From positions 8,662,494 through 8,726,493 of the forward strand of contig NC_057718.1 of the NCBI RefSeq assembly GCF_004010195.1: a DNA stretch of 64,000 bases, in the 5' to 3' direction. This document shows positions 1 through 64,000 of the stretch, one piece after another (within the stretch, counting starts at the first letter, position 1; every line of letters starts with the position of its first letter). Under the pieces are notes generated by a model. That model was given only the letters and a program-made list of their open reading frames with translations. It searched no databases and was not told the DNA's origin. The DNA comes from Chiloscyllium plagiosum (Eukaryota). A program made the position numbers and the translations under genes.

Positions 1-352
1 ATGAATGGAAAACTTAAGATAGAAGCAGGGAGGTTGGTTCCACTGGCAGGTGAAACTAGAATTAAGGAGGTATAGCCTCAAAATAAGAGTGAGCAGATTT
101 AGGACAGAGTTGAGGAGGAACTCCTTCACCCAGAGAGTTGTGAATCTGTGGAATTTCCTGCCCAGTGAAGCAGCTGAGGCTACTTTGTTGAATGTTTTTA
201 AGGCAAAGATAGATAAATTTTTGAACAGTAAAGGGATTATGGGTTATGGTAAGTGGAGCTGAGGCCATGAAAAGATCAGCCATGATCTTATTGAATGCTG
301 GAGCAGGCTTGAGGGGCAAACGGCCTACTCCTGCTCCGAGTTCTTATGTTCT
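1..352 (+). mobile_element. CR1 LINE 3' end
   Basis: Peptide FRTELRRNSFTQRVVNLWNFLP (CR1 ORF2 C-terminus), 3'UTR and (TTCTTATG)-like tail. Confidence 0.85.
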
Positions 353-627
353 TGTGTTAATTATTCTCATCAGACTAGCAGGAACAAATGTAAGATGGAT
401 TTTTTTTTTACCCAATGTTGAATTGGGAGGTAAGGTATCAGTAATCTCTGAGTTTGGCCTTTCTGGGTTCACACCTCACAGCAAACATGGACAGTGGAAT
501 CAAGGGTTATGGAGATAAGGCAGGAACAGGATACTGATTAAGGATGATCAGCCATGATCATATTGAATGGTGGTGCAGGCTCGAAGGGCAGAATGGCCTA
601 CTCCTGCACCTATTGTCTATTGTCTAT

Positions 628-1587
628 TGTTTTAGCGAGGCCCTGGCTGAGGTTCCCCACTTCCGAATGGTTAACATCCCAGGTGAGGAGGGACGAACGG
701 ACTCCCTTTCTTTATTCACACAACCCCTCAGTTGGTTACAACAAGGTTAATTTTAATAGGATTCCTTTCCTTTCTGCCAAATCCGAAAGATCTTAGATTT
801 AAAGGAAACCAATTTAAGCAGGTTTTCTTGAATTAACAAAAAGATTTATTAATTCTATTAATTACTAAACATGAGAAGAATTAGTAAAATGCACATTTAA
901 GAAAGAAGAGATGATTACAAAAAGATAGAGTTTTTTTTCAAAAAAAGCAGATGTACAGATCAGTCTCTGAACTGTTGATAAAGAGTGGATAATTGGATGC
1001 TGTGGCTGTCACAGTGGAGATTAGCAGCAGCATTGACACTGATAAGTGAGCAGTCAGTTCCACAATCCTCAGTTTTATAGATTGGTTGTAAGTCTGTAAC
1101 TCTGATACCTTTCGTCCATGATTGAATTCTAGAATTCAGAATGAGAGAGACTCCTTTCTTGTCCAGGTTCCTTCTTAAATGGTTTGCAGTATGGAGGGGA
1201 TCTTTACCTGCAATGCAGGGTGACTAGAAGCATAGTCTTTAACTGTGACATTCATAATGTGCTCACATTCAAACCCAGCCTGCTACATATAAAAACATTC
1301 AGTCCCTCTTCAGTAGAGTTAAAACTGGCTTTATAACCCCTTTTCCTTGTGTATTTCTGCAGGCTAAAACAGACTTGTCTGCAAAAGATGGTTTTCTGCT
1401 GACAGAGGACCACTTCATTTTGTTAACTGTCTCCCTGTTTGAGATTTCCCTGTTGGACATGTACAACATTCTGCTGGCTTCGCACTGGACTTTGCCAGAC
1501 CTTCACTGAATTTAAATCTGCAGTATTTTCAACTGAATTTTTTTAATGTTTCTCAATACTTCAGAATTCTGGCCTCCCATGATAACA
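628..1587 (-). mobile_element. Probable 3' LTR of the adjacent Gypsy element
   Basis: TGTT...AACA termini, minus-strand AATAAA near 845, lies just downstream of the RNase H end of the Gypsy pol relic. Confidence 0.5.
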
Positions 1588-2187
1588 CTTGGCCTGCAGA
1601 ATAGATGAAATGAGGTCCATTCTCAATACAGAAAAATATGGTGGCTTAGTGATTAGTGCTGTCACCCCACAGTGCTGAGGTTCTGGGTTCAATTCGACCC
1701 TCGGGTGACTGTCAATGGGGAATTTGCACATTCGCCCTCTGTCTGCGTGGGTTTCCTCCCACAATCCAAAGGTTAGGTGGATTGGCCATGCAAAATGCAG
1801 TGTTTCTGGGATAGGGGAACAATGTGGGTGGCATGTACTCTGTGGACTTGATGGGCTAAATGGCCTGATTACACACTGTAGGGATTTTATGAATATTCAT
1901 TCCTCTGGCATTGGTCAATTAAGTATTCAGGTCTATCAAGGTCTCTTTAAGTTCTGGACAGGGCACCCACGATCCCCTCTGATTTCTCAGCAGTGTGGGT
2001 GAGTTTGAAGAGTACGACCGAAGGAACAAACTTCAACAGAATAATCTGGTGTTCTAGGCTGTAAACATTCTAATAAGTGCTCACGTGTTATGACCCGTTT
2101 AACGTGTGGATTCCCTGTTCCCATTTCAGATATTTGCCTTAAAGTGTTTGAAATCCAGTAATGAACTGAGGGTTTCCTTCTGCACCG

Positions 2188-2540
2188 TGGAGCACGGTGG
2201 CTCAGTTGCTCAGTTGCCTCACAACGCCAGGCATCCAGATTCGATTCCAGACTGGGGCGACTGTCTGTGTGGAGTCTGCACACTCTCACCATGTCTGCGT
2301 GGGTTTTCTCTGGGTGCTCCAGTTTCCTCTCACAGTCTAAAGATGTGCAGGTCAGGTGAATTGGCCATGCCAAATTGCCCCATAGTGTTCAGGTTTGTGT
2401 TGGTTAGGTACATTAGTCAGGGGAAATGTAGAGTAATAGGGTAGGGGAATGGGTCTAGGTGGGATACTCTTCGGCAGGTCGGAGTGGACTTGTTGAGCCT
2501 AATGGCCTGTTTCTATACTGTAGGGATTCTATGAATCTAT
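2188..2540 (+). mobile_element. HE1-type tRNA-derived V-SINE
   Basis: tRNA-like head (TGGCTCAGT...TTCGATTCC), V-domain GTGGAG..TGCAC..TCTC..GTGGGTTT..GGTGCTCC.GTTTCCT, CR1-like tail. Confidence 0.85.
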
Positions 2541-3215
2541 GATCCTGGTTTAGTTTATTTGGAGAAATACCCAATTGTGTGTCTATTCCAGATTCATTGT
2601 TTTGAAGGAGGACAGCCCCCTATCACAAAGGCATTGACATCGAGGGCTGCTGTCAAAGCTTCATCAAAGTTTAGAGCTGCAAGCAGAGGCTTGCTTGTTC
2701 AAATGGTATTCAGCTTTTTCAAAAACAGTTTGGCATTGCTCAGTGAATACTACCCTCGTATTTTTCCAGCATTGGTCTGTCAGTGGCACAGCCTCTGTGC
2801 TGCAATTTGGGGCAACTTTCGATCGAACTGCCCCATTTCCAAAAATGTCCTGATTTCCCATTTTGTTGCGTGAATGGGGATCTGTGATGCTGCCTGTACC
2901 TTTGCAGCAGTACGGGATTATCACCCACAGTGCGCCCTGGGTAGGCCATGAGACCGTTAATGCTCTCCTCGCTCCTGGTGAGATTGGCACTGGGTCAGCC
3001 AGACTGTACCCCCCAGGAGAGGGATTCCAGTTGGATCTGAATGTGTTTCCGAGGTGTCGCTAGGCACCAAGAACTCATCTAGATGCAGGACATAATTCAA
3101 TAAACCCACCACGACAGGTAAGGGTGCAAAAGATTTTTAAAAAAGATAAAAAGAAAGAAAAGGAAAAGAAAAAGAAGCAAAATACAGAAACAAAAGTAAA
3201 CCTGCCATGATCAGG

Positions 3216-3428
3216 ATCGATTTGGAGATGCCGGTGTTGGACTGTGGTGGACAAAGTTAAAACTTGCACAACACCAGGTTATAGTCCAACAGATTTAATT
3301 GGAAGCATTAGCTTTCAGAGCGACGCTCCTTCATCAGGACAATCACTTGATGAAGGAGCAGTGCTCCGAAAGCTTGTGATTCCAAATAAACCTGTTGGAC
3401 TATAAGCTGGTGTTGTGTGATTTTTAAC
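3216..3428. mobile_element. PLE family B fold-back terminus with two opposed HHR-like motifs
   Basis: Inverted arms (ACAACACCAGGTTATAGTCCAACAG / CTGTTGGACTATAAGCTGGTGTTGT) converging on GATGAAGGAGC..GCTCCGAAAGCT; flanked by ATCAGGA. Confidence 0.75.
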
Positions 3429-3656
3429 AATCAGGAGCACCATTCTTTGAAACGTGGCTGGAGAACTTCCAACCCTGAGTGGCCCAACACTTGTATAACT
3501 TGGCTGGAGTTACGAGGGTGAAAGTTTCTTTCACACGGGCTGTCAGGGGAACCTGCCAGAATCATAGAATCCCTACAGCATAGAAACAGGCCATTCGGCC
3601 CAACAAGTCCACATCGACCCTCTGAAGAGTAACCCACCCAGACCTATATTTACTTA

Positions 3657-3863
3657 TGGAGAAAGTGAGGACTGCAGATGCTGGAAATCAGAGCTGAAAA
3701 ATATGTTGCTGGAAAAGTGCAGCAGGTCAGGCAGCATCCAAGGAGCAGGAGAATCGACGTTTCAGGCATAGGCCTAAAGAAGGGCTTATGCCTTACACAT
3801 CGATTCTCCTGCTCCTTGGATGCTGCCCGACCTGCTGCGCTTTTCCAGCAACACATTTTTCAG
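3657..3863. mobile_element. PLE family A fold-back terminus
   Basis: ~85-bp inverted arms; CTATATTT duplicated at 3644 and 3864. Confidence 0.8.
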
Positions 3864-4012
3864 CTATATTTGCCCCTGACTAATGCACCTAGGCTACACA
3901 TCCCTGAACACTATGAGCAATTTAGCATAGCCAGTTCACCTAACCAGCACATCTTTGGACTGCGGGAGGAAACCGGAGCACCTGGAGGAAATCCATGCAG
4001 ACATGGGGATAA

Positions 4013-4269
4013 TTAGATTACTTACAGATTAGATTACTTACAGTGTGGAAACAGGCCCTTTGGCCCAACAAGTCCACACCAACCCGCCGAAGCGCAACCC
4101 ACCCATACCCCTACATTTACCCCTTTAACCTAACACTATGGGCAATTTAGCATGGCCAATTCACCTGACCCGCACATCTTTTGGACTGTGGGAGGAAACC
4201 GGAGCACCCGGAGGAAACCCACGCAGACACGGGGAGAATGTGCAAACTCCACACAGTCAGTCGCCTGAT
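4013..4269 (-). mobile_element. Young 5'-truncated HE1-type SINE
   Basis: V-domain with intact CpGs, (TAATC)-like tail; head missing beyond TCAGGCGACTG. Confidence 0.85.
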
Positions 4270-4548
4270 TCCGGCTTCGGGATGGCCACGCCCCCTGGAT
4301 CTGCTCCCGCTCCTTCCGGAAGCAGCTCGTAAGCCCCGCCTCTGGGAGCCAAACCTCTTTCCTCCAAGCGCACCAAACCCCGCCCTTTCGCCACGGACTC
4401 CGCGCGAGTCAAGACCACGCCCCCTGCCCGCATGCGCAACCGCCCACAAAGCCGCGCGCCTCCAGGCTCGACGCGCGCACCGCCCGCTGACCCGGACCGC
4501 TGCTGAGTCCTTCATCTTTTAGAAGGGGTTGCAGGTTTCAGTTCATCA
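4270..4548. promoter_or_regulatory. CpG-island/promoter-like fragment
   Basis: About 29 CpG in 4270-4500; GC/KLF boxes CCACGCCC and CCCCGCCC, ETS CCGGAAG, NRF1-like CGCATGCGC. Confidence 0.5.
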
Positions 4549-5145
4549 ATGTTGAAACTCCACACAGACAGTTGCCCGAGGCAGGAATTGAACCCAAGTC
4601 CCTGGCACTGTGAGGCAGCAGTGCTAACCGCCAGTCTTCCTCCAGTAAATCCATCTTGGTAATGTAGCAGACTTGCCCTACCTTCTCTCTGTCTCTCGGC
4701 AACCCTCCAGCTGATGTATTGGGTCAGTTCTGGTCATTGTAATAACTTCATTCATGGTAGTTAACTGTCCAGCTTGGCTGTGAGCACAATAGGGAGCTCC
4801 AGCTCTGCCTGTGAGGCTCTGTTTGTTGGTGCTCCAGCCTGTGGCTAAGCTCCTCCCAAACCTGGGCCAGCCTTTCAGGGTCTAGCCAATAGGAATGTTG
4901 CATTATGGGAGGGGTCTCTCCCACATCAAGTCAAGATAGAAAGCTCCAGCTTGGCATGTCTCTGCACAAGATCCTGAGAGCCATCTCATTAAGTCTGCTC
5001 ACTGTTCTGCACTGAGACCAGCAAATAAGGAGACCCAGTTTGCGACCATTTCTGTATTATTTAGTCGAGTAGTAGAGGGCTCAATGTGGTCCTTGCTCAT
5101 GTCATCCCCACTGATGCTCTCATCCTCTCGGTCAGCGATAATGGG

Positions 5146-5295
5146 TGGGTGGCACGGTGGCACAGTGGTTAGCACTGCTGCCTCACAGCGCCAGAGACCT
5201 GGGTTCAATTCCCACCTCAGGTGACTGACTGTGTGGAGTTTGCACATTCTCCCGTGTCTGCGTGGGTTTCCTCCAGGTGCTCCGGTTTCCTCTCA
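5146..5295 (+). mobile_element. HE1-type SINE, 5' half
   Basis: GGCACGGTGGCACAGTGGTTAGCACTGCTGCCTCACAG head and V-domain. Confidence 0.85.
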
Positions 5296-5903
5296 GTGTG
5301 GGGTCTTTTAAATGCTGGAGAAAAGTTTTGGCTAACCAGGCTGAAGGATTTTCTGTTTGCAGAAAATGTCCCCTCAGCTCCCTACTTACCGAGCTACTGT
5401 GGCCATAGATTGTGGGAGCATCCAGCCATGGAGAATGCTGGACTCTTTCTCCTGTAGTTGCTCAGCCTTCCTCATCTCACCTCACTGGGCCCCTCAAAGA
5501 TCATCGCGGGTACTATTATCTTTGATCCCAGTAGTTCATTACTGAGCCCAGGTTGATTCCATCCATGGGCAGAATGGGGAGGAATCCCACAGTGACAGCA
5601 CAAGGGTTGCATCCTACGTGGACCTGGTAAAGGGAGATGGGAGGTGGGCATGTCTCCTCCCTCAATCTCCTTTACTGCCAGTTTGGCAGTCGTGCACACT
5701 CTGAAGGGAAAGTCATTTCTTCTGCTAGCAGGAGAGACTGATCATCCTCACTATCTCTTAGTATCTCAACAGACTTTCTCATCCTATCCTGGGGAAATAA
5801 GGCCATTTTTCCCTTGGAAACAAAATCCTACTATCTCTCAGACAGCACCTTTCAAACCTGTGGCCTCTCCCATCTAGAGAAGGACAAGGGCAGCAAGTAC
5901 ATG

Positions 5904-6246
5904 AGTCAAGATTAGTGTGGTGCTGGAAAAATACAGCAGGTCAGGCAGCATCCGAGGAGCAGGAAAATCGATGTTTCAGGCAGGAGCCCTTCATCAGGAA
6001 TGAGATTGAAGGAGCAGATTGCCCATCTCCCTTAACCAGGGTCACCTGTGGTGCAACCCTTGTGCTGTGACTGTGGGATTCCTCCCCATTCTGCCCATGG
6101 ATGGAATCGACCTCATTCCTGATGATGGGCTCCTGCCCGAAATGTCGATTTTCCTGCTCCTCGGATGCTGCCTGACCTGTTGCGTTTTTCCAGCACTACT
6201 CTAATCTTGACTCTAATCTCCAGCATCTGCAGTCCTCATTTTCGCC
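5904..6246. mobile_element. PLE family A fold-back with ~110-bp captured local DNA in the loop
   Basis: Inverted arms ~5904-6004 and ~6112-6212; 13-bp TSD CAGCAAGTACATG (5891-5903, 6247-6259). Confidence 0.85.
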
Positions 6247-6765
6247 CAGCAAGTACATGGGAATAGCACCAATTATAAGTTCCCCACCAAACCACTCACC
6301 ATCCTGGTTTGGAAATATATTACTGTTTCTTTAGCATCACTGGGTCAAAATTCTGGAATTCCCTCCCCATGGGCATTGTGTGTCCAAAATAGAGGAAGAC
6401 GAAACAATGATCTCATTCAACGTAATAGCACTGTTCACCTCCATCAACATCGACCTGGCAAAGGAAACACTTACCACACTTTTAGAAGAGACCATCACAC
6501 ACACCCCAACCACCATCAATCACATTACCAAAAAAAACATCATGAAGCTAGTGGGCCTGAGCCTCACCATCCACTTCACCTTCAACAACATAATCTACAA
6601 ACAAACCAACGGCACACCCATGGGATCTCCACTATCAGGATTCATAGCAGAAGCGGTAATGCAAAGACTAGAACAAACAGCCCTACCAACCATCAAACCA
6701 AAAATCTGGGTCCGCTACGTAGATGACACCTTTGTCATCACAAAACGAAACAAGATAGAAGAGAC

Positions 6766-7290
6766 NNNNNNNNNNNNNNNNNNNNNNNNNNNNNNNNNNN
6801 NNNNNNNNNNNNNNNNNNNNNNNNNNNNNNNNNNNNNNNNNNNNNNNNNNNNNNNNNNNNNNNNNNNNNNNNNNNNNNNNNNNNNNNNNNNNNNNNNNNN
6901 NNNNNNNNNNNNNNNNNNNNNNNNNNNNNNNNNNNNNNNNNNNNNNNNNNNNNNNNNNNNNNNNNNNNNNNNNNNNNNNNNNNNNNNNNNNNNNNNNNNN
7001 NNNNNNNNNNNNNNNNNNNNNNNNNNNNNNNNNNNNNNNNNNNNNNNNNNNNNNNNNNNNNNNNNNNNNNNNNNNNNNNNNNNNNNNNNNNNNNNNNNNN
7101 NNNNNNNNNNNNNNNNNNNNNNNNNNNNNNNNNNNNNNNNNNNNNNNNNNNNNNNNNNNNNNNNNNNNNNNNNNNNNNNNNNNNNNNNNNNNNNNNNNNN
7201 NNNNNNNNNNNNNNNNNNNNNNNNNNNNNNNNNNNNNNNNNNNNNNNNNNNNNNNNNNNNNNNNNNNNNNNNNNNNNNNNNNNNNNNNNN
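6766..7290. other. Assembly gap (other gaps: 11221-11238, 19320-19819, 45537-45599)
   Basis: Run of N. Confidence 1.
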
Positions 7291-7414
7291 TCCACATATC
7301 AACCCCTCAGAAAATGAACAGGAAATGACATCACCACAAACCCCAGGAACCCCATCCAGGACAAACATATAAATAGAAAGCAGGAGACAACAGCTTTGCT
7401 TCACTTGGAGGTCG

Positions 7415-7454
7415 CCACTGATGATGTTACCTAGCCAGGTAATGAAACGTCTGG
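7415..7454 (+). ncRNA. Minimal type I hammerhead ribozyme (family C)
   Basis: CCA-CTGATGA-T-GTTACC(TAGCCA)GGTAAT-GAA-ACGT-C-TGG: intact core, stem I CCA/TGG, stem II, palindromic ACGT stem III, GUC site. Confidence 0.8.
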
Positions 7455-7706
7455 ATATCAAACCTACAGCTCAGCGAGCAAACTTACACCCTAAACCTCA
7501 ACCTGAGCTACAAACCTTCACAAACCTTGCATTGTGTGTCTATATACAGCACATGGACAACAGTGGTTCAAGAGGGCAGCTCACTACATTCTCAAGGGGT
7601 AACAAGGGGTGTACCCAAATAGCGATGTCCATAGCCCATAAATTAATTATTTAAAATATTAGAATGGATCTTAGGGCAACACCTTCAAGAAAATTACATT
7701 ACCATT

Positions 7707-7786
7707 GTTGAAACTTTATTGCTGGAACAGCACAGCAGGTCAGGCAGCATCTAGGGAACAGGAGATTCGACGTTTCGGGCACAGGC
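7707..7786 (-). mobile_element. PLE family A terminal fragment between ~65-bp direct repeats
   Basis: GCTGGAACAGCACAGCAGGTCAGGCAGCATC...CGACGTTTCGGGC; 7633-7700 repeated at 7787-7855. Confidence 0.75.
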
Positions 7787-8189
7787 AGCCCATAAATTAA
7801 TTATTTAAAATATTAGAATGGATCTTAGGGCAACACCTTCAAGAAAATTACCATTACTGTTGGCATCATGTACACAGGAGGCAGTGGGGTGGCGGGTAAA
7901 ACCACTGGGCTAGTAATCCAAACCCACTCCCCTCAATGCTGCCCACCCACCACCCCACCCCCCCACCACCCCAGGTTAATCCTTAAAGGAATGGGTTTAA
8001 ATCCCACCCGACCAAATGGTTAAAGTTTGAATCCATTAAAATTCTGGAATTAAAAAACAAATGTTATGGCTATTGTGTAACCATTGGTAAAAACCCATTT
8101 GGCTCATTAATGCCCTCTAATGAAGGAAATTTGCCAAACCCACCTGGTCTGACTGAACCAGAACAAAATCAAAAACAGCAAGCAGACGA

Positions 8190-8477
8190 ACAGTGGTTAG
8201 CACTGCTGCCTCACAGCGCCAGAGACCCGGGTTCAATTCCCACCTCAGACGACTGACTGTGTGGAGTTTGCACATTCTCTCCATGTCTGCGTGGGTTTCC
8301 TCCAGGTGCTCCGGTTTCCTCCCACAGTCCAAAAATGTGCAGGTTAGGTGAATTGGCCATGCTAAATTGCCCATAGTGTTAGGTGTAGGGGAATGGGTCT
8401 GGGTGCGTTGCGCTTTGGCGGGTCGGTGTGGACTTGTTGGGCCGAAGGGCCTGTTTCCACACTGTAAGTAATCTAAA
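8190..8477 (+). mobile_element. HE1-type SINE
   Basis: tRNA head, V-domain, tail. Confidence 0.9.
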
Positions 8478-8585
8478 AGAAGCTATTTGGCCCTTGGCTC
8501 CTTGTGATTGTGGCTGGAAGAACAACACCTCACTTTCTGTTTGGAAACACTGCAGTCTTCTGGACTCAACACAGTACTGAGTTTA

Positions 8586-8776
8586 ATGATTTGGAGATGC
8601 CGGTGTTGGACTAGGGTGTACACACACAGACACAAAGACCCACATGCACACATATACATATACATATACGTTTGTGCGGTGAATTTGTACTTGCAGAGTT
8701 ATATTGTACTTTGTTCAAAAACTGCATGAATTCATGTAAAACTCTGTTACCACCTGGTGTTGTGTGATTTTTAACA
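8586..8776. mobile_element. PLE family B terminal fragment with inverted end
   Basis: ATTTGGAGATGCCGGTGTTGGACT start and CTGGTGTTGTGTGATTTTTAAC end, shared with 3216-3428. Confidence 0.6.
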
Positions 8777-9055
8777 ATAATTTTAAGGCCTCAGCACCTT
8801 TGCCCAACCCCCACACACCAGCCTTTGTGATCACATGCTACCACAGACAACCATTGTCAGCTCCTAATGGTCCCCATTAGCACCTAGTCTTTCTCCCAGG
8901 CTAACCTCCTTTACCCACTCCTTTGTCCGTCCAACTGTTTTGCTGTCTCTCTCTCTCTCTCTCTGGGCTTCATCTCCACTCCTCACTTACTCCTTTCCCT
9001 CCCCCACCTCATCTTCAGCATACACAGTACAGCAACATTTTCCGAGCTATAATCA

Positions 9056-9091
9056 GTTCTGAAGAAGGGTCACTGGAACCAAAACATTAAC
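9056..9091 (+). ncRNA. Degenerate hammerhead motif (PLE family D terminus; relative at ~36293-36330)
   Basis: GTT-CTGAAGA-AGGGTC(ACTG)GAACC-AAAACATT-AAC; GAAA mutated. Confidence 0.45.
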
Positions 9092-9597
9092 TTTGCTTTC
9101 TCTCCACAGATGCAGCCAGACCCTGCTGAGTTTTTCCAGGAATTTCTGTATTTGATTCGGTTCCTGCTTTCTCTCCATACTCTTTGATCCCTTTAGCTCT
9201 AAGAACAATAAGATCTCCCTCGTGAAAACATGATCTCAACTGTTTCGTGTGGCAGTCAATGCCACAGGCTCCCCACTCTCCTCAGCTCAGTCCTAAATGG
9301 CCTATTCCCCCCCCCTATCCTTAGACGGTAATCCCCTGGTTCAGTTCCCCCACCCTGATCATCATATTCCTATAAATGACTCCAAACTGAGTAACAAAGA
9401 CTGGCTTAGCCAGAGACTCCCACATTCTACGAACAAATGAAATAATAAAATGTAATGATTTGTGCTTTGCCTAGAATATTTTTGACATTAGTGTTGATAA
9501 AAGAAGCCTTGATAGATAAACAAACATTGAATGTTTTATCTATGTTCACATAAATGGCATGATATCTTCAACTCTGTATCTGATGCACTGAATTTAG

Positions 9598-9696
9598 GTT
9601 TTGTCATAAACTCTATTTATCATCAAGTTTCGGTGTTCTGTTTTACGGAGATAACTTTAGAAAGGAAGATGAGCAGCTCTCTTTGTTGAGGAGTAT
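9598..9696 (+). CDS. Predicted penultimate exon of an unidentified + strand gene (FCHKLYLSSSFGVLFYGDNFRKEDEQLSLLRS)
   Basis: tttag| acceptor, |gtgagt donor, 99 nt open, phase 2-2, joins in frame to 14798; non-repetitive island. Confidence 0.6.
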
Positions 9697-10074
9697 GTGA
9701 GTGAAATCAGAAATAATCCCCGAAAGGGATCCTCCTACTGGGACAGAAAGTCACTTTAGAAAGAAAGGACTTGCTGTTTCGACACAGCCCTTCACAACCT
9801 CAAGACATCCCGAAGTACTTTTGAATGCTGTTGGAATGTGGGGAAAATGCAGCATGCCTTCAGCACATAGCCAGATCCCACAAATAGCCACGTGGCCATG
9901 ACCAGACCATTTGCTCGAGTGATGTCTGTGTAAGATAGATGCTTTCCGAGGCCCCAGGAGCAGCCCCTTTACTCTATCTCAACAGGTTCAGTGGAGTTTT
10001 CCTCAAACACCCAGGAGGGATGGCAGATTCTCGGTGTAAAATACTGCACATCTGCTTCAACAGTGCAGGAGTCC

Positions 10075-10355
10075 ATGTTGGCTCAGTGGTTAGCACTGCT
10101 GACTCCCAACAATAGGGACCTGGGTTCGAATCTACCCTCAGGTGACTGTGTGAGGTTTGTACGTTCTCCCTGTGTCTGCGTGGGTTTCCTCCCACCAGAC
10201 AAAGATGTGCAGGTTATGTAGACTGGCCAAAGTACATTGCTCATAGCGTCCAGGGATATGCAAGCTAGGTGGGTTAGCCATAGGAAATGCAGGGTTATAC
10301 AGTAGGTGGAGGGTCAGTGTGACTCAATGGGCTGAATGACCTGTTTTTACACAGT
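10075..10355 (+). mobile_element. Diverged HE1-type SINE
   Basis: TGGCTCAGTGGTTAGCAC head, GGTTCGAATC B-box, V-domain. Confidence 0.75.
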
Positions 10356-10465
10356 AAAACACCAGCCCAACTTTGGCACTAAAGTACCCGGAGTGGGTTA
10401 GAGCCCATAACCACATCACTCCAGCTGAGATGATTGACTCAGTTGGCTGGACAGCTGGTTGTTTA

Positions 10466-11866
10466 GATCAGAATGGTGCTGATAAGGCATAGCAGGCCAG
10501 GCAGCATCCGAGGAGTAGGAAAATCGACGTTTTGGGCAAAGGCCCTTCATCAGGAATAGAGGCAGGAAGCCTCCAGGGTGGAAAAATAAATGGGGGAGGT
10601 GGGGCTGGGGAGAAGGTAACAAAGAGTACAATAGGTGAAAGGGGGTGGAGACAGAGGCGATAGGTCAGAGAGGAGGATGAGGGAAGGTAGCATAGAGTAC
10701 AATAGGTAAATGTGGGTGGGGATGGGGTAAGGTGGAGGAGGGGAAATGACGAAACTGGTGAAGTCCACATTGATGCCCTGGGGTTGAAGTGTTCCGAAGC
10801 GGAAGGTGTTTTTCCTCCAGGCGTCGGGTGGTAAGGGACCGGTGGTGGACGCGGCCCAGGACCTGCATGACCTCGGCACAATGGGGGTCGGAGTTGAAAT
10901 GTTAGGCCATGGGGTAGTGGTGTTGATTGGTGCGGGTGTCCCGGAGATGTTCACTGAAGTGCTCTGTGAGAGACATCCAGTCTCCCCAACGTAGAGGAGA
11001 CCGCATCGGGAGCAACGGATACAATAAATGACATTGGTGGAGGTGCAGGTAAAACTTTGATTCATGTGGAAGGCTCCTCTGGGGCCTTGGATGGAGGTGA
11101 GGGAGGAGGTGTGGGCGCAGGTTTTGCAATTCCTGAGGTGGCAGGGGAAGGTGCCAGGATGGGAGGGTGGGTTGTAGGGGGGCGTGGACCTGACCAGGTA
11201 GTCACGGAGGGAACAGTCTTNNNNNNNNNNNNNNNNNNTATATGCGAAGGCTGGTAGGGTGGAAGATGAGCACCAGGGGCGTTCTGTCCTTGTTACGGTT
11301 GGAGGGGTGGGGTCTGAGGGCGGAGGTGCGGGATGTGGACGAGGTGCGTTGGAGGGCATCTTTAACCACCTGAGAAGGGAAATTGCGGTCTCTAAAGAAG
11401 GAGGCCATCTGGTGTGTTCTGTGGCGGGACTGGTCCTCCTGAGAGCAGATACAGTGGAGGCAGAGGAATTGGGAATGCAGGATGGCATTTTTGCAGGAGG
11501 TAGGATGGGTAGAGGTGTAGTCCAGTTAGCTGTGGGAGTCAGTGGGTTTGTAAAATATGTCAGTGTCAAGTCAGTCGTCATTAATGGAGATGGAGAGGTC
11601 CAGGAAAGGGAGAGAGGTGTCAGAGATGGTCCAGGTGAATTTAAGGTCAGGGTGAAATGCGTTGGTGAAGTTGATGAACTGCTCAACCTCCTCGTGGGAG
11701 CATGAGGTGGCGCCAATGCAGTCATCAGGAGGAAGAGGTGGGGAGTAGTGCCAGTGTAACTACAGAAGATGGACTGTTCTACGTAGCCGACAAAGAGACA
11801 GGCATAGGTGGGGCCCATGCGAGTGTCCATGGCTACCCCTTTGATCTGGAGGAAGTGGGAGGATTG
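10466..11866 (-). mobile_element. Penelope-like element family A (Neptune-like): RT C-half, Cys cluster, GIY-YIG endonuclease, HHR-bearing terminus; frameshifted
   Basis: HFLQIKGVAMDTRMGPTYACLFVG, CHLRNCKTC, CTSTNVIYCIRCSRCGLLYVGET; terminus 10470-10560 matches the fold-back arms. Confidence 0.9.
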
Positions 11867-12554
11867 CAATGGAGTGTGATGCCAACAATGCAGGTTCAAA
11901 TCCTGCACTGGCTTACCATGAAGGACTCTCCTTCTCAATCTCTCCCCTCACCTGAGGTGGGGTGACCCTCAGGTTAACCACCATCTGTCATCTCTCTCTC
12001 GTGACGGAATGGGACTAGGGTGACTTTACCTTTTTAGCAGGATGGTGGCAAAGTCCCACACATGTGGATAAGAATGTCCTACCCTGGAGGGTCATTGGCT
12101 CATTGGAGGCCCATGGTGCTGGGCCTAGGCCTGGGTCACCACTTGGGAGTCTCTCCACCTAGCAGGCTGGTGGGGTGGAAGGAGAATGGGGCAAAGGGTT
12201 TGAGCAACTGGAGCTTGAGAGATCCTGAGGGAGAGGGAAACCTGCGGGGTAGGGGGAAATGAGCGTGAAAGCTTGTTGTGATGGGGTTGGGAGGGGGAAA
12301 TCTCTGATGGGCCCAGGGAGATGCCCCCACTGCTTGGTATCTCCATGTACTGGGAAAGATGACTGTCTAGGAAGTTGGTGCCACTCATTAAATCTGGATG
12401 GCAGTGCATAGAGGGCCCCATGGGAATAGGTTGGGTATGGGGGGGCACTGGGTGGGTGCGGGTTGGGGGCGCTGCACACCACAAGTGGGCCACCATTGAC
12501 ATAATTACAATGTGACTCAGGCACAGCAACTAGTTCACTGGCTCCCTGATGTGC

Positions 12555-12772
12555 ATGGTCAGTTCAGCTGGCCTAGTGGCTAGTTTGAGGAGTGGACTGA
12601 TGACAACACTTGTGGGCCCTGTTCCCTCTGCAGGCTGGAGCTATCATGATGGTCTTGCCCGTTGATTGAGGCACGGTCACCCTCAGGTTAAACCTAATCA
12701 CCAGTTCTCTCTCTTTCTCGCGAATGAGAAAGCAGCTTATAGTCCTCTGAAAATGTGGTGACTTTTGCTTTA
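12555..12772 (+). mobile_element. Second SINE-like family (also ~10430-12030 split by the PLE, ~36220-36570, ~40800-40995 minus)
   Basis: Shared CTCAGTTGGCTG head and ACCCTCAGGTTAA(A)CC..CACCA..TCTCTC core in several copies. Confidence 0.55.
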
Positions 12773-13964
12773 TAGGGATGGAGAATGGGCTCGCTGTCAG
12801 CTAAAGAATGTAGCATCTTCTCATTGAATGCAAATCATGCTTAACATAGAAAATAGGAGCAGCAGTAGGCCATTCGGTCCTTCGAGCCTGCTCTGCCATT
12901 CAATGTGATCGTGGTTGATCATCCAACTCAGAATCCAGTTCCCACTCCCACCCCCCACCCCATACCCTTTGATTCCTTTCGTCCTAAGAATTATATCTAA
13001 CCTCTTCTTGACAACATTGAGTTTTTTGTGTGAGATTTCAGAATTTTTTTTCATTCGAATCCATCTGTATACCATGAGGGGTTAACACAGTCCACAAGCT
13101 GTTGTAACTGGGCAAACCCAAGGGAAGCACATTCAAAGAGTCCTTGACATATTTAAGAGCGAGGTTTCTGAATGACCACCTCTAGCTTTTGAGCTTGTTG
13201 TTTGTACTTTGTGTCATGCTGTGGGTTCCGCCCTGGAGTTGAGAATGAGCTTGAAATCAGATTTGGCGACCAATATTCACCTTTCCCAGCCCTGATATCC
13301 GATGGAGACCAGACACCGATCTGGTGAAATGGTCTGAGATTTGTACGGTCAATGGGATTCAGTGGATCATTCTTTCCAAAAGGGACAATGTGAAACCTTC
13401 TGCCCTGTAGAATCACTGGTGTCCAGTGACTCTGTGGGTAGTGTTCCTGTCTCTGAGCCAGAAGCTCTGAGCTCCAGTCCACTTCCAGGACGTGATTGTC
13501 CAGGAAGTTGCACTCATGGGGTGGCCAAAGAGGTTGAGGATCAACTAGTGAATCTGTGCGTTCTGCTAAGGGCCGGTGGTAGGGGTTGGGAGAGATTCCT
13601 GGCCAGCACATGGATGGGAAGAAATTGGAGGCTCAATCCATATCTCCAGGCAGCATTGTGCAGGGAAGGTGCCTGGTGACACAGTAACTCAGACTTGCCT
13701 GTGTGCCCTTCTACACACCACCTGAAAAACTATCATTTTCCAGGCAGCAGCCTGATGGAAAACTGTATTCGATGTGAGGGAAATAAGTTGTGTGTAAAAT
13801 TTGAATGGCACCCATTCCTGGTTCAGCAATTTAAGTTAAAATATCCCTCTGTAATTTGACAATTCATGTGAAGGTGTCCTTTCTCAATTAGAGTAATTTT
13901 CTTGTCATACATTATTTCATTTCAATCTGTATTCCCTTTCGTTTGGTGACATACACGCAGATCC

Positions 13965-14545
13965 CAGAATCTCAGATGGCGACGAAACAGATTATAGAAG
14001 AGAGGTGGAAGACCTGGAAAAATGGTTCACTGAGAACAACCTAGCTCTCAATGCTGGCAAGACCAAGGAGCTCATTCTTGACTTTTGGCAGGATGCTACT
14101 CATGCCCCCCTACACATTAACAGCACAGAGGTGGAACGAGTGAAGAGTGTCAACTCCTGGGAGTGGTCACCCACAACAAGCTTTCTTGGACCCTTCATGT
14201 GGATGCACTGGTTACAAAGGCCCAACAACATCTCTTCTTCCTCAGGCAGCTGAGGAAATTTGGTATGACGGTGAATATCCTTGCCAACTTTTATAGGTGC
14301 ACCATCGAGAGCATTCTGTCTGGATGTATCACTGCCTGGTATGGCAATTGCACCATTCAAGATCGTAGACGGTTACAGAGAGTGGTGAACTCGGCCCGGA
14401 CACTCACAAAGACCAACCTCCCATTTATAGAATCCATCTACCAGGCCCCGCTGTCAAGGAAAGGCCGCCAGTATTCTTAAAGATCCATCCCACCTTGGCA
14501 ATGTTTTTCTACAACCTCTACCATCGGGGAGAAGGTACAGAAGCC
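13965..14545 (+). mobile_element. Rex1/Babar-type non-LTR retrotransposon 3' fragment
   Basis: ENNLALNAGKTKELILDF, KAQQHLFFLRQLRKFG, FYRCTIESILSGCITAWYGNC. Confidence 0.85.
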
Positions 14546-14688
14546 CACCCTCCATTCATTCAGGTGCACAGCCTAACTAAGCAGCCTGACTTATGCCATG
14601 ATTTGGAGTTGCCGGTGTTGGACTGGGGTGTACAAAGTTAAAAATCACACAACACCAGGTTATAGTCCAACAGGTTTAATTGGAAGCA

Positions 14689-14723
14689 CACTAGCTTTCG
14701 GAGCGACGCTCCTTCATCAGGTG
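14689..14723 (-). ncRNA. Minimal hammerhead ribozyme (family B) in a PLE terminus at 14617-14728
   Basis: CAC-CTGATGA-A-GGAGC(GTC)GCTCC-GAA-AGCT-A-GTG: intact core, stem I CAC/GTG, palindromic AGCT. Confidence 0.8.
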
Positions 14724-14797
14724 GTAGTCATTGACTTACGCCAATTCTTCTTGTGCCTGAGGTCAGATCGTGTTTGTTTGTTTAATTGTGTCTGTAG

Positions 14798-14900
14798 ATG
14801 CTACCAGTGGTACAATGAGTCAGTGCTTTGTTACACTGAGTTACTAATGAAGAAAGATGATTCTTTTCTCAGTATTCCCCCACTTCCGCCATACCAATAG
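14798..14900 (+). CDS. Predicted last coding exon of the + strand gene (I-CYQWYNESVLCYTELLMKKDDSFLSIPPLPPYQ*)
   Basis: T-rich acceptor tttaattgtgtctgtag|, phase 2 matches 9598-9696, TAG at 14898-14900. Confidence 0.6.
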
Positions 14901-14984
14901 GGCTGTTCTGAGATCCACGATGCTGAGAGGCTATTGCTGCTACTTTAGTGTTATCTCAGCAGTCTTTATTCTCTCATTATCTCT

Positions 14985-15172
14985 CTCACACACAAACGCA
15001 CAAATGCATATACAGGCAGATATAGATACACACACCGGCGAAGATACAGACACACTCACATATTCACGCGGATATAGAGACACACACACACAGATACACA
15101 CACAGACACATACTTGTGGAGATATAGACACACACAGTCACATATACACGCAGATACAGACACACACACAGT
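14985..15172. repeat. Imperfect (CA)n microsatellite
   Basis: CA/GA-rich run. Confidence 0.9.
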
Positions 15173-15255
15173 AACATAGTCCAGTGTGGCTGCCTGTTAA
15201 TCAGGGAAATATTATCTGGTAAAATCTAATTATTTTCTCATCGGCCAATGATGAT

Positions 15256-15326
15256 TCACTCCTCATTCTCTCGGGTAGGTGTAGACAATGTCTCGGACTG
15301 ATAGCCAGATGGGATCAGACCCAGGC
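15256..15326 (-). CDS. Predicted terminal coding exon of the - strand gene; two frames: T-PGSDPIWLSVRDIVYTYPRE* (stop 15263-15265) or G-LGLIPSGYQSETLSTPTRENEE* (stop 15256-15258)
   Basis: atgcttccag| acceptor; both frames are phase-compatible with upstream exons. Confidence 0.5.
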
Positions 15327-15404
15327 CTGGAAGCATATTAATATTCAGTACGTGGATAGCTATATTAATAAATCAGTGAAACACCACAGTGAATTTCCAC
15401 TCAC

Positions 15405-15411
15405 GTAATCA
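15405..15411 (-). CDS. Predicted 7-nt microexon TGATTAC
   Basis: ~35-nt polypyrimidine tract ending ccctaaag|, consensus donor |gtgagt. Confidence 0.45.
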
Positions 15412-16239
15412 CTTTAGGGAGAAAGAAAAGAAGAGACAGAGAAAGAGATAGCTGGAAGGTGGCGATGGGAATGGCTGTGTGAAAAGGAGGAAGGCAGAGA
15501 GGGACTTTAGGCTCGATATTTTGACTGTGCCATGTTAGAGTGGAGGAAGGTGGTGCTGAAACTAGCACTGTTGGTCTGTGGAACCACTTCCTCAGCTCCA
15601 TCCACTCCTGTAATATTTTCTCAGAAATAATTTGGGAAATTCTGAGGTTATATCTTAAATAAGCATGTGGCCAATTAAACCAATTAAGGATACACCAAAA
15701 TAGAAGGAGCAGGATTTGGGCCTGTCCCAATATTTACTAAGACGATACGTGATCTGATTGCGGCCTCAAACATTACCATCCATAGATCCAGATTACTCCA
15801 GACTGGAGCACTGAGTGTTGCCACAGCAGCTAGAACGCTCTTTGTTTTGAAAGAGGCAATGAATGTTTCAGTACGTGGTGCTTTAACTTCACTTCTTCCC
15901 CCTTCAAAGTCTGTCCACCATCTACAGGACTGTGATGGAATATTCCCCAGTTACCTGGATGGGGGCAGCTCCAACAACACTCAAGAAGCTCAACACCATC
16001 CAGGACAAAGCAGCCCATTTGATTGGAACCACATCCACAAACATCCACTCCCTCCACCAACGACACTCAGTAACAGCAAAGTGTACCATCCTTTAAAGGG
16101 ATATGGGCCAAATGCTGGCAAATGGGACTAGATCAGTTTAGGATATCTGGTTGGTGTGGGCAAGTCAGATTGAAGAATCTGTTTCCATGCCTTACAGCTC
16201 TGTGACACTACAAGACGCACTGCAGAAATTCACCAAACA

Positions 16240-16545
16240 GGCACGGTGGCTCAGTGTTAGCACTGCTGCCTGACAGCACCAGGGACCCGAGTTCGATTCC
16301 AGTCTTGGGCGACTACTTGTGTGGAGTTTGCACATTCTCCAAGTGTCTGTGTGGGTTTCCTCCGGGTGCTCCGGTTTCCTCCCACAGTCTAAAGATGTGC
16401 AGGCTAAGTGAATTGGCCATGCTAAATTGCCCATAGAGTTAGGTGCATTAGCTAGGGGGAATGGGTCTGGGTGGGTTACTCTTCGGAGGGTCAGTGTGGA
16501 CTTGTTGGGCCGAAGGGCCTGTTTCCACACTGTAGGGAATGAAAT
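16240..16545 (+). mobile_element. HE1-type SINE
   Basis: Full head, V-domain, tail. Confidence 0.9.
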
Positions 16546-16958
16546 GAAATCCTTAGAAAGCAACTTCTAAACCCATGACCACTTCCACTTAGAAAGACAA
16601 GGGCTGCAGATACATGGGAATATCACCTGCAAGTTCCCCTCCAAATCACTCACCATCCTGACTTAGAAATATATCACTGCCCTTCATTGTCGCTGGGTCA
16701 AAATCCTGGAACTCCCACTCTTCAAGCATTTTGAGGATCCCATACCTCAAACAAGAAGGCAGCTCACTACCGCCCTCTCCAGGACATTAACAACAAATGC
16801 TGGGTCAGCCAGCAGGGTATAGTAAGGCACAGCTTCACAATCCTCACTCCTACATGTCTCTCTTTCTCTCTCACTTTCTATATCTTTGTTTCTCTTGCTC
16901 TTGTTTTCCATATCTCTGTCTCTTCTTAGAAAAAAATAACATTGTATCCCTCTCATAC

Positions 16959-17036
16959 CTTTCGCTATGGTTGGAGGTTTCTCCTGTGGTCTTTCAAACC
17001 CCATTGTCAGTCTGAACTCGGGGCATGAATGCCTCT
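16959..17036 (-). CDS. Predicted 78-nt exon (E-RHSCPEFRLTMGFERPQEKPPTIAK)
   Basis: tatttcccatacag| acceptor, AAG|gtatga donor, phase 1-1, open frame. Confidence 0.6.
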
Positions 17037-17502
17037 CTGTATGGGAAATAGTCACTCACTGGAATATTCTTCAGAGTGAACAATCCACAGCTTCAGTGAA
17101 GGCTCATTATCCAATCAAATAACACAAAGACTGAAGTATTGCAGTATAGAAGGAGGCCATTTGACTCATCATGCATACACTGACTCGCCATCGCCTTGTG
17201 CCAGTTTGCCAGCTTTTATCCCCATATCCTTGCAATTTATGTCTATCCAAAGCCATCTTCAATGCCACCAGAAGACCCCAGGAAAATCCCAAATCAAAGA
17301 GAGAGAGAGAGAGAGAGAGATAAAAGAATAATGAAGGTAGATTGTGAAAGACATTCACTGGTTGAGGGTGTCCTTGACTAAGCCAGCATTTAATACCCCT
17401 CCCTAATTGCCCAGAGGGCAGTTAAGTGTCAGTCACATTGCTGTGGGTCTGGAGTCACATGTAGGCTAAAACCAGGTAAGGATGGCAGTTTCACTCCTTC
17501 TA

Positions 17503-18040
17503 ATATTGGAATAATGCATGCAATTCTTGTCTCCTTCCTATCGGAAAGATGTTGTGAAACTTGAAAGGGTTCAGAAAAGATCTACAAGGATGCTGTCAGG
17601 ATTGCATGATTTGAGCTATAGGGAGAGGTTGAATAGGCTAGGGCTGTTTTACCTGGAGCGTTGCAGGCTGAGGGGTGACCTTATAGAGGTTTATAAAATC
17701 ATGAGGGGCACGGATAGGATAAATAGACAAAGTCTTTTCCCTGGGGTGGGTGAGTCCAGAAATAGAGGGCAAAGGTTTAGGGTGAGAGGGGAAAGATATA
17801 AAAGAGACCTAAGTGGCAACTTTTTCACACAGTGAGTGGTATGTGTATGGAATGAGCTGCCAGAGGAAGTGGTGGAGGCTAGTACAATTGCAACATTTAA
17901 GAGGCATCTGGATGGGTATATGAATAGGAAGGATTTGGAGGGATAAGGGCAGGTGGAACTAGATTGGGTTGGGTTATCTGGTCGGCATGGATGGGTTGGA
18001 CCGAAGGGTCTGTTTCTGTGTTGTACATCTCTATGACTGT
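17503..18040 (+). mobile_element. CR1 LINE 3' end
   Basis: SPSYRKDVVKLERVQKR...RLRGDLIEVYKIMRG. Confidence 0.9.
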
Positions 18041-18562
18041 ATAACTCCATCTTGAAAACATTCAATGTTTTGACCTCAACTGCTTTCTATGACAGAGAAT
18101 CTCACAGGCTCACCAGTCTCTGGTTGAAGATATTTTTTTCCTCAGCTCAGTCCTAACTGGCCCACCCTGTGCCCTTTGACTGTGACCCCTGGTTCTGCAC
18201 TCCCTGATCATTGGGAACATCCTTCCTGCCAACAACCATAGCAGGGGATAGAGCTTCAGGTATGACCTGGAATCTCCAATAAAACGGCCAATGTCCAAGG
18301 CTGTGAGCAAACCAGGAGAAAAGTCTGACGCATCATTAAAAAATAAAGTTCTATGTGTTTTTTGAACAGCTATTTGTATTAATGTTAAAAAAGATGAGGA
18401 TAGGAAATCAAGTCTATTTGGGTGGTGGTCAATAATCATGTGATTGGGCAATGCCAAGTCTTTCTGGTTTGTTATTTGCTGTGGGAAGGTGGGGTACATT
18501 GGTTACACATTGTGAGTGAGCAATGGGAAAGATATGTGGGAAGAACAATTGGCAGGAAATTA

Positions 18563-19115
18563 GATTCATACAGATGTACAACATGGAAACAGACCCTTTG
18601 GTCCAACTCATCCATGCCGATCAGATATCCTAAAATTATCTAGTCCCATTTGTCAGCATATGGCCCATATCCCTCCAAACCCTTCCTATTCATGTGCCCA
18701 TCCAGATGCTTTTTAAATGCTGTAATTGTACCAGCCTCCACCACTTCCTCTGGCAACTCATTCCATACACGCACCACCCGTTACGTGAAACAGTTGCCCC
18801 TTAGGTTCCTTTTAAATCTTACCCCTTTCACCTTGAGTCTTGTTTTGGACACCCCTACCCTGGGGAAGAAACCTTGTCCTTACCCTATCCACGCCCCTCA
18901 TGATTTTATCAACCCCCAGAAGGTCCAGGGAAAATAGCTCCAGCCTATTCAGCCTCTCGCAATATCCCAAACCCTGCAACTTTGGCAACATCCTTGTAAA
19001 TCTTTTCTGAACCCTTTCAAGTTTAACATCTTTCTGATTGCAGGGGAACCAGAATTGAATGCAGTATTCCAAAAGTGGCCCAACCAATGTCCTGTACAGC
19101 CACAACATGACCTCC
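18563..19115 (-). mobile_element. CR1 LINE 3' end
   Basis: LYRTLVGPLLEYCIQFW...KLERVQKRFTRML. Confidence 0.9.
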
Positions 19116-20072
19116 CAAAAAGCTCCAGATTAGATTACATTACTTACAGTAAGGAAACAGGCCCTTCGGCCCAACAAGTCCACACTGACCCTCTGAAGAG
19201 CAACCTATCCAGGCCCATTCCCCTACATTTACCCCTTCACCTAACACTACGGGCAATTTAGCATGGCCAATTCACCTAATCTGCATATTTTTGGGCTGTG
19301 GGAGGAAACCCATGCAGACNNNNNNNNNNNNNNNNNNNNNNNNNNNNNNNNNNNNNNNNNNNNNNNNNNNNNNNNNNNNNNNNNNNNNNNNNNNNNNNNN
19401 NNNNNNNNNNNNNNNNNNNNNNNNNNNNNNNNNNNNNNNNNNNNNNNNNNNNNNNNNNNNNNNNNNNNNNNNNNNNNNNNNNNNNNNNNNNNNNNNNNNN
19501 NNNNNNNNNNNNNNNNNNNNNNNNNNNNNNNNNNNNNNNNNNNNNNNNNNNNNNNNNNNNNNNNNNNNNNNNNNNNNNNNNNNNNNNNNNNNNNNNNNNN
19601 NNNNNNNNNNNNNNNNNNNNNNNNNNNNNNNNNNNNNNNNNNNNNNNNNNNNNNNNNNNNNNNNNNNNNNNNNNNNNNNNNNNNNNNNNNNNNNNNNNNN
19701 NNNNNNNNNNNNNNNNNNNNNNNNNNNNNNNNNNNNNNNNNNNNNNNNNNNNNNNNNNNNNNNNNNNNNNNNNNNNNNNNNNNNNNNNNNNNNNNNNNNN
19801 NNNNNNNNNNNNNNNNNNNATCCTATAGGATCAGAAATGGGCCATTCAGCCCATCGAGCCAGTGCCACCACTCAATGAAATCATGGCTGATCCGGTAATT
19901 GTCATCTCCACTTTTCTGACTTTTCCCCATAACCCTCGATTTCCTTCCTGAATTTTAAAAAAATGCTGTCTACCGCAGCCTTGAATATACTTCCTGATAC
20001 AACACAGAAGCACAAATTGGCCAAGTAATTGCCATCTTTCCACCATACAGGAGTGAGAACAATAATATTTAC

Positions 20073-20114
20073 CGCAATTCACTGACCTCAACTCATGCTT
20101 CAAAGAATTATGAC
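20073..20114 (-). CDS. Predicted 42-nt exon (G-HNSLKHELRSVNC)
   Basis: ttttttttgcatttggcag| acceptor, CG|gtaaat donor, phase 1-1. Confidence 0.6.
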
Positions 20115-20614
20115 CTGCCAAATGCAAAAAAAACTCTGAACTTTGGAAAATATTACAAAAAAGGCTGATACATTATTTACTTTCGCGCTCTGATATATCA
20201 TTTGACACTGCATCAGGCACGACCAGGGTAGCCTTAAATTTGAATGATGTGTTGTCATTTGTATTTTGCAGTGAATAATACAGTGAAAAGCTTCAACGGT
20301 CATTGCAATCTTGCAGCAGTTTGAATAGTTTAAGAATAAAAAGATAAAGCTAAAAGGAAGTCCATCTTCCTACCACTGCCTCCACCTGAGTTCTGAACCC
20401 TGAGCCAGCTCATCAATGACACCTGCACTTACACCAGCCCTCCTCCACCACCTCGCTACCATCTGCTCCAAAACCACCAGTGCTGGAGTCACCACCATCG
20501 CTTCACTGCTGGGTCCACCTCACTCATACTGACGTGGACCTAAACTTTACAGAACCTAAACTTGCAGTGCAAATAGGAGTCTATGGTTCTGCTGCTGCCT
20601 CTGCCTCACCAATA

Positions 20615-22682
20615 ACCAGGAGTCTCTGCTCCAGCCTACCGTGACCACAACCAGGAGTCTCTGCTCTGGGCCTAACGTGACCACAATCAGGAGTCACTGC
20701 TCTGGGCCTACCGTGACCACAACCAGGAGTGCCTGTCCCAGGCCTAATGTGACCACAACCACGAGTCATTGCTCTGGGCCTAACGTGACCCAAACCAGGA
20801 GTCCCTGTCCCAGGCCTAACGTAACCACAATCAGGAGTCTCTACTCTGGGCCTAACGTGATACAAACCAGGAGTCCTTGCTCTGGGCCAACCGTGACCAC
20901 AACCAGGAGTCCCTGATCTGGGCCTAACGTGACCACAACCAGGAGTCACTGCTCTGGGCCTACCATGACCACAACCAGGAGTCCCTGTCCCAGGCCTAAC
21001 GTAACCCAAACCAGGAGTCCTTGCTCTGGGCCAACTGTGACCACAACCAGGAGTCCCTGCTCTGGGCCTAACGTGATCACAACCAGGAGTCACTGCTCTG
21101 GGCCTACCATGACCACAACCAGGAGGCCCTGTCCCAGGCCTAATGTAACCCAAACCAGGAGTCCCTGCTCCCGGCCTAACGTGACCACAACCAGGAATCA
21201 CTGCTCTGGGCCTACCATGACCACAACCAGGAGTCACTGCTCTGGGACTAACATGACCACAACCAGGAGTCACTGCTCTCGGCCTAACGTGACCCGAACC
21301 AGAAGTCACTGCTCTGGGCCTAACGTGACCACAACCAGGAGTCACTGCTCTCGGTCTACCGTGACCTAAACCAGGAGTCTCTGGTCTGAGCATAACGTGA
21401 TCCAAACCAGTAGTCTCTGGTCTGGGCCTAACGTGACCCAAACCAGGAGTCTCTGGTCAGGGCCTAATGTGACCACAATCAGGAGTCCCTGCTCTGGGCC
21501 TAACGTGACCACAACCAGGAGTCCCTGCTCTGGGCCTAACGTGACCAAAACCAGGAGTCCCTGTCTGGGCCTAACGTGACCACAACCAGGAGTCACTGTT
21601 CTGGGCCTAACGTGACCACAACCAGGAGTCACTGCTCTGAGCCTAACATGATCCAAACCAGGAGTCCCTGCACTGGGCCTACCATGACCCAAACCAGGAG
21701 TCACTGCTCTGGGCCTACCGTGACCACAACCAGGAGTGCCTGTCCCAAGCCTAACGTGACCACAACCAGGAGTGCCTGTCCCAAGCCTAACGTGACCACA
21801 ACCAGGAGTCATTGCTCTGGGCCTAACGTGACCCAAACCAGGAGTCCCTGTCCCAGGCCTAACATAACCACAATCAGGAGTCTCTGCTCTGGGCCTAACG
21901 TGATACAAACCAGGAGTCACTGCTCTAGGCCTAACGTGACCACAACCAGGAGTCACTGCCCTGGGCCTAATGTAACCCAAACCAGGAGTCTCTGCTCTCG
22001 GCCTAACGTGACGACAACCAGGAGTCACTGCTCTGGGCCTACCATGACCACAACCAGGAGTCTCTGCTCTGGGCCTAACGTGACCCGAACCAGGAGTCAC
22101 TGCTCTGGGCTTAACTTGACCACAATCAGGAGTCACTGCTCTGGGCCTAACATGACCACAACCAGGAGTCACTGCTCTGGGCCTAACGTGACCACAACCA
22201 GGAGTCACTGCTCTCGGCCTACCGTGACCTAAACCAGGAGTCTCTGGTCTGGGCCTAACGTGATCCAAACCAGTAGTCTCTGGTCTGGGCCTAACGTGAC
22301 CCAAACCAGGAGTCTCGGGTCTGGGCCTAACGTGACCACAACCAGGAGTCACTGCTCTTAGCCTACCGTGACCACAACCAGGAGTCACTGCTCTGGACCT
22401 AACATGATCCAAACCAAGAGTCACTGCTCTGGGCCTACCATGACCACAACGAGGAGTCCCTGCTCTGGGCCTAACGTGACCACAACCAGGAGTCACTGCT
22501 CTGGGCCTAACATGACCCAAACCAGATGTCCCTGCTCTAGGCCTAACGTGACCCAAACCAGGAGTCCCTGCTCTGGGCCTACATGACCACAACCAGGAGT
22601 CCCTGCTCTGGGCCTACCGTAACCACAACCAGGAGTCACTGCTCTGGGCCTGCCGTGACCACAACCCGGAGTCTCTGGTCTG
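20615..22682. repeat. 36-bp minisatellite, about 57 units
   Basis: Consensus ACCAGGAGTCACTGCTCTGGGCCTAACGTGACCACA with recurrent variant units. Confidence 0.97.
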
Positions 22683-22699
22683 GATCTGTTGCAACCTGG

Positions 22700-23392
22700 A
22701 GTCATAGAGCTGTACAGCACAGAAACAGACCCTTCAGTCCAACTCGTCCATGCTGACCAGATATCCTAAATTAATCTAGTCCCACCTGCCAGCACTTGGC
22801 CCATATCCCTCTAATCCATTCCTATTCATATCCAGATTCCATTTAAATGTTGTAATTGTACTAGCCTCCACCATGTCCTCTGGCACCTCATGCCAAAATT
22901 GTCTCTTAGGTCCCTTTTATATCTTTCGCCTCTCACCCTAAATCTATGCCCTCTAGTTCTAGACTCCCCCACCCTGGGAAAAGACCTTGTCTATTTATCC
23001 TATCCATGCATCTCATAATTTTGTAAACCTCTATAAGGTCAGCCCTCAGCCTCTGATGCTCCAGGGAAAACAGCCCCAGCCTGTTCAGCCTCTCCCTATA
23101 GCTCAAATCCTCCAACCCTGGCAACATCCTTGTAAATCTTTTCTCAACCCATTCAAGTTTCACAACATCTTTCCGATAGAAGGGAGACCAGAATTGCACA
23201 CAGTATTTTAAAAGTGGCCTAACCAATGTTTTGTACAGCCACAACATGACCTTCCAACTCCTATACCCAATGCTCTGTCCAATAAATGCAAGCGTATCAA
23301 ACGCCTTCTTCACTATCCTGTCTACCTGCGACTTCACTTTCAAGGAATAGTGAACCTACACTCCAAGATCTCTTTGTTCAGCAACACTCTCT
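22700..23392 (-). mobile_element. CR1 LINE 3' end
   Basis: LYKTLVRPLLKYCVQFWSPFYRKDVVKLE. Confidence 0.9.
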
Positions 23393-23914
23393 TGAACCTT
23401 GTCTCTGGTGCTAGGCCAGACCGATGCCCTACCACAAGCCCCACTCCAAGATGTCCCCTTGCTGATGCCACCATCTTGAAGAGACTTTCACCAGCAGTCT
23501 CGAATGGGGGTGTCCTTGGTACCTTCACCAGCTCCAATCGCCGCCAATCTGCACCCAGCCTTCTCTCATGGCTGTGCCATTGTCACCCTCTAACGCGCCA
23601 AAGAAGCAAAAGAAAAAAGGCAGGTGGGAGCGGATGAGCCCAGGGCAAGAGTTCACATGCAGCCCTGCTACTGCACCGCCATCTTGGAACCATCTCTCCA
23701 CCTCTCCAGCTGCATTCCTGACCCACGATGGATTTACCTGTCCCCCTGACCTGGTGCTGATGGTGCCTACCTTGAAAGGGCGAGGTTTTCACCCCTGGAA
23801 ATGAACCACTCAAACTAACAAAGAATGAATAAATACTTATTCAGCTCAAAACCGACGACCATCCAGCTGCTGAATGATTTCACGACATCATCAACGCTGG
23901 TAATTACTGATTAC

Positions 23915-23927
23915 CATCACAGACACC
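23915..23927 (-). CDS. Candidate 13-nt microexon GGTGTCTGTGATG (GVCD)
   Basis: ctttttttgattcctcag| acceptor, TG|gtaatc donor, phase 0-1. Confidence 0.4.
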
Positions 23928-24499
23928 CTGAGGAATCAAAAAAAGTTTAATTCTTATCATTTTCACCTGAATATTAAGTTAAGCAAAGCTCATCTTCAAT
24001 TCTAGAAACGACTTTATCTAATTAGGTTGAATCTCACAAAATCAGGTTTCTACCTGATGTTTTTCCATCTCAAAGCGAATTACAATGAGCACTGATTGCA
24101 GAGCGTATAATCCTGTAAAGAGCATGGATACATAGCACCGGCAGGTGGACGGGCTCGTTTCCACAAGAAACAAGCTGCATGTTTATCAGTGTAACAAGTT
24201 AACGGAGGGATGCATGTCAGCCATAATCTACCCTTGAAAACGTTACAACTAAACTAAGAACAACATTTGGCCTTTATATGGTGCCTTTAAAGGCAAATTA
24301 TGTCCTTACACTTACAAGGATGACCAGACAAAGGAAATGTGACAGATGGAGATCAAACCCTTGGTGGATTTGAAGGAGAGTCTTCAAGGAGGATGTAGTT
24401 GGAGAGACAAAAGGGAATTAGGGAGTGTGATGGCAGCCAACATGACCACCCCCAGTCCCTATATATTGCAGCTTTTCCTCATGTAAATAATATTCCTTT

Positions 24500-25350
24500 A
24501 TTTTGTTCCCCCTTCCAAAATAAACAATTTTGCATTTTCCCACATCATGATCCATTTGCCAACTCTGTGCTTACCTAACCATTGCTTATCAATATCTGTT
24601 TAGAGACTGGTTTGTATCCCTCTCACAACCTGCCTTTCCACCTATTTCTGTGTTGTCTGCAAATCTGGTGACAGTCCACTCACTTCCTTCCTCCAAGTCA
24701 TTAATATATGTTGGAAACAGTCGTGGTCCCAGCACTGATCCCTGTGAAACCCCAAATTGAAAAAGAGCCCCTAATTCACAATCACTGTTTCCTGATCATT
24801 AGCCAGTCATCTATCCTTGTCAATATATTCCCTCCAACACCATGCGCTCTTATCTTATGACTTAACCTTTTGTGAGGTACCTTGTTGAATGCCTTCTGGA
24901 AGTCCAAATACAGAGGAACCTCGATCATCCAGCATTCAAATAACCGAATTTCAGATTATCCAGACAAGATTGCAAGGTTCTGATGCTTGGCTGTGTTATC
25001 CAGCATTCGATCATCCAACATTCGATTAACCGAATGAAATACTCCACACCTGAGTTCTTCAGATAATCGAGGTTCCTCTGTACACCACATCTACTAGTCC
25101 CCCTCTATCTATTCTGGTTGAGACTACCTCGAGAAACTCTAATATATTAGTCAGACATGACTTCTCTTTCATGAAGCCATGATGACTCTGTTTGATTTGA
25201 TTGTGTTTTTCCAAGAGTGATGCTTCCTTGATAATTGATCCCAATACTTTTTTAACAATAGATGTTAGGATAATCAGTCTATATAGTTACCCACTTCTGC
25301 CTTCTTCCCTTTTTGAATTAGAGTGTCGCATTAGCGGTTTTCCAATCATC
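24500..25350 (-). mobile_element. Old CR1 RT fragment interrupted by a MITE
   Basis: QSHHGFMKEKSCLTNILEFLE; PQGSVLGP- and ADNT-like motifs. Confidence 0.8.
24911..25080. mobile_element. Tc1/mariner (Tigger-like) MITE
   Basis: TIRs CAGAGGAACCTCGAT(C/T)ATC, flanked by TA on both sides. Confidence 0.85.
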
Positions 25351-27924
25351 TGATCCTTAGACCGAGAGTCTTACAGCATGGAAACAGACCCTTCGGTCCA
25401 ACTAGTCCATGCTGAACATAATCCCAAACTAAACTGGCCCCACCTGCCTGCTCCTGGCCCATATCCCTCCAAACATTTCCTACTCACTTATTTTTCCAAA
25501 TATCTTTTAAACACTGTAATTGTACCAACATCCATCATTTCCTCAGGAAGTTCATTCCACATGTGAATCACCCTCTGTGTAAAAAGACTTCTCCAGAATC
25601 CAGCAATTTTTGGAAAATTATAGCGAATGCATCCAGTATCTCTGGAGCTACCTGTTTTAGGATTCTACACATCCTACATTTTTTTTAAATGTGAAATAAA
25701 CTAATATTTTAGCCATCTTCAAACTGCAACAGCTTTGCTCATTCTCAAACGCTCTGAACACTACAAGGAACCTGTTACATTCTTCTATTCAATGTCATCG
25801 CACCAGTAATGTGTGCTCTTTACTTGGAGATTTATGGACACTATTAACTTTGAGACTGTTGGCACACGTCTGGCCTTAACTGCTGCCGCTGTAAGACTGA
25901 GTTCAGAGTCATGGACTACAATATCGCACCTTGTTTCTGGAGGAGTGATGATTGACAATAGTTTATGATATGCCCCCTTAAAGGTACATCACATCACAAC
26001 CAAAAATCTTTCCACTGTCTTTCCAAATCACATGATTTAGACGAATGATTCTCATTTCCACCAACTGTGATTGCCTCCCTTCCTGGTCCCCAACTTCCAT
26101 GCTTAGTGGCACCACCCCCTCAGCTTTATCAACCCCTCCTGCAAAGCTCCCGGCCACCTCCCACCCAATCCCACTATTCCCACTGGCTTTGGCTAGAAAT
26201 GCAACTGCAACATGACAGTGAGGACTGACATCAGTCATAGCCCAACTTTGCTCCGAAATCAATAAAGTCCCAATAAAATTCACTCTTTCATTTTTCTCTG
26301 GATAACCTCTAGTGAACACTAGATTGGCTGACACAGAATTTCTGGGCAGAATTTCAATCATTGACCTTTGATGGTAGCATAAATTGCAGGAAGAGTCCAG
26401 GAGAAGGAGTTATTGACCTGTTAAGTTCCTTGAGACCTTCATATCTCTTTAAACTATACAGCCCAAAATGTTTGGACAGACAAAACTTTGTGTTGAACAA
26501 GATGTGAGCTGTTAACGTTCACACACAGTGCAAGCATCAATAGTTTCAGATTGTACTTAACATAACTAGATCGAGAAAAAAGTTGCAATGCCCTGTGCCA
26601 ACCACATGACACTCGATCACCCTCGAAATAACATCTGGTTTCTTCCCAGAATAAGATTGAAAATGCAACCCAATTTTTTGGAGCAATTCTTTTTCCAATT
26701 GTTAGAAAATGAGGAGAAAATGCAAAAGCTCATTTTATGTTTCAAGAGCAAATACAGAAACAGAGAGGAGAATGAACTGGGTAAGATGGAAAGGAAGCAG
26801 GTAATTAAATAATTAAGAAAAGAAGGACAAGGGTTCCATTAACCTCTTCATGCTTAATGATGGCAGAGATTTCCATCATGAAAGGGAATGGGCAGTGATC
26901 GCCAGTAGGCTTGAAGCATTTCGGGTTAGGTGGGCACCATTATCTCCCACCCCCACCAACATCATTTTCACTTAGTTCCGCTACCACCCCCTTTATGATT
27001 TTTGGTCATGGTACACTTCCTCTGGCAGGCGATGTTTGTAATTTGTTCAGTGGGTCATCGGTTAATTTGATGGGTTTCTGTATGTCCAAAAATGGGATCA
27101 GCACACAAGTAGAAAAGCCAAGCCCGAAGCAATCACAATCTCCGTGGGCTGGAAATGTCAAGTGGATGATCAATCTCAGCCTCCTGTTGTGGTCTACCCT
27201 CATCCCAAGTGCCAGTTTTCAGACAATTTGATTCACTCTGTGTGCTATCATGGCTGCATAGTTAATATAGCAAGGGCTACGGGTCTCAATAACACAGCAG
27301 CTATTTCACTGAAAGTTTATGCTGAAGAATGAGCCATATCTCCATCCAAATCATATCAGTACAGCCATAGAACTGGCATCTAATGTATGTCACGTCTGCA
27401 AAAAGCACAGTAAATGCAATATTAAAAATTAGCACAACATCAGTCTATTCTTGGCTGTTGACAAGGGATAGAATGCATCATTGACGGTGCTACCAAGTGG
27501 TATTTCCTCATCAATAAACTGTTAAATGATGCCCTGGTCAATTTTGCCCAGACATTGTTACAACCGAGGGTCAAATGTGGACAAATAAGATGAATTCCTA
27601 AGATAAAATGAAATTGCCTATCTTGACATTAAGTCCTGGTGAAATTGAACTCAACAGAAATCATAGACAAAGCTGTCTATAGCCTGGACTCATACCCAGT
27701 AGAAAGGGAAGTGGTATTGGTTGTTAGATGTCATCTCAGCCTCAGGGCTTTGCTGCAGTTCCTGAGGATGCTGTCCTCAGCCCAACCATCATTAGTTGCT
27801 TCTTTGAAGACCATCAATTCATTTTAAGGTCAGAAATATGGGTATGCCCAATTTTCAGATGCTGAAACAATCCTTACCCACGTGTAAATAAGACCTGGAC
27901 AATATTCAGTTTTGTTCTGACACA

Positions 27925-28442
27925 GGGCGGCATGGTGGCTCTGTGGCTAGCACTACTGCCTCACATTGCCAGGGACCCAGGTTCGATTCCAGCCTCAGGT
28001 GACTATCTGTGTGGAGTTTGCACATTCTCCCTGTGTCTGAATGAGACCCCAACAGGTGTTCTGGCTTCCTCCCACAGTCCAAAGATGTGCAGGTTAGGTG
28101 AATTGGCCATGCTAAATTGCCCATAATGTTCAGAGATATGTAGGCTAGATGCATTAGCTGAAAAATGTGTTGCTGGAAAAGCGCAGCAGATCAGGCAGCA
28201 TCCAAGGAGCAGGAGAATCGATGTTTTGGGCATAAGCCCTTCTTCAGGATGCTGCCTGACGTGCTGCGCTTTTCCAGCATCACATTTTTCAGCTCTGATC
28301 TCCAGCATCTGCGGTCCTCACTTTCTCCTAGGTGCATTAATCAGGGGTAATGTAGAGTAATAGGGGCAAGGGAATGTGTCTGGTGGGTTGGTGTGAATTT
28401 GTTGGCCAAATGGCCTGTTTCCACACCATCAGGATTCTATGA
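27925..28442 (+). mobile_element. HE1-type SINE containing a PLE fold-back
   Basis: Head and V-domain, tail resumes after 28328. Confidence 0.85.
28157..28327. mobile_element. PLE family A fold-back
   Basis: Inverted arms; TSD CTAG(A/G)TGCATTA at 28145 and 28328. Confidence 0.8.
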
Positions 28443-29269
28443 AATTACCATATCATGCAAGTACTCAATGATCATCTTCATCAGGAAAAATGGTAATTCC
28501 TCTGCCTGACCTTCAACAAAATGGGAGTTACCATTGGCTAGAAGCTGAACGTGATGAACCATATAAATACTGTAGCAACAGAAGCTCAATCAAAGGGTTG
28601 ATATTCTGCAAGTGGTTGAGTACTGATTCCCCAAACCCTGTCCACCAACTACAAGCACATATCAGGCATGTTATTAATTATTCTTCACTTGCCTGGATGA
28701 GTGTGGTGCAAATACACTCAAGAAGCTCTTCCAGGAGAAAGCAGTCTACCAGATCAAAATCACATCCACCACCTTAGAAATTCAATTCTTCTGTCACTGA
28801 CACACAATAGAGCCAGTGTACCAGACACAGATCACTTAGCCTGGTCTATCACTTGGTGCTTATGCTGTCTGGCATGTCAGTAGACTTGTGGTGTCACTTG
28901 CCCAGATTGAGACCCCATTTACAGGTCTGCCCGGTGCTGTTCCTGACATGCCCTTCTGCAGTCACCATTGACCCAGGGCTGATCCCTGGGAGGAAACTGG
29001 GAGCACCCAGAGAAAGCCCCCACAGACTGCACAAACTCGACACAGACAGTCACACATGAGGGCGAGTTGGAACTGAGTCCATGACATTGTGAGGCAGCAG
29101 TGCTGATCACTGGGTTACCTTGTCCCTACTTGTAGTATTTTAAAGATCTATGTATCTGAAACTCAAGCCTCTTTGGATATTCACTGTAGTTAACTTCATA
29201 CCATCTCGAAAGTACCTCGATCTATCCTTTCTCAGTCCAAAGTGAATCACCTAATGCTTACTACAACTG

Positions 29270-29845
29270 TAGTCAGACCATCTATATTTATGAAACCAAA
29301 GGTGCAGGTGCAGTTGCAGATTCAGGCACAGATAGTGTAGCTCAGTCTGCTGTCCTTCTGTATCAATTAGAAATGCAACAACATTAGGATACATTCGGCA
29401 AAGAAGCTTTAGCAGTCACATGGGCATGCTTGAATGAGTTACGTTTTGAGGTGGAAACCAACAATAATTCCAAAAATAATTTCTGAATACCAAGGAAGTA
29501 GCCAAGATGCTGCCCAGAATACAGTCACAACCAGACTAGTGCAGCAGTTCTCAACTACTCAGCATATGCAAGGGGCACACTAAATGATAACAAATCCATC
29601 CAATGGAACATAATATGTAGATTTAGAGCTCAGTGCAGGCATTGATGCCTGAAAATCAGAAGTCAATAAATTCTTACCAGTGACAGAAAGGAAAATGCAA
29701 GACGTTCAAGACGAGAGATATAGGGAGAAGAATGTGTCAAATCAAGAAATATTGTTTGCAAAGCTGGCTGGACTATGTTTTAAACAGTCCCATACCACAC
29801 CAGTACGTGGAACAGGGCAGACATCTCACTGCCATCCACACAAAA
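29270..29845 (+). mobile_element. Decayed Gypsy-type RNase H region
   Basis: KEALAVTWAC, LRFEVETN, KEVAKMLPRIQ. Confidence 0.7.
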
Positions 29846-29979
29846 GGGAAGTCAGGCTTGACAAATCAACTGAATTCTTTGAAGATGTAACTGGTAGAGT
29901 TGATCAAAAAGAGCCAGTGGATATGGTTTATCTGGACTTTTGGAAGGTTTACGACAAAGTCCCACATGAGAGATTAATG

Positions 29980-30510
29980 TCATAGAGTTATACAGCATGG
30001 AAGTAAATCCTTCAGTTCAATTTGCCCATGCTGACCAAATATGCTAAATTAATCTAGTCCCATCTGCCAGCATTTGACTTATATCCCTCTAAACCCTTCC
30101 TATTCATATATCTATCCAGGTGCCTTTTAAACGTTGTAATTGTACCAGCCTCCACAACTTCCTCTGGCAGCTCATTCCATACACGCACACCCTCTGCGTG
30201 AAAAAGTTGTCCCTGAGGTCCCTTTTAAACCTTTCCTCTCTCACCGTAAACCTACATCCTCTAGTTTAAGACTCCCTCACCCTGGGGAAAAAGACCTTGA
30301 ATATTCACTCTATCCATGCCCCTCATGATTTTATCAACCTCTTTAAGGTCACCCCTCAGCCTCCAATGTTCCAAGGGAATTAGCCCCAGCCTAGTTAGCC
30401 GCTCCCTAAAGCTCAAACCTTCCAACCCCAGCAAGACCATCATAAATCTTCTGCACTCTTGCAAATGCAGCAATATCTTTCCAAAGCAGGGAGACCAGAG
30501 GCTTACGCAC
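29980..30510 (-). mobile_element. CR1 LINE 3' end
   Basis: LSFRERLTRLGLIPLEHWRLRGDLKEVDKIMRG. Confidence 0.85.
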
Positions 30511-30714
30511 TAGGTCCTATTCCTCAGATTCATGGAGTGGATACCGGACTGTAGCCCATCTCTTGCATCCAGAGAATCTCTGAAGAAATTCCTCATCTTC
30601 TTCAAGTGGTAACGGTATCAAGGCTGTGACATCAGCTACACCATGTGGGAATCAGAGGTTTCTTCAATTCTAGACCAGGCTGCGGGGGGGTGGGCCATGG
30701 TTTCTGACTAAAGT

Positions 30715-31980
30715 GCATGGGAATGGGATAGCGTGTTGGAATGGATAGAAAAATTGATGAGCAGACAGAAAAGGAAAGGTGGAAAATAATGGACCTCTTT
30801 GTGAATTGTAGGCAGTGAGTAGTGGGATACCCAGGGATCAGTACCAGGTATCCAGCTAATGATAAAATATGTTCATGAGTTAGGGGAGGGAACTAAATGT
30901 CATATCCCCAAATTTACAGATGACACAAAGCTGGATGGGAGGATGCAGAGAGGTTGCACTGTGATTCGGGCAGGCTGAGGGAGTAGGCAAATGCATGGTG
31001 ATGCAGCATAACGTGGGTAAATGTGAGAGCATCCACTTCGGTAGCAACAGTAGGAAGGTTGCAAATAAGAAAGAGGGAACTGTTCAATGAGATTTGGGTG
31101 CCCTCATCCAGCGATAGGCAGTAAGGAAGGTAAGCAGTATACTGGCCTTCGTCGCAAGAGGATTTGGGTGCAGGAACAAGGCCACCTTGCTGCAGTTATA
31201 CAGGGTATTGGTGTGGCCACACCTGGAATATTGCATGCAGTTTTGGTCTCCTTATCTGAAGAAAGGTGTTGTTATAGAGGGAATACCGCAAAGGTTTCTC
31301 AGACTGATTCCTAAGTTGTGTGTGGTGCTAGAAAAGCACAGCAGGTCAGGTGGCATCCAAGGAGCAGGAGAGTTGACGTTTTGAGCATAAGCGCCTCATC
31401 ACGAATGCTCAAAACATCTGTTCTCCTGCTCCTCGGATGCTGCCTGACCCGCTGCGCTTTTCCAGCACCACACTCTTTGACTCCGATCACCATCATCTGC
31501 AGTCCTCACTTTCTCCTGACTCTGGGATGGCAGCACTGGCTGATGAGGAGAGATTGAGTTGGTTATTATTATGTACACTGATGTTCAGGACAATGAGGAT
31601 GGATATCATAAAAACCTGTCAAATTCTAACAGGTATGGGCAGGTCAGATGCAGGAAGCATGGTCCCAAAGATGGGGGACTCGAGAACTAGGGAGAAGCAT
31701 AATTTAAAGATAAGGTATAAAACTTTTAGCATGGAGATAAGCAGATATTTCTTCACTCAGATAGTGGTGAGCCTGTGGAATTCTCTGCCACCGAAAGTAG
31801 TTGAGGTCAAAACATTATCTGTGTTCAAGAAGGAGGTAGATATAGCTCCAGTGGTTAAAGGGATGAAGAGATATGGAAGAGGGTGGAATTAGGGTAGTGA
31901 GCTCGATGATTAGCCATGATCATATTGAATGGTGGAGCAGGCGTGAGGAGTCAAATGGCCTACTCCTGCTCCTATCTTAC
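30715..31980 (+). mobile_element. Old CR1 ORF2 3' half with a PLE fold-back at 31313-31515
   Basis: FTDDTKL, LQLYRVLVWPHLEYCMQFWSPYL, FFTQIVVSLWNSLP; inverted arms inside. Confidence 0.85.
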
Positions 31981-32009
31981 ATATTAGCATGCAATCTTCA
32001 ATTAAATAA

Positions 32010-32620
32010 AAGGAAGATCAAAGGCTTTTGGCTTGAGATTCTTCAGAGAATTCATCAGGATTACTTTGACATCGCGAATTGTTGTGTGAGAGCACAACAA
32101 TCAGCATAGTGGGCAGATTATTAAACACATCTTATATGCAGTAAACAACCAAGAGATGAAAGAGCTGCTGTTGCCATCACCTTTTCATCAAACCCATGGA
32201 GTGCTTGCAAACGGATTTATCCAAGTTCAAAGGCAAGTACTTCAGTGTCATCAGAGAGTGATACTCAAGATGAATTGAAGTCACCCATCCATACAAAATC
32301 ATGGCAGAGGCAGCAGTAGAGCCACTCAGAAGAATCTACTCACTAGATTCATTACATCGTAGACTTGGTAATGTTAGACATTGCTATTACACCACTGCCT
32401 CCCCGAGAACAGTGAGAGTTCTCAGGGAATTGTTCTTGACCCAATCATCTTCAACCTCTGCACCAATGTCTAGGAGACAACGACATAACATTGAGCTCAT
32501 TCACACTTCATCCACAAATAAAACATCTCTGGGCATTGTCCCTGTCTTTCATTTATAAGACTGGGCAGACATGTGACAGATAACATTTGCTGAGGAGATT
32601 GGTTCACTAACGTCTTTTAG
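32010..32620 (+). mobile_element. Decayed Gypsy-type integrase, likely continuing 29270-29845
   Basis: LEILQRIHQDYFDIANCCVRAQQSA*W (Zn-binding H2C2 region) followed by core remnants. Confidence 0.65.
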
Positions 32621-32877
32621 GGAACAAAACTGCTATCCTTACCTGGCCTGGCCTACATGTGACTCTGCACTCACAGCAATGTGGTTGATTTTTAACTTCC
32701 TTCTGAAATGGCCCAGCAAGCCGCTCGGTTCAAAGACAATGAGGGACATGCAATAAATACTGGCTCAATTAGTGATGCCCACATCATTTGAACAACTAGT
32801 TTAAAAAAAAAAGAGTCCAGGACTATTGACATCAGTTTTGCTAAAATAGGAAGAATTCAAATTTATCAATTCATCAA

Positions 32878-33665
32878 TTGCAAATGTGAGGTGATGCTTT
32901 TTGGGAAGTCTAATTCTAGAGCGAATTATACAGTAAACGGATGAGCCTTGGGAAAAGTTGATGAGCAGAGAGATCTGGGAGTTCAGGTCCATTGTATCTT
33001 GAAGGTTGCTGCTCAGGTGGATAGAGTGGTCAAGAAGGCAAATGGTATGCTTGTCTTCATCGGACGGGGTATTGAGTATAAGAGCTGGTAGGTCATGTTA
33101 AAATTGACAAGACATTGGTTCAGCCACATTTAGAATACTGTGAAAAGTTCTGGTCGCCACGTTACCAAAAGGATGTGGACGCTTTGGAGAGGGTGCAGAA
33201 AAGGTTTACGAGGATGTTGCCTGGTATGGAAGGTGCTAGCTATGAAGAGAGGTTGAGTAGGTTAGGATTGTTCTCATTAGAAGAAAGCAGATTGAGGGGG
33301 GAACTGATTGAGGCTTACAAAATCATGAAGGGTATAGACAGGGTGGATAGACATAAGCTTTTTCCCGGGGTGAAGAATTAAATTACAAAAGTTCATGCTT
33401 TCAAGGTGAGAGGTGGAAAGTTTAAGGGGGATACATACGGTAAGTATTTCACACAGAGGGTGGTGGGTGTCTGGAACGTGTTGCCAGCAGAGGTGGTAGA
33501 GGCAGGCATGGTAGATTCATTTAAGATGCATGAGTAGGTGGGGAGCAGAGGGATTCAAATGCTTAGGAATTGGGTGACAGGTTTAGACAGGATTTGGATC
33601 GGCTCAGGTGTGGAGGGCCAAAGGGCCTGTGCTTGGGCTGTAAATTTTCTTTGTTCTTTGTTCTT
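32878..33665 (+). mobile_element. CR1 LINE 3' end
   Basis: VQPHLEYCEKFWSPRYQKDVDALERVQKRFTRMLPG; (TTCTTTG) tail. Confidence 0.9.
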
Positions 33666-34319
33666 TTATCTTGTGTTTTCCTTGACCTCAAGCTCTACCA
33701 GGTCATTTGTACTGCCCACAGTTTGCAGTGTAGTCACTGCTGTAATGGAGCAAACACAAAAACTAATTTATGCATGGTGAGATCTCACAAATACAGAAAG
33801 TGGCCAGATGATCTGTTGTTTGTTATTCATTAACAGGATATGGCCATCATTTATTACCCAGAGGGCAGTTGAGATTCAACCACATTGTTGCAGGTCAGGA
33901 GTTACATGGAGGTCAGACTTACTTCATGAAGAAAACAATGAGCCAGATATTTATTCCCAACCCCCTCCCCCCTTTTCATGTCTTCAAGGCTATCATTAGA
34001 CTTGTAATTCCAGATTTCCATTGCATTCATCGTCATGGCGCAGGATTTTAACCTAGGCTTGGATTAATAGCCCAGTGATAGTACCACAAAGCCATTGCCT
34101 TCATATGTTGCCAATTAGATTAGATTACTTACAGTGTGGAAACAGGCCTTTCGGCCCAACAAGTCCACACCGACCCCCCCAAAGCGCAACCCACCCATAC
34201 ATTTACCCCTTCACCTAACTTACCCCTTCACCTATCTGGGCATCCATACAACATGTGGAAACTACAGTGGTTCAATAAACAGCTCACCACCACCTTCTCA
34301 AGAGTAGATGTTTAGAACT

Positions 34320-35255
34320 CTGAATTGAATTTATTGTCATGTGTACCGAGGCACAGTGAAAACTTTTGTCTTGTGAGCAATGCAGGCAGATCACAGAGTT
34401 AAGTGGCATAGACAGTAAATAATAGGTAAACAGCGGCAAAAACAAAAACAGAGGTACAGGCGGATGTTAAGAGTTTGCGAGTCCATTCAGTATTCTAACA
34501 ACAGTAGGGTAGAAACTGTTGCAAAACTGGTTGGTGCGTGTGTTCAGGCTTCTGTACCTTCTCCCCGATGGTAGAGGTTGTAGAAAAACATTGCCAGGGT
34601 GGGATGGATCTTTGAGAATGCTGGTGTCCTTCCCTTGACAGCGGGCCTGGTAGATGGATTCTATAAATGGGAGGTTGGCCTTTGTGATTGTCCGGGCCAA
34701 GTTCACCACTCTCTATCATTCAAGATCGGAGACGATTATACAGTTACCATACCAGGTAGTGATACATCCAGACAGAATGCTCTTGACAGCGCACCTATAA
34801 ACGTTGGCAAGGGTATTCACTGTCATGCCAAATTTCCTCAGCTGCCTGAGGAAGTAGAGACATTGTTGGGCCTTTGTAACCAGTGCATCCACATGAAGTG
34901 TCCAAGAAAGCTTGTTGTGGATGACCACTCCTAGGGGCTTGACACTCTCCACTCGTCCCACCTCTGTGCTATTAATGTGTAGGGGGACATGAGTAATATC
35001 CTGCTGAAAGTCAATAATGAGTTCCTTGGTTTTGCCAGCATTGAGAGCTAGATTGTTCTCAGTGCACCATTTTCCCAGGTCTTCCGCCTCCCGTCTGCAG
35101 TCTGTTTCATTGCCACCTGAGATTCGACCGACTATGGTGGTGTCATCAGCGAACCTGTAAATGGCATTAGTCTGGTATTTGGTGACACAGGGGGTACAGT
35201 AGGAGGCTGAGTACACACCCCTGGGGCGCTGCAGTGTTGAGTGTCAGTGAGGATG
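34320..35255 (-). mobile_element. Rex1/Babar-type non-LTR retrotransposon 3' part
   Basis: YRFADDTTIVGRIS...WCTENNLALNAGKTKELIIDF. Confidence 0.9.
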
Positions 35256-35746
35256 AATTATCCTTTCTTCCTCAAATGGCAATGGGTGCTGGATCAGTTG
35301 TTAAGTAGATACATTTTTGTTAAGAAAAGGTTTTAAGGGAAATGGGCTAAAGGCTGGTACATGGAGTTAACTTGCAGATTAGTCATGATCTCACTGAATG
35401 GCAGTACAGCCTCAAGGGGGGCTGAATGGCATGCTCCTGTACGTTCCCATGTAATTCAGAAAGAGAAATAAATGCTGGTCTTGCCAGAGCCCGAGGATGA
35501 ATCAAGGCAAACATTATTTGGAATTTTATTTTGAAACAATGGAAGCAGGTTACATTCAATGAAGTCTCATGGCATCAACGAAAGCTTTGAATCGTGTGTG
35601 AGGTCCCATAAATGTGTGACTAATACATAGGTTCAGCTGGAATATAATGGGAAAAAACATGCAATAGATGAAAGGGCATTCACTTTGAATAATCTATCTC
35701 ATGGATTTAGAAAGGAATGACTCAGAACATCCTTGTAGTCCCTCAC

Positions 35747-35756
35747 CATCATGGTT
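35747..35756 (-). CDS. Candidate 10-nt microexon AACCATGATG (NHD)
   Basis: ctgttttgtctacag| acceptor, TG|gtgagg donor; phase 0-1 bridges the 67-nt and 42-nt exons. Confidence 0.5.
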
Positions 35757-37573
35757 CTGTAGACAAAACAGTTCCACCCACAGTTAAAGTGTTTGATGGG
35801 TACTTGTTCACTGGAGCACAAAACAATATCAGCATCAAAGGTCACACCATTAACAAGGCCTTTTCCTGTGTGATGCAGAAATGTGACAATTCCTACCCTA
35901 CAATTCAACAGAGATCAGCAGATCATGAGAAATAGAATAATTCATGATCATTACAGATAGTGAACAGATCGGAAATACTGAAGTCGCGACAGATGTAACT
36001 GCAAATTCAGTGTGGTGAGGAGTCTGATCCCCCCAGCTCCTTTACAGTTAGTAATGGAAATCCTGTTCTCCCCATCTGAAAGGAGATCATCTTCTTTGTT
36101 TACACTTCCCCAGTCAGTGGCTTAGCTATGTGGACTGGATAGTTGGATGTGTTAATTGCTGATCTAATCAGAAAGGCAGTAGTGCAATTTTATAATCACC
36201 CTTGCTGTTGCCCTGGTGGGGGTTGGTTAGCTCAGTTGGCTGAATGGCTGGTTTGCAATACAGCATGAAACCAACAGATTAAGCTCAATGGAACTCTGTG
36301 GAAGGGTCACCAAAACCTGAAATGTTAACTTTGATTCCTCTTCACAGATGCTGCCAGACCTACTGGGCCTTTCCAGCAACCTCTGTTTTTGTTTCTGATT
36401 TACAGTATCCACAGTTCTTTGGGTTTTCATTTAGGTTCAATTCTCATTCTGGCTGCTGTTATCATGAAGATCCCACTTCCACAACACCGTCTAAGGTATG
36501 GTAGCACTCAGGTCAAATCACCTTTCTCTCATGGGAGAGGCAGCCTATGCTCCATTAGGACTACTTGCCGTGTGTTAGGTAAGGCTCCCAGTTCCACATG
36601 ACTATCTAGGAACCCTGATGATAATCTACATTGAAAACAGACTAACATTTTGTCCTGATGCCCCCTCGATGGTCAGATAAGGCACAGACTCCATCAAATC
36701 TTCAAAATGAGTGAATGGAAAGTCTCCTAAACCTCTTAACCCACCAAGATTTAGATTAGATTAGATTCCCTACAGCGTGGAAACAGGCCCTTTGGCCCAA
36801 CAAGTCCACACCGCCCCTCCAAAGAGCAACCCACCCAGACCCATTCCCCAGCACCTAACACTACGGGCAATTTAGCATTGCCAATTCATCTTGTGAAAGC
36901 TTTTATGAGATAGTTAACTAATGGGGAGAAAAACAAAGATGAAAGACTTGAACATGTATACCACCTTTCACAGCCATGGGATGCCCCAACATGATGTATA
37001 GTCAATGGAGTCTTTGTCAACGCCAACACTTGTAGAACATTCCTGAGTGTGCCAATAGCCACACTTACAACCAACTTAAGAGTTAGTTGAGCTTATAATA
37101 AGATACGTGTAAGCCTGCAGTAAACAATATACATTTACTTGTAGGGATTGGCTCTCTGCAAACAGAGGAATATGTTCAGGCCTTGTGTCTTTTTTTGAAT
37201 TACCCAAGAGCTTGGGAAGCCAATCGTTCCTTGTTGCTTTCTCCATTGGCCTTAGCCAATCAGAGTCAACTTTTTAATCAAGCAGCATACCTTGCTCCTA
37301 ATGTAAACATTGTTGTCATTGATTGAAATTTGTCACTCTTGCATTTATTCTGATAAATGTGAGTATGCACATAGCTAAGATGCTCGACACTGAGGGTGCT
37401 GGGAAAGGTTCCTTAGGCCAGTGTCAGTTAGAGGCAGAATGGGTCAGGATTCTGAGACTGACATCAAACAGTGCAGAAGGCAATGTACAAGTAAAGGGAG
37501 AAACCCTCTAGGTTGATCAGGTCTGACTGCCCGTGTAGCTCAGTCATAATAAATAGTTGTTTTAATAAGTTAC

Positions 37574-37640
37574 CAGTAAACTGCTGCTCTCCCTACGGAA
37601 TGTGAGAACCGACGACAAAGGAGGTTTTTCTGGTGAATTA
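37574..37640 (-). CDS. Predicted 67-nt exon (NSPEKPPLSSVLTFRRESSSLL)
   Basis: ttttcctgatgcctttaacag| acceptor, CTG|gtaact donor, phase 2-0. Confidence 0.55.
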
Positions 37641-37859
37641 CTGTTAAAGGCATCAGGAAAATTAATGCTAAGAGGTGTTTAATCTCTTTTGCTGCTGTCA
37701 ACACTTCTTATCCTACTTCTTACTGAAAATAGATTGATCATCACTTCGAGTTATTAATGCACTTGGACTAGCTGTTTATTTCACGCTGCCTATCACTGTC
37801 CTGGCTCTTTGCTTACGTCCCAATATCATGCATCTTCCCGATTGAGTCTGAATTGATTT

Positions 37860-38222
37860 AGGTCAGATGTCAGAGATAGTTTCTTTACTCAGAGTAATAG
37901 GATGGTGGAGTGCCCTGCCTGCAACAGTAGTAGACTCGCCAACTTTAAGGGCATTTAAAATGGTCATTGGATAAACATGTGGACAAGAATGGAAAAGGGT
38001 AGGATAGATGGGCTTCAAATTGGTTCCACAGATCACACAACATTGAGGGCTGATAGTAGACTCGCCAACTTTAAGGGCATTTAAAATGGTCATTGGATAG
38101 ACATGTGGACGAGAATGGAAAAGGGTAGGATAGATGGGCTTCAAATTGGTTCCACAGATCGACACAACATTGAGGGCCGATGGGCCGATACTGTGCTGTA
38201 ATGTTTCATGTCCTGTGTTCTA
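37860..38222 (+). mobile_element. CR1 3' end with internal ~125-bp tandem duplication
   Basis: TAGTAGACTCGCCAACTTTAAGGGC...CATTGAGGGC at ~37928 and ~38054. Confidence 0.85.
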
Positions 38223-38360
38223 TTGAAGATCTGGACCGGGGGTTGGGGTGGGGTGGGGGGGGGGGGGGGGTCTCTCTGTTCCGTGATTGGTCAATAAACA
38301 CGAGCAATTCGGCCTGGTTCTGTAAGAGTTCACACTTTATTCAATCTCAACCAATCTCAC

Positions 38361-38394
38361 CGGTTGCCCAGTAACGGAGAAACTGCACACATGG
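38361..38394 (-). CDS. Candidate 34-nt exon (or 22 nt from 38382): MCAVSPLLGNR
   Basis: tgtctttgtcttaag| or gtgcag| acceptor, CCG|gtgaga donor; phase 1-2 fits the 67-nt exon. Confidence 0.45.
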
Positions 38395-39005
38395 CTTAAG
38401 ACAAAGACATTTTTACTTCTCTCAAAAAAAGGTATAAAGGGCAGCATTATAGAGCATATTCAAATTACCAATCAATTTTAATGAAATGACTTTATTAACA
38501 GCAACTTAGCCCAATGATATTTCCTGGGAACCAACCTTGTTTTCCAACATCCAAGTACACCTATCTCGCGAACCTAGTTCCTACACCTGCACTTGCAAGG
38601 TCAGTTAGGATGGCTAGTAATGTCTTATCTAGTCTAGTGATTTCTATGCTGTAAAGGAAGCATTTTCTGCTAATCTTTGTTGGGACAGACTGTGGTTAGT
38701 TCAGCTTTTAGCAGAGTTAAAAGCTATTTTATGCAGTTTTAAGCAGAATTGTCAATTTGTAGTCTAGAAGCCATTTTGTCATATTATTTGCATTAAAAAG
38801 CCATTTTATTGCTGTCTATTGTTAGTAAGTGCATGTATTAAATGGTTGTTCCTGACTACAACCAGTTACTTCAGCCTGTATTCAGATTTCAGATCCTCAC
38901 TATGATTCTGTTACAGCTTTGCAATGTGTCCTCCTTCAGATTTTGTGCCTGTTGCTATTTGATCAGTGGATTCAGATTGGAGATGTTTTCTGCCCTGGCT
39001 CTTAC

Positions 39006-39012
39006 CTTAACA
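39006..39012 (-). CDS. Candidate 7-nt microexon TGTTAAG (or 60-nt exon from 39065)
   Basis: gttgccttcactgttacag| acceptor, strong AAG|gtaaga donor; frame uncertain. Confidence 0.35.
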
Positions 39013-39344
39013 CTGTAACAGTGAAGGCAACACCAAAGAACACCCTCTTGGAGCCGTTACGAAACCTACAAATGGAAGTGTGGTGTGATGATCTCTTTGG
39101 AAGGCTGATTTGAAATGGGGTGAATGTTAATCCATCTCAGTTATCCTGCACCTCATATCAGGCTTTCATTACACATTGAATACTCTGTGTTACTGAGGGA
39201 GTGCCACATCTTGGAGTTCTTTAACCTTTCAGACTCTGCCCGTGATCTGATTGGACATTTAAAACCTGGCTTTTCTGTTTAATGCATGACATTAGGCAAA
39301 TGTTAGATCCAAAGAGACAACGTATAAAATTTACAGAGAAAGTA

Positions 39345-39696
39345 ACAAGATTAGAGTGATGCTGAAAAAGCACAGCAGGTCAGGCAGCATCCGAGCAGCA
39401 GGAAAATCGACATTTCGGTCAAAAGCCCTTTATCAGGAATGAGGCAGGGAGCCTCGGGAGTGGAGAGATAAATGGAAGGGGGTGGGGCTGGGGAGAAGGT
39501 AGCTGAGTGTGCAATAGGTGGATGGAGGTGGGGATGAAGGTGATAGGTCGGAGAGGAGGGTGGAGTGGATAGTTGGGAAGGAAGATTGGCAGGCAGGACA
39601 GGTCATGAGGATAGTGTTGAGCTGGAAGGTTGAAACTGGGTTAAGATGGGGGAAGGGGAAATGAGAAAACTGGTGAAGTCCACATTGATGCCCTGC
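39345..39696 (-). mobile_element. PLE family A 3' end
   Basis: Similar to 10470-10780. Confidence 0.8.
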
Positions 39697-40770
39697 AAAC
39701 CTGGAGATTGGGAGAAGTTTAGAATTCAGTTAAAGAGAACAAAATAATTGATTAGAGGGAGAAATAGAGTATGAGTGCAAATCAGTAGGGAACATGAAAA
39801 TGAACTGTAAAAGCTTCTATAAAAATATGGAGACAGGGATATTAGTGAAGACAAATGTAGATCTCTTATAGTCAGAAAAGGGGGAAATTTTATTGGGAAC
39901 AAAGAAATGGCAGAAGATTTGAGCACTTATTTAATCTTCACAACGGAGACGCATTAATTTCAAAGAAATTTCAGACAACTAAGCATCTGGTGAGAGGGAG
40001 AAATTTAAGCAATCTGTATTAGTAAGAAAATGGAGCAGAAGAAATGAACAGGGTTAAAGGTTAACAAATTGGCCATGGCCTTACAATCTACATTCCAGAG
40101 TAGAAAAGGGTAATAACCATGGACATATTGGATTCATTCATTGGTCATCTTCCAAAATTCCTACAGATTATAAGGTAGCAAAGGTAACTCAATTATTTAA
40201 AAGGAAAGAGAGAAAATCATAGAGAATTGCAGGCCTTTAGCCTAACAGCAGCAGAGGGTAAAATGGTGGTAAAATGTGATAATGGAACACCAGGAAAGCA
40301 TTCAGGGGATTAGACAAGGTCAGTATGGGTTTATGAAAGGGAAATCATGCTTGAGTGGAAGTTTTTGAAGATGTAATGAATAGAATAGATAATGGAGAAC
40401 CAGTGGATTTGGTATATTTTGGATTTGAAGAAGGCTTTTGATACTGTCCCTCATATGAGTCTCATGGGCAAAAGGTGAAGCATGTAGGATTGGGGTAGGA
40501 TTGTCATTGACCAAGAATTGGTTGAGAGAGAGAAATAGAGAATACAAATACACAGGTCTTTTTCTGAATGACAGGCAATAGGTAGTGGTGCATTGCAGGG
40601 ATCAGTGCTTGGGCCCCAGCTATTCACAACATATGTAAATGACTTGGCTGGAGGAACCAATATTTCCAAGTCTGCTGATGACACAAAATTAGGTGGGACT
40701 GTGAGGAGGATACAAGGAGGCTTCAAAGTGGTATAGACAAATCAAGTGAAGGGGAAAACACACAGAGATG
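39697..40770 (+). mobile_element. Old CR1 ORF2 fragment
   Basis: QYGFMKGKSCL, QGSVLGPQLF, SADDTKLGG. Confidence 0.8.
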
Positions 40771-41033
40771 CAGTTGTTGTGTTGCCATACTCTTTCCAGA
40801 CCAGTCGGGCTCCTCTCATTACAGAGAAGTGACTGGTGGTGATTTAACCTGAGGGCCACCAGACATCAGGCAAGGGAAGAGGTTGTTAAGGAAAGTCCTT
40901 CATTGGCAATCTCAAACCAGTGATGGGAATTAAACCCAGGTTGTTAGCATCATACTGCTCTGTAAACCAACAATCCAGCCAGCTGAGCTAAACCAATTCC
41001 CAGAGATGCAGCATAACATGGATAAATATGAAT

Positions 41034-41565
41034 CTGGATGTAGGTTTTCATTTTCATTCGTTTTGTCACCATACTAGGTAACATTAGACAAACAGGCAGA
41101 AAACTAGCCACCAGGATACATGAACATCAACTAGCCACAAAATGACATGACCCTCTCTCACTAGTATCCTTACATACAGATGAGGAAGGACACCACTTTG
41201 ACTGGGACCATGCATCCAACCTAGGACAAGCCAAACAGAGACACATGAGAATTCCTAGAATCATGACATTCCAATCAGAACTCTATCAACAAACACATTG
41301 ATTTGGAACCCATTTACCACCCCCTGAAAAAAGAACAGGAAATGACATCACCATAGGAAATGACATCACCACAGGAAATGACATCACCAACCCAAATAAA
41401 CGTAATCATTAAATAGAAAGCAGGAATCATCAGCAGTGCTTCGTCCAGAGGCTCACCGAAGATGTTACTAGTATGGTCATGAATCGTCTGAAAATGAACC
41501 TTCAGCTCAGTGAGCAAACCAGCATTCAGAATCTCAACGTGAGCTACAAATCTTCTCAAAGCTCA
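41034..41565 (+). mobile_element. PLE family C 3' end (GIY-YIG C-half plus terminus) with an inverted terminus piece at its 5' side
   Basis: GRKLATRIHEHQLATK; degenerate HHR ~41455-41492; inverted piece ~41034-41085; TSD ATAAAT(A/G)TGAAT at 41022 and 41566. Confidence 0.8.
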
Positions 41566-41679
41566 ATAAATGTGAATGTATATACTTGAATGGCAGCATT
41601 TTATACATATTCAGAAATGTACATACGCAAAGGGATCTTGGTTCTTTGTACCCTAGCTTAACAGGCTGGTGCGGAAAGC

Positions 41680-42215
41680 AGGAGGAGAAAGTGAGGACTG
41701 CAGATGCTGGAGAGTCAGAGATCAAACAGTGTGGTGCTGGAAAAGCACAGCAGGTCAGGCAGCATACGCGGACCGGGAGAGTTAATGTTTCGGGCATAAG
41801 CCCTTCATCAGGGATGTGGATGAGGAAGGGGGTTGAGAGATAAATACGAGGATGGGGGCGGGAGTGGGGGAGAGGCAGCTGGGAAGGTGATAGGTGGATG
41901 CAGATGTGTGGTGATGGCGATAGGTGAGTGGAGAGGGTGGAAAGAAGATGGACAGGTACTACAGGTCAAGAGGGGAGTGCCAAGTTGGAGGGCTGGACCT
42001 GGGATGAGGCGGGAGGTGGGGAGTATTGGAAACTGGCGAAGTTGATGTTGCCATGTGGTTGGAGGGACCCAAATCAGAAGATGAGGTATTCTTCTTCCCG
42101 TTGACAGGTTTTGATTTGGTGGTGGCCCAGGACTTGCATGTCCTTGGGGAAGTGGGAGAAAAAGCTGAAGTGGTTGGCCAAAGGGCGGTGGGGTAAGTTG
42201 GTTGGTCCGTGTGGC
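41680..42215 (-). mobile_element. PLE family A 3' end
   Basis: Terminus plus decayed endonuclease C-terminus; HHR-like motif ~41781-41815. Confidence 0.8.
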
Positions 42216-42331
42216 CAAGATAAATGATATGTTGGCCTCCAATGCAAGAGGATCTGAGTTCAGAAGTAGGGATAACTAGCAGCATTTGAATATTGTGTGC
42301 AGTTTTGATCTCCCAACTGAAGAGATTACAT

Positions 42332-42547
42332 GTTTTGAAAAATGTGGTGCTGGAAAAGCACAGCAGGCCAGGCAGCATCCAAGGAGTAGGAGATTCGACG
42401 TTTTGGGAATAAGCCCTTCTTCAGGAAGAAGGGCTTATGCCCGAAACATCGATTCTCCTGCTCCTCGGATGCTGCCTGGCCTGTTGTGTTTTTCCAGCAC
42501 CACATTTTTCAACTCTGGTCTCCAGCGTCTGCAGTCCTCACTTTCTC
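42332..42547. mobile_element. PLE family A fold-back inside a CR1 fragment
   Basis: Inverted arms; perfect 15-bp TSD CTGAAGAGATTACAT (42317, 42548). Confidence 0.85.
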
Positions 42548-42880
42548 CTGAAGAGATTACATACTTACCCTAAAGAGAGTATAGCTGACACCTGGGATGG
42601 TAGGACTGTCATATGATGAGAGATTGATTGACTGGGCCTGTCTCACAAGGTTGAGAGGTAATCTGATTAAAAAGCATAAAATTCTAATAGGACTGGACAG
42701 AATAGATGCAGAGAGGATATTTACTTTTCCTGGGTGGGGAGTCTCAAACCAGGGGAGACAACCTCAGGATATTGAGTAGGTCACTTAGCACTGAGATAAG
42801 GAGAAATGTCTTCACTCAAAGGTTGAAAGCCGCTGGAAGTCTGCCACAGAAGGCTGTAGAGAATGGGTTACTGAGCGTAT

Positions 42881-43445
42881 TGGAACAAAGGTCGGGTGGA
42901 TCTCATTGACTATGAGATCCCTGATTAGGGTTGTTAACCTGGACCAATCAGGGAGCCCTGGCTGACTGATATAAGTAAGGATATTTGAGAAGATTTGTAG
43001 CCCAGGCTGATGCTAAGTCTGTAAGTTAGCTCGCTGAGCTTGAAGGTTTATTTTCAGATGTTTCGTCACCATGCTAGGTAACATCATCAGTGAGAGTCTC
43101 TGGTGAAGCGCTGGTGGTATGTCCCGCCCCTCTATTTAGTTTCTTAAGGTGGGTGATGTCATTTCCAGTTCTTCTTTACAAGGGAAGGTAGATGGGATCT
43201 AAAATCGATTTGTTTACTGATAGAGTCCTGTTAGAATGCCGTGCCTCGAAGAATTCTCATGTGTGTCTTTGTTTTGCCGGTCCCAGGAAGTGTGTGTTGT
43301 CCCAGTCAAAGTGATGGCCTTCTTTGCCTGTCTCCTCATTCTAGGGACTGGCTATGAGCTGGCTAGTCAGAGCCCCCATGTATTGGGCACATGGAAATAA
43401 AGGGTGACTTGGTGACAGGATACTGGCCTCTGTGCAGTTATTACA
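42881..43445 (+). mobile_element. Probable solo LTR interrupted by a family C PLE (~42983-43330, minus)
   Basis: TG...ACA ends, CCAAT, TATAA and AATAAA in order; PLE HHR at 43054-43093 (TCA-CTGATGA-T-GTTACC..GGTGAC-GAAACATC-TGA). Confidence 0.55.
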
Positions 43446-44355
43446 GTGTTCAAAAGAATGATTGATAAGTGTTTAGATGATCAAGACATCAAGGATTAAT
43501 GAGAAGAGGCCAGAAATGTGACGCTGAGACATAGGGTCAGCCATGATCATATTGGGCAGGTTCAAAGGGCCTAATCAGAGGGTTAGATAGGGTGGACTGG
43601 GAGAGCCTTTTTCCAAATATGGGAAGGCAAACACAAGGGGACATAACTTTAAAGTGAGAGGAGATAGGTATAAGACAGATGTCAGAGGTAGTTTCTTTAC
43701 TCAGAGTAGTAAGGGTATGGAATGCTTTGCCTGCCACGGTAGTAGATTCACCAAGTTTAAGTGCATTTAAGTCGTCATTGGACAGGCATATCTGCGTTGT
43801 AATGTTCTATGTTCTATGTACTCTTTCTTTTAGTTTATATTTTCTGCTTCTAGGATGAGTTTTGTAGCTCTGAATTAAGGATGTCAGAGTGGAAACAGCT
43901 CCCAGGACTTTCACAAATCCTGGGAAAGAGTACGAACAGCTCTAGGCCGCTCTGCTGTCGTTTGATGAGATGATGTCTGACCTTCCACGTCCATCGTGAC
44001 ATTTGGCACAAATCTGGCACAGCCCATGAGTGCCAATGCCATGTTTGAGACACTACCACCAAGATGTACCATCTTTTCCAACAGTTCATCACAAGGAAGA
44101 ATGGCTCAGAGGTTCCAATGTTAATTCATAACTGTCACAGCTCACATGAAATACTGAAATGTAAAGATTTTTCAGCTTTCAACAATAGATTTGACGAACG
44201 ACAATGAAAAAAAAATGGAACACTTCAGGCAAGATGCACCATCAGAAAATGGCTGGGGGAAATGTGAAATCATGCAGAAATTAAGTGATCAAAGTCAGCA
44301 ATCTGTTTCTGGTCTGAAAAGTGAACTTGTGTATTTTTCCACTGATTATGAGCTT

Positions 44356-44946
44356 TGTGATGATGCTGTCACTTAAAAAAGGCTAGTTTGTCCTTGTTTT
44401 TTTTTCCAAAAGTGGTCCTAAAGCCAGCGGCCCCTGAAATGTCTACTTTTAACAATGGCAGGAGAATGATCACCTCTCCCAGTTCAGGTTTCTTTCTCGA
44501 TTTGGTTGAGTTGTAACAGTGAGAAGCTGCTGGTTTTGCTGTAGCAGAGAAGCTGCTGCAATGTAGAGAAAGTTTCCAAGCTTCAGCAGATGATTCCTGA
44601 CTGACTTTTCTCTCTGAAATCTCTCCTGTGTATAAGAACCTGTGGTTGGATTTACCTTTTGCCAGGATATGTATTTATGGGATGTAATGGGAACAACTCC
44701 TTAGTTAAGTTGCTGTGTCGGGTCAGTTAGGTTTTCCAATAGTTAAGTTATTCTAAATTCCGTTTTCTTTTGGTCATGTTTCAACTGAAGTGTTTAAATA
44801 AATACTGTTTTGCTTAAAGCCGAGTGGTTTGACCAGCGCATCACGGCTGGAACACCCACTTCACATCTGCCTTTAAATTAAGAAAAAGTTAGGGTCTGGG
44901 CTACCTTCTTAAAATATTTTGAGGGGGTCTGGCCTGGTCCATAACA
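44356..44946 (+). mobile_element. Probable solo LTR
   Basis: TGTGA...TAACA termini, near-TSD GCTT/GCTA, AATAAA ~44797. Confidence 0.55.
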
Positions 44947-45519
44947 GCTATTTCACCATTTTCAGTCTCCATTCTGGGTTGCCAGTATCTGCTGCATTGT
45001 ATTTACAAATTAGCTGAAGTTTTTGATTCCTTTCATAGGAAACCTCAATTACAAACAGCCAGGTGTTTTCAGGCACAGAAGTGGCACTGTAATCACACTT
45101 TCTTTAAGAGTGTGAAGTTACCATACTTCAGTTGATTCGTTTCAGGAAAATTCAAATAATTAGAACCCAAAGAGTGTCAAATATGTCTAGAAATTTAATA
45201 GGTGCAATTATAAAAATTTTTCTTTCTCACTTCTCACCTGACTCTAGCATATTCCATCCTGTTATGCTGGTTTGCGTGTTCCTTTGTGCAGACTACTTTT
45301 AACGCTTAAGGTTTACCCTGTCTTAGCTGTTAAAGGCTTTTGGTGATGTGTATCTCCAGGCACGTACATATGCACCCATCAATACTCATACACACCCATA
45401 AACACACTATCTGCAGTCCTCACTTTTGCCGAGTTGATTTTAACCTTACTGCGAATCCTCTTGCAAGGATGCCTACCTTGAAGAAGTTCTCCTCCTCTCT
45501 CCACAAGAATCTCAGTGAG

Positions 45520-46144
45520 TCTCTCTCTCTCTCACTNNNNNNNNNNNNNNNNNNNNNNNNNNNNNNNNNNNNNNNNNNNNNNNNNNNNNNNNNNNNNNNA
45601 CACACCCAACGACACACATCCGAACCCACACACACACACACACACACAGAGCCACACCCACCTCAGATGCACACATACACCAGAAATACATACACAATAC
45701 ACTCACATACATACACACACAGAGACACACAGAGAAATACACACAGAAACACACACAGACACAGCCACACACACGCATCAAGACACACACTGACACACAC
45801 ACAGATGCACCGACACATACATAAACACACAGATACACATGCATATGCACAGGCACACATGCACAAACACACAGACTGACACACACAGACACATACATAA
45901 ACACACCCGGACATAGATGCACATGGACACACAGAAACACATACAGATGCACCCACACATACATACACATAAAAATACTCACAGACATACCTACATACTC
46001 TCACACACATACAGGTGCACGCACACACACACACATACAGGCGCACACACATTCACACACATCCAGGCGCACGCGTGCACACATACAGGCGTGCGTACAC
46101 ACGCACACGCGCACACACATTCACACATATACAGGCGAGCCGTG

Positions 46145-46176
<32 letters not shown>

Positions 46177-46200
46177 CACACAGACATTCACACACATACT
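45520..46200. repeat. Long imperfect (CA)n microsatellite
   Basis: CA-rich run, includes N gap. Confidence 0.95.
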
Positions 46201-46286
46201 GTTCCCACTCAGGTGCAGCACTTCTGTGAGCGCCTGATAAAACTGGTCAACAAATCTCTGAGTCCGCTGAGAGGTGGCGCACCTAC

Positions 46287-46306
46287 CGGGTACTCAGTGT
46301 AGATGG
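46287..46306 (-). CDS. Candidate 20-nt microexon (PSTLSTR or IYTEYP)
   Basis: cccctttaatacag| acceptor, CCG|gtaggt donor. Confidence 0.35.
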
Positions 46307-47628
46307 CTGTATTAAAGGGGCACACATAGGAGTCACGGAGGTTGTGGTTTTAAACTCTCCTCCACACAACATGGACATGTGCTCCAGGCTGACGCTGCAC
46401 AGCAATGGTGAGGGATTGCTGCACTGTCAGAGATGCTGGTGAATATTCCCTGTTGTACTGGTTAACAATGTGGCATCTTGCTGCGTGGAAACTGGCAGCC
46501 ACGTTTCCCATGTGACCAAGCACACTTCCAACGTATCGAATTGTCAAGTGTTTTGGGAAGTCCGAGGGATGTAAAAAGTGGTATATAAATCCAGTACTTA
46601 CTTTAGTAGCTGCCCAGTGACCAACTCAGTGTGGTTCAGTAATGGTGTCATTGTTAGCTCTATTGTACTGGAGGTGTTGATTGGACTGATTGAGTCAGCA
46701 TACACTCCACATTTGGTTCCAAAACCCTCTCGTGTTCCCACTCAGACTTATCAAATAACATTTATCTTCATTAAATGACATCTGTCACTTGATGGTACAA
46801 ACTTCTATCCAATTTATTGTGGTTGTCTGCCAAGAAGCAGTGGGCTTCAAGCACAGTACATCAATCACTGCCAGAGAAATGATGCCACAGCATGTAACTG
46901 AACAGAGAAATGAGCAGCAACTCCTGCTGATCTGGCTACAGCTTTATTCTCAAAAGTCAATACACTTCCCTGGTTACGATGTACATTCTGTGCCCACGAG
47001 ATTTCAACAGATCATTGAAAACTACCAACAGCTTTGTAGCACACTTTATAAACTGCGGCATGAATAGGGAGGGCTTATTCAGTGCGACTAGTAAGTCAGG
47101 GTTTCACCTTGAGTCTCGTTCTTCACTCAGTCACCCCCTCTCTCGATCACGTTTTTCAAACATTTTAAAAACCTGGATTCACTCACCCCTCACCCTCCTG
47201 TTCTCCAGGAAATGCACGGCACTGTCATACAAACTGCTCTTCTTCTACAATTGGGTTGAATGGCACTAGAACTGGCATGATGGGCTGAATGGTCTTTGGT
47301 CAGTCAGTTTCCCATTGGAAAGGTCTGGGGACGGGTAGGATTTCAAGCGAAGAATGAGGTGGAAGTTTCTATAGTGATTGGTGAAGGGGGAGTGTGGGTG
47401 TGGTGGCAATGTGTGAGCAGGAGTAAGGTGGGAACTTGGTGGAACACTCAAACCCCTTCCGTTCCTGCGTTAGAGAGTCAGAAACGGAGAATTATTTTAA
47501 AAGGCAACCTCAATGGGCATCCTCTGACCTTGGCTCCATGTTGTAGTACAAGGAGCTTGGATCTGATAGGTTAATAGCTAATGAATGCATTAAGTTCCAA
47601 CTATTATGACAAGGTCATAAGAATTTGG

Positions 47629-48420
47629 GGAGAAAGTGAGGGCTGCAGATGCTAGAGATTAGAGCTGAAAATGTGTTGCTGGAAAAGCGCAGCAGGTCAG
47701 GCAGCATCCAAGGAACAGGAGGATCGACGTTTCGGGCATAAGCCCTTCTTCAGGAATGAGGAAAGTGTGTCCAGCAGGCTAAGATAAAAGGTAGGGAGGA
47801 GGGACTTGGGGGAGGGGCTTTGGAAATGCGATAGGTGGAGGGAGGTCAAGGTGAGGGTGATAGGCCGGAGTGGTGATAGGCCACCTACTTGCGGAACATT
47901 TCAGAGAACACCTCTGGGTCACCCGGACCAACCAACCCAACCACCCCGTAGCTCAACACTTTAAATCCCCCTCTCACTCCACCAAGGACATGCAGGTCCT
48001 TGGACTCCTCCATCGCCAGACCATGGCAACATGACGGTTGGAGGAAGAGCGCCTCATCTTCTGCCTGGGAACCCTCCAACCACAAGGGATGAACTCAGAT
48101 TTCTCCAGTTTCCTCATTTCCCCTCCCCCCACCTTGTCTCAGTCAAATACCTCGAACTCAGCACCGCCTTCCTAACCTGCAATCATCTTCCTGACCTCTC
48201 CGCCCCCACCCCACTCCGGCCTATCACCCTCACCTTGACCTCCCTCCACCTATCGCATTTCCAAAGCCCCTCCCCCAAGTCCCTCCTCCCTACCTTTTAT
48301 CTTAGCCTGCTGGACACACTTTCCTCATTCCTGAAGAAGGGCTTATGCCCGAAACATCAATTCTCCTGCTCCTTGGATGCTGCCTGACCTGCTGCGCTTT
48401 TCCAGCAACACATTTTCAGC
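47629..48420. mobile_element. PLE family A insertion with ~215-bp inverted termini around an endonuclease fragment
   Basis: Arms ~47662-47873 and ~48209-48421; perfect 14-bp TSD TCATAAGAATTTGG (47615, 48421). Confidence 0.9.
47722..47757 (-). ncRNA. Minimal hammerhead ribozyme (family A), core intact
   Basis: ATTC-CTGAAGA-A-GGGC(TTAT)GCCC-GAA-ACGT-C-GAT; opposite-strand copy at 48327-48362. Confidence 0.75.
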
Positions 48421-48969
48421 TCATAAGAATTTGGCTCAGGAAAACAGCTCTCATGTCAAAGGAGATAGACTAATGATCTTGGCCACCTCATAGACATATT
48501 TTCAAACAATATGCCACACCTTTGGAGCTGCTCGGAACCTGTGCCTCCTGGCCAAGAAGTAGAGACACTACCATTGTGCCAAAACAGACCTTATCATTTA
48601 GCTTGTACCATAAGACCATAAAACAGAGAAATTAGGCCATTCAGCCCATTGATTCCACTCCACCATTCAATCATGGCTGATATGTTTCTGAACACTAGTC
48701 TTCCACTTTCTCCCCGTAACCTTTGATCCCCTTGACAATCGAGAACCTATCTATCTCTGTTTTAAATATCCTCAGTGACTTGGCCTCCACAGCCTTCTGT
48801 GGCAGTGAACTCCACAGATTCACCCCTCTCTGGCTGAAGAGGTTTCGCCTTATCTCCGTTCCATAGGATCTTCCCTTTATTCTATTAATGTGCCCTCAGG
48901 TCCTTGTCTCTCCTGCCAATGGAAACATCTCCCCAACCTCCACTCTCTCCAGGCTGTTCGGTATTCAGT

Positions 48970-49333
48970 CAAGATTAGAGTGGTGCTGGAAAAGCACAGC
49001 AGATCAGGCAGTATCCGAGGAGCAGGAAAAATCGATGTTTCAGGCAAAAGCCCTTCATCAGGAAGAGCTGAATTCCTGATAAACAGCTTTTGCCCAAAAC
49101 ATCGATTTTACTGCTCCTCAGATGCTGTCTGACCTGCTGTGCTTTTCCAGCACCACTCTAATCTAGACTCTAATCTCCAGCATCTGCAGCAGGAAGAGCT
49201 GAATTCCTGATAAAGAGCTTTTGCCCAAAACGTCGATTTTACTGCTCCTCAGATGCTGCCTGACCTGCTGTGCTTTTCCAGCACCACTCTAATCTAGACT
49301 CTAATCTCCAGCATCTGCAGTACCCACTTCTGC
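48970..49333. mobile_element. PLE family A fold-back with tandemly duplicated right arm, inside a CR1 3' end
   Basis: One left arm, two right arms; 16-bp TSD CTGTTC(G/A)GTATTCAGT (48954, 49334). Confidence 0.85.
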
Positions 49334-49719
49334 CTGTTCAGTATTCAGTTAGTATCAATTAGATCCCCCCCCTCATCCTTCTAAGTTCCATCATATATAG
49401 TCCCAGAGTCCTCAAATATTCCTCAGGTGTTAAACCTTTCATTCTCGGGAACATTCTCATGAATCTCCCTTTCACCGTTGTGCAACAAATACCTGCTCAT
49501 TTAAAATACAAGGCATTTCCCATTAAGACTCTCCAGTGATTTTCTTTTACCATCATCATCCAAATAGGCCCTTCGGCCCACTTAGAGAAAGAGAATGGTG
49601 CCAGCATACACACCAATCATGAGCTAATAGCATTGGCATCACAACACAAGCATCAGGTACTGCAGCCAATGTATAGCAAACCAGGGTATGAATCCAGTGC
49701 TCCACCAAGGGGTAGTTTT

Positions 49720-50035
49720 TATTTACTCATGGGGCATGGATGGCAGTGGCTGGGACAGCATTTATTCCCCATCTCTACTTACCCTGGAGAAAGTGGTGAT
49801 GAACTGCCTTCCTGAAACACTACAGTCCATCTACTGTAGGTATATTCCACCACGCCAATAGGGAGTGAATTCCAGGGTTTTGACCCAGTGACAATGAAAG
49901 AACAGCGAATTATTTCCCAGTCAGGATGGTGAGTGTGTTGGAGAGGAACTTGCAGTTGGGGGTGTTCCCACATATCTGCTGACCTTGTTCTTCTAGATGG
50001 TAGTGGCCATGGGTTTGGAAGGTGCTGTCTGAAGA
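49720..50035 (-). mobile_element. 3' end of an old non-LTR element family (also ~5875-7610 interrupted, ~16580-16815)
   Basis: Shared CAAGTTCC..TCCAA.C.ACTCACCATCCTG..T.GGAAAT..GGGTCAAAA block in several copies. Confidence 0.6.
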
Positions 50036-50071
50036 TCTAGCTTAGTTGCCTCTTTCTTTTGATCGTCTTAC

Positions 50072-50120
50072 GTTTGCCTCCTGTTGTCCTGTAGTCTGAG
50101 CACCAGTGTTGGGCGTGATG
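50072..50120 (-). CDS. Candidate 49-nt exon (ITPNTGAQTTGQQEAN in phase 2-0)
   Basis: aattctgaattcag| acceptor, AAC|gtaaga donor; all three frames open. Confidence 0.4.
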
Positions 50121-50322
50121 CTGAATTCAGAATTGCCAATGGTACATTCTTGATTATTTCCACCTTTATTTCAGCTCTGAACTGTTACCATCCTGGGAAA
50201 AATACTCGAAGGTTAGTGAAAGGATGGAGGCTTTCTTCTAACACACTGGACCAAGCAGGTCCTTTAGATCCCAACCTCAAAGGAGGTTGGTGGCAATCAA
50301 CCAGCTTTCTGGTAATCAGTTA

Positions 50323-50554
50323 GGAAAAAGTGTGGACTGCAGATGCTGGAGATCAGAGTCGCAAGCGTGGTGCTGGAAAAGCACAGCAGGTCAGGCAGCA
50401 TCAGAGGAGCAGGAGAATCAACGTTTCAGGCAGGAGTCCTTCATCAGGAATAGAGGCCTCATTCGTGATGAAGGGCTTATACCCGAAACATTGATTTTCC
50501 TACTCCTCAAGTGCTGCCTGACCTGCTGTGCTTTTCCAGCAAGACGCTGTTGAC
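50323..50554. mobile_element. PLE family A fold-back
   Basis: Inverted arms; 16-bp TSD TTCTGGTAATCA(G/A)TTA (50307, 50555). Confidence 0.85.
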
Positions 50555-52157
50555 TTCTGGTAATCAATTATTCAACCAGCCTATACAACATGGTGAGCAG
50601 TGTTAAGGGTTCACTAGATAATGCATGCCTCAGTCCCTGTCTTGACTTGAAAACCCTGCTGGTTGCCCCAGTCAAGAACTACAGAAAAACTAGAGTTAAA
50701 TCATAAAATCTCCCCCAGTAGAGATTTTTGATTGAAGAAGCCAGCTAACAATCTCAGCTGCAGAAAGGAACAACGTAGGTGACAAGAGAATCATCCAAAT
50801 CATAGAGATGTACAGCACAGAAACAGACTCTTCAGTCCAACCTGTCCATGCCAACCAGATATCCTAAATTAACCTAGTCCCATTTGCCAGCATTTGGCCC
50901 ATATCCCTCAAAATCCTTTCTATTCATGTACCTATCCAGATGCCTTTTAAATGTTGCAATTGTACCAGCCTCCATCACTTCCTCTGGCAGCTCATTCCAT
51001 ACAGACACCACCTTCTATGTGAAAATGGTCTCTTTCGTATATTTCCACTCTCACTTTAAACCTATGCCCTCAAGTTTTGGACTCCCCTCTACTGGGAAAA
51101 AAGCCTTTGGCTATTCATCATATCTATGATTTGAAAACTTCTATAAGGTCACCGCTCAGCCTCCAGCACTCCAGGGAATAGCCCCAGCCTATTCAGCCTC
51201 TCCCTACAGCTCAAATGGTGGGACTCTGGTGTATTCCCACCCTTGCAACTGTTGATCCTCATTGATAATGGAGGTAGTGGCAGGGTTTTAGATTAGATTC
51301 CCTACAGGGTGGAAACAGGCCCTTTGGCCCAACAAGTCCACACCGACCCGCTGAAGACTAACCCATCCCCCTCTGACTAATGCACCTAACAGCTTTGGAC
51401 AATTTAGCATGGCTAATTCACCTGACCTGCACGTCTTTGGACTGTGGGAGGAAACCGGAGCACCCAGAGGAAACCCACGCAGACACAGGGAGAATGTACA
51501 AACTCCACATAGACAGTCACCCGAGGCTGGAACTGAACCTGGCGCTGTGAAGCAGCAGTGCTAACCACTGAGCCATCATACCAAATGACCTCCTTGGAGT
51601 GCTATAGCGCTTCTTTGATTCCTTAATTATTAAATTTGAATTTTACATGGGATATGGGTATCTCTGGTAAGGCCAGCATTTGTTGTCCATCTCTAATTAC
51701 CCATAAACTGAGTGCTTTGCTATGATCTTTTCAATGGGCAGTTAACAGCCAGACCCATTACTGTGGGCCTGGAGTCACACATAGGCCATGTTGGGTAGGG
51801 ATGGGAGGTTTCCTTCTGAAGTGAACCAAATGGATGTCAAACTGCTATTCCTGAAATCAGCTTTAAATTCCAGATTATTTTGAATGCTACCAGCTGCCTT
51901 GTTCCAGTTTGATCCAGGCTCTCTAATCAGAGAGTCCATTGTACATCTCTAGCACAGGTGGGAATTGAGCCTGGATCTCTTGGCTCAGAGATAGGGACAC
52001 TACCTCAGTAGCCCCCACCCAGTGATTAGATTTCTTACGGTGTGGAATCAGGCCTTTTGGGCCAACAAATCCACACTGACCCTTCGAAGACCCATTCCCC
52101 CCTGACTAATGCACCTCACACTATGGGCAGTTAGCATGGCCAATTCGCCTGGCCTGC

Positions 52158-52879
52158 ACATCTTTAGATTATGGGAGGAAACCGGAGCACCCACGCAGAC
52201 ACGGGGAGAACGTGCAAACTCCACACAGAGACAGCCACCCGTGGCGGGAATTGAACCCGAGTCCCTGGCGCTGCGAGGCAGCAGTGCTAACCACTGAGCC
52301 TCTATGCTACCCTAGTGTTGCCTGGACATTTGCCTGGGTCTCTAGATTACCAGGCAAGTAAAATTATCACACCAAGTCACTCTTAAGACATCTCAGTTAG
52401 ATCATACCTCAAATGTCCGCGCTCAGGGAAAGCCCCATTACAGTAGGCCTTATGATTTAACTCTTCTAGTCCTCAGATCATTCTGGTTAATTTAAACTGC
52501 ACCCCTTCCAATTCACATCTTTAGATTATGGGAGGAAACCTGAGCACCCGGAGGAAACCCACGCAGACACGGGGAGAACGTGCAAACTCCACACAGACAG
52601 TCACCCGAGGCGGGAATTGAACGCGAGTCCCTGGCGCTGTGAGGCAGCAGTGCTAACCACTGAGCCTCTATGCCACCCTAGTGTTGCCTGGACATTTGCC
52701 TGAGTCTTAGATTACCAGGCAAGTAACATTATGACACCAAGTCACCCTTAAGACATCTCAGTTAGATCATACCTCAAATGTCCGCGCTCAGGGAAAGCCC
52801 CATTACAGTAGGCCTTATGATTTAACTCTTCTAGTCCTCAGATCATTCTGGTTAATTTAAACTGCACCCCTTCCAATTC
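52158..52879. repeat. ~360-bp tandem duplication (SINE 5' half plus flank)
   Basis: CACATCTTTAGATTATGGG...ACCCCTTCCAATTC twice, junction at ~52514. Confidence 0.9.
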
Positions 52880-53239
52880 CTGTTTGCCAATGGGTTAATG
52901 TATTAGTGACAGCAGCTGATAGACTGAGAGACCAAATTGACCTGATGATAATTAATATTCCATAGCTTGTTGGCACCAAAGCACTGGTGTCTGACTATCC
53001 TGTCATGTTCCACTGTAAATGATTAGAATTGCCTACACTCTCACTAAAATTAGCAAAGTTCTCTGGCTCTGCCCCAGAATTGAAAAAAGGAAACAACAGA
53101 TGGCAACCGAACAAAATTAGTGGATGAATTCACTGATCCCACGCTCTCAGTGGGGAGTCACATTCAGAGTCAGCATGGGTTGGAAATTCACACAAGTTCC
53201 AAGGTGCCTGTAAACACAGTAGGGCCAGTTTGCTATTAC

Positions 53240-53251
53240 TCAGTGTATCCA
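53240..53251 (-). CDS. Candidate 12-nt microexon TGGATACACTGA
   Basis: Strong acceptor tttctcttctgttcctgtgttcgttccag|, weaker donor |gtaata. Confidence 0.35.
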   Translation of the reverse strand, partial: WIH

Positions 53252-53433
53252 CTGGAACGAACACAGGAACAGAAGAGAAATACAGAACTCAAGAAACAAG
53301 GCCAGGAATAGTCTATTGAGTTTGCTGCAGAAGGCAATATGATCATAAGAACTTAACAACATTAGAAATAAGCGGTCATCTGGCCTGCTCCGCCATTCAA
53401 TAAGATCATGGCCTATCTTTTTGTGGACTCAGG

Positions 53434-53562
53434 CGAAAGTGAGGACTGCAGATGCTGGAGATTAAAGTCGAGAGTGTGGTGCTGGAAAAGCACAACAGGT
53501 CAGGCTGCATCCGAGGGGCTGGACAATCGACCTTTCTGGCTAAAGCCCTTCACCAGGAAGGC
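53434..53562 (-). mobile_element. PLE family A single terminus
   Basis: Perfect 15-bp TSD TTTTGTGGACTCAGG (53419, 53563). Confidence 0.85.
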
Positions 53563-54701
53563 TTTTGTGGACTCAGGTTTTTGGGGGCTCAGCTCCACTT
53601 CCCCACCTGCTCACCATAACCCTTAACTCATTTACTGTTCAAAAATCTATCTTTGCCTTAAAAACATTCAATGAGCTAGCCTCAACTGCTTCACTGGGCG
53701 GGGAATTCCACAGATTCACAACCTTTTGGAAGAAGGACTTCCTCCTCAACTCTGTCCTAAATCTCCTCCCCCTTATTTTGATGTTCTTCCCCCTTAGTTC
53801 TCGTTTCACCCACCAATGGGAACAACCTCTCTGCTTCTACCTTATCTATTCCATTCATACGTTTTATATTTCCACAAGATTCCCCCTCATTCTTCTAAAT
53901 TCCAATGTATAGTCCCAGTCTATTCAATGTCTCCTTATAAGGCAATGAGGCTTCCAGTACTTACCCTCTCAAGCCAACTCTCTACATCCCTTGATTATCT
54001 GAAGCCTTAGATTCAATGATGGAACTTTCACAACCCTCCAGGGTAGATATTTCCAATGATTCACCTTGCGCTGCGTGAAGAAATCTCTCCTCATCTCAAT
54101 GCCAATCATCCCCTTATCCAGAAGCTGAGTCCCCGTATTTTAGATTTCCCAATCATTGGAGACAATCACTCAGCGACCACATTATCAAGCACCCCAGGGC
54201 TCTGCATAATCCATTGACATCACCTCTCATTTTTCAAAACTCCAGAGAACATGAATCCCATTTCCTCAGCCTCTTATTGTGGAGCAGTGCCCTTATTCCA
54301 AGGGACTATTTTAGGACAAAAGAACATAGAACCAGGAGAACACATCTCAACTCCTCCAGAAAATATATAGCAATTACACAAACTCAGGATGTTGCAAACT
54401 GCTTTCCAAAGACTGAAATATCTATTCACCATAAAATCCTTACAGTGCAGATAGAGGCCATCAACACTGACCCTCAAAAGAGCATCCAAGCCTCATATTT
54501 CCATATGGGGTCCTTTGGGTCTAATCTCTCCCTCAAGGGAAACATCCTTTCAGCATCAATTCTGTTATTTGCCTCAGGATCTAATACAATTCAATAAGAT
54601 TCTTCTAAATTCCAATAGATAGAGGTCCAACCTATCCCTGTAAGATAAATATCTCTTCCTGGGATCCATTTGAATAAAACATCTCTGACCTGCTTCGAAT
54701 A

Positions 54702-57700
54702 CAATAGACAATAGACAATAGGTGCAGGAGTAGGCCACTCTGCCCTTCGAGCCAACACCACCATTCGTTATGATCATGGCTGATCATCCTCAATCAGTAT
54801 CCTGCTCCTGCCTTATCCCCATAACCCTCGATTCCACTATCCTTAAGAGCTCTATCCAACTCTTTCTTGAAAGTATCCAGAGACTGGGCCTCCACAGCCT
54901 TCTGGGGCAGAGCATTCCATACACCCACCACTCTCTGGGTGAAGAAGTTTCTCCTCAACTCTGTTCTAAGTGGCCTACCCCTTATTTTTAAACTAAGTGG
55001 CCTACCCCTTATTTCAGGACTCACCCATCAGTGGAAACATGCTTCCTGTCTCCAGAATGTCCAATCCTTTAATAATCTTATACGTCTCAATCAGATCCCC
55101 TCTAAACTCAAGCGTATACAAGCCCAGTCGCTCCAATCCTTCAGCGTAAGATAGTCCCGCCATTCTGGGAATTGACCTCGTGAACCTACATTGCACTCCC
55201 TCAATAGCCAGAATGTCTTTCCTCAAATTTGGAGACCATAACTGTGCACAATATTCCAGGTGTGGTCTCACCAGGGCCCTGTACAGCTGCAGAAGGACCT
55301 CTTTGCTTCTATACTCAATTCCTCTTGTTATGAAGGCCAGCATGCTATTAGCTTTCTTCACTGCCTGCTGTACCTGCATGCTCGCTTTCATTGACTGATG
55401 TACAAGAGCACCTAGATCTCGTTGCACTGCCCCTTTACCTAACTTGACTCCATTTAGGCAGTAATCTGCCTTCCTGTTCTTGCCACCAAAGTGGATAACC
55501 ACACATTTATCCACATTAAACTGCATCTGCCATGCATCTATCCACTCACCTAGCCTGTCCAGGTCACCCTGTATTCTCCTAACATCCTCCTCACATTTCA
55601 CCCTGCCACCCAGCTTTGTGTCATCAGCAAATTTGCTAATATTACTTTTAATAAATTCATCTATATCATTAATGTACATTGTAAAAAGCTGCGGTCCCAG
55701 CACTGATCCCTGCGGCACACTATTGGTCACCGCCTGCCATTCCGAAGGGAAGCCATTTGTCACTACTCTTTGTTTCCTGTCAGCCAACCAATTTTCAATC
55801 CATGTCAGTATTTTGCCCCTAATACCATGTGCCCTAATTTTGCTCACTAACCTCCTGTGTGGGACTTCATCAAAAGCTTTCTGAAAGTCCAGGTATACTA
55901 CATCCACTGGATCTCCCCTGTCCATCTTCAGAGTTACATCCTCAAAAAATTCCAGAAGATTAGTCAAGCATGATTTCGCCTTCATAAATCCATGCTGTCC
56001 CTGACCTATCCTGTTACTGTTATCTAGATGTGTCATAATTTCATCCTTTATAATTGACTGCAGCATTTTTCCCACCACTGAGGTCAGGCTAACCCGTCTA
56101 TAATTCTCTGTTTTCTCTCTCCCTCCTTTCTTAAAAAGTGGGACAACATTAGCCACCCTGAATCTATAGAACATTGGAAAATGATCACGAATGCATCCAC
56201 GATTTCTAGAGCACCTCCTTCAGTGCCCTGGGATGTAGACCATCAGGTCCCAGGGACTTATCAGCCTTCAGACCTAACAGTCTCTCCAACACCTGGCAAA
56301 TATAAATTCCCTCAGTTCAGGTCCTTCAGCCACTATTACATCTGGGAGATTGATTAGATTAGATTACTTACAGTGTGGAAACAGGCCCTTCGGCCCAACA
56401 AGTCCACCCCGACCCTCCGAAGAGCAACCCACCCAGACTCATTCCCCTACATTTACCCCTTCATCTAACATTATGGGCAATTTAGCATGACCAATTCACC
56501 TAACATGCACATTTTTGGACTGTGGGAGGAAACCGGAGCACCCGGAGGAAACCCACGCAGACACGGAGAGAATGTGCAAACTCCACACAGACAGTTGCCT
56601 GAGGTGGGACTTGAACCTGGACCTCTGGCGCTGTGAGGCAGTAGTGCTAACCATTGTGCCACTGTGCCGCCCATTGCTCGTGTCTTCCCCAGTGAAGACA
56701 GATCTAAAGTACCAATTCAACTCTTCTGCCATTTCTTTGTTCCCCATAATAAATTCACCCGTTTCTGTCTTCAAGGGCCCAATTTTAGTCTTAACCATTT
56801 ATTTTCTTTTATATACCTAAAAAAGCCTTTACTATCCTCCTTTATATTTTTGGCCAGTTTACCTTCGTACCTCATTTTTTCTTTGCATATTTCCTTTTTA
56901 GTTATCCTCTTTTGTTCTTTAAAAGCTTCCCAGTCCTCCGTTTTCCCACTTATCTTTGCTATGTTATACTTTTTCACTTTTGTCTTTATATGGTCCTTAA
57001 CTTCCCTCATTCGCCACGGCCACCCCTGCCTCCTCTTAGGATCTTTCTTCCTTTTTGGAATGAACTGCATTATACCCAGAAATACCTGCCATTGTTGTTC
57101 CACTGCCATCCCTGCTAGGGTATTGCACCATTGAACTTTGGCCAGCTCCTCCCTCATAGCTCCATAGTTCCCTTTATTCAACTGAAATATTGTCACTTCC
57201 GATTCTACCCTATCCCTTTCAAACTGGAGATCATTATATTGTGGTCACTACCTCCTAATGACTCCTTTACTTCAAGATCCCTGATGTGTTGCACAACACC
57301 AGATCCAGAATTGCCTTCTCCCTGGTCGGCTCCAGCACCAGCTGTTCTAAGAATCCATCTCGGAGGCACTCCACAAACTCCCTTTCTTGGGGTCCAGTAC
57401 CATCCTGATTCTCCCAGTCCACCTGCATGTTGAAATCCCCCATAACAACTGTAGTAATATCTTTGCGACAGGCCAATTTCAGCTCCTTATTCAACTTACA
57501 CACTACATCCAGGCTACTGTTTGGGGATCTGTAGATAACTCCCATTCGGGTCTTTCTACCCTTAGAATTTCTCAGTTCTATCCATACTGACTCTACATCC
57601 CCTGATTCTAGGTCTCCCTGTGCAGGGGACTGAATATCATTCCTTACCAACAGGACCACCCCACCCCCTCTGCCAGTCAGTCTGTCCTTACGATAGCACG

Positions 57701-57712
57701 TATAGCCTTGAA
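54702..57712 (-). mobile_element. Near full-length CR1 ORF2 relic (APE endonuclease plus RT), frameshifted and SINE-interrupted
   Basis: VVMGDFN and EPTREKAILDLVL (57267-57659); YLDFQKAFD, VPQGSVLGP, KFADDTKL in ORF 55014-56174; (TGTCTAT) tail. Confidence 0.95.
56353..56671 (-). mobile_element. Full-length HE1-type SINE
   Basis: GGGCGGCACAGTGGCACAATGGTTAGC head to (CTAAT) tail; ATTG on both sides. Confidence 0.92.
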
Positions 57713-58889
57713 GTTATGTCCTTTTTAAAAATAACATGAACAAAATAGTCCACAGCACTCCAGCTGTGGTTTTGCCAATGCCCCTCACAACCAGAGTAAA
57801 TCATGTCTACTTTTAAATTTAATTTTCCTTGCAATGTACATCAAAATTCCGTTGTTGATACCTCACCTAAAGAAAGGTTATACCTTCACACTGGACTTTC
57901 AGTCCAGACTCTGGGATCAAGTCTGCACTGAGGCTGACACTGTTCTGAGCCAGAATCAGATCATATGTGACGCAGTTTACATGGACCTGTCTGAGGAACA
58001 GACTAAACCAGGTGACCAGCTTGCCCCGTCAAAACCTCCAGTCATTGGTCAGATGACTGCCATTCCTGAGATAGCTAACTATCACTCTGAGGCAGGCTGT
58101 CTTATAACAGCAGCCTGTGGGACACAGTCCAGTCTTCACCGATTGATTGCGATTGCTGGGTAGAGGAATCCGTCAACCTTGACTTTCAGGGGAAGGCTAG
58201 CTGATTGGTATTCAATTCGACTGCCTAGCACTCACCTCCTCCAAAGTTAATCAATGCTGGATCAATTGTTAATTGTAAGTCTGAGATTGACAGATGTTTC
58301 ATCAGACACTGTTGTTATGTGGGGAATATGGATAGCATAATCATCACCTTCAGTTTCTACATTCCTAAAACTAAATCTTTCTAATATTTCTGAAAATAAT
58401 GCTACCAAATTGGCATCTCAGTTCAATTAAATACACTTTCACTTTAAAATTGAACCAAGGCAGTATGAAGGAAATCTAATTAAAGTGCCTCCCAGAGGTA
58501 TAATTATGACAGTAGCTTTCCTTACCTGTTATTATAAAATAGAAATATCAATAATGTACACATTAATTGTAAAAGCTGTCTCGAATTGGGCATATTTAAT
58601 TGAAATCATATCCTTGAGATACACTGATGTACCGTCATTTAAATCGTTATTCTGCAATTACGTTTCTTAGTTTGATCATCAACTAATTAGCCACATCGTT
58701 CCAATTTATTCTCAGAAAGTGAAAATAAGCTAAACTTTTACTTAACACCATTCAGAACCTTAAGACCCCTCAAAGACGTCACAGTGAAGCACTCTTGAAT
58801 CGTTGTCACTGTTAGAATGTAGGAAACACAGCATCCAATTTGCACACAGCAAGTTCCCACAATCAGTAATGTGTTAACAACCCTGATAA

Positions 58890-59335
58890 TTACAGGGGAA
58901 ATGAGCTATAAAAGTGGAGCTGTTTTGCTGCAATTAAACAGGGCATTGTTGAGACCACATCTGGAGCAGTGCATCAATTATGCTTCCTTCATTTAAGAAA
59001 GGATGTAAATGGGTTAACATTAGTCCAGAGAGAAGGAGAGTACTGGGGATGTGTGCGTTATGTTTCCAGGGAAGGTAGTGCAGGATAGGCTTGTATTAAT
59101 TAGACAGTAGAAGAATATGAAATGATTTTATTAAAATATATAACATCTTGAAGGGACTTGACAGGGTGGATGCTGAAAGGATATTATCCCTGGTGGGAAA
59201 GATTAGAAGTAGGGGCTATGGTTCAACAATAAGGGAACTCCGAATTAAATGGTGGTGAAGACAATTTTATTTTCTCTCAGTGGGTTTTCACTCTGCAACT
59301 TTTGGAAGGGTGGAAAAGACAAAGTGTGGAAGGCA
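58890..59335 (+). mobile_element. Old CR1 3' fragment
   Basis: RALLRPHLEQC and IKIYNILKGLDRVDAE remnants. Confidence 0.7.
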
Positions 59336-59339
59336 GGTA

Positions 59340-59622
59340 GGATAGAGGGAATGTGTGGCAGTTAGAGCGAGGGATGGAGGATAAGGAAAGGAATGGGGCA
59401 GAGGGGTGGGGATGGAGACAGCCAGAAGGAGAGAAGGAAGAGGGACAAGGAATGAACAGAGAGAGAGAAGGGAGAGGCAAGGCATGATAGATGGAAGGAA
59501 GAAAGACAGGATGAAAGAAGAGGGCGGGCAAGAAGAAAGAAAGAGAGAAGGAAGGAGTGTGGAAAGGGAAGCAGGTTGGAGAGGAGGGAAGGAGGAAGGG
59601 AGGGAGAAAAAAAAAGGACAAA
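59340..59622. repeat. Purine-rich low-complexity tract
   Basis: GA-rich composition. Confidence 0.85.
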
Positions 59623-60054
59623 GTTTCTTGTCATTTTTAAGTTGGCAGCAAACACAGAGGCAGCAAAGTAGCATCCTGTGGCAGATAAAGCTGCATGCAG
59701 ATAGCTTGACACGAGCAACCTCAGCATTCACAAACGGTCCTGATTTCAGACCATTGTACGTACACCTGACAATCGATCTTTATAATCCATTATTAAAAAC
59801 ACCACCTGATTCGATGTAAGCAGCAACCAAGCTGCCAATTAATCTCAATTCTGCATCAATCTAAGTCATCAAATTAAGATTTATGAAATAAAATAATGGA
59901 CCGAAGTTAACAACAGCAAAAATGTTGAATTATCCAACAAAACCAAGTAGTCAACGGAACAAAACATCTCATGATTTTACACACCATGCAAAATAACTCT
60001 TAATAATAATAGCACGATACAAAACTCTCCTTTTGATACCTCAATATTATCAAA

Positions 60055-60926
<872 letters not shown>

Positions 60927-61715
60927 ATTTTAAATGATTGAAATGTAAGATGTGAGGAAGAATTTGGCCAAGAAACTCTAAGTAAAATATTTAGTTCACT
61001 CATAAAAAAACCTCATGTACCATTGATGGCATTTAGTGCCATTGGCAGGGCAGAAAGTGAGGGCTAAATATGCATTCTACAGTCCTTGGCATCTCCCATT
61101 CTATACCTGGTAGGACTATTGAAGTAACCGGAATCTGGCAGCCATGTGTTATGCTGCCCAACCCACATTCTGAATTAGGATATCTGTTTCTAAGATCAGG
61201 AATAGAGATCTTATTGCATTGCTGGAATTGATAACAAAGTGATTAAAATTTATATAAAAGATCTACCTGTATCCTGTGCGATCCTGAGATTTTAACATCC
61301 ATCACAAAGGCCATCTTCCAGTTTTGTAAAATGACCTTCCTCTGTCCTGGCTTCAGTGCAACTGCTGATGAAATACCAACCTGGGTTTCGCTAACTTGTC
61401 TATTCCAAGTTGCTTCTCGTTCCCAATTTCCGACCTTCTAAACCTCAGTTTATCCTATACCTTATTCTGAACTAAGTCCCATTTGCCTGACAATACAGAT
61501 TGAACGTTTCCATTATTGTGTTCAAATTCCTTCACAATACATTTTTGTAAACTCTTCCTGCCTTACCACAAGCTAACAGCTCTGTCTTCCTTCACCTCTG
61601 GACTTTTGTATATGTTTCACCTCACTGCCGTTGGGCATATCTTAAACCATCCAAACCGTAAGCTGTGGAAAGCCTCCACTAAACCTCTCCCCTTCCTTAC
61701 CACCGTGCTACCAAG

Positions 61716-62016
61716 GGCAGCACGGTGGTACAATGGTTAGCACTGCTGCCTCACAGCACCAGGATCCCAGCCTCTGGTGACTGTCTGTGTGGAGTTTGCA
61801 CGTTCTCCCTGTGTCTGTGTGGGTTTCCTCCGGGTGCTCCGGTTTCCTCCTAAAGTCCAAAATATGTGCAGGTTAGTGAATTGGTCATGCTAAATTGCCC
61901 ATAGTCAAGGGTGAATATGGGGAATGGGTCTGGGTGGGTAACTCTTCGGAGGGTCGTGTGGACTTGTTGGGCCGAAGGGCCTGTTTCCACACTGTAGGGA
62001 ATCTAATCTAATCTAA
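61716..62016 (+). mobile_element. HE1-type SINE
   Basis: Head, V-domain, (CTAAT)n tail. Confidence 0.9.
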
Positions 62017-62737
62017 TGACCATGTTTTCCTTCATGAAGATGTTTCTTTGGACAATCTCTTCAGCCAACTGTTTTGTCTCCCTTCCCAATATCATTTGTT
62101 CTCCCTGGTGTCAAATCTTCCATATCTCCTGGGAATTTGCCATAGAAATGTTGTTATCTGTGCATTTTCAACCACCAAATAATTAGCCACAACATCCACA
62201 TTTTAGAGTTACTCACTTTCCTGAGAGATATGATTACGTCCTATTTACATACAGAAGGCTTCCTTTCCAAGTTAAATTTGATAAACCTTTGTAATGAATT
62301 TGTGAGAGCATTTATTGAACATTTTGAAAACTCAAACAATTGCTTGTATCAAATTTAAAATTGAGGCTGAAATGATGACTTTTCAAATAAGGAAAAGCAA
62401 TTAAAGGATGTGACTTGCGCTCCTCTGACAAAGGGGAAGGAAGGCTTAACATTTATATTGTGGTGTTCTGAAATGATGTTTTTTTTTAAAGAAAATGACA
62501 ACCTGGAAACCCTTAATTGATTTTTTTTTACGGCCATTTTTGTGTGTCTTGGGCCCACAGTCAAACATTTGCATCACTACACATTTACATATATTTTCCA
62601 AATTCTAAAAGTTTGAAATGAAGATAATCTGAAAAATCACAAAGCTGACCCTAATCCTGATGCAGAAACAATGGCCTTGATGGGGTATGAATGGTGAACC
62701 ATCTCCGACCCAATCAGCACAGCATCCAGCCAATTAC

Positions 62738-62753
62738 CTGGGTACTGAACTGG
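62738..62753 (-). CDS. Candidate 16-nt microexon (or 63-nt exon from 62800)
   Basis: ttggcag| acceptor, CAG|gtaatt donor. Confidence 0.3.
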
Positions 62754-62856
62754 CTGCCAACAAATCGTTCGGCAAAATCACTTGCATAATGGGACCCTAG
62801 CTGAGAGCAACATTCCCAGTTATAATCTAATCGAATTGGAATAAACTATTTGTTAC

Positions 62857-62893
62857 CATATTTGGAGCCCTGAGCAACTGGACCGATAAGGTG
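62857..62893 (-). CDS. Candidate 37-nt exon
   Basis: ccttgttcattcag| acceptor, ATG|gtaaca donor; all three frames open. Confidence 0.35.
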
Positions 62894-63443
62894 CTGAATG
62901 AACAAGGTCTGGATTGGATTCCTTTTTCCCTTTCTTTTGTCACCCAACTTGGAATGGTTGGAATCATGACTGTCGATTTTGATGACACAGGTCGAATTAT
63001 ACAGACGACAAAGCAACCAGAAATGTTTGAAAGAACTCAGCACAATGCTGCCGTCTCCAGAAAAGTAGATAAATCGAATGTCTATATCTTAAATCAACTT
63101 GATGACTAAATCAACAGCACCACCAAATCCAGCTGAAAACCAGCCTTTGAAGAGCTGTACGTTTACTGGAATTGAAATCATATAACCTATCCTCCCATTT
63201 TGTAATCTATTTGTGTGTGGCATGTGTATGTTTAGATGTGTGTATCTGCATCTAGGTGTATGTATGTGTTTGTGTGAGTGTGGATGTGTATATATGTATA
63301 CACATGTGCCTGAGTGTGTGAATGTATGTTTATACAGGTATGGGGTGTTTGTGTATGTGTAGTTGAATGTATGTGTGAATGTATCCATGTTTGTATACGT
63401 GTGTACAAACGTTGTATGTTATATATCATGCCATGGAGGTACT

Positions 63444-63610
63444 GATGCTGGACCAGGGTCGACATAGTCAGAAGTCACACGACTCCAGGTTATAGTTCAA
63501 CAGGTTTATTTGAAATCACAAACTTTCGGAGCGCTGCTCCTTCATCAGATGAAGCCTTCCGAAAGCTCGTGATTTCAAATAAACCTCTTGAACTATAAGC
63601 TGGTGTCATA
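63444..63610. mobile_element. PLE family B fold-back
   Basis: Inverted arms meeting at CTTTCGGAGC..GCTCCTTCATCAG / CCGAAAGCT. Confidence 0.7.
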
Positions 63611-63666
63611 GTCAACCCTTTATCCAAAATCCCAAAATCTGAAAAGCTCTGAAACCCAAAGGTTTT

Positions 63667-64000
63667 AGAGTCATAGAGTCATAGAGATGTACAGCATGGA
63701 AACAGACCCTTCGGTCCAACACGTCCATGCCGACCAGATATCCCAACCCAATCTCGTCCCATTTGCCAGCACTTGGCTCATATCCCTCCAAACCCTTCCT
63801 ATTCATATACCCATCCAGATACCTTTTAAATCTTGCAATTGTACTAGCCTCCACCACTTCCTCTGGCAGCTCATTCCATACACGTACCACCCTCTGCGTG
63901 AAAAAGTTGCCCCTTAGGCCCCTTTTAAATCTTTCCCCTCTCACCTTAAACCTATGCCCTCTCGTTCTCAGCTCCCCACCCCAGAGAAAAGACTATCTAT
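63667..64000 (-). mobile_element. CR1 LINE 3' end
   Basis: RGNFFTQRVVRVWNELPEEVVEA; (CTCTATGA)n tail. Confidence 0.9.

Follow-up and report, generated by a model that had tools for sequence, protein, structure and literature searches.

Short head-to-head Penelope-like insertions in Chiloscyllium plagiosum and the position at which their arms stop

How does a retroelement come to insert as a terminus joined to its own inverted copy, and why do the arms of such insertions end beside a ribozyme motif? A sequence-only reading of a 64,000-nucleotide stretch of the Chiloscyllium plagiosum genome (contig NC_057718.1, positions 8,662,494 to 8,726,493; hereafter the window) had listed at least 11 of them as mini-insertions of three Penelope-like families. 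The fold-backs proved to be real, as self-BLAST of the window returned local inverted repeats at nine of the 11 sites and alignment to natural copies showed 41034 and 47629 to be two-armed as well. A twelfth two-armed insertion, 8586-8775, lay outside that list. All three families were confirmed, with eight of the listed sites in family A, two in B (3216 and 63444) and one in C (41034). At every listed site a tailed arm faces a tail-less one and their 3' ends lie ~33-38 nt apart, in agreement with the shortening by about 35 bp described before. At two of the 11, 41034 and 47629, a long copy is paired with an inverted one; the arms there extend into the endonuclease region and these two are therefore not mini-insertions, a term that holds for the short copies. 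The features are collected in Table 1, in which arm positions are numbered relative to C3 of the ribozyme (48331 in the copy 47629-48421) and minus means upstream.

Table 1. Fold-back insertions, single-armed and long copies, and motifs in the window
Feature	Position	Strand	Structure	Duplication
Family B fold-back	3216..3431		tailed arm 3216-3338 (-) ends at -1; tail-less arm ~3342-3431 (+) from -5 to -9	7 nt, 3210-3216/3430-3436
Family A fold-back	3658..3865		tailed arm to +9, tail-less from -1	8 nt, 3644-3651/3864-3871
Family A fold-back	5903..6247		tail-less arm to -7, tailed from -8	TSD 13 nt
Central filler of 5903 fold-back	6005..6107		103 nt, of which 86 nt match 5556-5641 inverted	
Young family C copy	6335..7530	+	RT fragment (PF00078, E 2.5e-9); assembly gap; tailed end	
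Family B two-armed insertion	8586..8775		tailed arm of 37 nt; tail-less arm longer, internally deleted	no clear TSD
Long decayed family A copy	10461..11990	-	translation shows RT-like, CxxC and GIY-YIG-like segments	
Single-armed family B copy	14598..14726	-	tailed, begins at -8/-7	exact over 7 nt; by eye ~11 nt, one mismatch
Family A fold-back	28156..28329		tail-less arm to -2, tailed from +44	TSD 12 nt, one mismatch
Family A fold-back	31313..31517		tail-less arm to -5, tailed from +14	7 nt, one mismatch
Family C two-armed insertion	41034..41565		tail-less inverted arm 41034-41084 (~50 nt, to +6); tailed arm 41085-41565 (~480 nt) begins in endonuclease region	TSD 12 nt, one mismatch
Family A fold-back	42333..42549		tail-less arm to -3, tailed from +2; 3-nt overlap	TSD 15 nt, 42317-42331/42548-42562
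Family A long two-armed insertion	47629..48421		tailed arm 47629-47873 (245 nt, to -120); tail-less arm 47874-48421 (549 nt, from -457)	TSD 14 nt
TATA-like TTTTATC	48295..48301	+	at -36; putative promoter element	
Initiator-like TCATTCC	48325..48331	+	short family A arms stop mainly at its A (48327, -4); predicted start site	
Minimal type I hammerhead motif	48331..48358	+	C3 at 48331; predicted cut after 48358	
Family A fold-back	48967..49333		tail-less arm to -3, 7-nt filler, tailed from -4	TSD 16 nt, one mismatch
Family A fold-back	50323..50553		both arms to -8	TSD 16 nt, one mismatch
Single-armed family A copy	53432..53560	-	tailed, begins at -3; no fold-back	TSD 15 nt
Family B fold-back	63434..63612		tailed arm to -3, tail-less from about +18	no TSD found

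Target site duplications (TSDs) of 12-16 nt with at most one mismatch flank seven of the 11 sites (5904, 28157, 41034, 42332, 47629, 48970 and 50323), and for these the range given by the sequence-only reading stands; at 3216, 3657 and 31313 the duplication measures only 7-8 nt, and at 63444 none was found. The frequency exceeds chance, since 32 of the 42 two-armed insertions tested carry a TSD of at least 10 nt and random site pairs reached a score of at least 10 in only one case out of 290. The median TSD length is 14 nt, and 26 cases from family A span 10-17 nt. These duplications, together with arms that differ in length and by 0-10% in the pairs measured, practically dispose of an assembly artefact, which short-read style gaps at many hairpin centres might suggest. 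Moreover, fold-back joints occur in contigs of two DNA runs, where 10 of the 15 listed joints link -6 to +8 (one +57) to -4 to +1, and one contig spans the right junction of 50323. That junction was also found in a sequencing run labelled as another organism.

An origin from Penelope-like (EN+) elements, with mobilisation by RT and GIY-YIG as proposed before, is supported by protein matches, hammerhead motifs and the tail with its inverted partner. In Pfam searches the family C RT matched PF00078 (E 2.5e-9) and the family A endonuclease matched PF01541 at E 2.2e-4 and 21.9 bits, slightly below the cut-off of 22.6. No Pfam match was obtained for family B, in which the endonuclease motif pair was visible by eye only, or for the family A copy of the window at 10553-11947. 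Translations of both A and B carry a cysteine pair motif upstream of the endonuclease, which in PMC8557442 is the criterion for the Neptune clade, and the two families look Neptune-like. The same source, with PMC3846280 and PMC2377424, describes EN+ Penelope complex insertions as an inverted 5'-truncated copy with a one-sided tail of 30-40 nt. The pattern found here, a head-to-head inverted copy with such a tail and a TSD, is this published structure, and the stubs, as we call the short fold-backs, are its shortest form. Similar to the insertions in these accounts, they have AT-rich targets, a TSD (8-10 nt in Adineta) and a ribozyme motif in the terminal repeat, but their arms are often only 90-130 nt long and their TSDs have the longer median given above. 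MITE or foldback DNA transposons likewise combine a short hairpin shape with a TSD; this assignment was rejected, as they have fixed ends, symmetric termini and a fixed TSD length in contrast to the one-sided tail, the variable TSDs and the varying junctions of the stubs.

The ribozyme motifs were identified by a pattern scan (CTGA.GA, helix II, GAAA, NN, TH). Predicted minimal hammerhead motifs of the type described in PMC4209133 matched on the arms, and no hammerhead family was among the 14 Rfam matches at E<=5. Rfam also gave weak microRNA matches on four fold-backs. Opposed motifs had been reported for these insertions, but most short copies hold the whole motif on one arm only. Likewise, the turn had been placed in or beside the motif. 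The breakpoints are indeed non-random and close to it, but they fall at its 5' edge and away from the cut site (+27/+28), with one of 72 arm ends within +24 to +31. Non-LTR retrozymes (bioRxiv 10.64898/2026.07.22.740005) are also non-coding, ribozyme-bearing derivatives of Penelope termini. They were rejected as a class for the stubs, since they consist of direct tandem units that each hold a ribozyme and whose ends are set by cleavage, in contrast to inverted arms that avoid the cut site. In Schistosoma, pairs of minimal hammerhead motifs on opposite strands, 100-700 bp apart, were ascribed to truncated elements (PMC4209133). They resemble the present insertions in having opposed minimal motifs at short distance, but are mentioned there in one sentence, without an analysis of TSD, tail or junction.

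For the junctions we used 36 gap-free pairs, 11 of 47 having been dropped for gaps or later insertions. Each of the 36 combines a tailed with a tail-less arm, and the longer arm is the tail-less one in 15, the tailed one in 12 and neither, within 3 nt, in nine. Because 35 distinct junctions occurred in the 36 pairs, there is no master hairpin, and independent formation at each insertion was thus corroborated. A non-autonomous hairpin element of fixed structure, copied from master loci, had been offered as one origin. It would be compatible with the very high copy number and with some joints that recur in up to 27 contigs, but we hold it to be extremely improbable. Among the best 39 look-alikes of 42332 (86-93% identity) the length differs by -11 to +16, taking 20 values of which none occurs in more than five copies. 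In 13 of 20 pairs both arms share source variants, which differ from insertion to insertion, and the pattern is common to three unrelated families.

The other origin offered was a snap-back, in which a single cDNA folds at the ribozyme and copies itself. Its geometry is possible where the tailed arm is the longer (12 pairs) and perhaps where the arms are equal (nine pairs), and overlaps of 2-3 nt are common at the joints. However, in the 15 pairs with a longer tail-less arm, which include six of the 11 listed sites, the tail and the extra upstream sequence lie on opposite arms, and therefore neither arm can copy the other. This refutes snap-back as a general route. In addition, inverted microhomology is not enriched at the stop (1.1 at -9 to 0 versus 0.89 elsewhere), the arm ends keep away from the cut site and single-armed copies stop at the same place, so that we judge this route very improbable. 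The joints show overlaps of 0-9 nt, short fillers or templated fillers, the latter drawn from target flanks (5904 and sampled locus L043) or from the RT region of the element (L004). Some centres are near-palindromic, for example those of 50323 and sampled locus L009. In 48967-49333, ~130 nt of the centre and right arm are tandemly duplicated.

What the arms have in common is where they stop. Their ends pile up ~30 nt upstream of the cut site, at -4/-3 in family A and -8/-9 in family B, and in short pairs the longer arm ends at -15 to -1 in 26 of 26 cases (21 of them at -8 to -1). Of the family A arm ends within -119 to +40, 27 of 44 fell at -9 to 0, compared with 2.8 expected if uniform; this automated count covers the window and 20 random 10-kb loci and includes one duplicate and one overlap artefact. 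Genome-wide exact counts for family A were 43,623 (-3), 33,965 (-4), 24,716 (-5), 11,998 (-10) and 9,829 (-12), corresponding to losses of 22% (-3/-4), 27% (-4/-5) and then 13.5% and 9.5% per base. Family B gave 18,945 (-3), 18,469 (-4), 14,465 (-7), 13,467 (-8), 10,764 (-9) and 8,969 (-10), that is losses of 2.5%, 7.8% per base, 6.9%, 20% (-8/-9) and 17% (-9/-10), with patterns whose two-letter codes at -4, -6 and -8 hide some ends. Loss upstream of -5 in A and at -10 in B partly reflects subfamily variation. In a local check, absence of the C at -5 marked a true end in all six readable copies, and the C was present in all 24 continuing copies. The stop is spread across several bases, some short arms reach -10 to -15, and the stops did not show the additional G that copying of a cap would leave. 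In both families single-armed copies stop where the two-armed ones do; six of seven single-armed family A copies with a TSD of at least 13 nt begin at -3 to -7. The available parts of the published Penelope accounts contain no such mapping of an arm-end peak to a family-specific base upstream of the ribozyme.

In families A and B the arms stop at a CA, and a conserved TATA-like box lies ~30 nt upstream of it, TTAT at -38 to -33 in 11 of 12 long family A copies and TATAAA at -38 to -40 in six of six long family B copies; the box of family A is only TATA-like. From these motifs we infer that the pile-up marks the 5' end of the RNA, a predicted start site. Against it stands the D. virilis promoter, which is TATA-less and internal according to PMC2377424. 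In the poly(A) single-cell RNA run X21 the unique flanks in 47400-50700 were nearly empty, the table of molecule starts held no entries and no transcript from the fold-back loci was found. The predicted folding energy of a transcript from 42333-42549 is -159 kcal/mol. The host introns in which such hairpins had been placed before are hypothetical, and no host gene was identified.

That the arms of A and B stop at the predicted RNA start suggests that both cut ends each copied the start of the RNA and were then joined. Accordingly, we favour the reading, with a probability of roughly 0.6, that the stubs are dead-on-arrival products of ordinary Penelope-like integration by double-strand priming, run-off at the RNA 5' end and joining by host repair. 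The endonuclease would make a staggered cut of ~14 nt, in keeping with the TSDs observed. Reverse transcription would be primed by both free 3' ends, with one start at the end of the tail and a tail-less one ~35 nt upstream, probably on one RNA or on RNAs of one source. Because these sites are internal, they would also be present ~90 and ~125 nt from the RNA 5' end. From the upstream sites the enzyme would reach the RNA 5' end and run off, leaving short arms comparable to strong-stop DNA, and from the downstream copy of the sites it would produce long, randomly truncated ones. The two cDNA 3' ends would be joined with overlaps or with fillers from nearby DNA or the element, often with trimming of one arm by up to 55 nt, probably through microhomology-mediated repair. 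Priming by a single end would give a single-armed copy with the same stop, and ribozyme cleavage would have no role in placing the turn. In L1 twin priming the second target end also primes a cDNA; there each cDNA is made from a different part of the RNA, which yields an inversion without duplication, whereas here both would copy the same RNA end. LTR strong-stop DNA is likewise a short cDNA ending at the RNA 5' end, but it is tRNA-primed, transferred and not integrated.

The geometry points to both-strand priming in these families, and the anole Poseidon element PAc provides the in vitro precedent. In PMC11167929 cutting and extension affect both strands, the tail is flanked by two internal start sites, a dimer is predicted and ribozyme mutants still insert, showing cleavage to be dispensable. 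However, the clade of PAc differs from that of families A and B, which look Neptune-like, and the text consulted neither explains the inverted copy by double priming nor treats a 5' run-off. A fuller version, that the stubs record Penelope integration by a dimeric enzyme acting on both target strands and at two sites that lie 35 nt from each other on a single RNA, followed by 5' run-off, we regard as tentative, with slightly less than an even chance.

Double priming could also be combined with an enzyme that is halted by the ribozyme fold, or by a protein bound to that fold, and not by the RNA 5' end. The stops of A and B both lie within 10 nt of the ribozyme core, in family A it falls exactly on the 5' edge of helix I, in family C three short partner arms have their ends at +1 to +6, and the RNA start of A and B is a predicted one. 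Nevertheless, we consider stalling unlikely, as family B lacks a step at the helix I edge (2.5% at -3/-4, with a two-letter code) and steps at -8/-9, the whole fold would already be copied before the stop is reached, and in both families the stop keeps ~30 nt from the TATA-like box. Slightly less probable still is the route proposed in PMC3846280, in which a self-primed antisense transcript forms a hairpin intermediate whose ends the endonuclease trims, with or without tail, before integration. It accounts for the head-to-head orientation, the variants common to both arms and the near-palindromic centres, but predicts neither single-armed copies with the same stop nor target-flank fillers nor a stop at the sense-strand initiator. 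Furthermore, sense RNA was target-primed in vitro at both tail boundaries (PMC11167929). Under the double-priming and run-off reading, the 5' run-off step is not general, because in family C the counts do not drop at the initiator-like A (2.2% loss at -15/-16, then 2.5% for each base to -21) and, of 20 copies sampled, 13 extend past -119.

In PMC8557442 the origin of inverted, tailed Penelope insertions is called undefined. Our measurements exclude two simple routes, and the model offers predictions at base level. In the annotation of such genomes, short hairpins with a ribozyme motif should be treated as by-products of insertion and not as MITEs, retrozymes or microRNA precursors. If the fuller version is true, the inverted copy, the one-sided tail and the TSD would all follow from a single reaction, and any copy that kept ~40 nt of upstream sequence could be a source, because initiation would be internal. 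Tens of thousands of copies would then record this step of Penelope integration, and from their stop positions the promoters of extinct families could be mapped to the base.

Two arms were identified by alignment to natural copies at all eleven fold-back sites listed for the window and at 8586, each insertion having one tailed and one tail-less arm, and self-BLAST of the window recovered local inverted repeats at nine of the eleven. The fold-back insertions proposed in the sequence-only reading are therefore real, although two of them, 47629 and 41034, extend into the endonuclease region and are thus long copies and not mini-insertions. The claimed target-site duplications (TSDs) of 12-16 bp were present at seven sites, whereas three had 7-8 nt and one had none. 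TSDs of at least 10 nt accompanied 32 of the 42 two-armed insertions tested, while a score of at least 10 arose by chance in one of 290 random pairs; in family A (n = 26) the median was 14 nt with 69% A+T. No host gene was identified in the window, which sits on a large contig of the 3.56-Gb host genome. Against an assembly artefact speak arms that differ in sequence and length as well as joints present in independent contigs. Under a 31-letter bridging rule, the right junction of 50323 was bridged by a single contig, from a run whose label names a different organism, and other junction contigs fell short.

The overall insertion pattern is already known. Earlier reports describe Penelope-like insertions with an inverted 5'-truncated copy and a tail of 30-40 nt at one end (PMC8557442), minimal ribozymes in opposed orientation 100-700 bp apart (PMC4209133), and TSDs of 8-10 nt together with a proposal of antisense self-priming (PMC3846280). 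Chlamydomonas insertions have a median length of 128 bp (PMC9977147). In our families, a reverse transcriptase (RT) fragment was present in family C and a GIY-YIG segment scoring just below the Pfam cut-off in family A; motifs of family B were seen by eye only. A cysteine motif lies ahead of the endonuclease in families A and B, a position reported for the Neptune clade, to which both may belong. An Rfam scan of the window gave no hammerhead family, only sub-threshold matches, and a PDB search with a family B fragment returned nothing relevant.

It had been suggested that the insertions are either copies of a non-autonomous hairpin element or products of reverse transcription snapping back at the ribozyme, formed independently at each insertion. 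In our hand tabulation, 36 gap-free pairs (11 of 47 were excluded for assembly gaps or later insertions) had 35 distinct junctions. The best 39 look-alikes of 42332 were 86-93% identical to it and showed 20 different length differences. Moreover, one to five variants were common to both arms in 13 of 20 pairs, and the variant sets differed between insertions. Accordingly, each insertion was made anew with both arms from one source, which upholds independent formation and argues against a mobile hairpin element. In 17 of 20 pairs each arm was at least as near to its partner as to the median arm elsewhere. Snap-back, in which one arm is copied from the other, demands that the tailed arm be longer. 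However, the tail-less arm was the longer one in 15 of the 36 pairs and the tailed arm in 12, the remaining nine being equal within 3 nt, and at 47629 the tail-less arm holds 337 nt absent from its partner. Snap-back is thus excluded as the general route, an exclusion that is new here.

Arm ends were numbered on the element sense strand, with the initial C of the core ribozyme motif (C3) as position 0 and the predicted cut after +27; in family A the tail-less end lies at about +90 and the tailed end at about +124. The sequence-level sample comprised the window, 20 random 10-kb loci, 30 family A-query loci and 20 short family C loci; it leaves out 39 places matching a 62-nt family A query, which would be an unbiased young set. 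A turn at the ribozyme cleavage site was rejected, as only one of 72 tabulated arm ends fell within +24 to +31. In short pairs the longer arm ended at -15 to -1 in all 26 cases. Among family A ends within -119 to +40 in the window and the random loci, 27 of 44 (two of the 27 doubtful) lay at -9 to 0, against 2.8 expected; four lay at -119 to -10, and 12 further arms extended beyond -120. Ends at +45/+46, outside the counted range, belong mostly to a tandem repeat and to an older subfamily for which there was no suitable reference copy. Selection of the 30 query loci required a tailed arm reaching about -1, and this set is therefore biased. Of seven single-armed copies of family A flanked by long TSDs, six start at -3 to -7, four of them from the biased set, and one starts at -25. 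Joints in contigs of two DNA runs fell onto -4 to +1 in ten of the 15 listed, 3,976 more joints lying outside this count.

The stop, where short arms end upstream of the ribozyme, was also followed in genome-wide nested counts. Because some assembly gaps begin at or near it, counts are biased against young near-perfect hairpins. Family A lost 22% of copies at -3/-4 and 27% at -4/-5, then 13.5% and 9.5% per base; locally, each of the six readable copies that lack C at -5 was a true end. In family B the loss was 2.5% at -3/-4, about 7-8% for each base as far as -8, and 20% and 17% thereafter. In both families the stop is the A of a CA. TATAAA lies 30 nt upstream of it in six of six long family B copies; in family A, 11 of 12 copies keep TTAT 29-34 nt upstream, and the stop has an initiator-like match. 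Promoters commonly combine such an initiator consensus with a TATA-to-start spacing of 30 nt. From these motifs, we infer that the stop corresponds to the predicted RNA start in families A and B; the 4-nt shift between them would then track the promoter motif and not ribozyme helix I. A terminal repeat holding TATA and initiator is described in PMC3846280, and an RNA start within the upstream repeat in PMC2377424 and PMC6765202.

Several observations weigh against a stop at the RNA start. The RNA run X21 listed no molecule starts, the cap-derived extra G was absent at stops, and family C showed no step in counts from -15 to -21, which led us to reject a start site there, with 13 of 20 sampled copies passing -119. 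Most reads from X21 matched at 90-95% and continued into unrelated sequence, and hence come from other copies; run X22 yielded nothing. A>G was the leading change in the RNA but in the DNA runs too, so it gave no measure of editing. Inverted microhomology was rejected as the cause of the family A stop, where it was not enriched, folds of A and B held no strong RNA structure directly upstream, and a leader spliced on at -4 as in D. virilis was rejected because single-armed copies lack a common upstream sequence. A literature search found no mapping of short-arm ends to a start site and no inverted copy derived from double priming; subscription papers, Repbase/Dfam notes and supplementary material, above all Figs S1-S2 of PMC11167929 and the supplement of the retrozyme preprint, fell outside it and may hold them. 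Tracing the stop base by base to the predicted RNA start in two families is new here.

Insertions and further features in the window (bare coordinates) and in loci sampled elsewhere (L-numbers)
Feature	Position	Observation
Family A fold-backs	3657; 5904; 28157; 31313; 42332; 47629; 48970; 50323
Family B fold-backs	3216; 63444
Family C fold-back	41034
Older family A-like subfamily	9057; 36295; L031; L034; L038; L048	Same fold-backs
Tail-less single arm	7633-7858 (arm 7707-7786)	Between ~64-nt direct duplications, far above the usual 14-nt TSD
Tandem duplication	49064-49329	~130 nt, spanning centre and right arm of 48970
Tail-to-tail tail-less pair	L046:4190-4508	120 nt apart
Direct tandem	L002:1476-1722	Tailed and tail-less arms
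Long inverted family B pair	L042:1512-3152	Family A arm inserted near centre; 82-nt hairpin at junction
Composite centres	L033:9105-9355; L004:1802-1957	Element-interior pieces, partly inverted, as if several template jumps
Family C arm ends	L057; L068; L046:1182-1719	-49, -52, ~-56, at TATA box itself; few cases
Family C partner arms	L057; L068; 41034	n = 3, ending at +1 to +6; few cases
ATG in ribozyme loop II	48345; L003	Also in other family A arms; L003 frame breaks ahead of tail
Assembly gaps at or near stop	L017; L027; L049; L065	-13; -6; -4; -15
Long tandem array	20608-23385	Repetitive open frames on both strands
CpG island-like stretch	4260-4520	68% G+C, 30 CpG, between SINE pieces
Open frame	55014-56219	401 residues, LINE-type reverse transcriptase by eye
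SINE	5146	Resembles shark SINE

In PMC11167929, an anole element is reported to cut both strands and extend each of them, with initiation at two internal sites bracketing the tail; the element's enzyme is a predicted dimer, and the reaction proceeds without ribozyme cleavage. Its ORF starts in helix II, and family A arms similarly have an ATG in loop II. Double priming in vivo on one RNA may likewise have produced the fold-backs. A staggered target cut would leave two free 3' ends, and priming of both on sense RNA would give head-to-head arms within the TSD. One start at each of the two internal sites would account for the one-sided tail. The tail-to-tail pair and the direct tandem are rarer arrangements outside this model. 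Central fillers came from flanking DNA at 5904 (86 nt, 91% match) and L043 (67 nt, 90% match) and, at L004, from the element's own RT region. Such origins suggest that a repair pathway joined two free ends and that the template was full-length. Starts within the first 130 nt of such an RNA would yield short arms by run-off, and starts in the downstream copy would yield long ones.

Follow-up and report, generated by a model that had tools for sequence, protein, structure and literature searches.

An inverted copy of nearby chromosomal DNA between the arms of a fold-back Penelope-like insertion

The window (the whole stretch of DNA that was analysed, 64,000 nt) contains, near its left end, a fold-back unit built of two head-to-head 3' ends of a Penelope-like element (PLE). 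The positions of the unit and of the features discussed with it are collected in Table 1. The unit is flanked by a perfect TSD, CAGCAAGTACATG, whose copies are identical at 13/13 positions, in agreement with the initial annotation, which had placed the unit inside a 13-bp duplication. Only the right arm carries a tail, which is 33 nt long (6214-6246). Over their shared part (5903-6004 and 6111-6213), the arms are identical at 93/102 positions; five of the nine differences fall at CpG sites, and both arms have the same minor variants, namely the stem-loop CTCCTG and an A at 5931. Between the arms lies a loop, of which 6005-6110 is part of neither arm.

Table 1. Positions of the fold-back unit, its donor and associated features in the window
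Feature	Position	Strand	Basis
TSD, left copy	5891..5903	+	window repeat search
TSD, right copy	6247..6259	+	window repeat search
Left arm: inverted PLE 3' end with minimal hammerhead motif, without tail	5903..6004	-	
Right arm: PLE 3' end in sense, decayed hammerhead at ~6119-6147	6111..6246	+	
Loop, inverted copy of 5550-5669	6002..6113	+	
Donor, in decayed single-copy retroelement relic	5550..5669	-	alignments; single-copy depth
CTC, complementary to GAG at the end of the left cDNA; proposed site of snap-back priming	5667..5669	+	
Left part of the target repeat fragment	5833..5903	+	alignment to window copies; raised depth
Six differences between loop and donor, clustered within 11 nt	6041..6051	+	permutation P about 0.004
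Decayed, longer copy related to the arms, with ORF relic; identifies the parent family	10458..12100	-	

The structure of the unit is that of a PLE insertion: an inverted 5'-truncated copy stands beside a direct copy, with a one-sided tail of 30-40 nt and a short TSD, and inverted truncated copies with such a tail are the pattern described in the passages available from PMC8557442 and PMC3846280. The minimal hammerhead in the arms was recognised by eye in the arm alignment from its core, an unpaired base before helix II and palindromic 15.2-16.2, with the features given for metazoan PLEs in a portion of PMC4209133 used as the reference. Helix II folds as GGGC/GCCC in the arm hammerhead, and the CG is decayed in both focal copies. 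Rfam gave no match at gathering score in the window, hammerhead included.

The arms represent the 3' end of an abundant family, with 23 matches in the window and a depth in raw reads of ~25,000-41,000 times that of the noisy single-copy flank (1.4). In the translation of the ORF relic that identifies the parent family (10550-11947), RT-like motifs, a C-x4-C-xx-C linker and a GIY-YIG-like motif are visible. Searches with this relic against Pfam RT and PDB found no match, and neither did its comparison with the other RT in the window, while the Pfam GIY-YIG score (E 0.29) fell below the cut-off. The linker agrees with the Neptune-type arrangement (CX2-5CxxC before GIY-YIG), but it is insufficient alone to assign the relic to Neptune because, in the part of PMC8557442 consulted, it is common to Neptune, Nematis and Naiad. 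As Pfam support is weak, the description "Neptune-like PLE" is based on motifs and structure.

The window also holds a second, different Penelope-type RT fragment at 6385-7470 (Pfam RVT_1, E 2.5e-9); this fragment includes a 525-N gap and, near 7420-7450, a second hammerhead-like motif. At 7633-7857, a single PLE arm sits between the copies of a ~70-bp direct duplication (98.6%), far longer than the usual TSD. Many arms have their 5' end 2-10 nt before the hammerhead core, at an initiator-like TCATTCC; this cluster may correspond to the 5' end of the RNA. A 20-mer from the arm hit 0 viral-contig, 17 metagenome-contig and 9 prokaryote-genome loci, all 26 of which match over 20-31 nt only and were set aside as chance. 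Elsewhere, a 36-bp minisatellite of ~58 copies (20614-22683) yields long open frames, and a 401-aa open frame at 55014-56219 resembles a CR1-type LINE RT. By its SINE, the host is probably a shark-like fish.

The donor of the loop lies 222-341 bp upstream of the TSD. It was initially labelled a Gypsy protease relic, and its translation does resemble a Gypsy protease by its motifs (ILRD-S, LPMDGI-L). The label was not confirmed, as the donor protein returned 0 relevant families from Pfam, 0 of 39 candidates scored in a homologue search and 0 matches among representative sequences. The donor holds a 7-nt tandem duplication (5635-5641 and 5642-5648, with one mismatch); only a single unit of it is present in the loop. 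The direct target of the insertion is a fragment of another repeat (~5833-6384), distinct from the donor relic, that aligns unbroken across the site to window copies at 16552-16716 and 49848-50036 (77%). We presume this repeat to be LINE-like.

The initial annotation had read the spacer as the reverse complement of 5551-5669. This was confirmed, and the copy is slightly longer: 6002-6113 aligns with the reverse complement of 5550-5669 at 100/112 identical pairs, with eight gap columns made up of one 1-nt and one 7-nt gap. The same count of 59/61 was recovered for the core (6052-6112 against the reverse complement of 5551-5611), and the ungapped block 6022-6112 is 90% identical over 91 nt (E 3e-31 in the window). 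On the inverted strand the local score reached 137, against a maximum of 27 across 300 shuffles of the loop; the direct strand gave 22. Among 1056 window self-hits, five were low-copy local pairs (<2 kb), and the loop and its donor were the sole inverted pair among them. No second loop-like copy was found by self-comparison of the window. At the left junction the noted GAG microhomology is real (6002-6004 matches the reverse complement of 5667-5669), and a second one that had been overlooked, CCT, is present at the right (6111-6113 matches the reverse complement of 5550-5552). The chance of both 3-nt overlaps together is ~0.003 under a simple equal-base model. The loop is thus templated on local DNA, and the observation is real.

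To evaluate copy number and related organisms, four of 24 listed public sequence runs were compared at an 85% identity threshold: X4 and X19 from organism A (the same as the window), X5 from organism B and X9 from organism C, leaving aside X13, X14 and X22-X24, with small shares. The shares read were 84, 100 and 87 in 100 of the contig sets (X4, X5 and X9) and 4 in 100 of the raw run X19, so a hole in coverage proves nothing in runs read in part (4 to 100 in 100). Over 5370-5813, barring small bumps, a single contig covers the sequence in X4 and X5 and at most one in X9, while X19 gives a read depth of 0-3.5. The donor is therefore at single-copy depth in all four runs, and no donor paralogue at 85% identity or above shows. 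The initial annotation had named two observations that would speak against a local origin, a loop dispersed with many copies of the element and a distant copy matching better than the local one. Neither was seen at 85% or above in the shares read of the four runs, and the adjacent DNA was the best match of the loop both there and in the window. Together with the microhomology at both junctions, this supports a local origin.

We considered whether the unit could be an assembly artefact, which we regard as highly improbable. The loop bin 6036-6072 is uncovered in all three contig sets (X4, X5 and X9), and no piece spans the unit among the pieces listed. The raw run X19, however, has a depth of 1 on this bin and of 0 on the donor bin 5555-5591, which gives the loop itself the support of about one raw read. 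The 12 substitutions and two gaps between loop and donor would not arise from a chimera, and the TSD and both microhomologies are precise. The loop is probably missing from the contig sets through assembler cleaning between very deep repeats.

Contigs run from the TSD into the left arm for 26 nt in A and B and for 35 nt in C, which is the only one that reaches the bridging rule of 31 letters; the left junction is present in all three. The suggested search for an empty orthologous site in relatives yielded none among the 15 joints listed (1702 others), because both related organisms already carry the left junction. The B donor differs from that of A at 18/466 positions with no gaps, and the C contig has no gaps relative to A from 5625 on; both organisms therefore carry the 7 extra nt. 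In C there is no cover over 5503-5624, and its two contigs are clipped at both edges. The hole may reflect missing data, or else a deletion or insertion that took away the greater part of the donor.

The loop differs from its donor about as much as one arm does from the other (12/112 and 9/102 differences; no significant difference, Fisher p 0.82), so loop and arms can be the product of one event. Outside CpG sites the loop is the more diverged (11/112 against 4/97), although not significantly so (p 0.18). Divergence between loop and donor exceeds that between the A and B orthologues (11/108 vs 21/626, p 0.004), which would place the event before the split of A, B and C. The insertion is old and dead, with ~10% decay since. 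Two features call for extra events to be assumed. For the 7-nt difference, either the donor gained its duplication later or the loop lost a unit by slippage. The other is the cluster of six differences in Table 1, where the loop version folds more strongly than that of the donor (-5.6 vs -1.1 kcal/mol); clustered changes beside microhomology-repaired breaks are mentioned in an excerpt of PMC9977147. There is no need to invoke a later gene conversion of the 61-nt core, since a 61-nt window with at most 2 of 11 differences has a P of 0.06.

These two differences could also mean that the template was not the adjacent strand but a paralogue of the retroelement or a diverged allele from the homologous chromosome. 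The position of substitutions between loop and donor was examined as a test for a paralogous source, and six of 12 fall at third codon positions, in that direction but not significantly (binomial p 0.18). We judge such a template very unlikely, as no second copy was found at 85% or above in the four partly read runs and none in the window, and a random paralogue that matched exactly 222-341 bp from the site would be a large coincidence.

The window contains eight two-armed units (bounds set by hand; one with a tandem duplication), and these inform how the focal unit was built. In 8/8 the tail is one-sided, and in 8/8 the arm without the tail has its outer end at almost the same position of the element. 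The junctions, judged by eye, are all different: five arm pairs abut or overlap by a few bases, two are separated by short fillers and one, the focal unit, by a long one. As each unit has its own junction, fold-backs arise separately at each site and are not copied as complete units. The claim in the initial annotation that they are built in situ therefore stands, better supported by the varied junctions of the other units than by the focal loop; it fits the published structure of PLE insertions and hence is not new. A self-copying, MITE-like fold-back element was rejected, given that the eight units differ at the junction and the loop is not dispersed. The unit at 47616-48433 is a longer, younger fold-back with arms identical at 208/212 positions. 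At its junction (47856-47882), a 9-nt filler repeats the end of its own arm (47856/47872), giving an 11-nt direct repeat. This unit shows templated joining on a shorter scale, apparently by loop-out. No convincing local donor was found for the 6-nt filler of unit 48961. A 131-bp tandem duplication inside a fold-back, at 49059-49320, includes the arm junction and filler.

The initial annotation had proposed that, during integration, the PLE RT or a repair polymerase switched from the element to local DNA and back. The local origin held up. The switch back is the less economical reading, as a single switch followed by a microhomology join to a second, separately primed cDNA needs fewer steps. 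In its fuller form, this proposal has one cDNA, with the RT quitting the element RNA to copy local DNA or nascent RNA from the locus before jumping back or self-priming to give the second arm. Self-priming and template jumps have been proposed for rotifer PLE head-to-head repeats in the portion of PMC3846280 at hand, and L1 templated insertions are ascribed, in the corresponding part of 10.1101/2024.08.27.596794, to cDNA pairing with nearby DNA. The minority variants shared by the focal arms are also what a single template would give. The arms of unit 50324 (50307-50570), however, differ at 17/101 positions and look like two subfamilies, which suggests two RNA templates in one insertion. The near-constant outer end of the tail-less arm also points to a second RT start site more than to a variable stop, and two switches would be needed instead of one. 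We consider a single jumping cDNA quite unlikely.

Instead, we think it rather probable that the loop is locally templated filler, made during the sealing of a two-ended Penelope insertion. Judging from the TSD, the element endonuclease would have cut both strands 13 bp apart. The arms and tail suggest that both 3' ends then primed cDNA on element RNA from starts ~33 nt apart, in line with an anole PLE protein that, in passages of PMC11167929, cuts and extends both strands from two RNA start sites bounding the tail. Both cDNAs would have halted at most 1 nt apart, just 5' of the hammerhead core, leaving two ends of like sequence that could not pair. The matching bases at the junctions then point to the left cDNA end, GAG, having paired with CTC at 5667-5669, a priming site 337 nt back on its own strand that would have been single-stranded after resection of the left end. 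About 110 nt would have been copied, ending at 5550, and the new CCT end may have annealed to the AGG of the right cDNA before gaps were filled. The candidate polymerases are a host end-joining polymerase and the RT of the element. By strand geometry, snap-back on a resected left end would give a left-flank donor in inverted orientation.

This snap-back filling is consistent with an inverted match far above chance, microhomology at both junctions and an intact TSD. Snap-back with primer and resolution microhomologies is the signature of SD-MMEJ in the portion of PMC5728401 consulted. Against the SD-MMEJ norm, the distance of 222-341 bp and the length of ~110 nt far exceed the ~30-nt reach discussed there, so that long resection or strand invasion would be needed; they are also far beyond the 15 bp within which the templates of L1 insertions typically lie. 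With its template not within ~30 nt of the break, the event works like snap-back SD-MMEJ and is not filed as a canonical case. The case comes from one locus only. A known type of copying in the style of repair, at insertion or shortly afterwards, has left a clear footprint in the unit, and the loop was probably made while the insertion was being sealed or just afterwards.

The same two microhomologies would be predicted if a near-perfect palindrome had closed first and later broken at its centre, to be patched by inverted nearby DNA that then stabilised it as a spacer. The focal arms end 1 nt apart in the element, as expected of a perfect palindrome, and unit 50324 shows such a join, at a perfect GGCC. 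Palindromes are break-prone and are stabilised by spacers according to the section of PMC8701086 available, although spacer inclusion is described there as uncommon in transgene concatemers. The loop is, however, no closer to its donor than arm is to arm, so repair would have had to follow quickly, and the five units with tight junctions persist unpatched in the window. We therefore regard repair of a closed palindrome as unlikely, and filling during sealing remains our preferred reading.

The biological effect of the focal copy is probably nil, as it amounts to 110 nt of dead retroelement DNA. Its interest lies in the junction, which records a primer microhomology, a template strand, a distance and a resolving microhomology, and so constrains the post-reverse-transcription step of PLEs; in passages of PMC11167929, the steps after reverse transcription (second strand and host repair) are described as not yet validated. 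One case is a fossil only, while the abundance of the arms would let donor orientation, side and distance be counted genome-wide. It is possible, though doubtful, that local capture is a recurrent way to close PLE insertions, with a fraction of them sealed by snap-back onto resected chromosomal DNA over hundreds of bases to ~1 kb. If so, loops would form a fossil record of the PLE second-end step and of germ-line resection lengths, across tens of thousands of stubs, and would steadily supply small inverted duplications of host DNA.

In a search of the open-licence PMC and bioRxiv literature, no description was found of a PLE arm junction holding an inverted filler of local origin. The focal unit is a variant of known behaviour, notable mainly because it is possibly recurrent in the genome. 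Insertions of endonuclease-bearing (EN+) PLEs, in the parts of PMC8557442, PMC3846280 and PMC11167929 available, are likewise head-to-head and 5'-truncated, with a tail at one end, a short TSD and a minimal hammerhead. They have a short palindrome or overlap at the junction, whereas the focal junction holds ~106 nt of local chromosome, and the focal copies are only ~100-135 nt each. Solo pLTRs of Adineta vaga also contain unrelated host sequence between PLE repeats, all within the TSD, but in the passages of PMC3846280 these captures are not traced to site-adjacent DNA; here the donor is 222-341 bp away and inverted, with microhomology at both ends. In L1, nearby genomic segments are similarly duplicated into new insertions, and templated genomic insertions are reported, in the portions of 10.1101/2024.08.27.596794 and PMC11702581 consulted. 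According to the former, there were 22 cases in ~3,600, typically <250 bp and with templates typically within 15 bp of the site, although its Supplementary Fig. 4d may include longer distances. L1 twin priming, as described in the same portions of both sources, shares the microhomology join with the focal unit but belongs to a different element class, and its cDNAs cover different parts of the RNA, whereas those of the focal unit cover the same part. A further related system is snap-back SD-MMEJ (synthesis-dependent MMEJ), for which the section of PMC5728401 available describes an inverted templated insert with a primer repeat at one end and a resolving microhomology at the other, as here; the reach described there is ~30 nt at nuclease breaks, compared with 337 nt along the strand and ~110 nt copied from a cDNA end in the focal unit.
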